36,909 nt of DNA, taken from an uncultured Nitrospiraceae bacterium. Lineage in GTDB: Bacteria > Nitrospirota > Thermodesulfovibrionia > Thermodesulfovibrionales > UBA9159. Location: assembly GCA_947085305.1 (NCBI GenBank), contig CAMTVV010000132.1, positions 1 through 36,909 on the forward strand, in the 5' to 3' direction. The position numbers and the translations under genes are program-made. Of the stretch, positions 1 to 36,909 are shown piece by piece (within the stretch, counting starts at the first letter, position 1; each line of letters starts with the position of its first letter). Under the pieces are notes generated by a model. That model saw only the letters and a list, made by a program, of their open reading frames with translations, made no database searches and had not been told where the DNA came from.

Positions 1-260
1 ATTTGAAGAAGGGAGCCTCAGGAAGAAAAAGAGGGTCAGCGCCCTATTTCTATTAAAATAGCCAGCACCGGCAGATAACAGTACATTGACGCGCTGACCT
101 TTCGAGAAACCGCAGGGCTTTATGCGGGCCATTATCTACTTGGACATACTATTCGGAGTATCCAGGCATAGGAATTTACACCGGCAATCCCTCCCGTCTC
201 TCAAGGCCTGAAGAAATGGAACTGCTCAAAAGGGAAATGGGACAATGATCGGGAGGAATC

Positions 261-303
261 TGTAGGACAAGAACTTACAAAAATATCAGCATTTTTCTGA
301 TAT
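261..303 (+). promoter_or_regulatory. Composite upstream element, copy A: palindrome TGTAGG-N7-CTTACA (261-279) plus inverted repeat ATATCAG-N7-CTGATAT (283-303)
   Basis: A near-identical element recurs at 1136-1201 upstream of rpoD. This copy lies 37-79 nt upstream of the response-regulator ATG. Confidence 0.4.
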
Positions 304-339
304 TTCACTTTTCGTATTTGCATATAGTATAGTGATAGT

Positions 340-972
340 ATGATTAATATCCTCATTGCTGATGATCACGCCATTGTGCGCAAGGGCTTGAAGCAGATTC
401 TGGCCGAGACCCAGGATATGGTCGTAGCAGGCGAAGCGTGCAACGGCTTTGAAGTGATGGAAAAGGTGAGAAATAACCATTATGATGTGCTGCTGCTGGA
501 TATCTCCATGCCCGGCAAAAGCGGTCTTGATATCCTGAAAGAGCTGAAAATGGAAAACCCGAAACTCCCTGTTCTTGTCTTGAGCATGTACCCGGAGGAG
601 CAATATGCGGTCCGGGTCTTGAGGGCCGGGGCCTCAGGCTATTTGACGAAGGAGAGCGCGCCGGAGGAGCTGGTGGTGGCAATGCGCAAGGTTGCCAGGG
701 GAAAGAAATATGTCAGTCCTTCACTGGCCGAGAAACTGGCGGTTGACCTTGAAGTTGATGCCTCAAAGCCGCCCCACGAGACGCTTTCCGACCGTGAGTA
801 TCAGGTATTGTGCATGATCGCTTCAGGGAAAACCGTGGGAGAGATCGCAGAGAAGCTGTCGCTGAGCGCCAAGACCATCAGCACCTACAGGGCGCGCATC
901 CTTGAAAAGATGAACATGAAAAATAGCGCCGAATTGACTCATTATGCTATTCAGAACAAATTGGTGGATTAA
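340..972 (+). CDS. NarL/FixJ-type response regulator (receiver + LuxR-family HTH)
   Basis: Receiver signature (MINILIADDH, LLLDISMPGKSG) and C-terminal LuxR HTH (LSDREYQVLCMIASGKTVGEIAEKLSLSAKTISTYRARILEKM). There is no Shine-Dalgarno. TATAGT boxes abut the ATG. Confidence 0.9.
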   Translation: MINILIADDHAIVRKGLKQILAETQDMVVAGEACNGFEVMEKVRNNHYDVLLLDISMPGKSGLDILKELKMENPKLPVLVLSMYPEEQYAVRVLRAGASGYLTKESAPEELVVAMRKVARGKKYVSPSLAEKLAVDLEVDASKPPHETLSDREYQVLCMIASGKTVGEIAEKLSLSAKTISTYRARILEKMNMKNSAELTHYAIQNKLVD

Positions 973-990
973 ATGGACAGCGAGCGTATT

Positions 991-1078
991 CCCCGTGGTC
1001 TTGCCGCGGGGTTAGAGAGCGAATATGATAATAAAAATTCCTTACATTAAGATTCCCTGCGGTCTTGCCTCAGGGAAT
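991..1078 (+). repeat. Two tandem hairpin repeats of the ATTCC...GGAAT family (991-1011 and 1052-1078), loop TCTTG
   Basis: The two units are CCCCGTGG-TCTTG-CCGCGGGG and ATTCCCTGCGG-TCTTG-CCTCAGGGAAT. They lie just after the response-regulator stop. They are related to the hairpin units at 8201-8260 and 16160-16240. Confidence 0.6.
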
Positions 1079-1135
1079 CTTCAATCCTCGAGAGTCGGTC
1101 TCGCAAGATTTCGTTAAGCCCTCCATAGTAATCTT

Positions 1136-1201
1136 GTAGGACAAACACTTACATAGAACAAAATAAATTCTTACAAAAAAATCAGTCTTACACTGATTTT
1201 C
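1136..1201 (+). promoter_or_regulatory. Composite upstream element, copy B: TGTAGG-N7-CTTACA (1136-1154), internal CTTACA duplication, then AAAATCAG-N7-CTGATTTT (1179-1201)
   Basis: It matches copy A at 261-303 (AATCT(T)GTAGGACAAnnACTTACA ... ATCAG-N7-CTGAT). It lies 114-179 nt upstream of rpoD. Confidence 0.4.
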
Positions 1202-1314
1202 CTTTTCCTTCAGATGGTCTAAAGTTAATTTATTCAGCTTTTCCTGTGAAATATATTCATCGCGTACAAAGGCATTGAGAAACTATTCTCTCCTTAGGAA
1301 AGGGGCGCAGCAAT

Positions 1315-2988
1315 ATGGACGTCTTTGATGCGGTGAGCCGAAAGATAGAAAATCCGGAGTATCTCGATGAGTATGCCGACAGCGATCACCCCCGGCCTTT
1401 CAGTGAGGGCATCGCGGAGGATGCCGGGATTCGCTGGGACGAAGGCGACGGCCTCGCTGAAGAGGGTCAGGGAGAAAGCGAAAAACCCTCTTTTGTCAGC
1501 GATGAGTATGATCCCGTAAAAATGTATCTCAAGGAGATTGGCAGCTTCCCCCTGCTGAAAAAAGAGGACGAGGTACAACTGGCGAAGCGGATCGAGAAGG
1601 GCAGAGAAAAAGTTACGAGGGCTCTTTTTGCTCTCCCCTTTGCACTGGAGGAACTGATCAGTTACGGCGATCTGATCAAATCAGGAGGGGCGTCACTTTC
1701 CGAGTTTACGCAGACCGAGAGCGACTCTGAAGAAACCCCGGAAGAAGAGCGGAAGAGATTCTTTTCCTGTATCGGGCGTATCAGATCTCTTTATCGTCGG
1801 GGAATCGCGCACCTGAACAGCGGCTCTACACTTAAGTCCTCAGTCCCACGGGCGGTAAGGCGCCTCGAAGAAAACATAGAGAAGATTCTGGAAAGGGTGA
1901 AAGCGCTGCGGCTGAAGGAAGATGTCCTCTGCGCGTTTTCCGACGAGCTGGGTAAAACCGTGCATCGGATTGAAGAGGTTCAGCGGAATATGAGCGCCCT
2001 GGAGAAAAGGCTCAGTGATCTTGGCCGGGACGTCAGCGGGCGCAGGCATAACTCCATAAAACCGTCTCCAAAGAGCGCTAAAGAGAAGGCCGCGGCAAAG
2101 GCCCTGGGAAAATCGAGAGTTCCGGATACTAACCGGGCTGCAATGATAAAGACATACCGCGGCTTCATGAGTGAAATAGAGAACTATGAACGTTCTATAG
2201 GCGTTCGCTATGCCGAAATGAAGGAAGTTATGGGCATCCTTTCAGAGGCATGGGCAGAGATATCTGCTGCGAAGAGCGCCATGATCGAGGCCAATCTCAG
2301 GCTTGTGATCAGCATCGCAAAGCGGTATATAGGGAAAGGGCTTAGTTTCCCTGACCTCATTCAGGAGGGGAACATCGGATTGATGAGGGCGGTGAATAAG
2401 TTTGAGTACCGGAGAGGATACAAGTTCAGCACTTATGCCACGTGGTGGATCAGGCAGTCTATCACCAGGGCCCTCGCGGATCAGTCACGGACCATCCGGA
2501 TACCGGTGCATTTAATTGATCTGAGAACTCGTATAATCAAAGCCTCACGTGAGCTTTTGCAGGAACTGGGATACGAGCCTTGCCCGGAAGAGATCGCTGT
2601 CCGGCTGAATATCCCCGAGGAGAAGGTCAGCGCGATCCTGAGGATATCAAAGGAACCGTTGTCTCTGGAAGCTCCGGCAGGCGAGGATGAGGAAATCCAT
2701 CTCCAGGACTTTATCGAGGACAAAACAACCCTTTCCCCCATCGATATCGTCATGAACGACGAACTGAAACATCACATTGAGCGGATTCTCTGTAGTCTCA
2801 GTCCCAAGGAGCAGAGAATTATACGCATGAGGTACGGGATAGGAGAAAACGCTTCTCATACCCTTGAAGAGATCGGAAAAGAGTTTGACGTCACACGGGA
2901 AAGGATCAGACAGATTGAGGTCAAGGCTGTCAAGAAGCTGAAATACCCCGCAAAGTGCATGTGGTTGAACAGGTTCATCACTACATGA
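1315..2988 (+). CDS. rpoD: RNA polymerase primary sigma factor (sigma-70 family, RpoD)
   Basis: Region 1.2 ([16 protein letters not shown]). Region 2 ([42 protein letters not shown]). Region 3 and region 4 ([20 protein letters not shown]). AGGAAAGGGG lies upstream of the ATG. Confidence 0.95.
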
Positions 2989-3061
2989 ACCGGCGCTCAG
3001 TGGAGCGAAGGGTTTATTAACAGTTTCTCCCCCGGCACAGGCCGGTTCAACAACACCAGAA

Positions 3062-3091
3062 TTGACAAGTAACGCCCATTTATTTCTTAAT
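3062..3091 (+). promoter_or_regulatory. Possible sigma-70 promoter (TTGACA-N18-CTTAAT) placed for a leaderless DUF362 transcript
   Basis: A perfect -35 TTGACA sits at 3062-3067. An A/T-rich -10-like hexamer sits at 3086-3091, 5 nt before the ATG at 3097. No Shine-Dalgarno is present. Confidence 0.3.
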
Positions 3092-3096
3092 ATAAC

Positions 3097-3996
3097 ATGG
3101 ACCGAAGGGAGTTTTTGAAATTTACTGCAATCGCCGGTCTCGGGCTTTCTGTAACTGGAACTGACCGGTTTTTTTCTTCCGCTGAAGCATCAGACAAGAT
3201 CGACCTCGCTGTAGCTCATGGCGCTTCTCCCTCAATGATCACCAGGGCTGCTATTGATGCCGTGGGCGGGATGAAAAAGTTTGTATCAAAAGGCGATATT
3301 GTTGTTGTAAAGCCTAATATTGCCTTTGACAGACTCCCTGAGCATGCAGCTACAACTAACCCTGAAGTTGTTACAGTTGTAGTGCAGATGTGTTATGAGG
3401 CAGGCGCTAAAAAGGTAAAGGTATTTGACAGGACAGTGAATGATGCGCGAAGGTGTTATGTACAGAGCGGAATTGCTGATGCTGCAAAGGCAGCAGGCGC
3501 GGATGTGAGCTATATTGACGAAAGAAAATTCAAGGAGATAAATATAAATGGCGGGGCTTTGAAGTCATGGCCTCTTTATACCGAGGTATTGGAGGCGGAC
3601 AAAGTGATCAATATCCCCATTGCAAAACATCACAGCCTTGCCGGACTCACCATGGCTATGAAAAACTGGATGGGGGTGATGGGAGGGAGAAGGAACAGCG
3701 TCCACCAGCGGCTCGATGAAAGCCTCGTTGATCTTGCCCTGGTCATCAAGCCCGCTCTTACCGTCCTTGATGCAGTCCGGATCCTCACTGCCAATGGTCC
3801 TCAGGGCGGAGACCTGAAGGACGTAAAGAAGTTAGATACCGTGATCGCCGGGATTGATCAGGTGGCGGTGGACTCTTACGGGGCCACCCTCTTCGGGATG
3901 AAGGGAAGCGACCTTGGATATGTGAGGCTCGGGGATAAAATGGGTCTCGGCGTCATGGACCTCTCGAAGCTGAAGATCAAGAAGATTAACGTTTAA
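3097..3996 (+). CDS. DUF362 domain protein with twin-arginine (Tat) signal peptide
   Basis: N-terminus MDRREFLKFTAIAGLGLSV...AEA/S fits the Tat motif (RRxFLK), a hydrophobic region and an AxA cleavage site. The body resembles DUF362 (VVVKPNI..., PIAKHHSLAG). Confidence 0.8.
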   Translation: MDRREFLKFTAIAGLGLSVTGTDRFFSSAEASDKIDLAVAHGASPSMITRAAIDAVGGMKKFVSKGDIVVVKPNIAFDRLPEHAATTNPEVVTVVVQMCYEAGAKKVKVFDRTVNDARRCYVQSGIADAAKAAGADVSYIDERKFKEININGGALKSWPLYTEVLEADKVINIPIAKHHSLAGLTMAMKNWMGVMGGRRNSVHQRLDESLVDLALVIKPALTVLDAVRILTANGPQGGDLKDVKKLDTVIAGIDQVAVDSYGATLFGMKGSDLGYVRLGDKMGLGVMDLSKLKIKKINV

Positions 3997-4004
3997 ACGG
4001 TTCA

Positions 4005-5549
4005 ATGCAGAACCTCAGAAGGCTTTCGCAGGGGATATTCCTGCTCATATTCCTTTTTCTATTTGTGCAGACAGAGTCGAAGGGGAATGATGCGCTGGGC
4101 TATCCGGTAAAGATATTCCTGGACTTCGATCCTCTCATCTTAACCACAACTCTTCTGTCTGCCCATGCCGCTGCAAAGGCATTTTATCTCTCCATCGCCC
4201 TCATCGTCGTTACGTTGCTTCTGGGAAGGGTATTCTGCGGCTGGGCATGTCCCCTCGGCACACTCAATAATCTTATGGGCGCTTTGAAAAAGGCGCGGCC
4301 CGGGGAGAAAACTCGTAACTGGCGCAGGGCAAAGTATTATGTCCTGATATTTGTTCTCGTGTCTTCCTCTTTTACGCTGCAGCTTGTGGGGATAATGGAC
4401 CCCCTGTCCCTCCTCATCAGGTCGCTCTCTCTAAGCATCTATCCCCTCTTTAATTATGGCGTCAGGGCTTTCTTTGATGCGCTTTACGACCTCAATATCC
4501 AGGGGCTGGTGGACATGTCGGAATCTCTTTATTCTCTTCTGAAGAAGAGTGTTCTCTCCTTTCAGCAGCCCCTTTACAAACAGAGCGTTTTCATCGGGTT
4601 TCTCTTCTTCGGTATCATGGCGCTAAACCTTTTGGAAAGGCGTTTCTGGTGCAGATACCTTTGTCCCCTGGGGGCCCTTCTCGGAATTCTTTCGCGATAT
4701 TCCCTTCTTAAAAGGACAGTGAGCGAAGGGTGCAACTCATGCGGCGCATGCGCTCCGGTCTGCCAGGGAAACGCATCCCCTGACCGGAAAGAGGAATGGA
4801 GAGACGCGGAATGTTTCTATTGCTGGAATTGTGATGATGTCTGTCCCCAGAATGCGGTGAGCTTCGGATTTACCCAAAGAAAAGTAACCGCTGCAATGGA
4901 TCTCGGAAGAAGAAGGGTGATCACGTCCGCCCTCTCAGGGCTCGTTGCGGTTCCGCTGCTGAAATCAATCCCCCTTTCAAAATCAGGATTTTCGGACCCG
5001 GCATTAATCAGGCCGCCGGGCTCCCTTGAAGAAAAAGAGTTCCTGAAGAGATGCGTTAAATGCGGCGAGTGCATGAAGGTATGCATCACCAACGGTCTCC
5101 AGCCGACCCTCCTTGAAGCGGGCCTTGAAGGGATATGGTCGCCGGTGCTCGTTCCGAGGATGGGATACTGTGAATACCGCTGCACCCTCTGCGGCCAGGT
5201 CTGCCCCACAGGCGCCATTAAGAAGCTTGATCTGAAAGAAAAGATGAAGGTGAAGATAGGATTGGCCATGATCGACAAGGGAAGATGCCTGCCTTATGCC
5301 CATGCAACGCCGTGCATCGTATGCGAAGAGGTCTGTCCCACCCCGAAGAAGGCTATATGGTTTGAGGAGGCGAGGGTCAAAGACAGGGAAGGAAAAGAAA
5401 AGGTCATGAAACAGCCGAGGGTTGATCTCGAACTCTGCATAGGCTGCGGCATATGCGAGACAGATTGTCCTGTGGTCGGCCAGCCTGCCATCTACGTGAT
5501 CAGCGTGGGCGAGTCGAGGTCCAAAGAAAACCAGATCCTGCTGCAATGA
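4005..5549 (+). CDS. Membrane-bound polyferredoxin, NapH/MauN-like
   Basis: Several N-terminal TM helices with two CxxxCP motifs (CGWACPLG, CRYLCPLG). The C-terminal half has about six CxxCxxCxxxC(P)-type 4Fe-4S motifs. It starts 8 nt after the DUF362 stop. Confidence 0.8.
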   Translation: MQNLRRLSQGIFLLIFLFLFVQTESKGNDALGYPVKIFLDFDPLILTTTLLSAHAAAKAFYLSIALIVVTLLLGRVFCGWACPLGTLNNLMGALKKARPGEKTRNWRRAKYYVLIFVLVSSSFTLQLVGIMDPLSLLIRSLSLSIYPLFNYGVRAFFDALYDLNIQGLVDMSESLYSLLKKSVLSFQQPLYKQSVFIGFLFFGIMALNLLERRFWCRYLCPLGALLGILSRYSLLKRTVSEGCNSCGACAPVCQGNASPDRKEEWRDAECFYCWNCDDVCPQNAVSFGFTQRKVTAAMDLGRRRVITSALSGLVAVPLLKSIPLSKSGFSDPALIRPPGSLEEKEFLKRCVKCGECMKVCITNGLQPTLLEAGLEGIWSPVLVPRMGYCEYRCTLCGQVCPTGAIKKLDLKEKMKVKIGLAMIDKGRCLPYAHATPCIVCEEVCPTPKKAIWFEEARVKDREGKEKVMKQPRVDLELCIGCGICETDCPVVGQPAIYVISVGESRSKENQILLQ

Positions 5550-5610
5550 GCAATAGTCCGGTCAACTTTACTGCTACAATCTAATATTTTCTGATACACT
5601 TTAATTAATT

Positions 5611-6144
5611 ATGATTCCCATTGCCATTTGGCTTACCGGCATGCCCGGAAGCGGAAAGAGCGCCATTGCGGAAGAGATAAAAAAACGCCATCCGGATTTT
5701 ATCATCCTCCGCATGGACGATCTCAGGAAGATCGTTACTCCCGAACCGACCTACTCTGAGAAAGAAAGGGACATGGTATACCGGTGCCTTGTGTATGCCG
5801 CCTCTGCTCTCGTAGAAAACGGCCACAACGTGATTATCGACGCTACAGGGAACCTCAGGAAATGGAGGGACCTGGCAAGGCAGCTTATCCCAAGATATGG
5901 AGAGGTCTATCTGAAGTGCCCTGTGGAAATCTGTATGCTGAGAGAAAGAGAACGCCTCGAGACCCATGGGGCGCCCAGGGACATCTACACGAAGGGCGAG
6001 GCCGGATGGCCTGTTCCCGGCATCTCTGCGCCTTACGAAGAGCCCTTAAATCCGGAACTCCTCATAGCGGCTGACAGGACAGTTGTTCCTGATGCAGCGC
6101 AGAAGGTAGAGGACCTTATCAGCGAGCTTCAGTCGGACTCATAG
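5611..6144 (+). CDS. Adenylyl-sulfate (APS) kinase-like P-loop kinase
   Basis: Walker A (GMPGSGKS). APS-kinase-like layout (DDLR, YSEKERD, VIIDATG, C-terminal GISAPYEEPLNPEL). No Shine-Dalgarno. Confidence 0.65.
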   Translation: MIPIAIWLTGMPGSGKSAIAEEIKKRHPDFIILRMDDLRKIVTPEPTYSEKERDMVYRCLVYAASALVENGHNVIIDATGNLRKWRDLARQLIPRYGEVYLKCPVEICMLRERERLETHGAPRDIYTKGEAGWPVPGISAPYEEPLNPELLIAADRTVVPDAAQKVEDLISELQSDS

Positions 6145-8169
6145 CTTTATCGTACCCAGTCCGAGTAGATCAAAAAGTACGGATATGCTGTAGTCCTTTT
6201 CCCTCTTGGTGAAAATCGTGCTCACGCCCCAGCACTGTTTCTGGTACTTCACTTTCGCGACAATGTCTTTAAAGCTGCCGTTCTTTCCGTCATACCAGAA
6301 ATCTGTTGCCGCTGATAGTGTTTTTGAGAATGCGTAATTCATTCCCACAGAATAAAAGAGTATATTTCCGGTCCTGTTGTATCGCTCCCCTATGCTGAGT
6401 GTCATTGTGGAAGGCAGAATGAAATGGATGTCGGAATTTATCGTCTCAACCCTCCCCGTGTTTACATCGTAGGACACCTCTCCCCTGAAGGCCACAGGCC
6501 TGTGGATGGCTGCCTCAAGTTTAAGGGGAAGAAAGGGTCGATCGCCCCTGTAAGCATCAAAGGGCTGGGTGATCCTCACGGTCAAAAACTCCCCGCTGCT
6601 GTCCACAAACCGGTTGAGAAGGGAGAGTTCGATCCTCGATGTCTTTGTGTAAAGCTCAGTGGAATCGAAGAGAGGAAGGTTCGATTCAGCGGATGGGATG
6701 AACGCATACCCTAAGGACGGTTCAAGGATATGGGTGAAGGAGGAGTATCGCTTCATAAGTCTTGTCTGCGCGGTGGCCGTATAGTCAAGACTTTCCCGGT
6801 GCGGTGATCTGCCGAAGTCACCGCCATCCGATAGGGAATATGCCGTTTCCCTAAGTCCAAGGGACTGATTGATGATAAAGTCGCTCCCGAAGGAATAGGA
6901 AAACCGCGGGTAGAGCTCGATCCTCTGGCCTGAAACACCGCTCTCCCTCCGGAAGTTCGAGAGGGTTGAAGAGAAGGAAAAAACCATCGGGCCGATATTC
7001 CGGGGGTTCATGAAAAAACCCACCTCAGGGAGCCTATGCGCAATGGTAGATTGGTCTACCCCTTCCTTTAGGTCCACAAGGTACCTGGATGTGAGAAAAA
7101 GTCTTGAGTTGTCAAACCTGAAAGAAGCCTCTCCTGTGGATTCAAAGAATCTCCCGGTGGTGACAGTAAGGTATGATGACGGGTCCATAAACCTCTTGCC
7201 CCTGCTCATAAGAAAGGGGTCGTATTCCCTGTAGAATTCACTTGTGTTAATGTAATTGATGTTAAGATAACCGGTAATTTTGGCGTCACGGTCCCTGTCA
7301 TAAAACCCCCTGACGTCCCAGAAATCCTTTTCCAGTTCGTCATCCCTCAAATGATACGCCCAGAGGTTGCCCCTGGAGCCGTCAGGCTCAAGAAAACGGT
7401 ATTCAAGCCCCTGACCCACCCCCCTTTGGGAATATACATCAAGGACAAGGGTGGCATCCCTGTTGTCCGAGATGGCCCAGAAAAAGGGCTGCTCATAATG
7501 AACGCCCTTCCCTTTTACATACCCCACGGTGGGCATCAGAAAACCTGTCTTCCTCTCATTGCTCAGGCCTGCCGAGATGTAAGGAGAGTACAAGACAGGC
7601 TGCCCTTTTATGTCGAAGGTGACATTCCTTGCTTTGAGTGCATCGCCAATAATGAGATGAACTTCAGAGCCTCTGAAGCACCATGCAGGCAATGGAGCAT
7701 CGCAGGTGGTGAATGACGCCTTTTTCAGGTTGTATTCCTTTTCGCCGGTCTTCTCGATTTCATGGCCTGTGATATGGTAATTGTCCTTCTTCGAAAAGAT
7801 CTCTGCTTCGTAAAGGACGCCGGTTTTGTCTTCAAGGTTCAGATCAGCCTTCTTCGCCTTAATCCTCACCTCAGGGTCTTCGTAGACAACACTGCCCTCT
7901 GCAGTGAGGTCAGAAGACCTGTTGTTATATCTAATCTCATCGGCCTGGACAGTAGCCGAACCCTTCCTGATTATTACGTTGCCCTTTGCGGTGTAGGTGA
8001 ATGTCCCTGCATCATAGTCAAGAGAATCTGAATCGATCGTGGCGCTCTCCTCGGCAAAAGAGGGAGCAGCCCCGAAACAAAGGCAGAGAGCAGAGAGCAA
8101 AGAGCAAAGAAGCAAGATAAAGACCCCTTGCGCCGTGCCCCGCGCCCTTCGATCTATTAATTCCTGCAT
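6139..8169 (-). CDS. lptD: LPS-assembly outer membrane protein LptD (OstA family)
   Basis: Signal peptide, OstA-like N-terminal beta-jellyroll repeats (ADEIRYNN...LTAEGSVVY) and a large C-terminal beta-barrel region. Confidence 0.85.
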   Translation of the reverse strand: MQELIDRRARGTAQGVFILLLCSLLSALCLCFGAAPSFAEESATIDSDSLDYDAGTFTYTAKGNVIIRKGSATVQADEIRYNNRSSDLTAEGSVVYEDPEVRIKAKKADLNLEDKTGVLYEAEIFSKKDNYHITGHEIEKTGEKEYNLKKASFTTCDAPLPAWCFRGSEVHLIIGDALKARNVTFDIKGQPVLYSPYISAGLSNERKTGFLMPTVGYVKGKGVHYEQPFFWAISDNRDATLVLDVYSQRGVGQGLEYRFLEPDGSRGNLWAYHLRDDELEKDFWDVRGFYDRDRDAKITGYLNINYINTSEFYREYDPFLMSRGKRFMDPSSYLTVTTGRFFESTGEASFRFDNSRLFLTSRYLVDLKEGVDQSTIAHRLPEVGFFMNPRNIGPMVFSFSSTLSNFRRESGVSGQRIELYPRFSYSFGSDFIINQSLGLRETAYSLSDGGDFGRSPHRESLDYTATAQTRLMKRYSSFTHILEPSLGYAFIPSAESNLPLFDSTELYTKTSRIELSLLNRFVDSSGEFLTVRITQPFDAYRGDRPFLPLKLEAAIHRPVAFRGEVSYDVNTGRVETINSDIHFILPSTMTLSIGERYNRTGNILFYSVGMNYAFSKTLSAATDFWYDGKNGSFKDIVAKVKYQKQCWGVSTIFTKREKDYSISVLFDLLGLGTIKL

Positions 8170-8200
8170 AACTAATGACCTATTCGCTCGCCCCGTTATC

Positions 8201-8290
8201 TGTCACTCCCGCTCGTCGGGAGTCCTTCCGAAGAAAGATTCCGGACAAGCCGGAATGACAAAAATAGGACTTTACTTTTGCATTTTTCAG
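8201..8290 (+). repeat. Structured intercistronic repeat, copy A (outer stem TGTCA/TGACA enclosing two hairpins, plus TTTTGCATTTT tail)
   Basis: Hairpins ACTCCCG-CTCGT-CGGGAGT and ATTCCGG-ACAAG-CCGGAAT. A second copy lies at 16159-16281 in the same orientation, with base-pair-preserving substitutions. Confidence 0.75.
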
Positions 8291-8298
8291 TAATAGTG

Positions 8299-9654
8299 TC
8301 ATCTCAATCCCGATAGTGACGGTGAACTGCATTCCTGACCGAGATGCATTTTTGCCTCGCCGATGGTGTAAAAGGAGCCTGTGATTACGATAAGTGTCTT
8401 CCCGGCGCCTTCGCCTGCCCTTTCCTTTGCAAGATCGATGGCAACTTTCACCGAATCCGTGACCCTCGATCGAAACCCGAGGCTTCCTGCATATTCAGCG
8501 AGCTTCACAGGTGGCGCTGCCCTTTCGTAATCAGGCGCGGTAAAGATAGTCTCTGATGCAAGGGGCAGGAGAGGCTTCATTATCCCTTCCACATCCTTGT
8601 CAGCCATTATTCCCAGTATCAGAATAATCTTTTCATAATGGGAGATAAAATACCCTTTCAGGGAATCGGCAAGCGCCCTTGATGCATCCGGGTTGTGAGC
8701 GCCGTCGATCAGGAAGTCGTAATTGCATCCCTTGTTCTTGATCAGCTCCAGCCTTCCCTGCCATTTCGTAAGGGCAAGACCTTCTCTCACAGAGTCATAT
8801 GAAATGAATTCCTTTTCCATGAGAACCTCAAGAGCCTTTATTGCAACGGATGCGTTCTCCATCTGGTGCATTCCACAGAGAGGTATATAAAGGTCTTCCA
8901 GCCTTTCCTTTCCCTTGTAGTCAAAGGTAATACCATACATATCCATATTCTTTGAGCGGGGGAAAAAGTCCTTTCCATGGGTAAAGAGACTGCTCCCCTT
9001 CTCCGCGGCCTTCCTGCTGATAACTTCCATTGCCTCGGGCTCCTGGGCTGAACAGACCACAGGAATTCCCCTTTTTATTATCCCTGCCTTTTCTCCGGCA
9101 ATCTCCTTCAACGTCTCGCCAAGGAATTCCCTGTGATCGTAGCTGATGTTCGTAATCACTGACACCACAGGGATTAGGACATTGGTTGCATCCAGCCTTC
9201 CACCCATTCCTGTCTCGACTACTGCCCATTCAACCCCTTTTCTCTTGAAATAGAGGAATCCCATGGCAGTCACGAATTCAAAGAAAGTCGGCAGAAACGA
9301 TTGCTGATTGCTGATTGCTGATTGCTGATCGCTTCGTATAACCTCCCTTATCTCCTCCGTGATCTCGACAACTTCTCTTTCCTCTATCTCGATGTTGTCC
9401 ACCTTGATTCTCTCTGTGAAACTCAGAAGATGGGGAGATGTGAAAAGCCCGACCTTGAAGCCGGCAGTCTTCAACACAGAGGCTATCATAGCTGATGTGG
9501 AACCTTTCCCGTTGGTGCCGGCAATGTGGACCGATTTGAACGAATTCTGGGGATTGCCGAGGAGGGACAAGAGTTTTATAGTATTTTCGAGACCAAGCTT
9601 TATGCCGTGCTTCTGCAAGGCATAGAGATATTCGATAGCGCTCGTATAATTCAT
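8299..9654 (-). CDS. folC: Bifunctional folylpolyglutamate synthase / dihydrofolate synthase
   Basis: Mur-ligase-type P-loop (HIAGTNGKGST), ITNISYDHREFLG and DGAHNPD motifs, and typical length. Confidence 0.9.
   Translation of the reverse strand: MNYTSAIEYLYALQKHGIKLGLENTIKLLSLLGNPQNSFKSVHIAGTNGKGSTSAMIASVLKTAGFKVGLFTSPHLLSFTERIKVDNIEIEEREVVEITEEIREVIRSDQQSAISNQQSFLPTFFEFVTAMGFLYFKRKGVEWAVVETGMGGRLDATNVLIPVVSVITNISYDHREFLGETLKEIAGEKAGIIKRGIPVVCSAQEPEAMEVISRKAAEKGSSLFTHGKDFFPRSKNMDMYGITFDYKGKERLEDLYIPLCGMHQMENASVAIKALEVLMEKEFISYDSVREGLALTKWQGRLELIKNKGCNYDFLIDGAHNPDASRALADSLKGYFISHYEKIILILGIMADKDVEGIMKPLLPLASETIFTAPDYERAAPPVKLAEYAGSLGFRSRVTDSVKVAIDLAKERAGEGAGKTLIVITGSFYTIGEAKMHLGQECSSPSLSGLR
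9301..9328 (-). repeat. Perfect tandem heptamer (TTGCTGA)x4 inside the folC coding sequence
   Basis: Read directly from the sequence. On the coding strand it encodes RSDQQSAISNQQS in a linker before the conserved PTFFEF segment. Confidence 0.9.
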
Positions 9655-9670
9655 AATTGACTAATAATTT

Positions 9671-9689
9671 GCCACAGAGTTCACAGAGC
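9671..9689. repeat. CACAGAG-heptad repeat, 3' flank of the GxxExxY gene (GCCACAGAGTTCACAGAGC)
   Basis: Inverted relative to 10068-10092. A third copy lies at 12559-12604. Confidence 0.7.
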
Positions 9690-9697
9690 TTTCAGCG

Positions 9698-10063
9698 TCA
9701 TAAAGAAAATCTCTTGACCCCGTCAATGAGTCTGCCCTCGCCAAAATTGATTAATAGGGCACGCTTAAACCCCGTACTTTTCAGATATGATAAAACCTGT
9801 GCTTTAAAAACATCTTGTATTTTGGACACCGATTTTATTTCAACTATGACCTCTCCGTTCACCACAAGATCAATCCTTTGGCCCTTAATAACGTAGTCCT
9901 TATAAAAAACATCAACCTCTTTTTGTCTCTCAAAAGAAATGCTTCTCAGTGACAACTCATGACATAGTGCCCCTTCATAAACAGATTCAAGCAAACCCGG
10001 CCCGAGAATGCGATGAACTTCTATGGCTGAAGCTATAATCTGCTCCGTTAATTTGTCAGGCAT
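9698..10063 (-). CDS. GxxExxY family protein (PD-(D/E)XK-like fold)
   Basis: Family hallmarks: ASAIEVHRILGPGLLESVYEGALCHEL, RIDLVVNGEVIVEIKSV and LINFG. The start is taken at MPDKLTEQ (10063). The longer ORF to 10123 reads through the CACAGAG repeat (HRGHRVTEK). Confidence 0.85.
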   Translation of the reverse strand: MPDKLTEQIIASAIEVHRILGPGLLESVYEGALCHELSLRSISFERQKEVDVFYKDYVIKGQRIDLVVNGEVIVEIKSVSKIQDVFKAQVLSYLKSTGFKRALLINFGEGRLIDGVKRFSL

Positions 10064-10067
10064 TTTT

Positions 10068-10092
10068 TCTGTGACTCTGTGTCCTCTGTGGC
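10068..10092. repeat. CACAGAG-heptad repeat, 5' flank of the GxxExxY gene
   Basis: The minus strand reads GCCACAGAGGACACAGAGTCACAGA. It is the inverted partner of 9671-9689. Confidence 0.7.
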
Positions 10093-10604
10093 TATGGAAT
10101 ATTTGCTTTGTTCTCAAAGACAAACACGCACTGAAAGTTTACCAGAGACCTGCAAAAAAGTCATGGAGAAAGGGGAATTTCCTTGCAGCGGCGGTCATTT
10201 TTATTATAAAATGCCGCTGACTCTGCGTTTGAGGGAGGGATAAAGGGGGATTAGCTTTCCGGCACACTTTCCTATTGTCTGAAAGCCCTTTCTTCCTGTA
10301 TATTCTATGCAAAGCAGGGGCAAGGCAATTGCTGAGATTGCCCGTGTCGGGACAATTCCAGTCAATCAGCCGCTTTGGATCAATGAATCCTCGCACTTCT
10401 CGGAAGTGCGGGATGAACCTGTAGCCCTATTTTACGGACAAAGACAGGAGGGATGGGATTGAAACTCCATAGGCTGTACGCAGCGGCTTCGTTCAACTTG
10501 CTTCTTTCAGAAATCTCCGCTCTCATGAATACGCCCACCTCTTCTGATCTTATGCCTTCAGAAAGAAGCTTAAATGTTAGCCGCTCATTTTTAGAAATGA
10601 TGCC

Positions 10605-10847
10605 ATGCATATCGCAGTAGCTACTGTTGCAGGTGCGGATTTGTTAGTCAGCTGGAACTTTAAGCATATCGTCCATTTTGAAAAAATCCAAAAATTCAAT
10701 GCTGTAAACATTGAATTTGGATACAAGCCAATTCTTATTTACTCACCAAGATCCTCTCCATACTATCCGGTTCAAAGGTACTGTTGGGAATTTCATCTCC
10801 TATCTATAGTGTTTTACAGTGGCTGGTTATTTATAATGTTTCATTAG
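10605..10847 (+). pseudogene. Remnant of a PIN-like toxin gene (C-terminal part only)
   Basis: NDAMHIAVATVAGADLLVSWNFKHIVHFEKIQKFNAVNIEFGYKPILIYSPR matches the C-terminal block of a PIN-type toxin family as I recall it. An in-frame TAG lies 24 nt upstream of the ATG. The expected N-terminal half is absent or frameshifted. The tail runs about 35 codons past the usual end. Confidence 0.5.
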
Positions 10848-11083
10848 GGGTGGTTTCCGTTATCACAGGAGCAGGGCTATGGAACCTTCGTTCGTGGGCC
10901 ATTTCTCTTGGCGGTCTGATCGCTGCCTCCCACGGTTTTGTTCTCGCTTCACTTATTGTGTTCCTTATGTCCGGTAAAACCGTGGCATACCAGAGCATTT
11001 TGGCAATGCTCTTTCGGACAACGGTATGGATGGGGATTTTCCTTATCGCACGAAAATTCAGGAGAAGTCAATGCGGTTATTAG
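10784..11083 (+). CDS. Small hypothetical membrane protein (about 3 TM helices)
   Basis: The hydrophobic profile is the only evidence. It has a TTG start, no clear RBS, overlaps the PIN remnant tail and converges on nuoN. Confidence 0.35.
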   Translation: MGISSPIYSVLQWLVIYNVSLGVVSVITGAGLWNLRSWAISLGGLIAASHGFVLASLIVFLMSGKTVAYQSILAMLFRTTVWMGIFLIARKFRRSQCGY

Positions 11084-12501
11084 AAACTCATTACTGCTGC
11101 GCGGGCCAGCTCGATGACGCCGGAAGGAAGCACACCGATGATGAGAACAGCCAGGACCGTCACCGCCAGCGCCAGATTGGTTGAGGCTGAAGTGGAGAGA
11201 GCAATCTCTGTCCTCGGCTCCCTCATGTACATATACATCACGATCCTGAGGTAGAAGTAGGCTGATATGGCGCTGAAAATCACTGCCACAAGGGCGAGCC
11301 ATGTATACCCCGCGTCCACCGCTGCCATGAAGAGATAGAATTTCCCCACAAAACCCGCGGTGGGCGGTATCCCGGTGAGGGAGAACATGAATACGAGCAT
11401 GAGGGCCGATGTCAGGGGCTGGGATTTAGCCAGTCCTTCATAGTCGGAGATGGCCTCCCCTTTGAACCCCTCGGTCCTGAGCATAATCACCACGGCAAAG
11501 GCCCCGAGGTTCATAAAGGCGTAGATAAAGAGATAGCTCATCATGCTTGCGATGCCGTTTTCTCCGCCGGCAATGATACCGATGAGGGCATAACCGGCAT
11601 GGGCAATGGATGAATAGGCGAGCATTCTTTTGATGTTTGTCTGTGCGATGGCAAGGATATTGCCCACAGCCATGGTGAGGATGGCGATGGGGATCACTAT
11701 TGCCGCCCAGTCCATCTGGAAATTACCGAAGGCGGTGAAGAACACCCTTCCGAAGACCGCAAAACCCGCTGCCTTTGGCCCCACGGACATGAAGGCTGTG
11801 ACGGAGGTGGGCGCGCCTTCATAAACGTCGGGCGCCCACATATGAAAAGGCGCTGCCGCTATCTTGAAACCGAAGGCCACCACAAAGAGGACCACCGAAA
11901 GCATCAGCGCTGTATTGTTTGTGATGCCCTGCGCCGCAAGATACTGCGCAATGGCCTTGAGGTTCGTGGCGCCGGTAAGTCCGTATATCATAGCCATACC
12001 GTAGAGGAGAAAGGCCGAAGCAAAGGCGCCAAGGAGGAAATACTTCAGCGAGGCCTCATTGGACCTTGTGTCGTGTCTGAAAAACCCTGCAAGCACATAC
12101 AGGCTTAATGCCATCAGTTCCAGACCAAGGTAGAGAACGATGATATCCCCCGCCGATGCCATGATCATCATACCCAGGGTAGCAAAAAGCATGAGACTGT
12201 AATATTCGCCGAAGTTGACCTTCTCGATCTTTATATACTTGATGGAGATGAGTATCGTAAGCGCCAGGCTGATAAGGAAGATGAGCTTGAAAAAGCTGCT
12301 GTAGCCGTCCGCAATGTACATGCCTGAAAATACGGTCCCCGATGAATCCAGTAACGTGAACCCAACAACGCCGGCAGTGATGATACTGAGCAGGGCAGTA
12401 ATCCCCTTCCTCCTGATGAAGAGATCCAGCATCAGGACCACAAGGGCAAGGCTCGCCATAACGAGCTCAGGTATCATCGGCGTTATATCAGGCATCTGCA
12501 T
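11080..12501 (-). CDS. nuoN: NADH-quinone oxidoreductase subunit N
   Basis: Antiporter-like subunit with about 14 TM helices and typical NuoN blocks (KxAAAPFHMWAPDVYEGAPT). The start is set at the ATG 5 nt after GGAGG. The ORF extends to 12513. Confidence 0.9.
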   Translation of the reverse strand: MQMPDITPMIPELVMASLALVVLMLDLFIRRKGITALLSIITAGVVGFTLLDSSGTVFSGMYIADGYSSFFKLIFLISLALTILISIKYIKIEKVNFGEYYSLMLFATLGMMIMASAGDIIVLYLGLELMALSLYVLAGFFRHDTRSNEASLKYFLLGAFASAFLLYGMAMIYGLTGATNLKAIAQYLAAQGITNNTALMLSVVLFVVAFGFKIAAAPFHMWAPDVYEGAPTSVTAFMSVGPKAAGFAVFGRVFFTAFGNFQMDWAAIVIPIAILTMAVGNILAIAQTNIKRMLAYSSIAHAGYALIGIIAGGENGIASMMSYLFIYAFMNLGAFAVVIMLRTEGFKGEAISDYEGLAKSQPLTSALMLVFMFSLTGIPPTAGFVGKFYLFMAAVDAGYTWLALVAVIFSAISAYFYLRIVMYMYMREPRTEIALSTSASTNLALAVTVLAVLIIGVLPSGVIELARAAVMSF

Positions 12502-12558
12502 CACAACCTCCAAATGAAAGCAAGCTCTAAATCCTAATCGATTTCAAAAAAGGTTTTT

Positions 12559-12604
12559 CTCTGTGCTTTCATTCTTCTTTTCTCTGTGACCTCTGTGGCA
12601 GAGA
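12559..12604. repeat. Orphan CACAGAG-heptad repeat in the nuoM-nuoN spacer
   Basis: The minus strand reads CCACAGAGGTCACAGAG...CACAGAG. It is the same motif that brackets the GxxExxY gene. Confidence 0.65.
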
Positions 12605-12649
12605 CTTCTTGCAAGAGCCTCTTTAGCATTTCGATATTAGGGTTTGTTC

Positions 12650-14170
12650 TCATTTCAGGATTCCCATGATCTTTCCGGCAACAGCCACCTCCTGCCCTCC
12701 TGCGTTCAGCCGTTTCAGGAGATTCTCCACCGAGGGGTGCATGAAACTGAGGAACGTATCGGGATAGATGCCGATCCAGAAGACAAGGATCACCATGGGG
12801 AGAAGCGTGATGATCTCCCTCAGGTCCATCTCCTTGAGGCCGACAATCTTCTGATTCGTCTCCATAAAGAAAACCCTCTGGTACAGCCAGAGCATGTATG
12901 CCGCGCCTATTATAATTCCTGTGGCGGCAAGAACGCCTGCCCACTTGCTTGCAGCAAAGCCGCCCAGAATGATGAGAAACTCACCGATAAATCCGTTGGT
13001 GCCCGGCAGTCCGATAGATGCAAGGGTGAATACCATAAAGAACGCTGCATAGACCGGAAGGACAGCAGCGAGTCCTCCGTAGTCGCTTATCTGCCGCGAG
13101 TGAGTACGGTCATAAATGATCCCGACGGAGAGGAACAGTGCCCCTGTTACGATTCCATGATTGATCATCTGGAGGATGCTGCCCTCAAGCCCCTGTGTAT
13201 TCAGCGCAAAGATGCCCAGGGTCACAAACCCCATATGGCTTACCGAGCTGTAGGCGATGAGGCGCTTGAGGTCCGACTGCGCAAGGCATACCACCGCGCC
13301 ATAGATGATAGCGATGACCGAGAGGGTCAGCATCGGAATTGCCATTGCCTTTGCCGCATCAGGGAACAGGGGGATGCTGAATCTCAGGAAACCATAGGCG
13401 CCCATCTTGATCAGCACCGCGGCAAGGATCACGCTGCCTGCGGTGGGGGCCTCGGTATGCGCGTCAGGGAGCCATGTGTGCACCGGAAACATGGGCACCT
13501 TCACGGCAAAGGCCGCAAAGAACGCCCAGAAGAGCCAGAACTGCATCTGATAGGGATAGTTCATGTTCATCAGTTCAAGGATATTAAATGTCTTGCCTGC
13601 ATAGAAATACAGCACGATAATGCCAACAAGCATGAGCACGCTTCCCACAAGGGTAAAGAGGAAAAACTTTATGGCAGCATATATCCTGTTGGGACCGCCC
13701 CAGACCCCGATGAGGAGATACATGGGGATGAGCATCGCCTCCCAGAAGAGATAGAAGAGGAAAAAATCAAGGGATGAGAAGACGCCGATCATGGCGCCTT
13801 CCATTATCAGAATCGCGATGTAGAATTCCTTGAGCTTTGTCTTGATGGAGTTCCATGAGATCAGAACGCAGAGGATCGTGACCAGTGTGCTGAGGAGTAT
13901 GAAAAGGACGCTTATTCCGTCAACCCCCAGGAAATAGTTTATGTTCCATGCGGGAATCCACTGGTGCCTCTCGGTAAACTGCATAAGATGCGTTGTCTTG
14001 TCAAAATCAGTGAACAGGGGAATGGAGAGGATGAAGGCTGCGATGCTCACTGCCAGGGCTACCCATTTTGTCAAAGCCTCCTGACTCCTGCCGATAAGCA
14101 GGATAACAGCCGCGCCCATGAAAGGCAGAAATATCAGGGCGCTGAGAATGGGATAGCCGAGCTCGTTCAT
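12650..14170 (-). CDS. nuoM: NADH-quinone oxidoreductase subunit M
   Basis: Antiporter-like subunit (VKVPMFPVHTWLPDAHTEAPTAGSV). AGGAGG lies upstream. Confidence 0.93.
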   Translation of the reverse strand: MNELGYPILSALIFLPFMGAAVILLIGRSQEALTKWVALAVSIAAFILSIPLFTDFDKTTHLMQFTERHQWIPAWNINYFLGVDGISVLFILLSTLVTILCVLISWNSIKTKLKEFYIAILIMEGAMIGVFSSLDFFLFYLFWEAMLIPMYLLIGVWGGPNRIYAAIKFFLFTLVGSVLMLVGIIVLYFYAGKTFNILELMNMNYPYQMQFWLFWAFFAAFAVKVPMFPVHTWLPDAHTEAPTAGSVILAAVLIKMGAYGFLRFSIPLFPDAAKAMAIPMLTLSVIAIIYGAVVCLAQSDLKRLIAYSSVSHMGFVTLGIFALNTQGLEGSILQMINHGIVTGALFLSVGIIYDRTHSRQISDYGGLAAVLPVYAAFFMVFTLASIGLPGTNGFIGEFLIILGGFAASKWAGVLAATGIIIGAAYMLWLYQRVFFMETNQKIVGLKEMDLREIITLLPMVILVFWIGIYPDTFLSFMHPSVENLLKRLNAGGQEVAVAGKIMGILK

Positions 14171-14222
14171 TAATGGCGCCTCCTGTCGATCACGAAGTTT
14201 AAGCCTTCACTAAAAAATCCTT

Positions 14223-16139
14223 TTACCATAGCAACACCATGGCGATTACCATAAATGCGCCTATGGCCATCACCGCAGCATATTGATGCACCATGCCGGT
14301 CTGGAGACTTCTTAACCACGACGAGAACCTGCCGATGAGGCCCGGGACGCCGTTCACAATGCCTTCGATGATCTTTCCGTCCGTAACGCCCACAATAACG
14401 TTCTTCGCTATCCAGAACGTGGGCCTCACAATAATAAAGTCATAGAGTTCATCAATATAATATTTATTCCACAAAAGCTGATAGATAAAGCTGAACCGCT
14501 GGGAAAGGGTATCGGCTATGGCGCTCTTTCTGAGATATACGAAGGCTGCTGCAGCGATGCCGGTGAAGCCGATGATTACCGAGAGGATAATGACAGCCCA
14601 TTCTTCGGCATGCGTTCCATGGCCCTTGGCATGTCCGACAACGGGTGCGAGGAACTCTGCAAAATGATCGCCGCCGCCGAGAAGAGGCGGTATGCCTACC
14701 CAACCTGAGGCCACTGCGCCGATGCCGAGGATCAGGAGGGGAATGGTCATGATCTTTGGGGATTCGTGAAGATGGCGCTCCTGCTCGTGGGTACCCCTGA
14801 ATTTTCCATGGAACGCGAGGAAGACGATCCTGAATGAGTAGAATGCCGTCAAAAGGGCGGTTAAAGCGCCCAATGCGAATAAGATATGTCCGAGCGGTCC
14901 GGAGGCATATGCCCTCCAGAGGATCTCGTCCTTGCTGAAGAAACCGGCAAGGCCGGGAACGCCCGCAATGCTCAATGAGGCGATAAGGAACGTCCAGTAG
15001 GTCAGCGGCATATGCTTCTTAAGTCCGCCCATTTTCTGAATATCCAACCCCCCTGCCATGGCATGCATGACGCTGCCTGCCCCGAGGAACAAAAGGGCCT
15101 TGAAAAATGCATGGGTATAGAGAAGGAAAATGCCTGCGCTGTAAGCGCCGACGCCGCAGGCAAGGAACATGTATCCAAGCTGGCTCACTGTTGAGTAAGC
15201 GACGATGCGTTTGATGTCGTTCTGCACAAGGGCTATGGTCCCTGCAAAAAGAGCCGTGACCGCACCCACCACCGCAACCGTGTTCATGGCAAAAGGGGAG
15301 AGGTCGAATATGGGACTGCACCGGGCCACAAGAAACACGCCTGCGGTAACCATTGTTGCAGCATGTATCAGCGCGCTCACAGGGGTCGGACCTTCCATGG
15401 CATCCGGCAGCCAGACATGCAAGGGTATCTGGGCCGATTTCCCCACCGCGCCGCAGAAAAGGAGCAAGGCGATGAGGGTGGGGAGATCCACCTCCATGCC
15501 GAGGAAATTCACGGTCTGGCCTGCGATGGTATTCATTGCTCCGAATACCGGGGCATAATGGAGCGTGCCGAAGGTGAGAAACACCATGATCACTCCCAGC
15601 CCGAACCCGAAGTCGCCGAACCTGTTGACGATGAACGCCTTCTTCCCAGCGTCGGAGGCGGACTTCTTCTCATACCAGAAGCCGATGAGGAAATAGGAGC
15701 AGAGACCCACCGCCTCCCACCCGAAATAGAGCTGGAGAAAATTGTTCGACATGACCAGCATCAGCATCGAGAAGGTGAAGAGGCTCAGGAACGAGAAAAA
15801 CCGGTAGTATCCCTTGTCGCCGTGCATGTATCCCACGGAATAGATGTGCACAAGGGAACTTACGGTGGTAACCACGATGAGCATCACCGCGGTGAGCTGA
15901 TCAATGAGAAAACCCACCGAGACCTTGAAGGCGCCGGACGTTATCCAGGTATAGAGGTCCTCATTAATCGTTCTCCCGCCGATAACCTCAAAAAGGGTTA
16001 TCACCGAGATTACCCACGACACCACCACCGCGGGAATGGCAATCCAGTGAGCCTTATCCTTTATCAGGTTCCTGCCGAAAAGGATATTGATAAAAAATGC
16101 GGCCAGTGGGAGAAACGGTATTAAGAGATAGTTATCCAT
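14223..16139 (-). CDS. nuoL: NADH-quinone oxidoreductase subunit L
   Basis: Antiporter-like subunit with a C-terminal lateral-helix extension (GKSAQIPLHVWLPDAMEGPTPVSALIHAATMV). The start is taken at MDNYLLIPF. The 30-codon upstream extension reads through the structured repeat. Confidence 0.92.
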   Translation of the reverse strand: MDNYLLIPFLPLAAFFINILFGRNLIKDKAHWIAIPAVVVSWVISVITLFEVIGGRTINEDLYTWITSGAFKVSVGFLIDQLTAVMLIVVTTVSSLVHIYSVGYMHGDKGYYRFFSFLSLFTFSMLMLVMSNNFLQLYFGWEAVGLCSYFLIGFWYEKKSASDAGKKAFIVNRFGDFGFGLGVIMVFLTFGTLHYAPVFGAMNTIAGQTVNFLGMEVDLPTLIALLLFCGAVGKSAQIPLHVWLPDAMEGPTPVSALIHAATMVTAGVFLVARCSPIFDLSPFAMNTVAVVGAVTALFAGTIALVQNDIKRIVAYSTVSQLGYMFLACGVGAYSAGIFLLYTHAFFKALLFLGAGSVMHAMAGGLDIQKMGGLKKHMPLTYWTFLIASLSIAGVPGLAGFFSKDEILWRAYASGPLGHILFALGALTALLTAFYSFRIVFLAFHGKFRGTHEQERHLHESPKIMTIPLLILGIGAVASGWVGIPPLLGGGDHFAEFLAPVVGHAKGHGTHAEEWAVIILSVIIGFTGIAAAAFVYLRKSAIADTLSQRFSFIYQLLWNKYYIDELYDFIIVRPTFWIAKNVIVGVTDGKIIEGIVNGVPGLIGRFSSWLRSLQTGMVHQYAAVMAIGAFMVIAMVLLW

Positions 16140-16158
16140 ACTCGCTCCATTTCCCCGG

Positions 16159-16281
16159 TTGTCATTCCCGCTTGTCGGGAATCCTTCCCCAAAGGCTTTC
16201 GGAAAATCACAAAAAAAGATTCTGGACAAGCCAGAATGACAGAAACGAATTCGCTAATTTTAAATTTTGCATTTTGCATTC
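16159..16281 (+). repeat. Structured intercistronic repeat, copy B (nuoK-nuoL spacer)
   Basis: TGTCAT ... ATTCCCG-CTTGT-CGGGAAT ... ATTCTGG-ACAAG-CCAGAAT ... ATGACA, then TTTTGCATTTTGCATT. It aligns with 8201-8290. Confidence 0.75.
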
Positions 16282-16293
16282 TTGATTTATCCA

Positions 16294-16596
16294 TCATCCC
16301 TTCATCTCGTTTGCTTCATCCATATGGGCAGTCGCCTTGTTCCTGAAGAGGGCAATAATGATGCCGAGACCTATGGCTGCCTCTGCTGCAGCCACCGCTA
16401 TGATAAAGAACACAAATATCTGCCCTCTCATGTCATCCAGGTAACGGCTGAAGGAGACAAGACTTATGTTCACCGCATTGAGCATGAGCTCTATGGACAG
16501 GAACATGATGATGATGTTCCTCCGCGTCAGAAATCCTGCCACTCCCACAATAAAAACAATTGCGCTCAGCCATAAATACCACTGTAAAGGAATCAT
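16294..16596 (-). CDS. nuoK: NADH-quinone oxidoreductase subunit K
   Basis: 100 aa with 3 TM helices and the conserved membrane glutamates ([18 protein letters not shown]). Confidence 0.93.
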
Positions 16597-16597
16597 C

Positions 16598-17110
16598 CTA
16601 TCTCCTCAGCTTTTTCTTTGCCAGCACTATCGCCCCTATGATCGCCACGAGCAGCACGATTGACACCACCTCAAAGGGGTAAAGATATTCCGTGAAGAGA
16701 ACCTTTCCCAGCGCCTTTGTGTTCGTCTCTGCCTTAATCACTTCATTGGTGAAGGGGCCCTTCTGCCCGGCAACAAAGGAATCCAGGGAAACAATAATGG
16801 CCAGAAATAACCCCGCCGCTGCCATGAGTCCCAGAGGCCACGGTCCCACATATCTCCTCGCTACCGCCTCCTCCCTCAGGTTAAGGAGAAGGATGACGAA
16901 GAGAAAGAGGACAAGGATGGCGCCTGCATACACGATGACCTGGACAGCGGCAAGGAATTCCGCGTTCAATGTCACATACAGGCCCGCGATATGAAAAAAG
17001 AGAAGCAGCATGGCGATCACGCTGTGCACCGGGTTCCTCCTGGTAATCACAAGGATCGACAGGATCGTGATCGCCGCGGCAAGATAGATGAATATTCCTT
17101 CAGCGAGCAT
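16598..17110 (-). CDS. nuoJ: NADH-quinone oxidoreductase subunit J
   Basis: NuoJ-like TM protein. The start is taken at MLAEGIFIY, with GGGGGA 7 nt upstream. The longer ORF to 17233 runs inside nuoI. Confidence 0.88.
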
Positions 17111-17654
17111 TCTGTTTCCCCCTGAAAACCGCCTGGTTCCTGGGAAAACCGAAGTCATCGGCCGTAGGGTGCCAGAACTTCTTGAAGTACTCCATATTCT
17201 TATCCCACCCCATATAGTTGTCCCAGTTGGCAAGCAGCTTCTCCTTGGTCATGTAGAACGCCTCCCTGGAATAATCCGAATATTCATAGTGTTCGGTGAG
17301 GACGACCGCAGCATACGGGCAGGCCTCCACACAAAGTCCGCAGAAAACACACCTGAGCGCTTCTATTTCATACCGTTCCACGATCTTTTTGTGGTCGAGA
17401 CTGTCCGCAGTGTAAATATAAATACATTTTGAGGGGCATATGGCCGCGCAGAGGCCGCATCCCACGCATCGCGCCTCTCCGGTCTGCTGATCCCTCACAA
17501 GACCGTGGAGCCCCCTGAATCCGGGCATCGCAGGCCTTTTCTCCTTTGGATACTGCCGCGTCACAGGGCGGGTGAACATGGTTTTCAGAGTCAGGGCCAT
17601 GCCCTGGGCGATCTCTGTGAGGAACACCGTTTTTACAAGATTCTTCAATGTCAT
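17100..17654 (-). CDS. nuoI: NADH-quinone oxidoreductase subunit I (2x[4Fe-4S])
   Basis: Two motifs: CVGCGLCAAICP and CVFCGLCVEACP. It has a 4-nt overlap with nuoH. Confidence 0.93.
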   Translation of the reverse strand: MTLKNLVKTVFLTEIAQGMALTLKTMFTRPVTRQYPKEKRPAMPGFRGLHGLVRDQQTGEARCVGCGLCAAICPSKCIYIYTADSLDHKKIVERYEIEALRCVFCGLCVEACPYAAVVLTEHYEYSDYSREAFYMTKEKLLANWDNYMGWDKNMEYFKKFWHPTADDFGFPRNQAVFRGKQNAR

Positions 17655-18649
17655 GGCAACACCTTCGTAATCTTCAAGATTCCGGTAAGCACTATGTTAA
17701 ACAATGCGAGGGGGATCAGCACCTTCCATCCCAGGCTCATGAGATGGTCATAGCGGTATCTCGGCAGCGTGGCTCTTACCCAGTAATAGATGAAAATGAG
17801 GACATAGAGCTTTAAGAAAAACCAGGCAAAGGGCACATAGGGTATCGTAAACGGACCGTTCCATCCGCCGAGGAAGCATACGGTCCCGATGGAGGCCATG
17901 ATAATCATTCCGGTGTACTCTGCAACAAAGAAGAGTCCATACCTCATTCCGCTATACTCCACAAAGTACCCCGCCACCAGCTCGCTCTCGGCCTCGGGCA
18001 GGTCAAAGGGCGCCCTGTTGGTTTCTGCGATGGCGGCAATAACAAAGACCGAACAGCCGATAATCTGAGGAATCAGAAACATGCCGAAGGGATATCGTTC
18101 CTGCGCCCGGACGATATCAGAGAGATTCAGCGAACCCGCAAGCATCATCACTCCCACGAGGCTGAGTCCCAGGGCGATTTCATAGCTTATCACCTGAGCG
18201 GCAGACCGCAAGCCGCCGAGGAAAGAATATTTTGAGTTCGACGCCCATCCCGCCAGGATGATTCCGTAGGAACCGAGGGCTGACATGGCAAGGACAAAGA
18301 GCAATCCCACGTTTATATCGGCAATGGCGAATCCGTCAAAGAAGGGGATTACTGCAAGGGATGAAAGGGCCCCCACAAGAGAAATCACGGGAGCAACAAA
18401 GAATACCGGTTTATCAGACTGGGCAGGGATGATGTCTTCCTTGAAGAACAACTTGATGCCGTCTGCAATGGGCTGGAGAAGCCCGTGGGGTCCGACATTC
18501 ATGGGGCCGAGCCTCACCTGCATATGCCCTATGGTTTTCCTTTCAAAGTAAGTCGCATAGGCAACGTGCAGCATCACCGCTCCAAACACGATGAGTATCT
18601 TCGCCAGTATAATTGCAAGGTATAAAAGGGTATCTATTACGCCCGGCAT
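17651..18649 (-). CDS. nuoH: NADH-quinone oxidoreductase subunit H
   Basis: NuoH/ND1 blocks (ERKxxGHMQxRxGP, AETNRAPFDLPEAESELVAG). Confidence 0.93.
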   Translation of the reverse strand: MPGVIDTLLYLAIILAKILIVFGAVMLHVAYATYFERKTIGHMQVRLGPMNVGPHGLLQPIADGIKLFFKEDIIPAQSDKPVFFVAPVISLVGALSSLAVIPFFDGFAIADINVGLLFVLAMSALGSYGIILAGWASNSKYSFLGGLRSAAQVISYEIALGLSLVGVMMLAGSLNLSDIVRAQERYPFGMFLIPQIIGCSVFVIAAIAETNRAPFDLPEAESELVAGYFVEYSGMRYGLFFVAEYTGMIIMASIGTVCFLGGWNGPFTIPYVPFAWFFLKLYVLIFIYYWVRATLPRYRYDHLMSLGWKVLIPLALFNIVLTGILKITKVLP

Positions 18650-18754
18650 GCTAACCTCTCAGCCTCGTCTGCTTCGCCGTTAATAAAACAAGAGCGGCAA
18701 CCGTTTTGTCAAGTGCGCGAGAACAATCCCGGACCCTCGCTCTCCGGTTCCGTA

Positions 18755-19210
18755 TCATCTGCTCTTCCTGAACATAAGGTGCATAAGGTCTATGTACTGA
18801 CTGTTCATATTTCTGACAATGGACGCCAGATGTATGGCAAGCCGCCGTAATATCTTGCCCGCGACAAGCGGATTGGACATGAGGAGCCCGTCAAAGTCCG
18901 CTTTCCTCAACACCGTCAACCGCGTCTGCTGGTCGGAAACAATAGTCGCATCATGAGCGCTGCCGTCAAGAAAGGACATTATCCCGAATATATCCCCCTC
19001 CTTCAGGGTTGCTATGCAGAACTGATCGCCTTCCACCATCATCTTGTTTATCTTCACTTTCCCCTTCCCGATGATATTCAGGCTGTCGCCCCTTTCTCCC
19101 TCTTTGTAAATAATCTCATTCGGCTCATAATCCCTGGACTGCAATAGATCATGGATGATGTCCATCTCCGAGCCGTCAAGCTCCCGGAAAATGTGACTTT
19201 CCCCGGTCAC
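18755..19210 (-). CDS. Stand-alone cyclic-nucleotide-binding (CNB/CAP-effector) fold protein, no DNA-binding domain
   Basis: CNB beta-barrel pattern (YEPNEIIYKEGERGDSLNIIGKGKVKI ... LKEGDIFGIMSFLDGSAHDATIVS). The start is uncertain. GTG at 19210 has GAGGA 7 nt upstream. Alternatives are GTG 19249 or ATG 19345, both overlapping nuoD. Confidence 0.7.
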   Translation of the reverse strand: MTGESHIFRELDGSEMDIIHDLLQSRDYEPNEIIYKEGERGDSLNIIGKGKVKINKMMVEGDQFCIATLKEGDIFGIMSFLDGSAHDATIVSDQQTRLTVLRKADFDGLLMSNPLVAGKILRRLAIHLASIVRNMNSQYIDLMHLMFRKSR

Positions 19211-19238
19211 ACCCGCATCCTCACTCTTATTTCCCGGT

Positions 19239-20441
19239 TTATCTGTCACACTCGCCAAGCACAATGTCGACAGTCCCGATGTTTGCGATGACATCAGCGA
19301 TAAGGGAGCCCTCGCACAGCCTCGGTATGACCGACGCATGGACAAATGATGGCGCCCTCACCCTCATCCGGTAAGGTCTGCCTGTTCCGTCGCTCACAAA
19401 ATAAAACCCCAGCTCGCCCTTCGGCGCTTCCACTGCCGAATATATCTCGCCCTCCGGAGCAGCCATGGGACCCTTGGTAATAAGGACAAAGTGATGGATC
19501 ATGGCTTCCATGCTGCTGAGTACCGTGTTCTTGGGTGGGAGGGTTAGTTTCGGCGCGTCAGGGGCCATGACAGGGCCCGCAGGAAGCCGCTCGATACACT
19601 GCCGTATAATCCTGTTGGACTGCCTGAATTCCTCCATCCTGCAACGATACCGGTCGTACACATCCCCGGCCTTCCCCAAAGGAACGTCGAATTCCACTTT
19701 ATCATATGCGTCATAGGGGGCATGCTTCCTCACATCATACGCTACGCCCGAACCCCTCAGGGTAGGACCCGTGAGTCCCCAGTTCACTGCCTCGTCTGCT
19801 TCAATCACGCCGATGCCCTTTGTCCTCTTGAGCCATATCCGGTTCTGGTCTATGAGCGTCTCATACTCCTCAACCCTCCCCGGGAATTCGTCGGTGAATT
19901 TATAGAGGCTGTCGATGAATTCCTGTGACACGTCGTTCCTGACCCCTCCGATCCTTGCATAACTTGTGGTAAGTCTCGCCCCGCAGAGCATCTCAAAGAG
20001 ATCCAGAAGCCATTCCCTCTCCCTGAAGGAGTAAAGAAACACGGTCATTGCCCCGATGTCCAGGGCATGGGTGCCGAGCCACAGGATATGGCTGCTTATC
20101 CTCGACATCTCCGAAACCATGGTCCTGATATACTTTGCCCTTTCAGGAGCCTCTATTCCGAACAGCCGCTCCACCGCGAGACAGTACCCCTGGTTGTTCA
20201 CCATAGCGGAGATATAGTCAAGCCTGTCGGTGAGGGGAAGGGCGGTGAGGTATGTCCTGTTTTCTCCGAGCTTTTCAACGCCCCGGTGAAGATACCCTAT
20301 ATGGGGAGTGCACTTCACCACGGTTTCGCCGTCCAGTGCAAGGACAAGCCTGAGCACCCCGTGGGTCGCCGGATGCTGCGGCCCCATATTTATGGTCAGC
20401 TCTTTCGTCTGTAATTCAGCGGCGCCCTTATCCGTTATCAT
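19239..20441 (-). CDS. nuoD: NADH-quinone oxidoreductase subunit D
   Basis: NuoD signature ([26 protein letters not shown]-terminal DIVLGECDR). No NiFe-hydrogenase CxxC pairs. Confidence 0.95.
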
Positions 20442-20986
20442 CTTATTTCATACGCCTTGTTTCTCTCCGACAGCTCAAGGATTTCCTTCAGCCCGGGCCA
20501 TTCCTTCTCACCGAGATCACTCTCCAGCGGATAGTCTTTTCTCAGGGGATACCCTTCCCAGTCCTCGGGCATCAATATCCGCAGGAGATCAGGGTGTCCC
20601 TTGAACCGTATCCCGAACATGTCGTAGCACTCCCGTTCATGCCAGTTCGCTCCATCCCAGATGCTCACCACGCTGTCGATCTCGGGGTCATCCTCAGGGA
20701 CTTCAGCCCTGATCCTTATCGTATGCCTGTGGCTGATGGAATAAAGCTGATACACCACCTCGAACCTCGGCTCCTTCTTTCCGAGGTAATCGACACCGCA
20801 AAGGTCTCTCAGATAGCTGAAACAGAGCTCGGGGGTGTCGTGCAGGTATTCCATTATCTCCTTCAGCCTGTCTTTTTGTATAACTACGGATACCTGCCCG
20901 CGGAATTCCCTTATCTCTTTCACTTCAGAGGGAAAACGTTCCCGCATTCCCTCTGCGATCGTCTGTGATATCAATGTCGGTTCCAT
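20438..20986 (-). CDS. nuoC: NADH-quinone oxidoreductase subunit C
   Basis: NuoC motif ([24 protein letters not shown]). ATGA overlap with nuoD. Confidence 0.92.
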
Positions 20987-20996
20987 CTCTTCTCCA

Positions 20997-21060
20997 TTTA
21001 TGATTTCAGATTTATGACTGCTGATTTAAAAATCTGAAATCTGAAATCTACAATCATAAA
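20997..21060. repeat. Long imperfect hairpin built from ATCTGAA/TTCAGAT heptads, filling the nuoB-nuoC spacer
   Basis: The arms at 20997-21027 and 21030-21060 are largely complementary: TTTATGATT...AGATTT pairs with AAATCT...AATCATAAA. It abuts the nuoC RBS. Confidence 0.6.
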
Positions 21061-21067
21061 TCCCTTA

Positions 21068-21589
21068 CTATCTCCACATGCTCCACTTGAAATGCTCTTT
21101 TTTTATCTTCTCCTGAAGCTTGATGATCCCTTCCATAAGGGCTTCAGGCCTTGGCGGACAGCCGGGAATGTACACGTCCACGGGAAGAAAGGTATCAACG
21201 CCCTGGACCGTGCTGTAGGTATTATAGATCCCTCCCGAACATGCGCAGCTTCCCATGGCCATCACATATCTCGGCTCGGGCATCTGGTCGTAGACCCTCC
21301 GTATGACCGGAACCATCTTCTTCGACACCGTGCCGGCGATGATCACCACGTCCGACTGTCTCGGCGAGCCCCTGAAGATAATCCCGAACCGGTCAAGGTC
21401 ATAGTGCGCCGAGCCTGTAGTCATCATTTCTATGGCGCAGCATGCCAGACCAAAGGCCATGGGCCAGAGGGAAGAAACCCTCCCCCAGTTCACGAGCTTG
21501 TCAATGCTCGTGATGATAGTGTTGGCTCCGGGGATTATCTTTACCCTTTCTTCCACTTCGACAAGCGCGGTTGTGCTCTCTTTTATCAT
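21068..21589 (-). CDS. nuoB: NADH-quinone oxidoreductase subunit B
   Basis: N2-cluster motifs ([26 protein letters not shown]). The start is set at MIKEST (GAGGG upstream). The ORF's first ATG at 21616 lies inside a heptad repeat array. Confidence 0.9.
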
Positions 21590-21610
21590 AATGCCCTCGC
21601 TTTCGCTATA

Positions 21611-21675
21611 GCTCATTGCTCATAGCTGATAGCTCATAGTTTCTTGCCATGAGCGATGAACCATGAACTATGAGC
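21611..21675. repeat. Inverted arrays of GCTCATA-type heptads (4 direct, 8-nt spacer, 4 inverted) in the nuoA-nuoB spacer
   Basis: GCTCATT GCTCATA GCTGATA GCTCATA ... CATGAGC GATGAAC CATGAAC TATGAGC. 21 of 28 arm positions are complementary. Confidence 0.7.
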
Positions 21676-21679
21676 TTTC

Positions 21680-22051
21680 TTAGTCCCACCGGAATGCTTC
21701 CTTTTTCCATGCGTACACATAGCCCACCACAAGAATGGCGATAAAGAGCATCATTGACACAAATGCATAGAGTCCGATCTCATCGAATACAATCGCCCAG
21801 GGATACAGGAATACCGCCTCAACGTCAAATATCACAAAGAGCATGGCGACGATATAAAACCTTACGGAAAAACGGTATCGCGGCTCTCCCACGGGGGGAT
21901 TTCCGGACTCGTAGGGAAGGAGTTTTTCCCGGTATGGTCTCCTCAGCCTGAGGACAATGCCCACTGCAAGCGTGCCGAGACCAAACGCCAGCACAACCAC
22001 CATAAAGATGACTATCGGCAAATACTCTTCTGGTAAGAATGCAGTCGGCAT
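21680..22051 (-). CDS. nuoA: NADH-quinone oxidoreductase subunit A
   Basis: NuoA pattern (YESG..P.G, FSVRFYIVAMLFVIFDVEAVFLYPWA). The start is taken at MPTAFLPEEY. The upstream extension to 22165 has no homology and crosses the divergent promoter region. Confidence 0.9.
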   Translation of the reverse strand: MPTAFLPEEYLPIVIFMVVVLAFGLGTLAVGIVLRLRRPYREKLLPYESGNPPVGEPRYRFSVRFYIVAMLFVIFDVEAVFLYPWAIVFDEIGLYAFVSMMLFIAILVVGYVYAWKKEAFRWD

Positions 22052-22149
22052 AAAACGAACTATTTTATACCTAAAATCATAATGAGAGTCAAGCAAAAAA
22101 TCTAATCCTGCAATTTTAGGCACCCAGGCCGATATTTTTTTTAGATTTT

Positions 22150-22158
22150 TGATAAAAT
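22150..22158 (+). promoter_or_regulatory. Extended -10 element (TGATAAAAT) positioned for a leaderless histidine-kinase mRNA
   Basis: TGnTAAAAT ends 6 nt before the ATG at 22165. There is no Shine-Dalgarno. It lies in the AT-rich 113-bp divergent region shared with nuoA. Confidence 0.3.
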
Positions 22159-22164
22159 TGTGCA

Positions 22165-23769
22165 ATGGCCAGAAAATCTTTGAACTCCCTTGCCGGCAAG
22201 CTCATCATCGCAGTGGGCGCCCTCATAACCTTCGGCAGTCTCCTCTTCGGCTTCACCTTCATGCGCTATGAGGAGCGTATCATGATGAACAACCTGATAA
22301 GTTATGCCGCCTCCACGGCAGACCTTGTGAAAAGAGGGATCTATTACTCCATGATGACCGCCCATCGTGAGGCCATTGAGCAGACCGTGGAGGTCATCGG
22401 ATCCGGAGCCGACATCAAGGACATTTCGATCTTGGACAAACGAGGCAAGATTGTGTACTCTTCACAGAAATCCGAGATGGGCCGCTCCGTTGACAAAGGC
22501 GCACCAATCTGCCAGACCTGCCACAAAGACAACGGGGCGCCCCTTGCGGCCCCGGAACCAAGAAACTGGGCCATCGTATCTGATGCATCTGGAACAAAAA
22601 CCCTCAAGTTCGTCATCCCGATCTACAACGAGCCTTCGTGTTATACCGCATCCTGCCACTATCATCCAAAGGAAAAAAATATCCTCGGGATCCTCGAAAC
22701 GGATTTCAGCACCGCGACGGTCGATACCGTCATACGTAAGCACCGTATCGGCACCATCGCGTTCGGCGGCCTCTTTATTATCATGATATCCTTCTCCCTC
22801 TTCATCATCCTCTACAAGTTTGTCTCGAAGCCGGTTTCTCTGCTGGATGAGGGGATGCAGAAACTGGCGAAGGGGGAGCTGGATCACGTCATCGAGATCC
22901 ATTCCCGGGACGAAATGGGACTTCTTGCCGACACCTTCAATGCCATGGCCGGCGATATCAGGCGGTATAAAGACAATATGGAGAACTGGACCAAGGCGCT
23001 GGAAGAGGAGATCCAGAAAAAGACCTCGGAGATCATGAAGGCTCATGACCAGATCATCAATGCAGAGAAGCTCGCTTCCCTGGGCAGGATGGCTGCGGGA
23101 GTTGCCCACGAATTGAACAGCCCCCTTACAGGAATCGTCACCTTTTCCCACCTCATGCTGAAGCGGATGCCTCCTGAGAACAAACAGGATATCGAGGACC
23201 TGGAGGTGATCATAGAACAGACGGAGCGGTGTTCCAAAATCATCAAGGGCCTCCTCGGGTTCTCCCGCAAAACCTCTGCGGAAAAGGTCTTTGTAAACAT
23301 CAACACATTGACGGAGAACACCATCTCCATGGTGAGAAACCAGGCAAAGTTTCATAATATTAAATTCGCGCTGAATTTTGACAATTCCCTCCCCCAGATA
23401 TCCATCGACCCCAACCAGCTGCAGCAGGTCTTTATCAACCTTCTCATCAATGCAGCCGATGCCATGAACGAAAGGGGGCAGGTTACTGTCGCGACCCGGG
23501 TAAGCCTTGACACGGCAAGCGGAAGAAAATTTGTGGAGATTGAGTTCACCGATACGGGACCGGGCATCCCTGAAGAGCACCTCGGCAGGGTGTTTGAACC
23601 GTTTTTTACCACGAAGCCGGTGGGCAAAGGAACAGGGCTGGGGCTTGCGGTGAGTTACGGAATAATCAAGAAACACGGCGGAAATATTTTTGTCAGGAGC
23701 GAACTGGGCAGGGGCGCGAGTTTCTTCGTGAGACTGCCGGCGGAAAACACTGTGGTTGCAGAGTCTTAG
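22165..23769 (+). CDS. Sensor histidine kinase: TM, about 160-aa extracytoplasmic domain with CxxCH and Cx4CH, TM, HAMP, HisKA, HATPase_c
   Basis: TM1 spans residues 9-33 and TM2 about 195-217. HAMP is present. H-box AAGVAHELNSPLTGI, N-box NLLINAADAM, G1 DTGPGI, G2 GTGLGL. Cys motifs ICQTCH (22510-22524) and SCYTASCHYH (22639-22659). Confidence 0.9.
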   Translation: MARKSLNSLAGKLIIAVGALITFGSLLFGFTFMRYEERIMMNNLISYAASTADLVKRGIYYSMMTAHREAIEQTVEVIGSGADIKDISILDKRGKIVYSSQKSEMGRSVDKGAPICQTCHKDNGAPLAAPEPRNWAIVSDASGTKTLKFVIPIYNEPSCYTASCHYHPKEKNILGILETDFSTATVDTVIRKHRIGTIAFGGLFIIMISFSLFIILYKFVSKPVSLLDEGMQKLAKGELDHVIEIHSRDEMGLLADTFNAMAGDIRRYKDNMENWTKALEEEIQKKTSEIMKAHDQIINAEKLASLGRMAAGVAHELNSPLTGIVTFSHLMLKRMPPENKQDIEDLEVIIEQTERCSKIIKGLLGFSRKTSAEKVFVNINTLTENTISMVRNQAKFHNIKFALNFDNSLPQISIDPNQLQQVFINLLINAADAMNERGQVTVATRVSLDTASGRKFVEIEFTDTGPGIPEEHLGRVFEPFFTTKPVGKGTGLGLAVSYGIIKKHGGNIFVRSELGRGASFFVRLPAENTVVAES

Positions 23770-23806
23770 ACCATGTATGTCAATAAAAGGGAAAGAAGGT
23801 GAAGAC

Positions 23807-24166
23807 ATGACCCTCGGAAAAGTGATAGAGGTGCTGGAGGGAGAGGTGGCGCTGAACACAGGGGACATGGAGATCGAAATCCTCTCTGTCTGCAGCTCTG
23901 ACCTTATGAGCGATCTTCTGCATTTTTCGAGCAAGCCCAGGTCGCTGCTTATTACCGGGCTGAACAACACCCAGGTGGTGCGAACGGCAGAGATCGCCGA
24001 CATCAAGGCAGTGGTCTTTGTCCTTGACAAGAGGCCTGACCGGGAGACCGTGGAGATGGCCCGGCAGAAAGGCATCACCCTGATCGTCACAAGACTCTCG
24101 CGGTTCACCGCCTGCGGGAGGTTATACGCTGAGGGCCTTGTAAGCTGCACAGGGGAAAACCGGTAA
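23807..24166 (+). CDS. DRTGG domain protein
   Basis: DRTGG-type pattern (DLMSDLL...SLLITGLNNTQVVRTAEIADIKAVVFV). The start is at MTLGKV after GAAGGTGA. It has a TAATG overlap with the next gene. Confidence 0.8.
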   Translation: MTLGKVIEVLEGEVALNTGDMEIEILSVCSSDLMSDLLHFSSKPRSLLITGLNNTQVVRTAEIADIKAVVFVLDKRPDRETVEMARQKGITLIVTRLSRFTACGRLYAEGLVSCTGENR

Positions 24167-24609
24167 TGGCTGATAAGAACATAGAGGGGAGTTTTCATCT
24201 CACCGGCGGAGATTTTACCAATGCAGGCGCAGCCTCCAGTGAGCTGAAATCAATCATGACCAAGCTCAACATCAGCCCTCATCTTGTGAGGAGGGCTGCC
24301 ATCGCAACCTTTGAGGCGGAGATGAACGTGATCATTCATGCCGTTGCCGGGGTGATGTACTACCTGATTACCCCGGACTCCATCAAGGTCGTTCTCAACG
24401 ACATGGGCCCCGGCATCCCTGATATTCAACAGGCGATGCGTGAAGGGTACTCCACAGCGCCGGACTGGATTCGGGAGATGGGATGGGGCGCGGGGATGGG
24501 ACTGCCGAACATGAAAAAAAACTCCGATGAGTTCAGGATAGATTCGGTTGTCGGTGAGGGAACAACCGTCGAGATAATCATAAAGATCAAGGAGGACAAA
24601 ACACCGTGA
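24166..24609 (+). CDS. RsbW/SpoIIAB-like Ser/Thr protein kinase (GHKL ATPase, anti-sigma regulatory factor family)
   Basis: N-box EAEMNVIIHA, G1 DMGPGIPD, G2 GAGMGLPN, about 147 aa, no HisKA domain. Confidence 0.8.
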   Translation: MADKNIEGSFHLTGGDFTNAGAASSELKSIMTKLNISPHLVRRAAIATFEAEMNVIIHAVAGVMYYLITPDSIKVVLNDMGPGIPDIQQAMREGYSTAPDWIREMGWGAGMGLPNMKKNSDEFRIDSVVGEGTTVEIIIKIKEDKTP

Positions 24610-24941
24610 ATATTCGAGAGGTTATGGACTTGTTAGCATCGGACGTAAAAACGACAAAAGGGGATCTCGGGCGTGCCGTCACCGGGTGCTATATCAGCGA
24701 CCTTCTCTCGGACGTCATAGCGAATGCCAAAGATGGAGAGGTGTGGATTACCCTCCAGACACATCCCAACATCGTTGCAGTGGCTTCCCTTAAGAATCTT
24801 GCCGGCATCATCATAACAAATAAAAGGACTCCCGAGGAGGAGACCCTGAAAAAGGCGGAGGACGAACATATCACTGTTGCGGTAAGCCCGCTGACCACCT
24901 TTGAGGCTGGAGGTTTGCTTTATAAGCTGCTCCGATGCTGA
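24606..24941 (+). CDS. DRTGG domain protein (second copy)
   Basis: GTG start overlapping the preceding stop (GTGA). DLLSDVI...VWITLQTHPNIVAVASLKNLAGIIIT pattern. Confidence 0.75.
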   Translation: MNIREVMDLLASDVKTTKGDLGRAVTGCYISDLLSDVIANAKDGEVWITLQTHPNIVAVASLKNLAGIIITNKRTPEEETLKKAEDEHITVAVSPLTTFEAGGLLYKLLRC

Positions 24942-25678
24942 GACCCTTCCTTGCCGACCTGCATATGCACACGTGCCTTTCTCCTTGCGCTGAAATCGAC
25001 ATGACCCCCAGGGAGATCGTGACCGCATCTCTGGAAAGGAGACTGAACCTCATCGCCATAACAGACCATAACTCCGCAGAGAACGTTGAGGCCGCACAGA
25101 AGGCGGCGGAAGGGACAGGTCTTGTAGTCCTGGCGGGGATGGAGGTCGCCTCCTCCGAGGAAGTGCATATCCTCGCGCTCTTTGAGAGCCCTGATGATGC
25201 AAAGGCATTACAGGACATTGTCCAGGAGAACCTGCCCTCCGGAGAAAACGATGAACGATTGTACGGGCGACAGATCATTGTAAATGAGAAAAACGAAGTC
25301 ATGGGATTTAACCGGAGGCTGCTGATCGCAGCGACAAATCTTACCGCGCATACCCTCCTGGATTTCATCAAATCTCTGGGCGGCATCTCCATTGCAAGCC
25401 ATGTGGACCGTGAAGCCTTCAGTGTTGTCTCTCAGCTTGGTTTCATCCCCGAAGATCTTTGCTTTGATGCCCTCGAGCTCTCTCCGCGTATCAGCAGGAA
25501 TGAAGCGGAAACCGCCTTTCAGGGGCTGAAGAGTTTTCCCTGGGTTTCTTTTTCCGACGCCCATTACGTGAAAGACATCGGCAGAAGGATCACAACGTTT
25601 ACCATGAGGGAACCATCCCTGCACGAGATGCGTCAGGCGTTCAAGAATGTGGATGGCCGCACGCTCTCCTGGGATTGA
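24935..25678 (+). CDS. PHP (polymerase/histidinol phosphatase) domain metal-dependent phosphoesterase
   Basis: ADLHMHTCLSPCAE and AITDHNS motifs, and a later HxD/H-rich set (IASHVDRE, FSDAH). It overlaps the upstream gene by 7 nt. Confidence 0.85.
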   Translation: MLRPFLADLHMHTCLSPCAEIDMTPREIVTASLERRLNLIAITDHNSAENVEAAQKAAEGTGLVVLAGMEVASSEEVHILALFESPDDAKALQDIVQENLPSGENDERLYGRQIIVNEKNEVMGFNRRLLIAATNLTAHTLLDFIKSLGGISIASHVDREAFSVVSQLGFIPEDLCFDALELSPRISRNEAETAFQGLKSFPWVSFSDAHYVKDIGRRITTFTMREPSLHEMRQAFKNVDGRTLSWD

Positions 25679-25682
25679 CGGA

Positions 25683-26216
25683 ATGGAAGACTTATCCCTG
25701 CATATCCTCGATATTGCGGAAAACTCAGTTGCTGCCGGGGCAGACAGGGTTGAGATCACCGTGGATGAAGATACAAAAAACGATCTCCTCACCCTCGAGA
25801 TAAGGGACAATGGAAGGGGGATGGATAAAGAGACAATACAGAAGGTGACCGATCCTTTTTTCACCACCAGGACTGTAAGAAGGGTTGGCCTTGGCTTGCC
25901 GTTCCTCAAGCAGGCAGCGGAAGAATGTGAGGGGCGCTTTTCCATGGCATCGGAAAAGGGAAAGGGCGCCATTGTCTCGGTGAGTTTCAGGAGCAGCCAC
26001 ATAGACAGAAAACCCCTTGGCGACATCGGAGCCACCATTATGGTGCTGCTAGCGGGTAACCCAGGGGTTGATGTTCTCTTCACCTATAAAAAAGATGGCT
26101 ACACGTACTGGATGGACACCCGGGTGATCAGGAAAGAGCTGGAAGAGGTCCCGATAAATTCACCGGAAGTGTTGAAGCTCATACGGAAAGATATTGACAG
26201 GGGGCTGAAAGGATGA
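25683..26216 (+). CDS. Orphan GHKL/HATPase_c ATP-binding protein (no HisKA, no sensor domain)
   Basis: N-box HILDIAENSVAAGA, G1 DNGRGM, G2 GLGLPF. The start is at MEDLSLH, 4 nt after the PHP stop. Confidence 0.8.
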   Translation: MEDLSLHILDIAENSVAAGADRVEITVDEDTKNDLLTLEIRDNGRGMDKETIQKVTDPFFTTRTVRRVGLGLPFLKQAAEECEGRFSMASEKGKGAIVSVSFRSSHIDRKPLGDIGATIMVLLAGNPGVDVLFTYKKDGYTYWMDTRVIRKELEEVPINSPEVLKLIRKDIDRGLKG

Positions 26217-26230
26217 TTGAGAGCTGCCGG

Positions 26231-26304
26231 GGGTTCGAGAGTTCAGGGGATCAAGTAAAGGCAGTCGGCTCTTTAAACACTCGGCCACTTGAATCCTTGA
26301 ACCC
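26231..26304. repeat. Inverted GGTTCAAG/GGATTCAAG-type short repeats
   Basis: GGGTTCGAGAGTTCAGGGGATCAAG is opposed by CTTGAATCCTTGAACCC. The outer 9 bp pair with one G:U. Confidence 0.5.
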
Positions 26305-26335
26305 TTTTGATTTAATTTAGCAGGGAGGCAACTGC

Positions 26336-26713
26336 ATGAGCAAAACGAAGATCCTTGTGATCGATGACGAAGAGATCGTACGAATTAGTTGCAGGAAATG
26401 TTTAGCGCCTGAAGGATATGAGGTGGACGTCGCCGCAAATGGCGCCGACGGGCTGAGGCTGACCCGGGAAAAACATTATGCCCTCATTCTCACGGACCTG
26501 AAGATGCCCGATATGGACGGCATGGAATTCCTCATGACCATGAAGGAGATGCAGCCTGAAGCAAAGGTGATCATGATAACCGGGTATAGCACCGTGGAGC
26601 ATGCTGAAGAGGCGACGCGCCTGGGGGCGTACAACTATATCGAAAAACCCTTCACGCCGGATACCCTCATCGCTGCGGTGAGAGAGGCGCTCCATGACAT
26701 AAAGAAAACATAA
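26336..26713 (+). CDS. Stand-alone response-regulator receiver (CheY-like)
   Basis: LVIDDEE, LILTDLKMPDMDG, IMITGY and EKPF. All phospho-acceptor pocket residues are present. GGGAGG RBS. Confidence 0.9.
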   Translation: MSKTKILVIDDEEIVRISCRKCLAPEGYEVDVAANGADGLRLTREKHYALILTDLKMPDMDGMEFLMTMKEMQPEAKVIMITGYSTVEHAEEATRLGAYNYIEKPFTPDTLIAAVREALHDIKKT

Positions 26714-26788
26714 AGGGTTCTCACTTCTGACGCCCGTAATGTTATTTTGTATCGCAACTTTCAGGTCTGTTTCGCGGGCATGGACGGC

Positions 26789-26818
26789 TTGATAAAGAAC
26801 AGATTATTTATTTATTAT
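26789..26818 (+). promoter_or_regulatory. Putative sigma-70 promoter for the NuoEFG-like operon (TTGATA-N18-TATTAT)
   Basis: The hexamers lie in an AT-rich 137-bp spacer, 33 nt upstream of the ATG at 26851 (RBS AAGGAGGGG). Confidence 0.35.
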
Positions 26819-26850
26819 ATAAAACAAGGTTTCAAGGAGGGGAAAAAGGA

Positions 26851-27714
26851 ATGGCAGGCAGAATACTCGTTGTGGACGATGAACCTGTTGTTGTCAAGAG
26901 CTGTGAACGCATCCTGACTCCGGAAGGGTATGCTGTTGAAAGCGCGTTAAACGGCGTTGAAGCCATTGCCAAACTCGGCGGGGACAGCTTTGATCTTGTG
27001 ATTACCGACCTGAAGATGCCTGATATCGACGGTCTCGAACTTATCCGGTGGATAAGGAATTCCAGGCCTGACACAGGTATCGTGGTCATCACCGGCTTCC
27101 CATCCCAGGAAAGTATCAAAGAAGCCCTCAGCTTAAGGATCCTTGATTATCTTCCCAAGCCTTTTTCCCCTGCCCTCCTTATCGAGATCACCCAGAGAGC
27201 CCTGGAATACAAAAAAGCGGGACGGGCCGCCGAGACTCCCCCGACCGAAGAGTATACTGAGGAGATGGCGAGAGAACTCGATTCCATTATAAAGAAATAC
27301 AGGAAAAAGCCGGGCAGTCTCATCCCCGTGCTTCAGGAGGCCCAGGAGATCATCGGCTTCCTGCCTCCTTCCGTGCAGAGACATATAGCGAAGGGACTGA
27401 AACTTCCGGTGAGCGAAGTGCATGGGGTTGTGTCGTTCTACTCCTTCTTCACCATGAAGCCGAAGGGAAAACACAATATCCGCGTTTGCCTCGGAACGGC
27501 GTGCTATGTAAAGGGTGCTGAGGAGATCGTGAAGAAATTAAGTGAAGGGCTTGCCATCAGTGTGGGGGGAATCACCGAAGACAAGAAGTTCTCCCTCGAA
27601 ACTGTGCGGTGCCTCGGCGCATGCGGATTGGCGCCGGTGGTTGTTGTGGACAAGGATTATCATGGCTCTCTGAACGCAGTCAACGCGCATGAATTGCTGA
27701 AAGACTATGAATAG
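26851..27714 (+). CDS. Receiver domain fused to NuoE/HydC-type thioredoxin-like [2Fe-2S] subunit
   Basis: Residues 1-120 are a receiver (LVVDDEP, LVITDLKMPDIDG, VVITGF, PKPF). Residues about 135-287 are NuoE-like (IPVLQEAQEIIGFLP, VCLGTAC = Cx4C, RCLGAC = Cx3C). Confidence 0.9.
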   Translation: MAGRILVVDDEPVVVKSCERILTPEGYAVESALNGVEAIAKLGGDSFDLVITDLKMPDIDGLELIRWIRNSRPDTGIVVITGFPSQESIKEALSLRILDYLPKPFSPALLIEITQRALEYKKAGRAAETPPTEEYTEEMARELDSIIKKYRKKPGSLIPVLQEAQEIIGFLPPSVQRHIAKGLKLPVSEVHGVVSFYSFFTMKPKGKHNIRVCLGTACYVKGAEEIVKKLSEGLAISVGGITEDKKFSLETVRCLGACGLAPVVVVDKDYHGSLNAVNAHELLKDYE

Positions 27715-27723
27715 GAGGCAGAT

Positions 27724-28107
27724 ATGGGCAGATTGACCATAGAAGATCTTAAGAGAATCAAGGAGGACCACAAGGCAATGCTCACCCTGAGAGAGGGCGG
27801 CTACCGGGCAAAGGTCACGGTCCACATGGGAACCTGCGGCATCGCTGCGGGGGCAAGGAAGGTGATGGAGGCATTGCTTGATGAGATAAACACAAATAAG
27901 GTGGTGGATGTGATCGCGACTACTTCGGGATGCGCCGGGCTCTGCAGCAAGGAACCCATGGCCACTGTCGATATTATCAATGAAGCCCCTGTAAAATATG
28001 TGGAGCTCAATGAAGAAAAGATTCGGAAAATATTCACAGAACATGTTCTGAACGGCCGGATTGTTCAGGACTCTGCCCTTGTCATGGGCAGTGAAACAGC
28101 ATATTAA
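27724..28107 (+). CDS. Small thioredoxin-like [2Fe-2S] ferredoxin (HydD/HndB-like)
   Basis: VTVHMGTCGIAAGA and TSGCAGLCSKEP. The whole protein has only three Cys. Confidence 0.8.
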   Translation: MGRLTIEDLKRIKEDHKAMLTLREGGYRAKVTVHMGTCGIAAGARKVMEALLDEINTNKVVDVIATTSGCAGLCSKEPMATVDIINEAPVKYVELNEEKIRKIFTEHVLNGRIVQDSALVMGSETAY

Positions 28108-28113
28108 GAATAG

Positions 28114-28176
28114 GTCATAGCTCATAGCTCGCAGACTTCCGTCGCTAAGAGCAATCAGCCACGAGCCATGAGCTAA
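28114..28176. repeat. Inverted GCTCATA-type heptad hairpin in the ferredoxin / NuoF-like spacer
   Basis: TAGCTCATAGCTCGCAG is opposed by CCACGAGCCATGAGCTA. It belongs to the same heptad family as 21611-21675. Confidence 0.6.
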
Positions 28177-28189
28177 TAACGGAGGAGAG

Positions 28190-30073
28190 ATGGAACAGTA
28201 CCGCGCCAGTGTCATGTTGTGTGGAGGCACCGGCTGTATCGCCGGCGGCAGTCTGAAGCTCAAGAACGCTCTTGATGAAGAGCTTAAGAATAGAGGTCTC
28301 GACAATGAGATAAACGTAGTTCTCACAGGCTGTAACGGCTTCTGCGCAGAGGGTCCTGTTATGACGGTCTATCCGGAAGATATCTTTTACGAAAAGGTTA
28401 CAGTCAAAGATGTTCCCCTTATCGTGGAGGAACATTTCATAAAGGGAAGGCCTGTGGAACGGCTTATGTACAAGGAGCCGGTGAAGAAGCAGATCATCCC
28501 GTTAATGAAGGATATTCCGTTCTTCAGCCTTCAGGTTCTCAGGGCATTGAGGAACAAAGGACTTGTGGATGCGGAGAAGATAGAGGACTACATTGCCCGG
28601 GACGGGTATCAGGCAGCGGCAAAGGCCCTGACCGAGATGACCCCGGAACAGGTGATCGACGAGTTGAAGAGATCCGGGCTCCGGGGAAGGGGAGGCGCAG
28701 GCTTCCCTACAGGGTTGAAGTGGGAGTTGTGTGCAAAGGTGAAGGGAGACCAGAAATTTATCCTCTGCAATGGTGATGAAGGAGACCCGGGCGCATTCAT
28801 GGACAGAAGCATCATGGAGGCGGACCCCCACGTTGTTCTTGAGGGAATGATCATCGGCGCAAAGGCCATCGCAGCGAATAAAGGATATATTTATGTGAGG
28901 GCTGAGTATCCCCTTGCCGTTCACCGTCTGCAGCTCGCCATAGACCAGGCAAAAGAATACGGTCTCCTGGGCGACAACATCCTGGGCGCTGGTTTCAATC
29001 TCGATATCGAGATCTATCTGGGCGCGGGCGCGTTTGTCTGCGGTGAGGAAACAGCGCTGATGCGGTCCATCGAGGGGAAACGGGGAATGCCGAGACCGAG
29101 GCCGCCCTTCCCTGCCCAGAAGGGACTCTGGGACAAGCCTTCAGTCCTGAACAACGTCGAAACCTATGCAAATATCCCCCAAATAATACTGAACGGCGCT
29201 GACTGGTACAGAAGCCTCGGAACAGAAAAATCCACCGGCACAAAGGTCTTTGCCCTGAGCGGCGCCATCAACAACATCGGATTGATCGAGGTGCCCATGG
29301 GCATCCCTCTCAGAAAGATCATTTATGACATCGGGGGCGGAATCCCTAACAAGAGGAAATTCAAGGCTGTCCAGTTGGGAGGACCTTCCGGAGGCTGCAT
29401 TCCCGAGCATCTCCTTGATACCCCGGTGACCTATGAAGATATTGTCCAGACAGGCGCAATTGTGGGCTCCGGCGGAATGGTCGTTATGAATGACCTGAAC
29501 TGCATGGTGAGTGTCGCAAAATTCTTCCTTGAGTTCACTGCCGAGGAATCATGCGGCAAATGCCCTCCCTGCAGGATCGGCACCACGGTGATGCTTGATC
29601 TCCTCACGAAGATAACTGAGGGAAAGGGAAACGAGGGCGATATTGAACTCCTCGGGGATATGTCTCTCGACATAATCGCCACTTCCCTCTGCGGCCTTGG
29701 GCAGACCGCGCCCAACCCTGTCCTGACAACGATAAAATATTTCAGGGATGAGTATGAGTCCCACATTAATGAAAAATGGTGCAAGACCGGTGTCTGCAAG
29801 GACCTCTGCACATTCTATATCGATGAAGAGAAGTGCAAGGCGTGCGGGCAGTGCAAGAAGGTATGTCCCCAGAGTGCGATTTCCGGGGAGAAGAAGGTGC
29901 CTCACCGTATCGATCAGCCCCTCTGCATCCAGTGCAGGTCATGCTACGAGGTCTGCAAGTTCGATTCGGTGAAGATCGGTCCCCTGAGCATGCGTGAGAC
30001 CCTCAGGAACCTCCCTGACCAGGAGGCGCTGAGTAACAAGCAGGTCGAGGCGCTTGCGGGAAAGGAGGAATAA
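28190..30073 (+). CDS. NuoF-like NADH/FMN subunit of the HydB/HndC type (extra N-terminal 2Fe-2S and C-terminal 2x[4Fe-4S] domains)
   Basis: N-terminal LCGGTGC...GCNGFC. FMN/NADH motifs GRGGAGFPTGLKW and GDEGDPGAF. N3-type ESCGKCPPCR...SLCGLG. C-terminal CKACGQCKKVCP and CIQCRSCYEVC. Confidence 0.92.
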   Translation: MEQYRASVMLCGGTGCIAGGSLKLKNALDEELKNRGLDNEINVVLTGCNGFCAEGPVMTVYPEDIFYEKVTVKDVPLIVEEHFIKGRPVERLMYKEPVKKQIIPLMKDIPFFSLQVLRALRNKGLVDAEKIEDYIARDGYQAAAKALTEMTPEQVIDELKRSGLRGRGGAGFPTGLKWELCAKVKGDQKFILCNGDEGDPGAFMDRSIMEADPHVVLEGMIIGAKAIAANKGYIYVRAEYPLAVHRLQLAIDQAKEYGLLGDNILGAGFNLDIEIYLGAGAFVCGEETALMRSIEGKRGMPRPRPPFPAQKGLWDKPSVLNNVETYANIPQIILNGADWYRSLGTEKSTGTKVFALSGAINNIGLIEVPMGIPLRKIIYDIGGGIPNKRKFKAVQLGGPSGGCIPEHLLDTPVTYEDIVQTGAIVGSGGMVVMNDLNCMVSVAKFFLEFTAEESCGKCPPCRIGTTVMLDLLTKITEGKGNEGDIELLGDMSLDIIATSLCGLGQTAPNPVLTTIKYFRDEYESHINEKWCKTGVCKDLCTFYIDEEKCKACGQCKKVCPQSAISGEKKVPHRIDQPLCIQCRSCYEVCKFDSVKIGPLSMRETLRNLPDQEALSNKQVEALAGKEE

Positions 30074-30078
30074 GAAAA

Positions 30079-32553
30079 ATGATAGAACTTAAGATAAATG
30101 GAAAAACAGTAAAGGTTGAAGCGGGAAGCACAATCCTCCAGGCTGCCAGGGAAAGCGACATCTATATTCCGAACCTCTGTTATGACAAGAGGCTCAGACC
30201 TTATGGCGGCTGCAGGCTTTGCATCGTGGAAGTGGAAGGACAGAAAAGGCTTTTTGCCGCCTGTTCCACCCCTGCCGAGAACGGCATGATAGTGCAAACG
30301 GAAACACCGAAACTTCATAAGGCGAGGAAGACCGTTCTCGAATTCCTGCTCATACACCACCCCCTCGACTGTCCGATCTGCGACAAGGCCGGGGAATGTC
30401 AGCTCCAGGACCTTGCATTCAAATACGGGCCTTCAGAGTCAAGGTTTGTCGGAGAGAGAAAACACGAGCCTGAAAGCATTGCCGCACCCCTTGTGGAAAG
30501 AAACCCTAACAGGTGTATCCTTTGCGGCAAGTGCGTAAGGGTTTGCTACGATCATCAGGGCGTCGGCGCCATAAACCTTCTCGGCAGGGGCTTCAAATCG
30601 AAGATAAGTCCCGCCTTTGAGGAAACCCTTGACTGCGAATTCTGCGGCCAGTGCATCGACGCATGCCCCGTGGGCGCTCTGGGAAGCAAACCCTATCGGT
30701 TCAGGTCAAGGGTATGGTTCCTCGATGAAAAGGCAATCGCCTGCCCGTACTGCGGCTGCGGCTGCACTACAAACCTCGGCCTTAGGGACGGCAGGATTGT
30801 ACGGGCAAGAGGGAAACAGGGTATCGGAATAAACGATGGAGACCTCTGCAGCAGGGGCAGGTTCGGGTTCGATTACATCTATTCCGAAAACAGATTGACC
30901 ACTCCCATGATCAGAAAGAACGGAACTCTGGTTAAGGCAACCTGGGAAGAGGTGCTTGAGTATATCGCAAAGAGCCTCCAGTCCATAAAAGAGAAATACG
31001 GCCCCTCGGGCATCGGCGCCATAGGCTCACAGAGGTGCACCATGGAAGACAATTACATGCTGCAGCGCTTCATGAGGGAGGTCATCGGAACAGATAACAT
31101 CGATTCAGCAGCCCGGTTCGGGTATGCAAAGGCACAAAAGGCAATGGAAATGGCCTTTGGTATTGACTTCCACCCGATCCGGTGGGATGCTCCGCTGAAC
31201 GCTGACTTTATCCTGGTAGTGGAATCAGATATCACTTCCACCCTGCCTGTGTGGGGGCTTAATTTTATCAAGGCGAGGAACAATGGCGCCCAGCTTGTTG
31301 TTGCAGACCCGAAGGAGACAAAGCTTGCGCGGAACAGCTCCTCATGGCTCCAGATTAAACCCGGCTCGGGCATCGCACTTCTCAACGGCATTGCAAAGGT
31401 GATCCTTGACGAAAAACTTTACGACCTGGATGAAGAAGTCCTCATGGAGGACAAAGACCTTACCATACCGAATTATGAAGCCCTGGTGAAGAGCCTTGCA
31501 GACTTTACGCCCCCGGCTGTTGCCGAACTCACCGGCCTTTCCGAAGAAGAGATCGTTCATCTGGCGAGGTCATATTCAGCTGCAAAGAACAGGCTCTTAA
31601 CCCTGACGTCAGGGGCCTCTGAAAATACAAAGGGGATGAACACCCTTCTTGCTGCAGCAAATCTTGTCCTGCTCATGGGGGATGCACCTGAGACCCTCCA
31701 GATACCTGCCGAGTATTCCAATACCCTCGGCATGTGGAAGGTCGGCGTGAGACCCCTCTCCGGAGGGAAGGACGCCCATGAAATGCTGTACCAGCCCGGC
31801 GCGGTAAAGGCCCTTTATATGATGGGAGAAAACCCCCTGGTCACCTTCAAGAATGTCTCGGCCGTAGAAAAGTCGCTGAAGGGACTTGAGTTCCTCGTGG
31901 TGCAGGATATAATCCTCACCGATACCGCAAAACTTGCCGATGTGGTCCTCCCGGCCAGCAGCTGGGGAGAAAAAGACGGCATCTTTATGTCTTCCACCGG
32001 CAATGTCCTGGAGGTCCCCAAACTCCTGCCGGAAACCGGGCAGTCAGTGCCTGACTGGAAGATATTCAGGAACCTGGCAAGGATGATGAACAGGGACCTG
32101 GGAGAAAAAGATCTTTCTGAAATCAGGGAAGCAATTATGGATCTCGTTGCAGCGGGCCCGGCAGGGGAAGAGGTTCTCTCCTTCAATCCTGTGGAGCAAA
32201 AGATCTCGGAGAAGCCGGACGAAGAGTATCCTCTTCTTCTCATCACTTCGGACCTGTTGCAGCACTCAGGCGCCCTGTCGGTTCTTTCGAAGAACCTCGG
32301 CTCGGTCGTCTCCGATGCGTACCTGCAGATAAACCCTGCTGATGCAAAGAAATACAGGATACATGATGATGGGTACGTGAAGGTAAGGTCCAGAAGGGGA
32401 GAAGTATATCTGAAGGCGATGATCTCGGATGAAATGCCTGAAGGCGCGGTATTTGCGCCGGCGCATTTCCCCCACGCCAACGTAAATGCGTTGACGCACC
32501 CTTCCCTGAACGGTGAATCGCCTGTAGACGCGGTAAAGGTTGAATTGGCATGA
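30079..32553 (+). CDS. NuoG-like Fe-S subunit with a molybdopterin-oxidoreductase fold that lacks formate-dehydrogenase catalytic residues
   Basis: N-terminal 2Fe-2S (CYDKRL..CRLC..C). His-ligated cluster HHPLDCPICDKAGEC. CILCGKCVRVC and CEFCGQCIDACP. CPYCGCGC cluster. Mo-bisPGD-like domains. Where FdhF has CARV-U-HGP, this protein has AARFGYAKA (31114-31125). Confidence 0.85.
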   Translation: MIELKINGKTVKVEAGSTILQAARESDIYIPNLCYDKRLRPYGGCRLCIVEVEGQKRLFAACSTPAENGMIVQTETPKLHKARKTVLEFLLIHHPLDCPICDKAGECQLQDLAFKYGPSESRFVGERKHEPESIAAPLVERNPNRCILCGKCVRVCYDHQGVGAINLLGRGFKSKISPAFEETLDCEFCGQCIDACPVGALGSKPYRFRSRVWFLDEKAIACPYCGCGCTTNLGLRDGRIVRARGKQGIGINDGDLCSRGRFGFDYIYSENRLTTPMIRKNGTLVKATWEEVLEYIAKSLQSIKEKYGPSGIGAIGSQRCTMEDNYMLQRFMREVIGTDNIDSAARFGYAKAQKAMEMAFGIDFHPIRWDAPLNADFILVVESDITSTLPVWGLNFIKARNNGAQLVVADPKETKLARNSSSWLQIKPGSGIALLNGIAKVILDEKLYDLDEEVLMEDKDLTIPNYEALVKSLADFTPPAVAELTGLSEEEIVHLARSYSAAKNRLLTLTSGASENTKGMNTLLAAANLVLLMGDAPETLQIPAEYSNTLGMWKVGVRPLSGGKDAHEMLYQPGAVKALYMMGENPLVTFKNVSAVEKSLKGLEFLVVQDIILTDTAKLADVVLPASSWGEKDGIFMSSTGNVLEVPKLLPETGQSVPDWKIFRNLARMMNRDLGEKDLSEIREAIMDLVAAGPAGEEVLSFNPVEQKISEKPDEEYPLLLITSDLLQHSGALSVLSKNLGSVVSDAYLQINPADAKKYRIHDDGYVKVRSRRGEVYLKAMISDEMPEGAVFAPAHFPHANVNALTHPSLNGESPVDAVKVELA

Positions 32554-32578
32554 GAGGAGCCTTCCAGGGTAAAGGCGG

Positions 32579-33256
32579 TTGATCCCCTACAGAGACGATA
32601 ATCCCACAAATATCTTCCCCTTTGTCACCATCGGGATAATAGTTCTGAATGCCGCCCTCTATCTCTGGGGACTTTTCTCGCCCGCAGGGGAACAGAAAAT
32701 TGTTTACTATTACGGCGCAATTCCCCACAACCTGTTGACGTTTGAGAAGACCCAGCCTATCCATCCCTTTGCCACAGTCTTTTCCTCAATGTTCCTTCAC
32801 GGCGGGCTTTTCCATCTCGGCGGCAATATGCTCTATCTCTGGATCTTCGGCAATAACATAGAAGACAGGCTCGGTCATTTCAGGTTCCTTCTTTTTTACC
32901 TTGCCGCAGGGATCGTCGCCGCCTATGCGCACGCGCTGACCGAGCCTGCTTCCCGGATTCCGATGATCGGAGCCAGTGGGGCGGTATCAGGCATTCTGGG
33001 CGCCTATCTCCTGCTTTTCCCACGGGCCCGTGTCCATACGATCGTGATACTGGGATTTTTCTGGCAGGTGATAAGAGTGCCTGCCTTGATTGTTATCGGT
33101 TTTTGGGCTATTATACAGCTTGTCAGTGGTATAATGACAACTGGACTGGCGGGCCATGGCGGTGTTGCCTGGTTTGCCCATGTCGGCGGTTTTCTTTTTG
33201 GCCTGATTACCATTAAACTCTGGGCGACGAGAAGGAGGGTGAAGGAGTGGTCGTAA
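32579..33256 (+). CDS. Rhomboid family intramembrane serine protease
   Basis: HxxxN-type motif (HLGGNMLYLW), catalytic GASGAVSG and the downstream FAHVGGFLFG His. 6 TM helices. TTG start, so the start is uncertain. Confidence 0.85.
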   Translation: MIPYRDDNPTNIFPFVTIGIIVLNAALYLWGLFSPAGEQKIVYYYGAIPHNLLTFEKTQPIHPFATVFSSMFLHGGLFHLGGNMLYLWIFGNNIEDRLGHFRFLLFYLAAGIVAAYAHALTEPASRIPMIGASGAVSGILGAYLLLFPRARVHTIVILGFFWQVIRVPALIVIGFWAIIQLVSGIMTTGLAGHGGVAWFAHVGGFLFGLITIKLWATRRRVKEWS

Positions 33257-34143
33257 TATGTCCAAGATGCAAGGTGAAACTGAAGGTCGCCGATGAGAAG
33301 ATAGCTCCTGAAGGCACACGCTTTAAGTGCCCGAAATGCAGCACCGTTCTGCTGGTCAGGAGACCCGCGCCCAGGGTGAGACCCCTGGATAAGAACACAG
33401 TGCTTGCGGCCCACGAGGATCCTTCGGTCCTGGAGAAGATTAAGACGGTCCTCACCGCTGACGGTTACAAGGTTTTTACTGTTTCGGACGGGATAGCAGC
33501 CCTGGTAAATGCCACAAAAGAGTTGCCCTTTCTTGCAGTGCTCGGCGTTTCAATACCAAAGATCTACGGATTTGAGGTATGCCGGAGGTTAAAGAGCAGG
33601 CCCGAGACCAGGGATATGAAGGTAATCCTTATCGAATCTATCTATGATGAGAACAAGTACCGCCGGCAACCCCAGTCCCTCCACGGCGCAGACAGTTACA
33701 TTGAGAAACACCAGGTAGAAGAGATGCTCATCAAGAAAATAAACGCCCTGAAGGGGGTTCCTGAGAAGGCCGCAGCCACTTCCCAGGAGGCCGAAAAACC
33801 TATTGAGGAAACAGTAAAGGCCGGGGAAACAAGAACAGCGCCGGTCGAAGAAAAACCCCGGCAGCCCTTTGCTCAGCCACAGCCGTCTGAGACAAGTGAA
33901 GTAGTGGAAAAAGCAAAGAGACTGGCCAGGACAATACTTTCTGATATATATCTTTACAGCAAGGCAAAGGTGGACAACGCCATAAAAAATGATACTTTCC
34001 ACAGCGCATTCGCATCAGAATTAAAAGAAGGTCTCAAACTCTATGAAGCCCGTGTGTCCGCGGAAGTCAGGAGCACAGGAGACTTCTATAATGAGGCCAT
34101 AAACAACTTCATCGAGAAAAGAAAAGGAGAATTAAACCAATAA
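33247..34143 (+). CDS. Zinc-ribbon (MJ0042-type) protein with a pseudo-receiver domain and a conserved C-terminal helical domain
   Basis: CPRCKVKL...FKCPKCSTVL. The receiver-like fold has Gly at the phospho-Asp position (LAVLGVSIPKIYGFEV). C-terminal AKRLARTILSDIYLYSKAKVDNAIKNDTF. GTG start after GGAGGG, overlapping the rhomboid stop by 10 nt. Confidence 0.75.
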   Translation: MVVICPRCKVKLKVADEKIAPEGTRFKCPKCSTVLLVRRPAPRVRPLDKNTVLAAHEDPSVLEKIKTVLTADGYKVFTVSDGIAALVNATKELPFLAVLGVSIPKIYGFEVCRRLKSRPETRDMKVILIESIYDENKYRRQPQSLHGADSYIEKHQVEEMLIKKINALKGVPEKAAATSQEAEKPIEETVKAGETRTAPVEEKPRQPFAQPQPSETSEVVEKAKRLARTILSDIYLYSKAKVDNAIKNDTFHSAFASELKEGLKLYEARVSAEVRSTGDFYNEAINNFIEKRKGELNQ

Positions 34144-34219
34144 TCTTTGAAAATCAGAGATAACAGAAGAAATCAGTAGATATTTTCTCTTTTTCTCAAA
34201 TTCCTGCCGTAATAAGACC

Positions 34220-34249
34220 TTGCCATAAACAGCTTCAAACCATTATATT
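34220..34249 (+). promoter_or_regulatory. Putative groESL promoter (TTGCCA-N18-TATATT)
   Basis: The hexamers lie directly upstream of, and overlap, the CIRCE operator. Confidence 0.45.
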
Positions 34250-34274
34250 AGCACTCGTCCCAGTCGAGTGCTAA
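34248..34274 (+). promoter_or_regulatory. CIRCE operator (HrcA binding site)
   Basis: A perfect match to TTAGCACTC-N9-GAGTGCTAA, 40 nt upstream of groES. Confidence 0.95.
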
Positions 34275-34313
34275 TAACACTAATATATCTTATTTCAAGA
34301 AAGGAGATTTGCT

Positions 34314-34604
34314 ATGAAGTTTAAACCGTTGAGAGACAGAGTGCTGGTAAAATACTCTGAAGAGGCCGAAAAAACTGCGGGGGGTCTCTATATCCCTGAC
34401 ACGGCAAAGGAGAAACCGCAGAAAGGCGAGGTCGTGGCAGTGGGTCCGGGCAGGGTCACTGAGGACGGCAAGCTCCAGCCCATCTCGGTTAAGGTCGGGG
34501 ATACAGTGCTTTTCGACAAGTATTCCGGCTCAAAGGTGACCATGGATGATGTGGAGTACCTGATTATCAGGGAAGAAGATATCCTGGGAATTGTAGAAAA
34601 ATAA
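34314..34604 (+). CDS. groES: Co-chaperonin GroES
   Basis: Classic GroES sequence ([34 protein letters not shown]). AAGGAG RBS. Confidence 0.97.
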
Positions 34605-34615
34605 AGGAGGCGAAC

Positions 34616-36247
34616 ATGGCGAAACAACTCTTATTCGATGAAGCAGCACAGAGAGCGATACTCAGCGGCGTTACCATCCTTACCAACGCGGTCAAGGCAA
34701 CCCTTGGCCCAAAGGGAAGGAACGCGATCCTCGACAAGAAGTACGGCGCGCCCACCATTACCAAAGACGGCGTTACTGTTGCAAAGGAAATAGAGCTGAA
34801 GGACCCCTGGGAAAACATGGGCGCCCAGCTCGTGAGGGAGGTAGCATCCAAGACTTCGGATGTGGCCGGCGACGGGACCACAACAGCAACCGTCCTTGCC
34901 CATGCCATTTACCGCGAGGGAATCAAGAATGTGGTGGCAGGGGCAAATCCCATGGATCTCAAAAGAGGCATTGAAAAGGCAGTGGAAGTAGTCCTTGAGG
35001 AGCTGAAAAAGATCAGCAAGCCGGTAGTGGACAAGAGGGAGATTGCCCAGGTCGGGACCATCTCGGCTAATAACGACCCATCCATCGGTGAACTCATCGC
35101 AGAAGCCATGGACAAGGTCGGAAAAGACGGCGTCATTACTGTTGAAGAGGCAAAGAGCATGGCAACCACGCTGGACGTTGTGGAAGGCATGCAGTTTGAC
35201 CGTGGTTACATCTCCCCTTACTTCATTACCGATCCCGAAAGGATGGAGTGCAACCTCGAAGATGTATTTATCCTCATAAATGAGAAGAAGATTTCGAACA
35301 TGAAGGACCTTCTCCCCATACTGGAGCAGACCGCAAAGATGGGCAAGCCCCTCCTCATCCTCTCTGAGGACGTAGAAGGCGAAGCCCTTGCGACCCTTGT
35401 GGTGAACAAGCTCCGCGGAACAATCCAGGTCTGCGCGGTAAAGGCGCCCGGATTTGGAGACAGAAGAAAGGCAATGCTTGAAGACATCGCGATCCTCACC
35501 GGCGGCACTATGATATCCGAGGATCTCGGCATCAAACTGGAGAGCATCAAACTCTCAGACCTCGGAAGAGCAAAGAAGATCTCCATTGATAAGGAAAATA
35601 CCACTATCGTTGAGGGCGCAGGCGACCCAGCGAAGATCCAGGGCAGGGTTAAACAGATTAAGGCCCAGATAGAGGAAACCACGTCCGATTATGACCGCGA
35701 AAAGCTCCAGGAGCGTCTAGCAAAGATTGTGGGCGGCGTTGCGGTGATTAATGTGGGCGCAGCCACAGAAACCGAAATGAAGGAGAAAAAGGCCAGAGTA
35801 GAAGATGCCCTCCATGCCACACGGGCTGCGGTGGAAGAGGGAATCGTTCCCGGAGGCGGCGTTGCCTTTCTCAGGTGCCTCTCTGCACTGAAGGGCATGA
35901 AACTGGATAACCATGACCAGAAGATGGGGGTAAATATCGTGATGAAAGCCATGGAAGAGCCCATAAGGCAGATTGTGAACAATGCCGGGGTAGAGGGCTC
36001 GGTGGTTGTAGAAAAAGTAAAAGAGTCAAAGGAAGTGAATTACGGGTTTGATGCCCAGAATGAAGAGTATGTGGACATGATAAAGGCGGGTATCATCGAC
36101 CCCACAAAGGTCACCAGAACCGCGCTTCAGAATGCATCCTCCGTCGCTTCTCTTATGCTGACCACATCCGTGATGGTCGCGGACCTTCCGGAAGAGGAAA
36201 AAAAGATGCCTTCAATGCCCGGCGGCGGCATGGAAGGGATGTATTAA
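34616..36247 (+). CDS. groEL: Chaperonin GroEL
   Basis: Classic GroEL sequence ([26 protein letters not shown]-terminal GGM-type tail). AAGGAGG RBS. Confidence 0.98.
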
Positions 36248-36280
36248 GAGAAAAGTCGCTTAACAGCGATTCGTTCAGAA

Positions 36281-36320
36281 AGAGGCGGTCGGGAAAATCC
36301 CGACCGCCTCTTTCTTTCTT
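36281..36320 (+). terminator. Rho-independent terminator after groEL
   Basis: A 13-14 bp GC-rich stem (AGAGGCGGTCGGGA / TCCCGACCGCCTCT) with an AAA loop, followed by TTTCTTTCTT. Confidence 0.85.
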
Positions 36321-36354
36321 AGCTTCTCTTCTTTGCGGAGCGGAAAGCGCGTTG

Positions 36355-36795
36355 TCAGGCATGCCTCTTTTTACTGAAGGCAATTTTCCCTTCGTTAAAC
36401 TTGTGAATGAGCATCGAAATCAGAAATTGATATGGTATCCCCTCTTCGATTGCTTTAGCCCGAATTTTCTTTAAATCTCGCTCAGTCATTCGGATATTGA
36501 TCCGCCTTTGTTTGTTCAGGCTATAGCGGGCATATGCCTCATATTTCTTTTTTTCTTTCTTATCAAGGTCGGAAATCCATTCGCCATTCAACCATTGGAA
36601 GCATCTTAACGCCCCCTCACAGAACCGTGCTTGCAGATTTCCCACACACGGCTCTTCGGTAATGCTCCCTGCAAACCTTGATAGTGTATAAGTTAGGTGA
36701 TATACCTTCGGCTCTGGCAATGGATTGTATTGCTTTGTGGCCTGAGAGGGACACGTCCCGGATTTTCTGTATAACGACACCAGCAACTTCGCCAT
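36355..36795 (-). CDS. Ribbon-helix-helix (CopG/BrnA-like) antitoxin domain ORF with a chimeric 5' half, possibly a pseudogene
   Basis: The C-terminal part (about 36355-36591) reads GEWISDL...YEAYARYSLNKQRRINIRMTERDLKKIRAKAIEEGIPYQFLISMLIHKF, typical of RHH antitoxins. The N-terminal 68 codons have no homology and read straight through a group II intron domain V motif. Confidence 0.5.
   Translation of the reverse strand: MAKLLVSLYRKSGTCPSQATKQYNPLPEPKVYHLTYTLSRFAGSITEEPCVGNLQARFCEGALRCFQWLNGEWISDLDKKEKKKYEAYARYSLNKQRRINIRMTERDLKKIRAKAIEEGIPYQFLISMLIHKFNEGKIAFSKKRHA
36622..36654 (-). mobile_element. Group II intron domain V motif (intron remnant or the 3' part of an intron)
   Basis: The minus strand reads GAGCCGTGTGTGGGAAATCTGCAAGCACGGTTC. 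It has a 9-bp lower helix with the AGC triad, a 2-nt bulge, a short upper helix and a GAAA-containing loop. It resembles the DV consensus GAGCCGTAT...GAAA...ACGTACGGTTC. Confidence 0.6.
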
Positions 36796-36830
36796 AAGCA
36801 GATGATAGGTTGATCGAAGCCCTCTGTTCT

Positions 36831-36909
36831 CTAAAGAAGTTTTTTGAATTCCTCATCGGTGAGACCGGCATCTTTGATGATTGTCTTGAGGGTGTACGGA
36901 TTCACCAGG
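36831..36909 (-). CDS. 3' end of a HicA-like toxin gene (partial, runs off the window)
   Basis: The last 25 codons, LVNPYTLKTIIKDAGLTDEEFKKLL-stop, resemble the C-terminal tail of HicA-family toxins as I recall it. Confidence 0.4.
   Translation of the reverse strand, partial: LVNPYTLKTIIKDAGLTDEEFKKLL

Follow-up and report, generated by a model that had tools for sequence, protein, structure and literature searches.

The 36,909-nucleotide stretch of Nitrospiraceae DNA analysed here (the window) appears to encode a split form, under two-component control, of the "Nuo-Bfu" complex I predicted by bioinformatics. A nuo operon without nuoEFG lies back to back with a block for a Bfu-type module, which we tentatively regard as the electron-input device of that complex I; that the module docks there and is set by phosphorylation is a reading to which we give a little short of an even chance. 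An earlier note on this DNA had proposed a separately transcribed, post-translationally controlled NADH-input module, an interpretation that our analysis supports in part.

The minus strand carries, in the order nuoA-B-C-D, a gene for a cNMP-binding-domain protein and nuoH-N, the Q-module, NuoA, NuoI and membrane arm of a complex I. The membrane arm and NuoI are encoded by nuoN (11080-12513), nuoM (12650-14170), nuoL (14223-16229), nuoK (16294-16596), nuoJ (16598-~17107), nuoI (17100-17654) and nuoH (17651-18649), a segment (11080..18649) that matches the Pfam profiles Proton_antipo_M (three times), Oxidored_q2, Oxidored_q3, NADHdh and Fer4; NuoI scores 153 against an NCBIfam cut-off of 135. 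The Q-module and NuoA (19239..22051) comprise nuoD (19239-20441; TIGR01962 score 581.6, cut-off 459), nuoC (20438-20986; a profile match to its family), nuoB (21068-21616; NF005012 score 255.5, cut-off 116) and nuoA (21680-22051), whose product starts with MPTAFL. Every gene of the EFG-less operon described earlier is in its place with strong family matches, and no nuoE, nuoF or nuoG lies between nuoD and nuoH in the window's operon. Two read-set assemblies made independently, and several related MAGs, have the same EFG-less D-cNMP-H junction, which is therefore no assembly artefact.

The earlier gene list had missed the 151-aa cNMP-binding-domain protein (18755-19210, minus strand; PF00027, 1.3e-19), whose gene fills the 589-bp D-H gap where nuoEFG would be and has a GTG start at 19210 with GAGGA ahead of it. 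All of its 119 homologues (119/119) come from Nitrospirota, and its phosphate-binding residues are substituted (E to I, S to D and, in 119/119, R to H). The gene is a conserved part of Thermodesulfovibrionales nuo operons, in which it sits between nuoD and canonical nuoE. Four relatives from this order (L083, L084, L087, L090) have a 15-gene operon, nuoABCD-cNMP-nuoE-F-G-H..N, with canonical nuoE (153 aa), nuoF (419 aa) and nuoG (865 aa), and the window's NuoD and NuoI group with their counterparts; the window's operon therefore derives from the 15-gene operon by a recent deletion of canonical nuoEFG. Another locus, L085, reads nuoB-nuoCD-cNMP-nuoE-F-G-nuoI and has no membrane genes.

As noted earlier, the start of nuoA lies exactly 113 bp from the ATG, at 22165, of a plus-strand kinase gene. 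This AT-rich divergent region (22052..22164) gave no convincing call above chance in a promoter scan. The sensor histidine kinase (22165-23769; HAMP-HisKA-HATPase by Pfam) has two transmembrane helices and a periplasmic domain of ~160 aa by motif and hydropathy scan, with the motifs CQTCH and CYTASCH as candidate haem c sites. Its gene occupies the nuoA junction in eight related loci (L005, L007, L027, L028, L069, L114, L116, L144). Next come five translationally coupled genes (23756..26216) whose stops and starts overlap or abut; Pfam assigns their products to DRTGG (23756-24166), HATPase_c_2 (RsbW-like; 24166-24609), a second DRTGG (24606-24941), PHP phosphoesterase (24935-25678) and HATPase_c (25647-26216). 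In 44/162 related loci the Bfu cluster has three or more of the four best-conserved cassette genes with it, on its upstream or downstream side. A stand-alone receiver (26336-26713; PF00072, 2.4e-32) with its DD/D/T/K residues present comes next. The gene order given earlier, from the kinase through to the NuoG-like subunit, is borne out by family matches throughout.

A promoter-like site (26789-26818) lies ahead of the gene for BfuC (26851-27714), a fusion of a receiver domain (PF00072, 8e-29) with a NuoE/HydC-type 2Fe-2S domain (PF01257, 2e-50). Its closest solved relatives are HydC subunits of bifurcating enzymes, and none of the solved-structure homologues has a receiver domain. All five phospho-signalling residues of this receiver are intact, in at least 61/65 relatives also, and with the kinase nearby the previously noted receiver on the NuoE-like protein holds up well. 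A small thioredoxin-like [2Fe-2S] ferredoxin (27724-28107; weak PF01257 and NF041612 matches), whose gene is kept in most related loci, precedes BfuB (28190-30073; Pfam), which comprises an N-terminal 2Fe-2S domain, an FMN/NADH site, an N3-type 4Fe-4S cluster and a C-terminal 2x[4Fe-4S] domain. BfuB matches 7t2r_B (837.5 bits) and HydB 7q4v_B (827.6) from end to end, versus 395 for Nqo1, and carries every cluster cysteine of the structurally solved, bifurcating BfuB/HydB proteins. It is a full-length HydB/BfuB-type, not a NuoF-type, protein. The NuoF, NuoE and NuoG equivalog scores of the Bfu proteins all fall below the NCBIfam cut-offs, and these proteins are only 34-44% identical to the canonical EFG of relatives. 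Although the window encodes no other NuoE/F/G-type proteins, BfuB and BfuC belong to the HydBC/Bfu type and are not relocated canonical NuoEFG. This takes them half way to one of the refutations foreseen in the earlier note, but they have no catalytic partner alongside.

BfuA (30079-32553; 824 aa; Pfam) has ligands for a 2Fe-2S, a His-ligated 4Fe-4S, two ferredoxin-type 4Fe-4S (two CxxCxxCxxxC motifs) and an N7-type 4Fe-4S cluster. It scores 457.6 against NuoG TIGR01973 (cut-off 470) and 452.7 against Fdh-alpha TIGR01591 (cut-off 666.25). In its molybdopterin-fold domain the catalytic Cys/Sec-His-Arg set is missing: 'ARVCH' has become 'ARFGY', and the Arg motif 'PLRGQNNVQG' of formate dehydrogenases (FDH) is replaced by 'IPAEYSNTLG'. 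Cys/Sec-His, and apparently Arg too, are absent in 120/120 database homologues and in 86/86 BfuA copies taken from loci in the first scan; in canonical NuoG from the same class the active site has gone likewise ('ARMGF'). The N-terminal half is 48% identical to same-class canonical NuoG versus 38% to FdsA, whereas the C-terminal half is by score a little nearer to FdsA than to NuoG. FdsA of Rhodobacter is also the best solved-structure match (404-408 bits), Foldseek places the fold nearest FDH alpha subunits and FdhH, with NuoG after these, and some databases label the homologues as formate dehydrogenase. BfuA is thus intermediate between FdhA and NuoG and without the catalytic Cys/Sec-His-Arg.

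The linkage of Bfu clusters to nuo genes takes four distinct forms: divergent; divergent beside a nuo operon that retains canonical EFG, as at the window-like nuoA|HK junctions of L069, L114 and L144; inserted, with the whole HK-cassette-Bfu block between nuoD and nuoE on one strand (L082); and co-operonic with an extra nuoD-nuoI, in the operon nuoD-nuoI-149aa-REC-BfuC-BfuB-BfuA of L031 and L032. These architectures are scattered over the BfuA tree and suggest, from gene order, a functional tie of the module to complex I. The check suggested in the earlier note, whether the two units stay adjacent in relatives, gave a mixed result: the HK-Bfu cluster is divergently adjacent in 4/4 EFG-less operons with a visible region upstream of nuoA (the window, L086, L088, L089), but no nuo gene occurs within 10 kb at 59/70 informative related loci (~84%), the close relatives L003 and L004 among them.

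Based on the above data, we assign the plus-strand block to a flavin/iron-sulfur module of the Bfu (HydABC-like) type. In it BfuB would bind NAD(H) via FMN and, by family precedent, ferredoxin via its C-terminal clusters; BfuC is a NuoE-like 2Fe-2S subunit bearing a phosphorylatable receiver; and BfuA is a NuoG/FdhA-like wire, with five Fe-S clusters and a molybdenum site that is no longer active. Because of this inactive site the module would itself lack a third substrate site and would have to hand electrons to a partner, for which the Q-module of the adjacent complex I (NuoB/C/D/I) is the best-supported candidate. BfuABC of the published NiFe-Bfu structure (PDB 7t2r) reportedly docks onto NuoB- and NuoD-like hydrogenase subunits. 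What donates electrons to 11-subunit complexes is acknowledged in the literature to be an open question (PMC11238625). After the loss of canonical nuoEFG, the divergent Bfu module would likely serve as the electron-input device, and the split complex would oxidise NADH, probably together with reduced ferredoxin, and reduce menaquinone, or run in reverse. Control over the module's activity or attachment may lie with the haem-motif kinase, the two receivers (stand-alone and on BfuC) and the DRTGG/HATPase/PHP cassette.

The arrangement, thought undescribed in the earlier note, has a partial forerunner. "Nuo-Bfu" complexes were predicted by Schut et al. 2022, in Planctomycetes and Nitrospirae (BfuB clades 38 and 39, clade 39 occurring in these two phyla), as a purely bioinformatic class (PMC9304861). 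The window resembles the published description: HydABC-type BfuABC with an extended NuoF and a NuoG-like BfuA with the full A1-A5 cluster set, proposed as input for a menaquinone-reducing, proton-pumping complex I in anaerobes. There, however, the Bfu genes take the place of NuoEFG at the centre of a 14-gene nuo cluster, whereas here they form a separate divergent unit beside a fresh EFG deletion, some relatives hold canonical EFG together with BfuABC, and BfuC bears a receiver, with a kinase and a five-gene signalling cassette attached.

A doubtful but serious competitor is that BfuABC works as a soluble Bfu enzyme with three substrates and without docking onto complex I, its third substrate being bound at a cofactor of the FDH-like domain of BfuA or via a separate protein partner, and that the EFG-less complex I is fed directly by ferredoxin, as supposed for other 11-subunit complexes. 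Adjacency would then go back to a gene order passed down by descent, to shared regulation of redox-balancing functions, or to both. The many unlinked loci agree with this, as does the coexistence of the module with canonical EFG at L069, L082, L114 and L144, which implies a role independent of EFG loss and a module that is not simply the missing N-module. Soluble HydABC hydrogenase operons of Firmicutes and Thermotogae come with similar DRTGG/HATPase/PHP genes. Synteny of groESL, rhomboid and Zn-ribbon-REC genes is likewise retained across distant lineages, so that the nuoA|HK junction may be inherited order rather than selection. In four distant lineages (L020, L022, L044, L075) fdhD, whose product is a cofactor chaperone of formate dehydrogenase, directly follows bfuA, a hint that BfuA, with its FDH-like fold, domain scores and FdsA-leaning C-terminal half, may still bind a Mo/W cofactor and have its own substrate. 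However, every BfuA family member has lost the catalytic residues, just as canonical NuoG has; that NuoG, cofactor-free in known complex I, gets Pfam molybdopterin-domain scores that are no worse, and such scores are therefore no proof of cofactor binding; fdhD may be a relic now serving a periplasmic FDH; and the L082 insertion and the L031/L032 operons would be difficult to account for if no direct functional tie existed.

It is unlikely that canonical nuoEFG elsewhere in the genome, in a second nuo operon or an L085-like cluster, supplies the N-module and that Bfu is unrelated to input. Modular shuffling is common in the class, as the peripheral-arm-only cluster of L085 illustrates, and a close relative (cNMP protein 86% identical, P0141) is suggested to keep canonical NuoG (P0410); but 0 of the best 120 canonical-NuoG relatives were assigned to window-clade contigs (36,909; 903,117; 119,713; 71,538; 69,035; 52,966 bp), a weak negative, and although Thermodesulfovibrio has two nuo operons, both lack EFG (PMC5165239). 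That the four-gene cluster is an NAD-dependent formate dehydrogenase (FdsABG-like or Fdh-Bfu type 1) is very improbable, since the FdsA and Foldseek matches, the database labels and the fdhD neighbour in relatives are set against a family-wide Cys/Sec-His to Gly-Tyr change, a replaced Arg motif and a TIGR01591 score far under the cut-off.

Compared with the electron-bifurcating HydABC [FeFe]- and HydABCSL [NiFe]-hydrogenases (7q4v, 8a5e, 7p5h, 7t2r), BfuB shows ~60-65% full-length identity and all cofactor-binding motifs, BfuC resembles HydC, and BfuA corresponds to HydA in its N-terminal Fe-S domains; the window differs in having no H-cluster domain or NiFe subunits, a BfuA ending in a catalytically silent molybdopterin-fold domain and a receiver on BfuC. 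The module shares with canonical NuoEFG its three folds, the Mo-site loss and the His-ligated N5-type and N7-type clusters, and departs from it in its sub-cut-off equivalog scores, the extra Fe-S domains of BfuB and its place outside the D-H gap. FdsABG and Fdh-Bfu enzymes resemble it in alpha-subunit architecture and, in some relatives, in fdhD linkage; filing BfuA's cluster with them was ruled out, the catalytic triad being absent. HoxEFU is a separate NuoEFG-like module proposed to feed an 11-subunit NDH-1 without its own N-module (PMC9414918). The Hox diaphorase, however, is part of a NiFe hydrogenase, and any interaction it makes is transient, whereas the window's module has no catalytic partner; and cyanobacterial NDH-1 is ancestrally EFG-less and ferredoxin-using, whereas the EFG loss in the window is recent.

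On the minus strand of the window, ORF listing and family scans (Pfam, NCBIfam) place nuoN-M-L-K-J-I-H at 11080-18649 and nuoD-C-B-A at 19239-22051. NuoD, NuoB and NuoI score above their NCBIfam equivalog or subfamily cut-offs and all eleven core genes are intact, with the N-module genes absent: neither the ORF listing nor the family scans detect nuoE, nuoF or nuoG in this operon. The ATG of a HAMP-HisKA-HATPase kinase (22165-23769, plus strand) lies 113 bp from the nuoA start codon and is followed by a five-gene cassette (23756-26216; DRTGG, HATPase_c_2, DRTGG, PHP and HATPase_c, with successive stops and starts overlapping or abutting), a stand-alone receiver, a receiver-NuoE fusion (26851-27714), a small thioredoxin-like 2Fe-2S ferredoxin, a NuoF-like protein of 627 aa (28190-30073) and a NuoG-like protein of 824 aa (30079-32553). 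The gene list and the 113-bp spacing are those of the earlier note, and both are borne out, the latter by reading the start codons. The same note was right to describe the operon as lacking EFG (the canonical NuoE/F/G) and to list a NuoF-like subunit, but it overlooked a 151-aa cNMP-binding-domain gene, the sole gene in the D-H gap (18755-19210, minus strand), as well as the extra N-terminal 2Fe-2S and C-terminal 2x[4Fe-4S] domains of the NuoF-like protein. Downstream of the NuoG-like gene, a rhomboid protease, a Zn-ribbon-receiver protein and groES/groEL occupy 32579-36247 on the plus strand. A promoter and terminator scan of the window gave counts no higher than shuffled expectation, the single promoter-like site worth mention being a 10/12 match upstream of the receiver-NuoE gene.

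The plus-strand subunits had been taken for a NuoE/F/G-like module, but as a canonical N-module they do not stand: their equivalog scores fall below the NCBIfam cut-offs (NuoG, 457.6 vs 470.05; NuoF, 496 vs 558.65; nuoE_fam, 131.5 vs 142.4), and the genes are not located between nuoD and nuoH, where those of the canonical module sit. The NuoF-like protein, with its N-terminal [2Fe-2S], FMN/NADH 51-kDa and C-terminal 2x[4Fe-4S] ferredoxin domains (Pfam), matches, end-to-end over residues 3-594, the B subunit of the NiFe-Bfu hydrogenase from Acetomicrobium (7t2r_B; 837 bits, all Cys motifs aligned) and scores 828 bits against HydB of bifurcating [FeFe]-hydrogenases, compared with 395 bits against Thermus Nqo1; on these alignments it is a BfuB/HydB. 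The closest solved relatives of the NuoE domain in the receiver fusion (BfuC; PF01257, 2.3e-50) are HydC/NfnC of Bfu enzymes, and none of the solved BfuC homologues carries a receiver. The BfuB domain set, the BfuC subunit type and the A1-A5 cluster set of the NuoG-like protein (BfuA) are thus all recognizable in the sequence. From these comparisons, the plus-strand cluster is classified as a Bfu core of the HydABC type, as Schut et al. 2022 (PMC9304861) use the term, with a predicted catalytically silent BfuA intermediate between NuoG and FdhA. No hydrogenase, pterin-active or other catalytic gene that could provide a site for a third substrate is present within the Bfu operon.

BfuA combines Fer2_4, NADH-G_4Fe-4S_3, Fer4_Nqo3 and Molybdop_Fe4S4 domains (Pfam). 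Its motifs include HHPLDCPICDKAGEC plus two CxxCxxCxxxC. By sequence it holds one 2Fe-2S cluster, one His-ligated 4Fe-4S, two 4Fe-4S of the ferredoxin type and one 4Fe-4S of the N7 type, besides a complete molybdopterin-enzyme fold. The best solved relatives are alpha subunits of NAD-dependent formate dehydrogenases. The reading as a formate dehydrogenase was nevertheless rejected, as the catalytic residues are missing family-wide: in the alignment to 6tg9_A, the catalytic "ARVCH" of Rhodobacter FdsA (Cys386-His387) is replaced by "ARFGY"; the Arg-bearing "PLRGQNNVQG" is replaced by "IPAEYSNTLG". None of the 120 database homologues, and none of the 86 copies from the loci of our first scan, keeps the Cys/Sec-His pair or, apparently, the Arg. 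The canonical NuoG of a relative (locus L082) reads "ARMGF" at the catalytic position, a loss like that in BfuA, so that a molybdopterin-like domain devoid of the catalytic Mo ligand is a feature shared with the canonical N-module. BfuA scores just under the NuoG equivalog cut-off (457.6 vs 470) and far under that of Fdh-alpha (452.7 vs 666). Its N-terminal half is 48% identical to same-class NuoG vs 38% to FdsA, whereas its C-terminal half is slightly nearer to FDH (236 vs 187 bits for NuoG). The AlphaFold2 model is modest (mean pLDDT of only 66.6, N-terminal Fe-S region unresolved), and a fold search with it returns FDH alpha and FdhH first, then mycobacterial NuoG. Pfam molybdopterin-domain scores were dropped as a sign of cofactor binding and cannot settle the matter, because canonical NuoG scores equally well. 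The window contains no gene for FdhD, a cofactor sulfurase and chaperone specific to FDH; in 21 of 162 related loci a gene of the FdhD/NarQ family lies 3' of bfuA, often after a PAS-GAF gene, and in four distant lineages it directly abuts bfuA (L020, L022, L044 and L075, at about 12465-13390). BfuA may therefore either derive from a true Fdh-Bfu, the fdhD relic now serving a periplasmic FDH, or retain a pterin cofactor. A tandem bfuB-bfuA-bfuB-bfuA arrangement behind a single receiver-BfuC and ferredoxin gene occurs in L059, L064, L079, L132 and L166 (listed alongside: L098, L151 and L159); the paralogues are 50-56% identical to the BfuA of the window and both copies lack the Cys-His.

The operon of the window does not appear to be ancestrally devoid of an N-module, given the gene layouts of its relatives and the NuoD and NuoI trees. 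In four related loci (L083, L084, L087, L090) a 15-gene operon reads nuoA-B-C-D-cNMP-nuoE(153-166 aa)-nuoF(413-420 aa)-nuoG(855-865 aa)-nuoH...N, in which EFG is canonical and extension-free. Three others (L086, L088, L089) display nuoABCD-cNMP-HIJKLMN as in the window, with a cNMP protein 82-88% identical to that of the window and the kinase-cassette-receiver-Bfu block divergent from nuoA; the EFG-less eleven-gene layout also occurs in L171 and L172, two short independent assemblies that show the D-cNMP-H junction. In neighbour-joining trees of NuoD and of NuoI, EFG-containing operons form the sister group of the window and L088. On this comparative sequence evidence, we conclude that the 11-subunit operon descends by recent deletion from an NADH-type complex I. 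The loss is secondary, unlike the state of the cyanobacterial and Firmicutes lineages, which are ancestrally without an N-module. One lineage with an 86%-identical cNMP protein seems to keep a canonical nuoG, which would make the loss of EFG very recent, and a search for canonical NuoG, covering its best 120 relatives, gave a weak negative for a further copy in the clade of the window. The cNMP gene itself is a conserved member of nuo operons in the Thermodesulfovibrionales, always directly after nuoD (window, L083, L084, L085, L087, L090, L144), and its product belongs to a narrow family of 119 proteins, all from Nitrospirota. Its phosphate-binding cassette shows a conserved change: where CRP has E72, R82 and S83, the family has I (114/119), H (119/119) and D (112/119), and the ligand is probably something other than cAMP or cGMP. 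In L085 (7079-15230), a CBS protein, nuoB, a fused nuoCD (613 aa), the cNMP gene, canonical nuoE-F-G and nuoI are found together in the absence of nuoA, nuoH and nuoJ-N; this peripheral-arm-only cluster may encode a soluble complex I arm.

Whether the Bfu cluster is tied to complex I was addressed with loci surrounding BfuA homologues (80 from species-representative genomes and 80 from metagenomes), in which all ORFs were annotated by BLASTP against the window proteins. The close homologues all belong to uncultured Thermodesulfovibrionales (Nitrospirota), among them Dissulfurispira, Ca. Sulfobium and MAGs that carry the label Thermodesulfovibrio, and the core (receiver-)NuoE, ferredoxin, BfuB, BfuA is universal among the loci. 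Seventy loci are informative, with a nuo gene visible or at least 8 kb of upstream sequence; 11 are linked to nuo and 59 are not. The linked loci fall into four architectures scattered across the BfuA tree: (a) the layout of the window (L005, L007, L027, L028, L116); (b) the same divergent nuoA/kinase junction, but next to a nuo operon that retains canonical nuoE/F (L069, L114, L144), L144 looking like a direct precursor of the window layout because it also carries the cNMP gene; (c) L082 (1-21265), where nuoD, kinase, sigma-54 regulator, receiver, cassette, receiver-BfuC, ferredoxin, BfuB, BfuA, nuoE (177 aa), nuoF (421 aa), nuoG (879 aa) and nuoH-I-J-K-L follow one another on one strand with short gaps; and (d) an operon nuoD-nuoI-(149 aa)-receiver-BfuC-BfuB-BfuA with unrelated flanks (L031, 4699-12457; L032, 4064-11788). 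Pfam confirms the annotation of L082, in which canonical EFG stands next to the Bfu genes; judged by its gene content, this genome would encode two NuoEFG-type modules within a single complex I operon of the 14-gene type. In L031 and L032, nuoD and nuoI are stand-alone paralogues, nuoB and the membrane-arm genes are absent nearby, and the receiver looks degenerate. NuoD and NuoI are the Q-module subunits lying under NuoG in published complex I structures. The NuoD-, NuoB- and NuoM-like genes of L158 (329-4844), about 1 kb upstream of its Bfu cluster, were left out of the linkage count; they are only 25-36% identical and are probably those of a group-4 membrane hydrogenase.

Types (a) and (b) could represent a single ancestral arrangement, its gene order inherited without function. 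Such inheritance does occur here, as lineages whose BfuA is only 54% identical (L081, L150, L156, L161) still share the rhomboid/Zn-ribbon-receiver/groESL neighbourhood; the close relatives L003 and L004 have different genes upstream of the kinase. Types (c) and (d), however, cannot have been inherited from (a) or (b), since their junctions differ. Four cases reveal both the absence of EFG and what lies upstream, and the Bfu cluster is adjacent in each. A direct functional relationship is argued for most strongly by this 4/4 adjacency and by the linkage recurring in several architectures. The adjacency that the earlier note proposed to look for is found in a minority of loci, and its picture of a separate, regulated input module is partly supported: the loss of EFG and the recurrent nuo linkage agree with it, whereas the module is of the Bfu type, most loci are unlinked and canonical EFG coexists with it.

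The signalling genes suggest how such a module might be controlled. The kinase has two TM helices and a periplasmic domain of about 160 aa bearing CXXCH (CQTCH, residue 116) and CX4CH (CYTASCH, 159) motifs, both also present in L003 and L004, which suggests a haem-c redox or ligand sensor. Two receivers, the stand-alone one and that fused to BfuC, are phosphorylatable by sequence. The fusion is full length in 111 loci, with the equivalents of CheY D12/D13/D57/T87/K109 retained in at least 61 of 65 sequences, and among 1.84 billion representative sequences its full-length matches amount to only about a dozen clusters at 50% identity. In 44 loci the Bfu core is accompanied by the HATPase_c_2-DRTGG-PHP-HATPase cassette, on its upstream or its downstream side. 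Cassettes of the DRTGG/HATPase/PHP type probably also accompany HydABC operons elsewhere. In the literature searched, no paper combines a receiver domain with NuoE, NuoF and ferredoxin, and no usable report turned up on receiver-NuoE fusions or on the DRTGG/PHP cassette with hydrogenases, the two papers that name DRTGG together with hydrogenase being unrelated to this cassette.

Based on the full Bfu core, a NuoG-like wire subunit devoid of an active site and an adjacent, intact 11-gene proton-pumping quinone reductase that has recently lost its N-module, we propose a mechanism in which BfuABC would dock through BfuA onto NuoI/NuoCD/NuoB. BfuABC would pass electrons to menaquinone from NADH and, by analogy with its family, from reduced ferredoxin as well; alternatively, it would run in reverse and produce reduced ferredoxin. 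Its activity or attachment would be set by the kinase-receiver pair together with the RsbW-like/PHP cassette. Taken jointly, docking, electron delivery in either direction and signalling control are our leading reading, held tentatively and with somewhat less than even confidence. The alternative that survives best, doubtful yet a serious contender, is that BfuABC is a soluble Bfu enzyme with some other partner or a third substrate, and that ferredoxin feeds the EFG-less complex directly. The Bfu cluster must have a function independent of EFG loss, because it coexists with canonical EFG in several genomes, and most loci are unlinked; the recurrent nuo linkage speaks instead for a direct functional tie to complex I. 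An extension of the docking mechanism to the whole class seems rather unlikely: the Bfu NADH and ferredoxin module would dock on the Q-module besides or instead of NuoEFG, switched by phosphorylation of the BfuC receiver under the periplasmic haem-sensing kinase, and lineages with both modules, with Bfu only (the window) or with their own nuoD/nuoI copies would be stages of swapping.

To our knowledge, Nuo-Bfu enzymes have never been examined biochemically. "Nuo-Bfu", a term used only by Schut et al. [quoted passage not shown] In the window they form a separate divergent unit instead, and in L082 they do lie inside the nuo cluster, yet beside canonical EFG. An 11-subunit Nuo without EFG is described in Thermodesulfovibrio (PMC5165239), NuoA-N is given as complete in Ca. 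[quoted passage not shown] The papers cited here describe neither the split arrangement nor a cNMP gene within a nuo operon, nor do they mention canonical EFG alongside BfuABC. The locus looks like a split, receiver-fused form of the only-predicted Nuo-Bfu, in a post-EFG-deletion state and under putative kinase control.

The locus offers an unusually clean natural experiment, in which EFG has apparently been freshly deleted from an otherwise intact operon and a Bfu module devoid of its own catalytic site lies 113 bp away, with sister lineages that have both modules or nuo-embedded Bfu genes. It merits follow-up, since relatives are available in culture and the comparative series comes with its own controls. 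If docking is true, this would be the first separately encoded, signal-controlled N-module. It would couple the oxidation of ferredoxin and NADH with proton pumping and the reduction of menaquinone in sulfur-cycling Nitrospirota, and the receiver on a NuoE-type subunit would constitute a rare direct two-component control of a respiratory enzyme as opposed to its transcription. If there is no docking, BfuABC is still an uncharacterised Bfu enzyme.

Elsewhere in the window, the plus strand downstream of rpoD (3097-5549) encodes a DUF362 protein and, after it, a polyferredoxin-like protein of 514 aa (Fer4_5 plus several Fer4); the two may form another electron-transfer pair. At the right edge, a group II intron match (Rfam RF00029, 51.7 bits; 36562-36656, minus strand) overlaps a 146-aa ORF with a weak CopG-antitoxin match.

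Follow-up and report, generated by a model that had tools for sequence, protein, structure and literature searches.

The DNA analysed here (the window) is a stretch of 36,909 nucleotides from an uncultured Nitrospiraceae bacterium (GCA_947085305.1, CAMTVV010000132.1:1-36909). Five genes on its plus strand encode, in order: the DRTGG protein DR1 (23807-24166, ATG to TAA); K2, a SpoIIAB/RsbW-type kinase (24166-24609); DR3, a DRTGG paralogue with a GTG start (24606-24941); a PHP phosphoesterase (24935-25678); and A5, a histidine kinase-type ATPase (25683-26216). The mechanical start of the A5 reading frame is at 25647, and in alignments with orthologues the Met at 25683 is nearly invariant. Shine-Dalgarno-like strings precede DR1 (gaaggtga) and DR3 (aaggagga). 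The computed junctions are -1, -4, -7 and +4 nt, and reading of the sequence confirms the preliminary description of them as a TAATG (DR1/K2, 1-nt overlap), a GTGA (K2/DR3, 4-nt overlap), a 7-nt overlap (DR3/PHP) and a 4-nt gap (cgga, PHP/A5). That the five genes form one operon is well supported; the further claim that their products are made stoichiometrically is an over-reading, because tight junctions are common in the window (nuoI/H and nuoD/C, both -4; NuoF/NuoG, +5; receiver-NuoE/ferredoxin, +9) and the block is broken or rearranged in relatives. At one related locus (L001), four opposite-strand genes separate DR3 from PHP, and at many others a NuoE gene stands between PHP and the ATPase.

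The five-gene cassette and a nuo operon for 11 subunits are oriented divergently. Ending 37 nt upstream of it is the gene for a membrane histidine kinase (22165..23769, +; Pfam HAMP-HisKA-HATPase_c) with two transmembrane segments and a periplasmic domain containing the haem motifs CQTCH and CYTASCH. Downstream, on the same strand, are a stand-alone receiver (REC) protein (26336..26713; Response_reg, 111.8 bits) and a fusion of a receiver to a NuoE/HydC-type [2Fe-2S] protein (26851..27714; Response_reg, 100.5 bits; 2Fe-2S_thioredx, 170.7 bits). The histidine kinase is the likely input for these receiver domains. The same kinase precedes the cassette at L001 and at L030, and at both loci a receiver gene follows it; among the loci fetched the receiver-NuoE fusion occurs elsewhere only at L001, in a Nitrospirota relative, and on its duplicate contig L002. 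The preliminary description did not mention these three genes, which belong to the same neighbourhood in Nitrospirota.

The next genes downstream belong to the NuoEFG-like module. They specify a small thioredoxin-like [2Fe-2S] ferredoxin resembling HydD/HndB (27724..28107, +; weak 2Fe-2S_thioredx and clostridial 2Fe-2S ferredoxin matches), whose position ahead of NuoF is kept in most loci; a NuoF/HydB-type flavoprotein (28190..30073, +; Complex1_51K, NADH_4Fe-4S, Fer4 and 2Fe-2S_thioredx) that has an additional [2Fe-2S] domain at its N-terminus and a 2x[4Fe-4S] domain at its C-terminus; and a molybdopterin-fold subunit like NuoG or the FDH alpha subunit (30079..32553, +; Pfam domains, and 457.6 bits to the NuoG model TIGR01973, cut-off 470). 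The best sequence matches of this last protein among solved structures are FDH alpha subunits of the FdsA type; it lacks the catalytic Sec/Cys-His pair, with Gly-Tyr aligned to U140-H141 of FdhH. Domain scans found no Fe_hyd_lg_C domain in this terminal subunit, so it is not a HydA, in keeping with the earlier statement that the enzyme here is NuoEFG-like and not a hydrogenase.

DR1 (119 aa) scores above the Pfam DRTGG cut-off (26.9 against 25.2 bits) and DR3 (111 aa) below it (23.6 bits). DR3 is assigned as a paralogue because the two families match in profile-profile comparison (hhalign, 99.9% probability, E = 2.4e-32, 117 columns); both therefore belong to the DRTGG family (PF07085), DR1 by score and DR3 by clear paralogy. 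Conserved features of DR1 are a cassette-specific D32-L-M-S35-D motif, T50-G51 and K75 (alignments of 69 and 46 orthologues), and those of DR3 are D32-L-L-S35-D, W47, T49, H53 and N55. D32 and S35 are invariant in both paralogues, and AF1212 has Met and Gln at these positions. An AF2 model was made of a homologous DRTGG-kinase fusion from Thermosediminibacteraceae (pLDDT 90.8, pTM 0.76). Its DRTGG half matches the AF1212 structure 2IOJ (TM 0.80), with no STAS chain among the fold matches listed, and Ser36, the equivalent of S35, is predicted at the start of a helix that follows a beta-strand. The CBS-DRTGG pyrophosphatases 3L2B and 3L31 are also among the matches. Fusions of this kind are recurrent (at least 120 clusters), which supports a physical partnership of DRTGG protein and kinase. 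The fusion would suit a regulatory or dimerisation domain, as in the CBS-DRTGG pyrophosphatases, just as well as a substrate.

The description of K2 (147 aa) as an RsbW-like kinase holds in both sequence and fold. It is a GHKL Ser/Thr kinase of the SpoIIAB/RsbW/RsbT type (HATPase_c_2, PF13581, 30.4 bits; cut-off 27.4) with intact ATP-binding boxes (E50, N54, D79xG81xG83, G106-G112). Its best NCBIfam model is spIIAB (E = 5.7e-15), at 55 bits against an equivalog cut-off of 135, and its best sequence matches among solved structures are SpoIIAB. The homologous fusion matches SpoIIAB in fold (TM 0.84, rmsd 2.1 A), with PDK and BCKDK also among the kinase fold matches. Source records annotate K2 homologues as 'anti-sigma regulatory factor' or 'RsbT'. 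The ATP-binding residues of both K2 and A5 are conserved at 90% or more in orthologue alignments.

The PHP protein (247 aa; PF02811, 37.5 bits, plus a weak PHP_C match) belongs to a family with the signature LH[IVM]H[TS]xLSPC, in which Cys18 is invariant and SPC stands where S-D-G is usual. H10, H12, D44-H45, E70/E75, H78, H156 and D208-x-H210 are conserved, the presumed metal-binding His, Asp and Glu positions being kept at 90% or more. By sequence, the closest relatives are nucleotide and nucleic-acid phosphoesterases (the TrlF, RNase RNM, pAp phosphatase, Ppl and EndoQ family) and not known protein phosphatases, and no model of the CpsB/YwqE type (PHP protein-tyrosine-phosphatases) is among the Pfam and NCBIfam matches. 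The family matches, which include RNase RNM, 3',5'-nucleoside bisphosphate phosphatase and cyclic-phosphate diesterase, all lie far below the family cut-offs and so carry little information on the substrate. At E <= 1e-30 there are 447 PHP clusters (50% identity), and in three representatives (P0143, P0168 and P0189) PHP is fused to the A5-type ATPase.

A5 (177 aa; HATPase_c, 61.2 bits) has the N, G1, F and G2 boxes of a histidine kinase CA domain (conserved N14, D42xG44xG46, D57-P-F and G69-L-G71), followed by a small alpha/beta subdomain at the C-terminus. The Pfam scan gave no HisKA/DHp match; an invariant H106 stands in an H-box-like string, SHIDRKPLGD, which is a non-helical loop in the AF2 model (pLDDT 89.6, pTM 0.85). 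The best match is the KinB CA domain (3D36). In Foldseek, histidine kinase CA domains align over about 103 columns, and MutL, PMS2 and TopoVI-B over 175-215 columns (TMq 0.5-0.61), so that in the predicted whole-chain fold A5 resembles a MutL/TopoVI-B-type ATPase switch about as much as a kinase. It had been called an orphan ATPase, which does not hold: relatives of about 180 aa number at least 7973 clusters, and A5 is a conserved cassette member whose gene mostly stands between hydC and hydD; in some cases it forms one protein with PHP. Its positional counterpart is Tte0891, for which co-purification with HydC-His was not reported (PMC4694547).

The cassette is widespread and accompanies NADH-linked iron-sulfur enzymes across numerous phyla. 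At least 594 species genomes, representing more than 12 phyla, carry the PHP marker (confirmed in 594 of the 600 matched stretches listed), and the order DR1-K2-(sensor)-DR3-PHP-(NuoE)-A5-ferredoxin-NuoF recurs in 80 loci of many phyla, indicating that the arrangement is more than chance. For 48 loci the flanks reach 8 kb or more in both directions; of these, DR1 is found in 46 (and fused in one more), K2 in 46, DR3 in 46 and A5 in 45, and 42 have all five genes. Within 10 kb, 45 of these 48 have a NuoF-like gene and the other 3 do not. DR3-PHP(-A5) occurs without K2 at L059, L077 and L082. A NuoE/NuoF core accompanies the cassette whichever terminal subunit is present, be it HydA, FDH-like (including Sec-split forms), GltD-like or NuoG-like. 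This bears out the proposed association with NuoEF enzymes, and it is close to certain that the cassette is a conserved unit tied to them; the pattern also fits the earlier proposal of the NuoEF(G) module as its target.

In most organisms the cassette also includes a sensor, which the preliminary description had overlooked. About 32 loci have, between K2 and DR3, a gene for a protein of about 450 aa with Fer4, Fe_hyd_lg_C and PF04060 domains, the putative group D (M2e) sensory [FeFe] hydrogenase HydS; about 24 have a CBS pair on K2; and some 11 loci and the window have neither. Where the terminal subunit is HydA, the cassette is always of the HydS type (13 loci) and never has CBS-K2. In the window, no group D hydrogenase gene lies between K2 and DR3, whose 4-nt overlap leaves no space for one, and K2 has no CBS domain.

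The closest known arrangement is the TamHydS-type group D set of Thermoanaerobacterales and Clostridia (TTE0887 with TTE0890-0894; Cthe_0335 with Cthe_0340-0342), which lies upstream of trimeric or tetrameric bifurcating hydrogenases and shares the order DRTGG, RsbW-like kinase, DRTGG, PHP, NuoE/HydC, ATPase of about 180 aa (Tte0891), small ferredoxin and NuoF/HydB (PMC3561251, PMC4694547). The stated connection with the [FeFe]-hydrogenase operons of NuoEF type in Thermoanaerobacter-like Firmicutes is real: many loci and a Thermosediminibacter isolate have the order DRTGG-kinase-group D HydS-DRTGG-PHP-HydC-ATPase-HydD-HydB-HydA, in agreement with the gene numbers in both papers. The gene order of the window matches that of 42 of the 48 loci with full flanks and that of the isolate locus L084. 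Unlike the group D set, the window has no sensory hydrogenase, has a NuoG-like terminal subunit in place of HydA, and adds the haem-motif histidine kinase, the receiver protein, the receiver-NuoE fusion and the divergent nuo operon. The group D set is itself uncharacterised, and the literature mentions its genes only in passing, as neighbours termed 'a histidine/serine kinase' or 'histidine kinase-like ATPase'. With group C sensory [FeFe] hydrogenases (Hfs type; TmHydS), too, signalling genes precede those of a bifurcating hydrogenase (PMC3561251, PMC8163306), but their PAS and HisKA kinase/PP2C parts are absent from the cassette.

A second likeness is to the RsbW-RsbV-RsbU/P and SpoIIAB-SpoIIAA-SpoIIE modules, in which a small GHKL kinase stands beside small alpha/beta proteins and a metal-dependent phosphoesterase. 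The domain scans bear out the parts list on which the cassette had been described as a partner-switching module without STAS or PP2C components: neither domain was found in the cassette or in the other window proteins scanned, and the sole phosphoesterase is of the PHP family. The cassette differs from the known modules also in its pair of DRTGG paralogues and its additional ATPase, and in lacking a nearby sigma factor. A third relative is the CBS-DRTGG-CBS insert of family II (CBS) pyrophosphatases (3L2B, 3L31), in which DRTGG and CBS domains form a regulatory unit, much as a CBS-bearing cassette kinase lies beside a DRTGG gene in the roughly 24 loci above. The DRTGG proteins of the window, in contrast, are free-standing and contain D-L-x-S-D; the window has no CBS domain, and the partners are a kinase and PHP and not a pyrophosphatase.

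The best explanation is that the five genes represent, in its smallest version and with no sensor, a signalling cassette that spans phyla and is dedicated to flavin/iron-sulfur oxidoreductases of the NuoE/NuoF type (HydBC, 'Bfu'-type), a reading that as a whole we hold tentatively, at a little under an even chance; a regulatory role as such is probable. The analysis establishes which genes are present, their conservation, the enzyme association, the fusions and the folds; the direction of phosphorylation, the substrate of PHP and the target are inferred. The recurrent DRTGG-kinase and PHP-ATPase fusions suggest two sub-modules: (i) a kinase arm of DR1 and K2; and (ii) a counter-acting arm of DR3, PHP and A5. 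K2 would phosphorylate, or bind in an ATP-dependent manner, a DRTGG partner, with D-L-x-S35-D as the candidate site, and PHP would undo this effect. The state of the DRTGG/kinase complex might then tune the activity or assembly of the NuoE-ferredoxin-NuoF-NuoG enzyme post-translationally and not through a sigma factor. The input in most organisms would be the group D sensory hydrogenase or the CBS pair on the kinase, and in the window it is probably the adjacent haem-motif histidine kinase with the receiver domains, one of them fused to NuoE. The more specific proposition that a DRTGG protein accepts the phosphate and that PHP removes it is possible but doubtful.

A different division of labour, in which K2 resembles PDK/BCKDK and phosphorylates an oxidoreductase subunit (NuoE, the small ferredoxin or NuoF), would make PHP the matching phosphatase and the DRTGG proteins ligand-binding or dimerising regulatory subunits of both enzymes, not substrates. 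It would account for the N-terminal fusion of DRTGG to K2 where other lineages have a CBS pair, a fusion that recalls the insert of the family II pyrophosphatases (3L2B/3L31); for the pairing of each DRTGG gene with one enzyme (DR1/K2, DR3/PHP), pairs that survive separately; and for the position of A5 among structural genes. PDK and BCKDK, which are among the kinase fold matches, are GHKL-fold Ser kinases that switch a mitochondrial redox enzyme complex post-translationally; the likeness is distant and an analogy only, as their N-terminal domain differs and their partner phosphatase is of the PP2C type. However, D32 and S35, invariant in both DRTGG paralogues and absent from AF1212, suit an acceptor as well as a ligand site. 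Moreover, the SpoIIAB/RsbW-type kinases characterised to date have small antagonist proteins as substrates, and we consider this division of labour unlikely.

Less probable again is a small-nucleotide signal (e.g. pAp, Ap4A or a cyclic phosphate) that is cleaved by PHP and received by the DRTGG proteins and CBS pairs, both GHKL proteins being ATP-dependent switches and not protein kinases. CBS pairs are adenine-nucleotide sensors, and their fusion to K2 would suit such a scheme, as would the MutL/TopoVI-B likeness of A5 and the top family matches of PHP, among them the PHP domains of TrlF, Ppl and EndoQ-type proteins. The scores of those matches, however, say little on substrate, K2 closely resembles the genuine protein kinases SpoIIAB and RsbW in structure and has its catalytic Glu and Asn intact, and the conserved block has no nucleotide cyclase or synthase.

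Classical partner switching, with K2 as an anti-sigma factor that sequesters a sigma factor from another locus, the DRTGG proteins as anti-anti-sigma factors and transcription of the enzyme operon as output, would explain the SpoIIAB/RsbW likeness of K2 and the annotations of its homologues. We regard it as very unlikely: no alternative sigma factor adjoins the cassette, the only sigma gene of the window being of the RpoD type and about 21 kb away; mapping of the other loci, for which the window proteins were the only probes, brought none to notice; Pfam scans found no DNA-binding or sigma-factor domain in any of the five families; and A5 lies within the run of structural genes. In the Thermosediminibacter isolate a Rex-type repressor gene (Put_DNA-bind_N and CoA_binding) lies directly upstream, so that transcription may be handled separately from the cassette, but receivers of NtrC size (about 450 aa) and histidine kinases beside some loci mean that a transcriptional output could still exist. 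Equally improbable is that the GHKL ATPases and PHP are chaperone-like or cofactor-processing factors that build the FMN/Fe-S NuoEF module and are not regulators; the close NuoE/NuoF linkage for any terminal subunit, the place of A5 between structural genes and its MutL-like fold would suit this, but the exchangeable HydS and CBS modules point to signalling, and NuoEF-type enzymes that have no such cassette are numerous.

Finally, we return to the signalling cassette and its wider meaning. As of April 2026 the literature had not named the proteins to which group D hydrogenases pass their signal (PMC13104023), and the cassette supplies candidate partners for signal relay by these 'sensory' hydrogenases. 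In its fullest form, which we put forward as possible but unlikely, the proposal is that the DRTGG paralogues may be a new class of phospho-switch, analogous to STAS proteins, with Ser35 as the acceptor, an RsbW-type kinase as writer and a Cys-containing PHP protein as eraser, which together with a MutL/histidine kinase-like ATPase would gate bifurcating enzymes of the NuoEF type post-translationally. Such a switch would need no hydrogen sensor, and in this bacterium the receiver-NuoE fusion and the periplasmic haem kinase would instead connect it with a NuoEFG-like module. If this is true, that module may serve the neighbouring 11-subunit complex I.

The five cassette genes lie on the plus strand at the positions, and with the junctions, of the preliminary description, all re-read from the sequence. 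The first encodes DR1 (23807-24166), a DRTGG protein scoring 26.9 bits against a cut-off of 25.2, and overlaps by 1 nt, in a TAATG junction, the gene for K2 (24166-24609; HATPase_c_2, 30.4 bits), a SpoIIAB/RsbW-type kinase. DR3 (24606-24941) has a GTG start within a 4-nt GTGA overlap with the kinase gene; its DRTGG score of 23.6 bits is slightly below the cut-off, and we consider it a true DRTGG paralogue because a profile-profile comparison of its family with that of DR1 gave a probability of 99.9% (E = 2.4e-32, 117 columns). The gene for the PHP phosphoesterase (24935-25678; PHP, 37.5 bits) overlaps DR3 by 7 nt, and after a gap of 4 nt comes that for the 177-aa ATPase A5 (25683-26216; HATPase_c, 61.2 bits), in which a domain scan found no HisKA domain. 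The longest ORF of A5 begins at 25647, whereas orthologue alignments have a nearly invariant Met at 25683. Close junctions are common across the window (nuoI/H, -4; nuoD/C, -4; NuoF/NuoG, +5). A promoter and terminator scan of the block gave nothing above shuffle expectation, with no plus-strand terminator-like site inside the five genes; given this and the junctions, the prediction of a single operon is well supported. Equimolar synthesis, as put forward in the preliminary description, reads more into the junctions than they show.

The cassette is conserved across multiple phyla and is tied to NuoE/NuoF-type enzymes. Its PHP family is sharply bounded (about 245 aa; 447 clusters at 50% identity and E <= 1e-30), and as a marker it was confirmed in at least 594 stretches, from 600 matches listed in a scan of one genome per species. 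Eighty loci were kept for gene mapping, with the window proteins as probes; they come from Chloroflexota, Bacteroidota, Bacillota, Thermodesulfobacteriota, Nitrospirota, Acidobacteriota, Aminicenantes, Zixibacteria, Cloacimonadota, Planctomycetota, Armatimonadota, Bipolaricaulota, Spirochaetota and others. The recurring order is DR1, K2, an optional gene X, DR3, PHP, an optional NuoE, A5, a small ferredoxin, NuoF and a terminal subunit. Where at least 8 kb was available on either side of PHP (48 loci), DR1, K2 and DR3 were each found at 46 loci (DR1 at one more as a fusion) and A5 at 45; all five components were present at 42, and a NuoF-like gene at 45 of the 48. The A5 family taken by itself comprises at least 7973 clusters at 90% identity, with a length of about 180 aa.

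What varies is the sensor. In about 32 loci (variant A), a separate gene between K2 and DR3 encodes a protein of about 450 aa with a pair of Fer4 motifs, an Fe_hyd_lg_C domain of weaker score and, at the C-terminus, a PF04060 Fe-S motif; the putative sensory [FeFe] hydrogenases (HydS) of group D (M2e), such as TamHydS, have the same published architecture (PMC8163306). In about 24 loci (variant B), there is no additional gene, and K2 is 305-340 aa long with an N-terminal CBS pair. The window and about 11 further loci, mostly of Nitrospirota and Syntrophales type, have neither the HydS-type gene nor the CBS pair (variant C). The sensors of the cassette are thus exchangeable: a hydrogenase, a CBS pair or none. 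Terminal subunits are also of several types, namely true hydrogenase subunits (HydA), molybdopterin formate dehydrogenase (FDH)-like proteins, GltD-like flavoproteins that are sometimes fused to NuoF, and NuoG-like proteins. HydA was found at 13 loci, all with the HydS-type cassette, and at none of the CBS-type loci, and therefore the sensor matches the enzyme. The FDH-like subunit is split into two ORFs at an in-frame stop, as a selenocysteine codon would lead one to expect, in L013 (14093-16783) and also in L032, L074 and L076; it follows that NuoEF-linked selenocysteine formate dehydrogenases are also among the enzymes found with the cassette. The five-gene core itself is constant, and goes with the NuoE/NuoF core, not with the hydrogenase.

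Natural fusions and partial cassettes indicate how the proteins may be grouped. Among the mapped loci, a domain-level check found an in-frame DRTGG-K2 fusion in L004 alone, and a search with this fusion as the query gave at least 120 clusters of the same architecture (about 270 aa), found in Thermosediminibacter, Tepidanaerobacter, Caldanaerovirga, Thermovenabulum and other Thermoanaerobacterales, annotated at source as 'anti-sigma regulatory factor' or 'RsbT'. Apparent DR1-K2 and DR3-PHP fusions in L024 and L066 were rejected as artefacts of upstream ORF extension in another frame. Three PHP representatives of 395-431 aa are fusions of PHP with A5, and the partial cassettes L059, L077 and L082 have DR3-PHP(-A5) and no K2. 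From the fusions and partial cassettes, therefore, two arms can be read, one of DR1 and K2 and the other of DR3, PHP and A5. One Thermosediminibacter isolate (L084) has the DRTGG-kinase fusion followed by HydS, DR3, PHP, the NuoE-like HydC, A5, the small ferredoxin HydD, the NuoF-like HydB, HydA and rnfC. The start of the fusion gene in this isolate is overlapped by 4 nt by a gene for a Rex-type repressor (8372-9004; Put_DNA-bind_N and CoA_binding).

Alignment and modelling show K2 to be a SpoIIAB/RsbW-fold kinase with an intact ATP site. Of the NCBIfam models, that for anti-sigma F factor fits K2 best, with a score far under its cut-off. SpoIIAB is the best sequence match of K2 among solved structures; the catalytic Glu50 and Mg-binding Asn54 are retained and align to SpoIIAB E46 and N50, and the G1 box (D79xG81xG83) and the G2 box are at least 90% conserved. 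An AF2 model of a DRTGG-K2 fusion homologous to the first two window genes (pLDDT 90.8, pTM 0.76, low confidence in the linker) has a kinase half that superposes on SpoIIAB (TM 0.84, rmsd 2.1 A) and on RsbW; for its N-terminal half, the matching structures are the DRTGG protein AF1212 (TM 0.80) and the DRTGG domain of a CBS-pyrophosphatase. There is no STAS chain among the listed fold matches of the model. In the DRTGG paralogues, D32 and S35 (D-L-[ML]-S-D) are invariant in DR1 and DR3 alike, while T50-G51 is invariant in DR1 with T49 at the matching DR3 column. AF1212 has Met and Gln at the D32 and S35 columns, and Leu where DR1 has K75; the T-G alone is common. The alignments show the Asp/Ser motif to be cassette-specific.

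The PHP family has the signature LH[IVM]H[TS]xLSPC, and its predicted metal-binding positions (His, Asp and Glu) are conserved. After the H-x-H motif, the usual S-D-G is replaced by S-P-C with an invariant Cys18 (codon 24986-24988), which might bind metal in an unusual way or respond to redox state. The nearest family models, each scoring far below its cut-off, are those for the PHP domains of TrlF, RNase RNM, pAp phosphatase, Ppl and the EndoQ family. For A5, a model (pLDDT 89.6, pTM 0.85) places a histidine-kinase-type catalytic domain in residues 1-103, followed by a loop with invariant His106, Asp108 and Pro111 and then a small alpha/beta subdomain. Fold matches to histidine kinases cover only the first ~103 columns, and those to MutL, PMS2, MLH1 and TopoVI-B extend over 175-215 columns (TM 0.5-0.61). 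The string around the invariant His106 (25998-26000), SHIDRKPLGD, is similar to SHELRTPL, the H-box of HisKA. The reading of A5 as a circularly permuted histidine kinase was nonetheless rejected, because in the model the string lies in the loop before the alpha/beta subdomain and not in a dimerisation (DHp) hairpin.

In the window, the cassette is flanked by two-component and electron-transfer genes. A histidine kinase (HAMP-HisKA-HATPase_c; 22165-23769, plus strand) ends 37 nt upstream of it. In this kinase a loop of ~160 aa, with CQTCH (CXXCH) and CYTASCH (CX4CH) motifs encoded at 22510-22524 and 22639-22659, lies between hydrophobic segments at about aa 9-34 and 195-222, and the protein has a weak Mcp40H-20_sensor match; its sequence suggests a periplasmic c-type-haem redox sensor. 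Downstream on the plus strand are a stand-alone receiver protein, a NuoE with an N-terminal receiver domain (26851-27714), a small thioredoxin-like [2Fe-2S] ferredoxin, a HydB/HndC-like NuoF with additional Fe-S domains at both its N- and C-termini, and a NuoG/FDH-like subunit of 824 aa with a molybdopterin fold (30079-32553). The last scores 457.6 bits on the NuoG model against a cut-off of 470, and its best sequence matches among solved structures are FdsA-type formate dehydrogenases. A catalytic formate dehydrogenase was rejected, because the Sec140-His141 pair of FdhH aligns with Gly-Tyr (about 31090-31125) where Sec/Cys-His would stand; the subunit is NuoG-like and probably non-catalytic. 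Two further receiver-domain proteins are encoded in the window: a LuxR-type response regulator (340-972), and a zinc-ribbon and receiver protein (33247-34143), encoded by a gene that overlaps the end of one for a rhomboid protease.

Divergent from the cassette, on the minus strand, is an operon of nuoA-B-C-D, a cNMP-binding-domain gene and nuoH-I-J-(K)-L-M-N (11080-22165), with 11 subunits (A, B, C, D, H, I, J, K?, L, M, N) and without nuoEFG. The plus-strand NuoEFG-like module may be a separately regulated electron-input module of this operon. The gene between nuoD and nuoH (18755-19345) encodes a cyclic-nucleotide-binding domain (PF00027, 70 bits). The names of homologous proteins put the source organism in Nitrospirota/Thermodesulfovibrionia. 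A Nitrospirota relative, L001, has the same divergent layout, with a receiver gene after the histidine kinase; in it, four opposite-strand genes (6055-9785; a histidine kinase, an OmpR-type regulator, an unidentified gene and a DUF5666 gene) part DR3 from PHP. Among the fetched loci, the receiver-NuoE fusion occurs elsewhere only in L001 (12268-13137) and its duplicate contig L002, and in L001 it is preceded by a receiver-GCV_H (lipoyl/H-protein-like) fusion (11381-12145). The long NuoE proteins of L026 and L043 were rejected as receiver-NuoE fusions of other phyla, their extension being Fer4/FAD-like and not a receiver domain.

We suggest that the cassette could be a reversible switch driven by ATP: the DRTGG proteins would be partners, and possibly acceptors, of the kinase, PHP would reset them, and the switch would act on the oxidoreductase after translation. 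The last step is suggested by four observations: no DNA-binding or sigma-factor part was found in the cassette proteins, the A5 gene stands within the run of structural genes, one isolate has a Rex-type repressor gene upstream, and NuoE of the window is fused to a receiver domain. The preliminary description had proposed a partner-switching module lacking STAS and PP2C parts, with the DRTGG proteins in the STAS role and PHP as the phosphatase. The proposal is partly supported, and is one of several that fit. STAS and PP2C are indeed absent; the block, in which the STAS, PP2C and sigma-factor features of RsbW/SpoIIAB partner switching were all looked for and none found, is not a member of that family, but may share its mode of working.

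Under the main rival, the DRTGG proteins would be regulatory subunits, with the enzyme itself as the substrate, as for PDK and BCKDK. Ser36 of the modelled fusion, the equivalent of S35, lies at a helix N-terminus after a beta-strand, a position that suits either a phospho-acceptor or a phosphate/ligand site. A nucleotide-signal model, a role in assembly and a classical anti-sigma role are each less likely.

In many anaerobes it is electron-bifurcating enzymes of the NuoEF/HydBC type that set the redox balance, and the group D 'sensory' hydrogenases have been under spectroscopic study for years. The genes that surround these sensors make up a single conserved cassette of five proteins, whose sensors can be exchanged. 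A comparison in 2012 placed the group D M2e genes TTE0887, Cthe_0335, Athe_1292, Csac_1857, Teth39_1463 and Cphy_3798 upstream of bifurcating hydrogenases; in a purified complex HydA, HydB, HydD and HydC were the sole subunits identified (PMC4694547), and in April 2026 finding the interaction partners of the group D sensory hydrogenases was called a critical next step (PMC13104023). Our literature search found no published account of the five-gene cassette, of a role for its DRTGG or PHP proteins, or of the fusions; for DRTGG with hydrogenase it gave unrelated papers only, for the PHP domain with histidine kinase-like ATPase and hydrogenase none, and for Bfu with histidine kinase nothing on the cassette. 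The cassette is of a kind already known but functionally unexplored, and the window copy is a variant of it: the block belongs to the gene set of the group D sensory hydrogenases, but has neither sensor nor hydrogenase and, unlike that set, is linked with two-component parts and a NuoEFG-like module beside an 11-subunit complex I operon.

One instance of so common a cassette is not rare in itself. Because it has no sensor and no hydrogenase, however, the window copy is a clean minimal system, and the natural DRTGG-kinase and PHP-ATPase fusions provide concrete partner pairs. Together with the comparative results, the minimal form makes the regulation of group D sensory hydrogenases and NuoEF-type enzymes directly testable. 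A further hint from the window copy is that phosphorylation may control the electron-input module of a complex I, and a DRTGG phospho-switch, if true, would be a new signalling architecture in hundreds of species.

Follow-up and report, generated by a model that had tools for sequence, protein, structure and literature searches.

The window, the whole stretch of 36,909 nucleotides analysed here, carries a complex I operon on its minus strand and, divergent from it on the plus strand, genes for a histidine kinase, five accessory proteins, a stand-alone receiver (REC) and a second receiver fused to a NuoE-type 2Fe-2S subunit, followed by genes for three further redox proteins (Table 1).

Table 1 Features of the locus, with positions in the window
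Feature	Position	Strand	Basis and details
Complex I operon nuoA-B-C-D-(cNMP-binding gene)-H-I-J-K-L-M-N, 11 subunits	11080–22165	−	ORFs and Pfam
Histidine kinase, 534 aa	22165–23769	+	Pfam
Accessory cassette, five genes	23756–26216	+	Pfam
DRTGG	23756–24166	+	Pfam
HATPase_c_2	24166–24609	+	Pfam
DRTGG (second)	24606–24941	+	Pfam
PHP	24935–25678	+	Pfam
HATPase_c	25647–26216	+	Pfam
Stand-alone receiver, 125 aa	26336–26713	+	Pfam Response_reg, E 2.4e-32; D54 codon 26495–26497
Sigma-70-like promoter match	26789–26818	+	Consensus match TTGATA-18-TATTAT, 10/12 positions, 33 nt upstream of fusion gene
REC-BfuC (REC-NuoE) fusion, 287 aa	26851–27714	+	Pfam, PDB relatives, AF2 model
Fused receiver, residues 1–122	26851–27216	+	Phospho-Asp D53 codon 27007–27009
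Flexible linker, residues 123–136	27217–27258	+	
NuoE/HydC-type 2Fe-2S domain, residues 137–287	27259–27711	+	Cys213, Cys218, Cys254, Cys258
HndB-like thioredoxin-fold 2Fe-2S protein, 127 aa	27724–28107	+	Weak Pfam 2Fe-2S_thioredx
BfuB/HydB-type flavoprotein, 627 aa	28190–30073	+	Pfam and full-length PDB matches
BfuA/NuoG-like (FdsA-like) subunit, 824 aa	30079–32553	+	Pfam and PDB relatives

The N-terminal part of the fusion protein is recognised by the Pfam profile Response_reg (E = 8.2e-29), and its residues 144–286 match 2Fe-2S_thioredx, the NuoE family (PF01257), with E = 2.3e-50, covering positions 2–144 of the 145 in the profile. The key residues read off the sequence are D9, D10, D53, T81, Y100 and K103 in the fused receiver and D10, D11, D54, T82, Y101 and K104 in the free one. 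Both proteins have the fold, acidic pair, Asp, Thr/Ser and Lys of CheY-like receivers (PF00072), so that the acidic pocket, phospho-Asp, Thr and Lys claimed for them in the original prediction are all present. The C-terminal domain has the helical bundle, thioredoxin fold and Cx4C...Cx3C pattern of NuoE, HydC and BfuC proteins, with cluster ligands C213-x4-C218 and C254-x3-C258; the near-full profile match and the four intact cysteines bear out the expectation of a complete NuoE/HydC-like domain. Its best PDB relatives are the HydC chains of bifurcating hydrogenases, 7t2r_C (E = 4.9e-40), 7q4v_C, 8a6t_C and 7p5h_C, and it is 43–45% identical to solved HydC chains.

The AlphaFold2 (AF2) monomer model of the fusion (pLDDT 80.8) has two folded domains joined by a disordered tether. 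The receiver runs from beta1-alpha1 to beta5-alpha5, helix alpha5 stops at residue 122, the first NuoE helix starts at 137 and residues 124–133 are disordered (pLDDT < 50); these boundaries give a linker of ~ 14 residues, which agrees with the ~ 15 originally estimated. No confident packing of the receiver on the NuoE domain is found in the monomer model (pTM 0.45). Foldseek matches of the model are all of the NuoE type (NuoE, HydC and FdsG folds), with TM scores of 0.74–0.80, normalised to the target, for HydC and FdsG chains. An orthologue at one locus (L055) has no REC at all, with synteny unchanged, and together with the two-domain layout of the model this suggests that REC behaves as an add-on module. 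Judged by its intact residues, the fused receiver looks functional, a phosphorylatable-looking add-on held on a flexible tether.

The fusion of Response_reg with 2Fe-2S_thioredx recurs in at least 120 protein clusters at ≥ 68% identity, drawn from independent assemblies in NCBI, JGI, ENA and Logan, and both Pfam domains are present in all of the 120 90%-identity clusters listed. The fused ORF is also found in 56 of the 79 loci fetched from species-representative genomes. An assembly, frameshift or gene-calling artefact joining a REC gene to nuoE is conceivable, because in Ignavibacteriota the two are separate genes that at some loci share a frame with one stop codon between them, so that loss of the stop codon could create an ORF of this kind. 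The intact ORF, however, recurs across these non-identical clusters from four independent sources and across the 56 genome loci, uninterrupted over a range of 57–99% identity, and the linker, the most variable segment of the fusion, changes in sequence while the frame is kept. This recurrence refutes the artefact reading, whose probability we take to be negligible, and shows that the junction is genuine. From the sequences recovered, dozens of Nitrospirota species share the fusion, and further 50%-identity clusters also have it, one of them labelled Pseudomonadota. The statement that NuoE as a rule lacks a signalling domain holds in broad terms but has exceptions: REC-NuoE proteins with intact receiver residues fall into at least 10 distinct clusters at 50% identity, and a HATPase_c::NuoE fusion also exists (P0168).

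In a set of 137 fusions, 132 retain D53, 133 K103, 131 T81, 131 D9 and 132 D10, and the aromatic switch residue is retained along with the Asp-Asp/Thr/Lys set. On the alpha4-beta5-alpha5 face of the fused receiver, conservation exceeds that of the other helices by a margin too small to be decisive. Natural variants include a D53 to E replacement (P0128/P0274) and degenerate receivers (P0124 and P0258). Their existence shows that not every lineage requires phosphorylation, and their retention argues for contact of the domain with the enzyme over a role limited to that of a phosphate sink. REC and NuoE are also associated independently elsewhere. At nine Ignavibacteriota loci the REC gene ends 3–25 nt before the NuoE gene, within a hydrogenase cluster headed by a hydrogenase-like::histidine-kinase (HisKA-HATPase) protein, and at another locus (L080) the genes for a Cache-histidine kinase, an NtrC-type regulator, a REC-REC protein, REC-NuoE and NuoF stand in a row.

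The free and fused receivers are paralogous, as had been proposed, with 40% identity over 115 ungapped residues (BLASTP E = 2e-31). Their coding regions share 48% of nucleotides and 27% at third codon positions. In a neighbour-joining tree, built without bootstrap support values, the fused receivers form their own clade and the free receiver of the window groups with kinase-adjacent free receivers and NtrC-type receivers of related loci. The low nucleotide identity and the tree speak against a recent tandem duplication, which is rejected; the duplication in tandem is an old event. By these sequence comparisons the two are paralogues of long standing within a single receiver family tied to the locus. 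Among solved structures both come closest to receivers such as those of NtrC1 (1zy2, 1ny5) and Spo0F, and orthologues of the free receiver come after a haem-motif kinase in related loci.

The three genes following the fusion encode the likely partners of its NuoE domain, and the order REC-nuoE, hndB, nuoF, nuoG is conserved across loci. The HndB-like gene comes after the fusion gene in nearly all loci; the PDB matches of its product are to the N-terminal 2Fe-2S domain of NfnB/BfuB chains (E = 1e-12). The 627-residue flavoprotein opens with a thioredoxin-like 2Fe-2S domain and closes with a 2×[4Fe-4S] ferredoxin domain; between them lie the FMN/NADH module, the SLBB domain and the NuoF 4Fe-4S region. 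It matches HydB, NfnB and StnB of bifurcating enzymes end to end (E = 7e-251 to 2e-209), the strongest match being to the bifurcating NiFe-HydB chain 7t2r_B (E = 7e-251), whereas the match to complex I Nqo1/NuoF covers the core only (E of about 1e-117 to 5e-117). This difference upholds the assignment to a bifurcating-type (HydABC/Bfu) module, and the fused gene is the only NuoE-type gene beside this flavoprotein.

By Pfam, the 824-residue subunit combines a molybdopterin-oxidoreductase fold with a 2Fe-2S cluster and 4Fe-4S clusters, and its best PDB relatives are alpha subunits of FdsA-type formate dehydrogenases, 9wxb_B (E = 7.3e-121) and 6tg9_A of R. capsulatus (E = 1.2e-119). Its residues 345–349, ARFGY, align opposite ARVCH of 6tg9_A, placing Gly-Tyr where the catalytic Cys/Sec-His is expected. 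None of 49 orthologues has the Cys/Sec-His pair: Gly occupies the Cys/Sec position in 48 and Ser in one, and the next position holds Tyr in 47 orthologues, with a single His and a single Phe. An identity as NAD-dependent formate dehydrogenase (FdsABG type) is rejected on this ground. By definition (Schut et al. 2022, PMC9304861), BfuB combines Nuo51 FMN, SLBB, NuoF 4Fe-4S and 4Fe-4S ferredoxin-type domains, BfuC has a NuoE domain and BfuA at least 2Fe-2S and 4Fe-4S ferredoxin-type domains. Pfam equivalents of all of these are found in the window, and by its domains the module is of the Bfu type, the electron-bifurcating family, with bifurcation itself a prediction.

The window's nuo operon has no nuoEFG. 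This arrangement, a nuo operon without nuoEFG divergent to the Bfu cluster, recurs at five other loci (L001, L002, L007, L021, L053). At four others (L034, L049–L051), canonical nuoEFG lies within the nuo operon in addition to the REC-BfuC cluster, and many fusion loci do not adjoin nuo; the attachment of the Bfu module to Nuo is uncertain for these two reasons. The 14-subunit 'Nuo-Bfu' predicted for Nitrospirae and Planctomycetes (PMC9304861), whose BfuABC input module would sit on the NuoBCDI Q-module, resembles the window in its NuoE domain, BfuB domain set and BfuA clusters, in the Nitrospirota lineage and in having the complex I membrane and Q-module genes next door. It differs in that its BfuABC genes lie in the middle of the nuoA-N cluster, whereas those of the window have an operon of their own, divergent from nuo, with a signalling cassette ahead of it and an additional HndB-like gene. 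The described BfuC has no receiver, and that survey mentions neither receivers nor kinases.

The kinase has, in order, a transmembrane helix, an extracytoplasmic loop, a second transmembrane helix, HAMP, HisKA and HATPase_c. Its loop carries CxxCH (residue 116) and Cx4CH (residue 159); among 21 homologues of the sensor domain both haem-c motifs are present in 18 and CxxCH in 19. With two conserved haem-c motifs in its loop, the kinase looks like a redox sensor. Its match to the Geobacter haem-c PAS sensors 3b47 and 3b42 is weak and non-significant (E = 0.13) and aligned on the haem motif; with a Pfam hit that also falls below its cut-off, the likeness to Geobacter MCP haem sensors is no more than suggestive. 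A haem-motif kinase is next to the fusion in ~ 12 of the 56 loci, all in the window's subclade, and is absent from at least 20 loci with at least 8 kb of upstream flank; most loci have instead a 255-residue REC plus a GcvH-like gene just upstream of the fusion. The kinase at 22165 is at most a candidate kinase for the fused receiver; its conserved neighbour is the free receiver. The same five-gene accessory set is found beside Bfu-type NuoE/NuoF genes in other Nitrospirota and in a Candidatus Avispirillum MAG (L061), and a literature search for DRTGG and PHP with hydrogenase found nothing describing the REC-NuoE fusion.

Matches in a promoter and terminator scan of the region occur at chance level, not above the shuffled expectation, and only the position of the sigma-70-like match ahead of the fusion gene is suggestive. 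A sigma-54 scan was made because NtrC-type regulators are present in related loci. It gave 11 matches against 17 expected by chance, none upstream of the operon, and a sigma-54 promoter for the operon is rejected on both counts and positions.

Literature searches for a receiver or response regulator with NuoE, NuoF, HydC or hydrogenase returned no description of the fusion, and Bfu survey papers (including PMC9304861 and PMC11406978) mention no receivers. The nearest precedent is MSMEG_2064/Rv3143 (PMC10068793, PMC9274095), an orphan response regulator that binds complex I of mycobacteria and is likewise a CheY-like receiver tied to an NADH dehydrogenase-type machine and encoded beside nuo, for which phosphorylation is proposed to control assembly or activity at the protein level and not transcription. 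It is a structural subunit, called unique to mycobacteria by the authors, and its Asp63 is buried at the NuoB interface (PMC10068793). MSMEG_2064 is, however, a free protein on NuoB, NuoA, NuoC and NuoI in the Q-module region, whereas in the window one receiver is covalently fused to the NuoE-type input subunit and a second, free one accompanies a kinase. The free receiver is not a counterpart by position, lying 4.2 kb from nuoA on the opposite strand, beyond the kinase and accessory cassette, rather than 5' of nuoA in the nuo operon. Nor does it show specific sequence kinship with MSMEG_2064: the 60 best PDB matches of the free receiver do not include 8e9g, the entry for M. smegmatis complex I.

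Two-component genes inside Bfu clusters are also known from the sensory [FeFe]-hydrogenases with a histidine kinase (group C3, 'BfuT'/HydS-type; PMC11406978). The Ignavibacteriota loci, with their hydrogenase-like::HisKA-HATPase gene upstream of REC and NuoE, match this type. The literature on it describes the sensor kinase, with no mention of a receiver joined or adjacent to BfuC, and the window's kinase bears haem motifs, unlike the hydrogenase-like sensor of this group.

The best explanation of the locus, which we consider modestly probable, is that the 287-residue protein is the BfuC of a Bfu-family NADH/ferredoxin module, together with the HndB-like protein, BfuB and a non-catalytic BfuA, and that the phosphorylatable N-terminal receiver it has acquired provides a phospho-switch of this flavoprotein module. 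Receivers of the NtrC1 type and single-domain receivers such as Spo0F and CheY use the alpha4-beta5-alpha5 face either to dimerise or to dock on a partner. Their outputs are AAA+/DNA-binding domains or a flagellar or phosphorelay partner, whereas here the output would be the iron-sulfur subunit of a redox enzyme. Phosphorylation at Asp53 would alter the same surface. One possible consequence is a change in receiver-receiver dimerisation that shifts how BfuABC protomers oligomerise; the other is a change in how the receiver docks on BfuB/BfuC, which could turn electron input on or off post-translationally. The latter could work because movement of the BfuC 2Fe-2S domain, mobile in solved Bfu enzymes, has been proposed as the gate of bifurcation in the paper that set out the 'Nuo-Bfu' concept (PMC9304861). 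In the window's lineage the signal probably begins at the neighbouring redox-sensor-like membrane kinase, whose conserved partner, the free receiver, would accept phosphate in parallel and act as a sink or competitor, or else as a second effector at the protein level. The module would most likely feed the adjacent 11-subunit Nuo lacking NuoEFG, as a split-operon 'Nuo-Bfu'. The full chain, in which the periplasmic haem-c sensor kinase reports on redox conditions outside the cell, phosphorylates both the tethered and the free receiver and so decides the activity of an electron-confurcating BfuABC on, or its plug-in to, the 11-subunit Nuo, strikes us as improbable; if true, it would amount to signal-controlled post-translational exchange or gating of the electron-input module of complex I.

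The fused receiver could alternatively be a constitutive structural or assembly pseudo-receiver that docks the module to the Nuo Q-module or to another BfuABC protomer, with phosphorylation playing little or no role or only blocking assembly, as proposed for MSMEG_2064. The buried Asp63 of the mycobacterial regulator, the retention of the fusion in D53E and degenerate lineages and the many loci with no kinase nearby are all in keeping with this. A purely structural domain would not, however, be expected to keep the acceptor Asp, the full Asp-Asp/Thr/Lys set and the aromatic switch as widely as they are kept, the L055 orthologue does without any REC, and the disordered tether is the most variable segment of the protein; we therefore think a structural role unlikely. 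Information could also flow from the enzyme to the pathway, the redox state of the 2Fe-2S cluster tuning phosphorylation or dephosphorylation of the receiver, which would then be a redox-gated phosphate sink setting the level of the free receiver or of NtrC-type regulators. Related loci do carry a free REC, a sigma-54 activator with REC, REC-REC and a REC plus GcvH-like pair, as is typical of branched phosphorelays, and the likeness of the free receiver to Spo0F and NtrC1 points the same way. Against this, neither an Hpt protein nor a second NuoE gene is present, the NuoE domain is near catalytic HydC and is the only BfuC candidate for BfuB, and a receiver N-terminal to its output is the usual order and fits NuoE as the regulated part. 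A signalling device of this kind is, in our view, rather doubtful.

The balance between NADH and ferredoxin in anaerobes is governed by electron-bifurcating Bfu/HydABC enzymes and by machines of the complex I type. To our knowledge their control has been described almost exclusively for transcription, with the recently discovered regulator on mycobacterial complex I as the one exception. The conserved fusion suggests, from its sequence features, an undescribed phosphorylation control of an electron-input module, and a receiver on the presumed bifurcation-gating subunit would offer a way to test rapid control of the enzyme directly, for which the split-gene, REC-less, D-to-E and degenerate natural variants could serve as controls. 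If true, it would add an iron-sulfur redox subunit to the known response-regulator outputs, and it is relevant to the question of whether the 'NuoEFG-less' complex I found in Thermodesulfovibrionales is truly without an NADH module.

The plus strand from 22165 to 32553 carries a closely packed row of genes, defined by ORF calls and Pfam assignments and listed below with the other features discussed. Every sequence feature in the original prediction is present, as judged from ORFs, Pfam domains, individual residues and an AlphaFold2 model. An ungapped BLASTP alignment of 115 residues gives 40% identity (E 2e-31) between the stand-alone receiver and the receiver that opens the 287-aa fusion protein. 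Each retains the Thr, the Lys and the aromatic switch residue along with the acidic pair and an acceptor Asp, which is D54 in the free and D53 in the fused receiver. The cysteines of the NuoE domain lie at C213-x4-C218 and C254-x3-C258. In the AlphaFold2 model of the fusion (29 homologues as input; mean pLDDT 80.8), a full (beta-alpha)5 receiver extends to residue 122, residues 124–133 are disordered and the NuoE fold begins at 137; Foldseek matches to this model were limited to the NuoE/HydC/FdsG fold. With a pTM of 0.45, confident packing of the receiver against the NuoE domain is not found in the model. In this protein a competent-looking receiver is joined by a disordered tether of ~14 residues to BfuC, the NuoE/HydC-type subunit of the electron-bifurcating BfuABC family, at its N-terminal helical bundle.

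Features of the window discussed here, in window positions
Feature	Position	Strand	Basis
LuxR-type protein with receiver	340-972
Cyclic-nucleotide-binding-domain protein	18755-19345	-	Pfam cNMP_binding, E 1.3e-19
Histidine kinase	22165-23769	+	Pfam
DRTGG	23756-24166	+	Pfam
HATPase_c_2	24166-24609	+	Pfam
DRTGG	24606-24941	+	Pfam
PHP	24935-25678	+	Pfam
HATPase_c	25647-26216	+	Pfam
Receiver, 125 aa	26336-26713	+	Pfam
Receiver + NuoE-type protein, 287 aa	26851-27714	+	Pfam
HndB-like 2Fe-2S protein	27724-28107	+	Pfam
NuoF-like flavoprotein, 627 aa	28190-30073	+	Pfam
NuoG-like protein, 824 aa	30079-32553	+	Pfam
Zinc-ribbon-receiver protein, 298 aa	33247-34143	+

The chance that the fusion is an artefact is practically negligible. 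A search of 5.8 billion proteins matched at least 120 clusters at 68–99% identity, each of ~285 aa and drawn from four assembly sources (NCBI, JGI, ENA and Logan); all clusters among the matches listed contain both Pfam domains and, where named, they belong to Thermodesulfovibrionales, Nitrospirae or Dissulfurispiraceae. The fused ORF is also uninterrupted in 56 of the 79 loci of a survey restricted to one genome per species. The architecture occurs in further distinct clusters of a library of 50%-identity representatives, one of which includes a MAG protein labelled Pseudomonadota. Some genomes hold two copies of the gene cluster: in MAG CALEDV01 each copy (L027 and L056) has a full REC-NuoE gene, and in MAG WGER01 one copy (L033) has the full fusion and the other (L058) begins within the NuoE gene, with the receiver part outside the visible sequence. 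One protein of 578 aa (P0121), with two Response_reg and two 2Fe-2S_thioredx stretches in Pfam, is apparently the unit doubled head to tail, or else the product of wrongly joined genes in gene calling.

Over its full length the 627-aa flavoprotein matches HydB from the NiFe-HydABCSL bifurcating enzyme (7t2r_B, E 7e-251). Full-length matches (E down to 2e-209) extend to NfnB, StnB and the HydB proteins of A. woodii, T. kivui and T. maritima; the alignment with complex I Nqo1/NuoF is confined to the core (~1e-117). It has the N-terminal thioredoxin-like 2Fe-2S and C-terminal 2x[4Fe-4S] Pfam domains typical of the HydB family, and the best solved relatives of the NuoE domain of the fusion are the HydC subunits of bifurcating HydABC enzymes. 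The 824-aa subunit is nearest to FdsA, the formate dehydrogenase alpha subunit (E about 1e-120). Its residues 345–349 read ARFGY opposite ARVCH of FdsA; none of 49 orthologues keeps the Cys-His, nearly all having Gly-Tyr instead, and like NuoG the subunit is probably no longer catalytic. Its C-terminal molybdopterin domains are strongly diverged. On domain criteria the proteins belong to the Bfu family, and the fusion, the flavoprotein and the 824-aa subunit together constitute a BfuABC module as defined by Schut et al. 2022 (PMC9304861).

On the minus strand lies a divergent nuoABCD-HIJKLMN operon without nuoEFG. The 11-subunit complexes of cultured Thermodesulfovibrio were concluded to have no NADH module (PMC5165239), and a ‘Nuo-Bfu’, with BfuABC within the nuo operon, has been predicted for Nitrospirae (Schut et al., PMC9304861). 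Judged solely by adjacency, the window would represent a Nuo-Bfu divided between two divergent transcription units; its layout is not the operon layout that defines Nuo-Bfu. Between nuoD and nuoH, the usual place of nuoEFG, is a small cyclic-nucleotide-binding-domain gene, which may represent a second regulatory element added to this complex I. Its listed ORF overlaps the end of nuoD and the true start is therefore probably internal. The gene is kept at 72–80% identity in L001, L002 and L007, and at 46% in L051, where the order is nuoD-cNMP-nuoE-nuoF-nuoG.

The core unit of REC-nuoE, hndB, nuoF and nuoG is kept throughout the Nitrospirota loci. The full layout of haem-motif kinase, accessory cassette, free receiver and fusion is found in the window and its closest relatives (L001–L004, L007, L053), and the divergent nuoABCD also in L001, L002, L007, L021 and L053. 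A sigma-54 activator with a receiver follows the free receiver in L008, L021, L034 and L049. Most other loci have no kinase within 8–10 kb and, directly upstream of the fusion, a 255-aa gene (for example L009 9209-9988, with equivalents in L005, L010, L015 and L035–L039) that encodes a receiver with a weak GcvH-like C-terminal domain (E 2.4e-5); the window and its closest relatives lack it. Canonical, shorter nuoEFG within the nuo operon accompany the Bfu cluster in L034 and L049–L051. In a Dissulfurispiraceae MAG (L055, 9980-10504) the BfuC orthologue is a 174-aa protein without a receiver, its NuoE part having 77% identity; the window's synteny is kept (kinase, cassette, NuoE, hndB, nuoF, nuoG), with no free receiver in the locus. 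The five-gene cassette itself accompanies Bfu-type NuoE/NuoF genes, lying between hydC-like and hydB-like genes in a Candidatus Avispirillum MAG (L061) and downstream of nuoG instead in L050 and L051; a HATPase_c::NuoE fusion protein (P0168) also occurs.

An independent association is seen in another phylum: nine Ignavibacteriota/Melioribacteraceae loci (L062, L064, L066, L068, L069, L070, L072, L074, L078) have a 121–133-aa receiver gene whose end lies 3–25 nt from a downstream NuoE gene start, and in three of them the two genes share a frame with one TAG codon between. The order in L062 is HydC-HydB-HydA, hydrogenase-like::HisKA-HATPase, REC, REC-PAS-histidine kinase, the receiver and NuoE pair (9992-10852), a short (non-Bfu) NuoF and a second HydA ([FeFe] hydrogenase). 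Sensory hydrogenase-kinases adjoining Bfu clusters have been described, in an account that does not include a receiver abutting NuoE (PMC11406978). Another locus (L080), with a protein 39% identical to the fusion (P0129), reads Cache-HK, NtrC-type regulator, REC-REC, REC-NuoE, NuoF. Fusion in one lineage and conserved neighbourhood in another is a classical sign of functional partnership, and receiver and NuoE, fused in Nitrospirota and adjacent in Ignavibacteriota, thus bear its signature.

The loop between the two hydrophobic segments of the kinase (residues about 34–194) contains CxxCH at 116 and Cx4CH at 159. Both haem-c motifs are kept in 18 of 21 homologues, and CxxCH in 19, down to ~45% identity. 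PDB similarities of the loop are limited to 3b47 and 3b42, haem-c PAS sensors from Geobacter chemoreceptors, with alignments that fall on the haem motif but are not significant (E 0.13); the Pfam match to the Geobacter-type sensor family is under its cut-off. The sequence may reasonably be read as a putative periplasmic (dihaem) redox sensor. Orthologues of the free receiver lie directly 3' of a haem-motif kinase even in loci without Bfu genes (L065, L071, L075, L076, L079), and the free receiver is therefore the likeliest cognate partner of the kinase.

The predicted tandem duplication holds as to paralogy and fails as to a recent copy, the free and fused coding regions having 48% nucleotide identity and 27% at third codon positions; they are old paralogues. 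In a neighbour-joining tree, which carries no support values, the fused receivers are monophyletic and their sister group contains free (including that of the window), NtrC-type and REC + GcvH-like receivers; the receivers of the LuxR-type and zinc-ribbon proteins of the window fall outside this grouping. The latter protein starts with a zinc-ribbon, followed by a receiver domain and a C-terminal stretch of low complexity. Its gene follows that of a rhomboid protease, a position kept in L002–L004, L008 and L053.

D53 is present in 132 of 137 bona fide fusions, K103 in 133, T81 in 131 and D9/D10 in 131/132. Mean weighted column entropy is lower in the NuoE domain (1.60 bits) than in the receiver (2.04 bits), and the linker is the most variable segment (2.85 bits); helix alpha4 (2.04 bits) is only a little more conserved than the remaining receiver helices (2.24–2.47 bits). 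A 46-member sister cluster in Thermodesulfovibrionales (P0128/P0274) reads ITELVMLKLDG, with Glu for the acceptor Asp and the remainder of the site kept, and in P0124 and P0258 the receiver sites are degenerate; the NuoE part is intact in all of these, which are natural phosphorylation-independent variants. Retention of the receiver even where phosphorylation is impossible argues for contact with the enzyme.

Receivers signal via the alpha4-beta5-alpha5 face, by dimerisation or docking. On balance we favour a model in which phosphorylation at D53 would alter dimerisation or docking of the fused receiver and thereby switch the activity, oligomeric state or attachment of the BfuABC module, and in which the free receiver would compete for phosphoryl groups or act on another target. 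Movement of the BfuC 2Fe-2S domain has been proposed from structures and models as the gate of the low-potential branch (PMC9304861), and in Bfu complexes two or four ABC protomers work together (PMC9499530). A purely structural fused receiver has a counterpart in M. smegmatis complex I, one of whose structural subunits is a receiver with a buried Asp (PMC10068793); with the acceptor site so widely kept in the fusions, we consider this unlikely. Information might also flow in reverse, the fusion serving as a redox-gated phosphate sink, which we regard as rather improbable.

The closest functional precedent is the mycobacterial regulator MSMEG_2064/Rv3143, there a free protein on the Q-module whereas here the receiver is fused; specific sequence kinship of the free receiver to it was not found among the best 60 PDB matches. 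A response-regulator subunit of complex I was regarded by its discoverers as mycobacteria-only (PMC10068793). In the searchable literature we found no account of a NuoE, HydC or BfuC subunit fused to a receiver, and public annotation names the fusions ‘NAD(P)H-dependent oxidoreductase subunit E’ or ‘NuoE/CheY-like’. Their function is so far entirely inferential and is directly testable. For specialists in bioenergetics and in two-component systems the fusion is surprising: it gives a response regulator an unusual kind of output and builds a signalling domain into a Bfu module.

Follow-up and report, generated by a model that had tools for sequence, protein, structure and literature searches.

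A Candidate Electron-Input Module of a "Nuo-Bfu" Type Complex I Encoded Divergently from an 11-Gene nuo Operon in an Uncultured Nitrospiraceae Bacterium

Introduction

The locus described here raises the question of where the electrons collected by a HydB-type NuoF would go when its partner, a NuoG-like subunit, appears to have no catalytic site. The window, meaning the whole stretch of DNA that was analyzed (36,909 nucleotides; GCA_947085305.1 CAMTVV010000132.1:1-36909), encodes these two proteins (F and G) and a NuoE-like protein (E) beside a nuo operon. The explanation that we favor, at somewhat better than even probability, is that E, a small ferredoxin-like protein, F, and G make up the module (N) through which electrons enter a complex I of the "Nuo-Bfu" type. 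The idea of such an enzyme is not new, because the module matches the "Nuo-Bfu" complex I published as a prediction by Schut et al. (2022, Front Microbiol 13:946711; PMC9304861), which comprises BfuB clades 38 and 39 (Nitrospirae are represented in clade 39). What is distinct here is that the input genes stand apart from the nuo operon, that NuoE carries a fused receiver, and that a HydABC-style signaling set lies upstream.

Results

The F and E Subunits

F, encoded at 28190..30073 on the + strand, was found by Pfam searches, alignment to 7t2r_B, and a map of its Cys residues to be a full-length HydB/BfuB-type NuoF of 627 aa. The FMN/NADH site is present (PF01512 and PF10589; Complex1_51K at 1.9e-47 and NADH_4Fe-4S at 6.5e-32), together with a 2Fe-2S_thioredx match at the N terminus (residues 6-81) and Fer4 dicluster matches at the C terminus (residues 542-592, nt ~29813-29965). 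Both Pfam and the Cys map thus bear out the extra N-terminal thioredoxin-like domain and two C-terminal 4Fe-4S motifs described in a sequence-only reading of this DNA. Residues 3-594 aligned without gaps to NiFe-HydB 7t2r_B (E 7e-251), and the identity to this bifurcating protein of Acetomicrobium mobile was 60% over 591 residues. The ligands of the N3-type [4Fe-4S] cluster B1 (C455, C458, C461, and C501) all align with 7t2r_B, as C11/16/48/52 of the thioredoxin-like domain (putative B5 site) align with HydB; the Cys cluster 531/536/540 also aligns with HydB and is the putative B2/Zn region, its metal being assigned from sequence alone. In the C-terminal 2x[4Fe-4S] domain, C549/552/555/559 and C579/582/585/589 correspond to B3 and B4, so that each of the sites that define BfuB (the FMN/NADH site with B1, the B3/B4 domain, and B5 with B2) has a predicted counterpart in F. 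The B3/B4 domain is the ferredoxin-reducing end of BfuB. The earlier statement that the extra domains are absent from respiratory NuoF was wrong, since they also occur in some NuoF proteins encoded within complete nuo operons (PMC9304861).

Pfam and PDB matches indicated that E (26851..27714, + strand) is a fusion of a receiver domain (residues 5-113) and a NuoE/HydC/BfuC thioredoxin-like [2Fe-2S] domain (residues 144-286; PF01257 at 2.3e-50), with HydC 7t2r_C (5e-40) and 7q4v_C as the best PDB matches. The C1 [2Fe-2S] cluster by which BfuC is recognized would be held by C213, C218, C254, and C258. Judged by these predicted ligands, F and E are orthodox BfuB and BfuC proteins in which each cofactor site of the bifurcating HydABC/NfnABC core is kept. 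Between them, at 27724..28107 (+ strand), is the gene for a small free-standing protein that is paralogous to the thioredoxin-like domain at the N terminus of BfuB and has only 3 Cys residues; tblastn located such a B5-domain paralogue between E and F in 54 of 80 loci.

Fe-S Clusters and the Degenerate Active Site of G

G (30079..32553, + strand; 824 aa) was identified as a NuoG/BfuA-type subunit using Pfam, phmmer against the PDB, and an AF2 model searched with Foldseek. The Pfam matches were Fer2_4, NADH-G_4Fe-4S_3, Fer4_Nqo3, Molybdop_Fe4S4, Molybdopterin (6e-55, whole profile covered), and Molydop_binding, in agreement with the architecture previously proposed, namely NuoG/HydA-type clusters followed by a full molybdopterin-oxidoreductase fold. 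All five NuoG/FdsA-type Fe-S motifs are present: a [2Fe-2S], a His-ligated [4Fe-4S] (N5/A3; H94, C98, C101, and C107), an 8-Cys 2x[4Fe-4S] ferredoxin domain, and an N7/A5-type [4Fe-4S] (C222, C225, C229, and C257). The cluster ligands, those of N5/A3 included, are invariant in 37 clade members. For F and G together, chance resemblance is excluded by E-values of 1e-120 to 1e-250 against solved structures. Neither a Pfam domain of Fe-hydrogenase nor any of the motifs TSCCP, MPCT, and ECMGGC occurs in G, which rules out an [FeFe]-hydrogenase HydA, and the reading frame has no in-frame stop codon; the absence of H-cluster motifs and of an in-frame TGA had been noticed before.

In sequence and fold, G is nearer to formate dehydrogenases (Fdh) than to any solved NuoG, with R. 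capsulatus FdsA (6tg9, E 1e-119) and FdhF (TM-score 0.75, normalized to FdhF) as the best matches. Like FdsA and E. coli FdhF, it has the same order of Fe-S domains and a four-domain molybdopterin fold, in which the dinucleotide-binding motifs DP, QDI, and LPxSSWGE are retained. However, this fold is complete yet degenerate, and the residues that FdsA (Cys386) and FdhF use for catalysis are missing. HMMER placed AARFGYAKA of G on CARVCHSPT of FdsA, and MAFFT placed Gly348 and Tyr349 (31120..31125, + strand) in the columns of Sec140 and His141 of FdhF. The alignment also showed QIPAEYSNTLG (31699..31731, + strand) as a remnant of the Fdh motif NPVRGQNNVQG, with Ala544 in the MAFFT column of FdhF Arg333, and Thr-Ser-Asp (32245..32253, + strand) where domain IV of FdhF carries the pterin-binding TGR motif (Arg581), whereas the C-terminal TPEYK segment that contains FdhF Lys679 is deleted. 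The loss of the Sec/Cys, His, and Arg residues, which the sequence-only reading had located at the first two of these segments (AARFGYAKA and QIPAEYSNTLG), was therefore confirmed.

Among 80 Nitrospirota homologues of G (identity down to 47%), position 348 is Gly in 79 and Ser in one, and in none is it Cys or Sec; the next residue is Tyr, Phe, or His in 79 and Thr in one. None of the 80 has Arg in the column of FdhF Arg333, and the pattern Q.PAE.SNT.G is common to most. Because the active site is absent from all of these homologues too, its loss in G is not a local decay. As a control, 80 positions invariant across 18 true Fdh were scored: true Fdh kept 65-80, NuoG proteins of nuo operons 47-54, G 43, and E. 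coli NuoG 31. The missing residues and the 43/80 retention argue against G being a Mo/W-bisPGD formate dehydrogenase.

In a neighbor-joining tree (40 bootstraps), no true Fdh fell within the clade uniting G's clade with the closest outgroup, P0123 (44% identity to G), in 39 of the 40 replicates, and G lay outside the true-Fdh clade in all of them. This tree places G with NuoG of nuo operons, away from true Fdh. The P0123 operon reads nuoE, Bfu-type F (639 aa), G, nuoA-B-CD-H-I-J-K-L-M-N, and that of P0135 (40% identity) reads nuoABCD, E, Bfu-type F, G, HIJKLMN; BfuABC genes lie within one nuo cluster in sister lineages L085 and L088. P0132, the NuoG of a canonical 14-gene Nitrospirota nuo operon, has RYGY at the former active site, a motif (R-[FY]-G-Y) that it has in common with G.

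G carries the N1b, N4, and His-ligated N5 motifs and the Fdh-like C-terminal domain, predicted to be cofactor-less, that characterize NuoG of complex I. Like canonical NuoG (Nqo3 of T. thermophilus, the E. coli and M. smegmatis proteins, and that of the Nitrospirota operon L083), it is an apparent Fdh-fold relic with an N7 motif as well; unlike them, it keeps the second [4Fe-4S] motif of the ferredoxin domain complete, is paired with a long Bfu-type F, and is encoded outside a nuo operon. By these alignments G is a NuoG-type subunit whose Fdh fold no longer has the Cys or Sec that ligates Mo, the His and Arg of the catalytic site, or the pterin contacts of domain IV. Because the triad is lost clade-wide, the retention is NuoG-like, the tree separates G from true Fdh, and the closest outgroup lies within one nuo operon, the proposal that G is a connector and not an enzyme is well supported.

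A rival explanation is that E-F-G is a soluble Bfu enzyme in which G binds a pterin without a protein metal ligand and acts on formate or another third substrate, with the nuo adjacency being incidental. We regard this as improbable, although the strong and complete Molybdopterin match, the kept dinucleotide-binding motifs, and the missing nuo neighbors of most relatives would fit it, as would an FdhD gene near G in 8 relatives (immediately behind it in L016, L017, and L061; separated from it by one gene in 5) and MoaA near the cluster in L017. FdhD is needed anyway for the periplasmic FdhAB of Thermodesulfovibrio species (PMC5165239), sister lineages have these genes within nuo operons, the retention of Fdh-invariant sites in G is not above that of nuo-operon NuoG, and the five key residues discussed above are all lost.

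Relationship to the Neighboring nuo Operon

ORFs and translations revealed an 11-subunit complex I operon, nuoA-B-C-D-(cNMP-binding protein)-H-I-J-K-L-M-N, at 11080..22165 on the - strand, which adjoins the E-F-G cluster and is transcribed divergently from it. It has no nuoE, nuoF, or nuoG, and there is no canonical NuoEFG in the window. The Nuo subunits compared were 40-76% identical to those of L083, L085, and L025. The divergent layout is repeated in five relatives (L003, L004, L021, L022, and L027), and in L025, L026, and L037 the order is nuoD-nuoI-x-E-F-G in one direction. Of ~46 relatives for which the 10-kb upstream flank is complete, only ~8 have a nuo gene within 10 kb (~80% do not), and the close relatives L001 and L002 have none nearby. 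The proposal that the module feeds the neighboring membrane complex is indirectly supported by the EFG-less operon beside it, by these two recurrent layouts, and by the fused outgroup operon, and weakened by the ~80% of relatives without nuo genes and by the FdhD genes after G. Docking on the divergently encoded NuoABCDHIJKLMN is, in our view, most likely. Counting against it are that the cluster has its own regulators and looks like soluble HydABC clusters, and that G keeps its dinucleotide-binding motifs and its nearness to Fdh.

As in the predicted Nuo-Bfu, a BfuB-type F and a BfuC-type E stand in place of canonical NuoEF, with a NuoG-like BfuA (G) containing an A3 cluster, NuoABCDHIJKLMN as the presumed partner, and NADH + reduced ferredoxin -> menaquinone as the predicted reaction. 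In contrast to the Nuo-Bfu arrangement, in which the ABC genes lie in the middle of a single 14-gene cluster, the window has an 11-gene operon on the - strand and E-F-G as a separate divergent cluster on the + strand, which in most relatives is away from nuo; the receiver on E, the signaling set, and the small B5-domain paralogue are further differences.

The resemblance to NiFe-HydABCSL of Acetomicrobium mobile (7t2r) extends over the whole length of F and to E, whereas the match of HydA (692 aa) to G is confined to residues 2-343 of the latter, which are the Fe-S part. NiFe-HydABCSL is a soluble enzyme that produces or consumes H2 at its NiFe site, and its output module HydSL is homologous to NuoB/NuoD; the presumed output here is the membrane-bound, quinone-reducing NuoB/D with antiporter-like subunits.

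Possible Electron Path and the Role of Ferredoxin

The gene neighborhood suggests that the module would dock onto NuoB/C/D/I. Electrons from NADH would then pass from FMN through G (2Fe-2S, 4Fe-4S, and His-ligated N5/A3) to NuoI, NuoB cluster N2, and menaquinone. By homology to BfuB and BfuC, the module perhaps confurcates NADH and ferredoxin, with reduced ferredoxin contributing electrons by way of B3/B4 at the C terminus of F and the mobile cluster C1 in E. Proton pumping with a quinone of such low potential as menaquinone might thereby be driven more strongly. Menaquinone reduction is exergonic with either NADH or reduced ferredoxin, and therefore confurcation is not thermodynamically required.

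An unlikely explanation, but the strongest of the three rivals considered, is that the module, once docked on the 11-subunit complex, is no more than a normal NADH dehydrogenase, in which the HydB-type domains are baggage or are regulatory or structural, and ferredoxin is no co-substrate. NADH alone could drive the reaction, the same phylum has a canonical short NuoF with a related NuoG, the cluster has no linked ferredoxin gene, and there are only 3 Cys residues in the small 2Fe-2S-like protein. However, the B3/B4/B5 and C1 ligands are all retained and the entire F shows 60% identity to a HydB that is proven to bifurcate; such conservation, spanning many lineages, speaks for a function.

Signaling Genes Upstream of E-F-G

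Pfam matches identified signaling genes at 22165..26713 on the + strand, in the order CXXCH-motif histidine kinase, DRTGG, HATPase, DRTGG, PHP, HATPase, and single-domain response regulator. The phospho-acceptor residues of the receiver of E are conserved in at least 90% of 61 homologues. In the Nuo-Bfu reading, this receiver and the upstream kinase and phosphatase-like genes may control the activity or attachment of the module. The same kinase, DRTGG, PHP, and HATPase genes, the receiver on E, and the existence of G-like genes that stand as orphans, with no E, F, or nuo gene beside them, would also fit a partner encoded elsewhere (e.g., a membrane or Hdr/Qmo-type complex) or a mainly redox-sensing or signaling assembly. 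That explanation is the least probable of those weighed here: no alternative partner gene is conserved beside the cluster across the 80 loci, and the chain of FMN and Fe-S centers is conserved in full, as it is in functional enzymes. Genes for PHP and the second HATPase are found again in ~20 of the related loci; for the histidine kinase and the first DRTGG protein, the figure is ~10.

Gene Arrangement

The minus strand carries a nuo operon (11080-22165) made up of nuoA-B-C-D, a gene for a cNMP-binding protein and nuoH-I-J-K-L-M-N, and the gene map placed no nuoE, nuoF or nuoG within it. The gene for the cyclic-nucleotide-binding-domain protein (18755-19345, minus strand) lies between nuoD and nuoH, the site of nuoEFG in 14-gene operons. 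Divergent from nuo, at about 110 bp from the probable start of nuoA, begins a plus-strand cluster. It is headed by a histidine kinase gene (22165-23769), followed by genes for DRTGG, HATPase, DRTGG, PHP and HATPase proteins, in that order (23756-26216), a response regulator (26336-26713), a receiver-NuoE fusion (E; 26851-27714), a small thioredoxin-like 2Fe-2S-type protein (27724-28107), the NuoF-like protein F (28190-30073) and the NuoG-like protein G (30079-32553). Genes for a rhomboid protease, a Zn-ribbon response regulator and groES/groEL lie 3′ of G. Elsewhere on the contig (3097-5549), genes for a DUF362 protein and, after it, a 514-residue membrane polyferredoxin with several 4Fe-4S motifs have no evident tie to the module.

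The NuoF- and NuoE-Like Subunits

Pfam searches with F found the Complex1_51K and NADH_4Fe-4S domains together with a thioredoxin-like 2Fe-2S domain at the N terminus and a 2x[4Fe-4S] domain at the C terminus, the two additions that had been read from the sequence alone. Residues 3-594 of F aligned with no gaps to the bifurcating NiFe-HydB of A. mobile (60% identity, E 7e-251). Other solved BfuB chains, from the HydABC-type electron-bifurcating (Bfu) family, were nearly as good matches, and the respiratory Nqo1/NuoF proteins matched the core of F alone.

The NuoE/BfuC protein carries an N-terminal response-regulator receiver domain, the phospho-acceptor residues of which (the DD acidic pocket, D53, T81 and K103) are kept in 90% or more of the 61 Nitrospirota homologues compared. 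The NuoE proteins of the sister nuo operons L083, L085 and L088 are without this domain, and our literature search found no paper on a receiver-NuoE fusion. The BfuB N-terminal thioredoxin-like domain also has a free-standing paralogue, the small protein whose gene separates E from F; because this protein has just three Cys residues, it may bind either Zn or no ligand at all in place of a 2Fe-2S cluster.

Loss of the Active Site in G

The Pfam matches of G comprised Fer2_4, the His-ligated NADH-G_4Fe-4S_3, an 8-Cys ferredoxin domain, Molybdop_Fe4S4, Molybdopterin (complete, 6e-55) and Molydop_binding, in agreement with the clusters and full fold first noticed. The best solved relatives were NAD-dependent formate dehydrogenase (Fdh) alpha subunits (6tg9_A, 1e-119) and FdhF (2e-84), with every NuoG behind them. 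An AF2 model of G agreed with this ranking (TM-score of 0.75 to FdhF, normalised to FdhF); the model is of low confidence at the Fe-S region (residues 92-214), and the cofactor pocket was not judged from it.

Alignment to FdsA by HMMER and to E. coli FdhF by MAFFT placed Gly348-Tyr349 of G, in the segment AARF-G-Y-AKA, on the catalytic Cys/Sec-His pair (Sec140-His141 of FdhF), and Ala544 on Arg333, in the segment QIPAEYSNTLG, as the sequence-only reading had it. Among homologues at 80 Nitrospirota loci (47-86% identity), the metal-ligand position was Gly in 79 and Ser in one, the following residue was Tyr, Phe or His in 79 and Thr in one, and none had Arg at the Arg333 column, most sharing a Q.PAE.SNT.G pattern. 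Besides this triad, G is without Asn176, His181 and the GQN of RGQNNVQG, the domain-IV arginine of "TGR" (TSD in G) and the Lys679 segment at the C terminus. It does keep DP, QDI and LPxSSWGE, the motifs of the dinucleotide fold, as do the NuoG proteins from nuo operons counted below.

The Cys-His-Arg triad was present in only 17 of the 150 best representatives drawn from 1.8 billion protein clusters (and in E. coli FdhF, added by hand), the remainder being a large radiation of triad-less proteins. As a control, we counted the residues kept at 80 columns, namely those with an invariance of 90% or more among the 18 true Fdh proteins (the 17 and E. coli FdhF). True Fdh proteins kept 65-80 of these, G 43 and E. 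coli NuoG 31, and the NuoG proteins P0135, P0132 and P0123 from nuo operons kept 47, 51 and 54, respectively.

Phylogeny of G

The best homologues of G were all from Nitrospirota of the order Thermodesulfovibrionales, Dissulfurispiraceae included. In neighbor-joining (NJ) trees with 40 bootstraps, these proteins were monophyletic in 40 of 40 and sat within successive layers of triad-less proteins. The smallest clade uniting them with P0123 was free of true Fdh in 39 of 40 bootstraps, and the true-Fdh clade was without G in 40 of 40. It was considered whether G is a formate dehydrogenase that decayed recently, and this was rejected because the Gly-aromatic motif runs through the whole clade and the ~40 nearest representative relatives are triad-less too. 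Conservation in the clade, the wider family, the control count and the NJ tree thus all argue that G is a NuoG-type protein. Likewise, the earlier proposal that the terminal subunit is a connector and not an enzyme draws strong support from the clade-wide triad loss, the count of 43 and the grouping outside true Fdh.

Three other assignments were also rejected: a selenoprotein with a hidden TGA, because the reading frame is open (zero in-frame stops); an FeFe-hydrogenase HydA, because the H-cluster domain is absent (zero H-cluster motifs); and a Type 3 Fdh-Bfu with a separate pterin subunit, because there is no such gene in the window or the 80 loci. The absence of both H-cluster motifs and an in-frame TGA had been noted at the outset.

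Among the more distant relatives, the metagenomic P0121 is a fusion of 1405 residues, and at the active-site positions its G-like half reads Glu-His and Arg; at the P0124, P0127 and P0128 loci triad-less G-like genes stand alone, without E, F or nuo neighbours.

A less probable explanation is that G still handles a pterin cofactor. In its favour, a well-conserved gene of the FdhD/NarQ family lies next to or near a triad-less G homologue at eight loci: directly 3′ of G in L016, L017 and L061, and one gene further away in L008, L009, L012, L015 and L055, often with a PAS-GAF-GAF gene between. In L017, MoaA is encoded three genes upstream. On the other hand, this may be leftover synteny, because Thermodesulfovibrio species have a periplasmic FdhAB that depends on FdhD (PMC5165239).

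Neighbourhoods and the Probable Complex I Partner

The closest outgroup of G, P0123 (44% identity, with the same HFGF / PAEFANLQG motifs), belongs to one operon comprising nuoE, a 639-residue F, G and nuoA-B-CD-H-I-J-K-L-M-N; this F has a 2Fe-2S domain at its N terminus and Fer4 domains at its C terminus. For P0135 (40% identity), the gene order is nuoABCD, E, F (593 residues, Bfu-type), G, x, HIJKLMN, adjoined by an rnf operon. A canonical Nitrospirota nuo operon of 14 genes, in which NuoF is short, has P0132 as its NuoG (39% identity, RYGY).

The divergent layout of nuo and the kinase-to-G genes recurs in L003, L004, L021, L022 and L027. In L025 (4699-12457), L026 and L037, genes for nuoD, nuoI, a small membrane protein, receiver-nuoE, F and G all run in one direction; nuoA/B/C are absent upstream, and the membrane-anchored protein has 149 residues and no Pfam family. 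This is a split nuo arrangement that ties Q-module genes to the input module. Across loci, conservation extends only to a core of response regulator, receiver-NuoE, small protein, F and G.

It had been proposed that the electrons pass into the adjoining membrane complex. The nuo operon without EFG and the sister operons speak for this, but nuo genes occur within 10 kb in only about 8 of the approximately 46 loci whose upstream flank is complete. By identities, the Nuo core of the window follows the phylum (closer to L083), E-F-G resemble the Bfu-type operon L085, and docking is left undecided thereby. The His-ligated N5/A3 cluster, the exit point toward NuoI in complex I, is invariant in the G clade. 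Because of this invariance, the neighbourhoods of the relatives and the adjoining EFG-less operon, docking of E-F-G on NuoABCDHIJKLMN is the best reading and appears likely. Ferredoxin confurcation is plausible, its one basis being the conservation of the BfuB and BfuC cofactor sites, which follow the definitions of the 2025 paper on the NfnABC structure; for menaquinone reduction, confurcation is thermodynamically unnecessary.

Signalling Genes

The histidine kinase has CQTCH (CXXCH) and CYTASCH motifs between two membrane segments, which suggests a periplasmic c-haem redox sensor. The set of genes from DRTGG to the second HATPase resembles accessory genes that accompany HydABC in Firmicutes; its PHP and second HATPase members are also found at about 20 related loci. 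Literature searches on DRTGG/PHP genes with hydrogenases, and on Thermodesulfovibrionia nuoEFG, found nothing useful.

A speculative and rather improbable reading is that E-F-G is a detachable N-module under phosphorylation control. The E receiver, the haem-motif kinase and the PHP/HATPase genes would let the cell attach or activate E-F-G, and the 11-subunit complex I, driven by ferredoxin at other times, would thereby change over to NADH (plus ferredoxin) as its input; in some lineages, the degenerate pterin pocket of G might still be serviced by FdhD.

Relation to the Predicted Nuo-Bfu Complex

Many anaerobes have an 11-subunit complex I without NuoEFG, the electron donor of which is a long-standing open question. 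For Thermodesulfovibrio, genome papers concluded that NADH is not the donor (PMC5165239). Our analysis suggests that a separately encoded HydABC-like module may supply electrons from NADH, and possibly ferredoxin, in Thermodesulfovibrionia.

The idea of a complex I fed by NADH and ferredoxin through such a module is a rediscovery, because Schut et al. 2022 had already defined a predicted "Nuo-Bfu", a 14-subunit complex I with BfuABC in place of NuoEFG (PMC9304861). It was assigned to two BfuB clades, 38 with Deferribacteres and Proteobacteria and 39 with Planctomycetes and Nitrospirae, and proposed to oxidise NADH and reduced ferredoxin together and to reduce menaquinone (PMC9304861). Our literature search found no mention of Nuo-Bfu in any further paper. 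Judged from its genes, the system is a variant of this predicted complex, differing in that the module genes lie apart from the nuo operon (with no linkage to it in most relatives), NuoE is fused to a receiver domain, a HydABC-style signalling gene set is present, and there is a small three-Cys paralogue of the BfuB N-terminal domain. The locus represents a second genomic layout for the predicted Nuo-Bfu, and it cautions that a BfuA subunit of this sort is readily annotated in error as formate dehydrogenase. Some sequences assigned to Dissulfurispira carry the cluster; if a culturable relative of that kind bears it too, co-purification would become testable.
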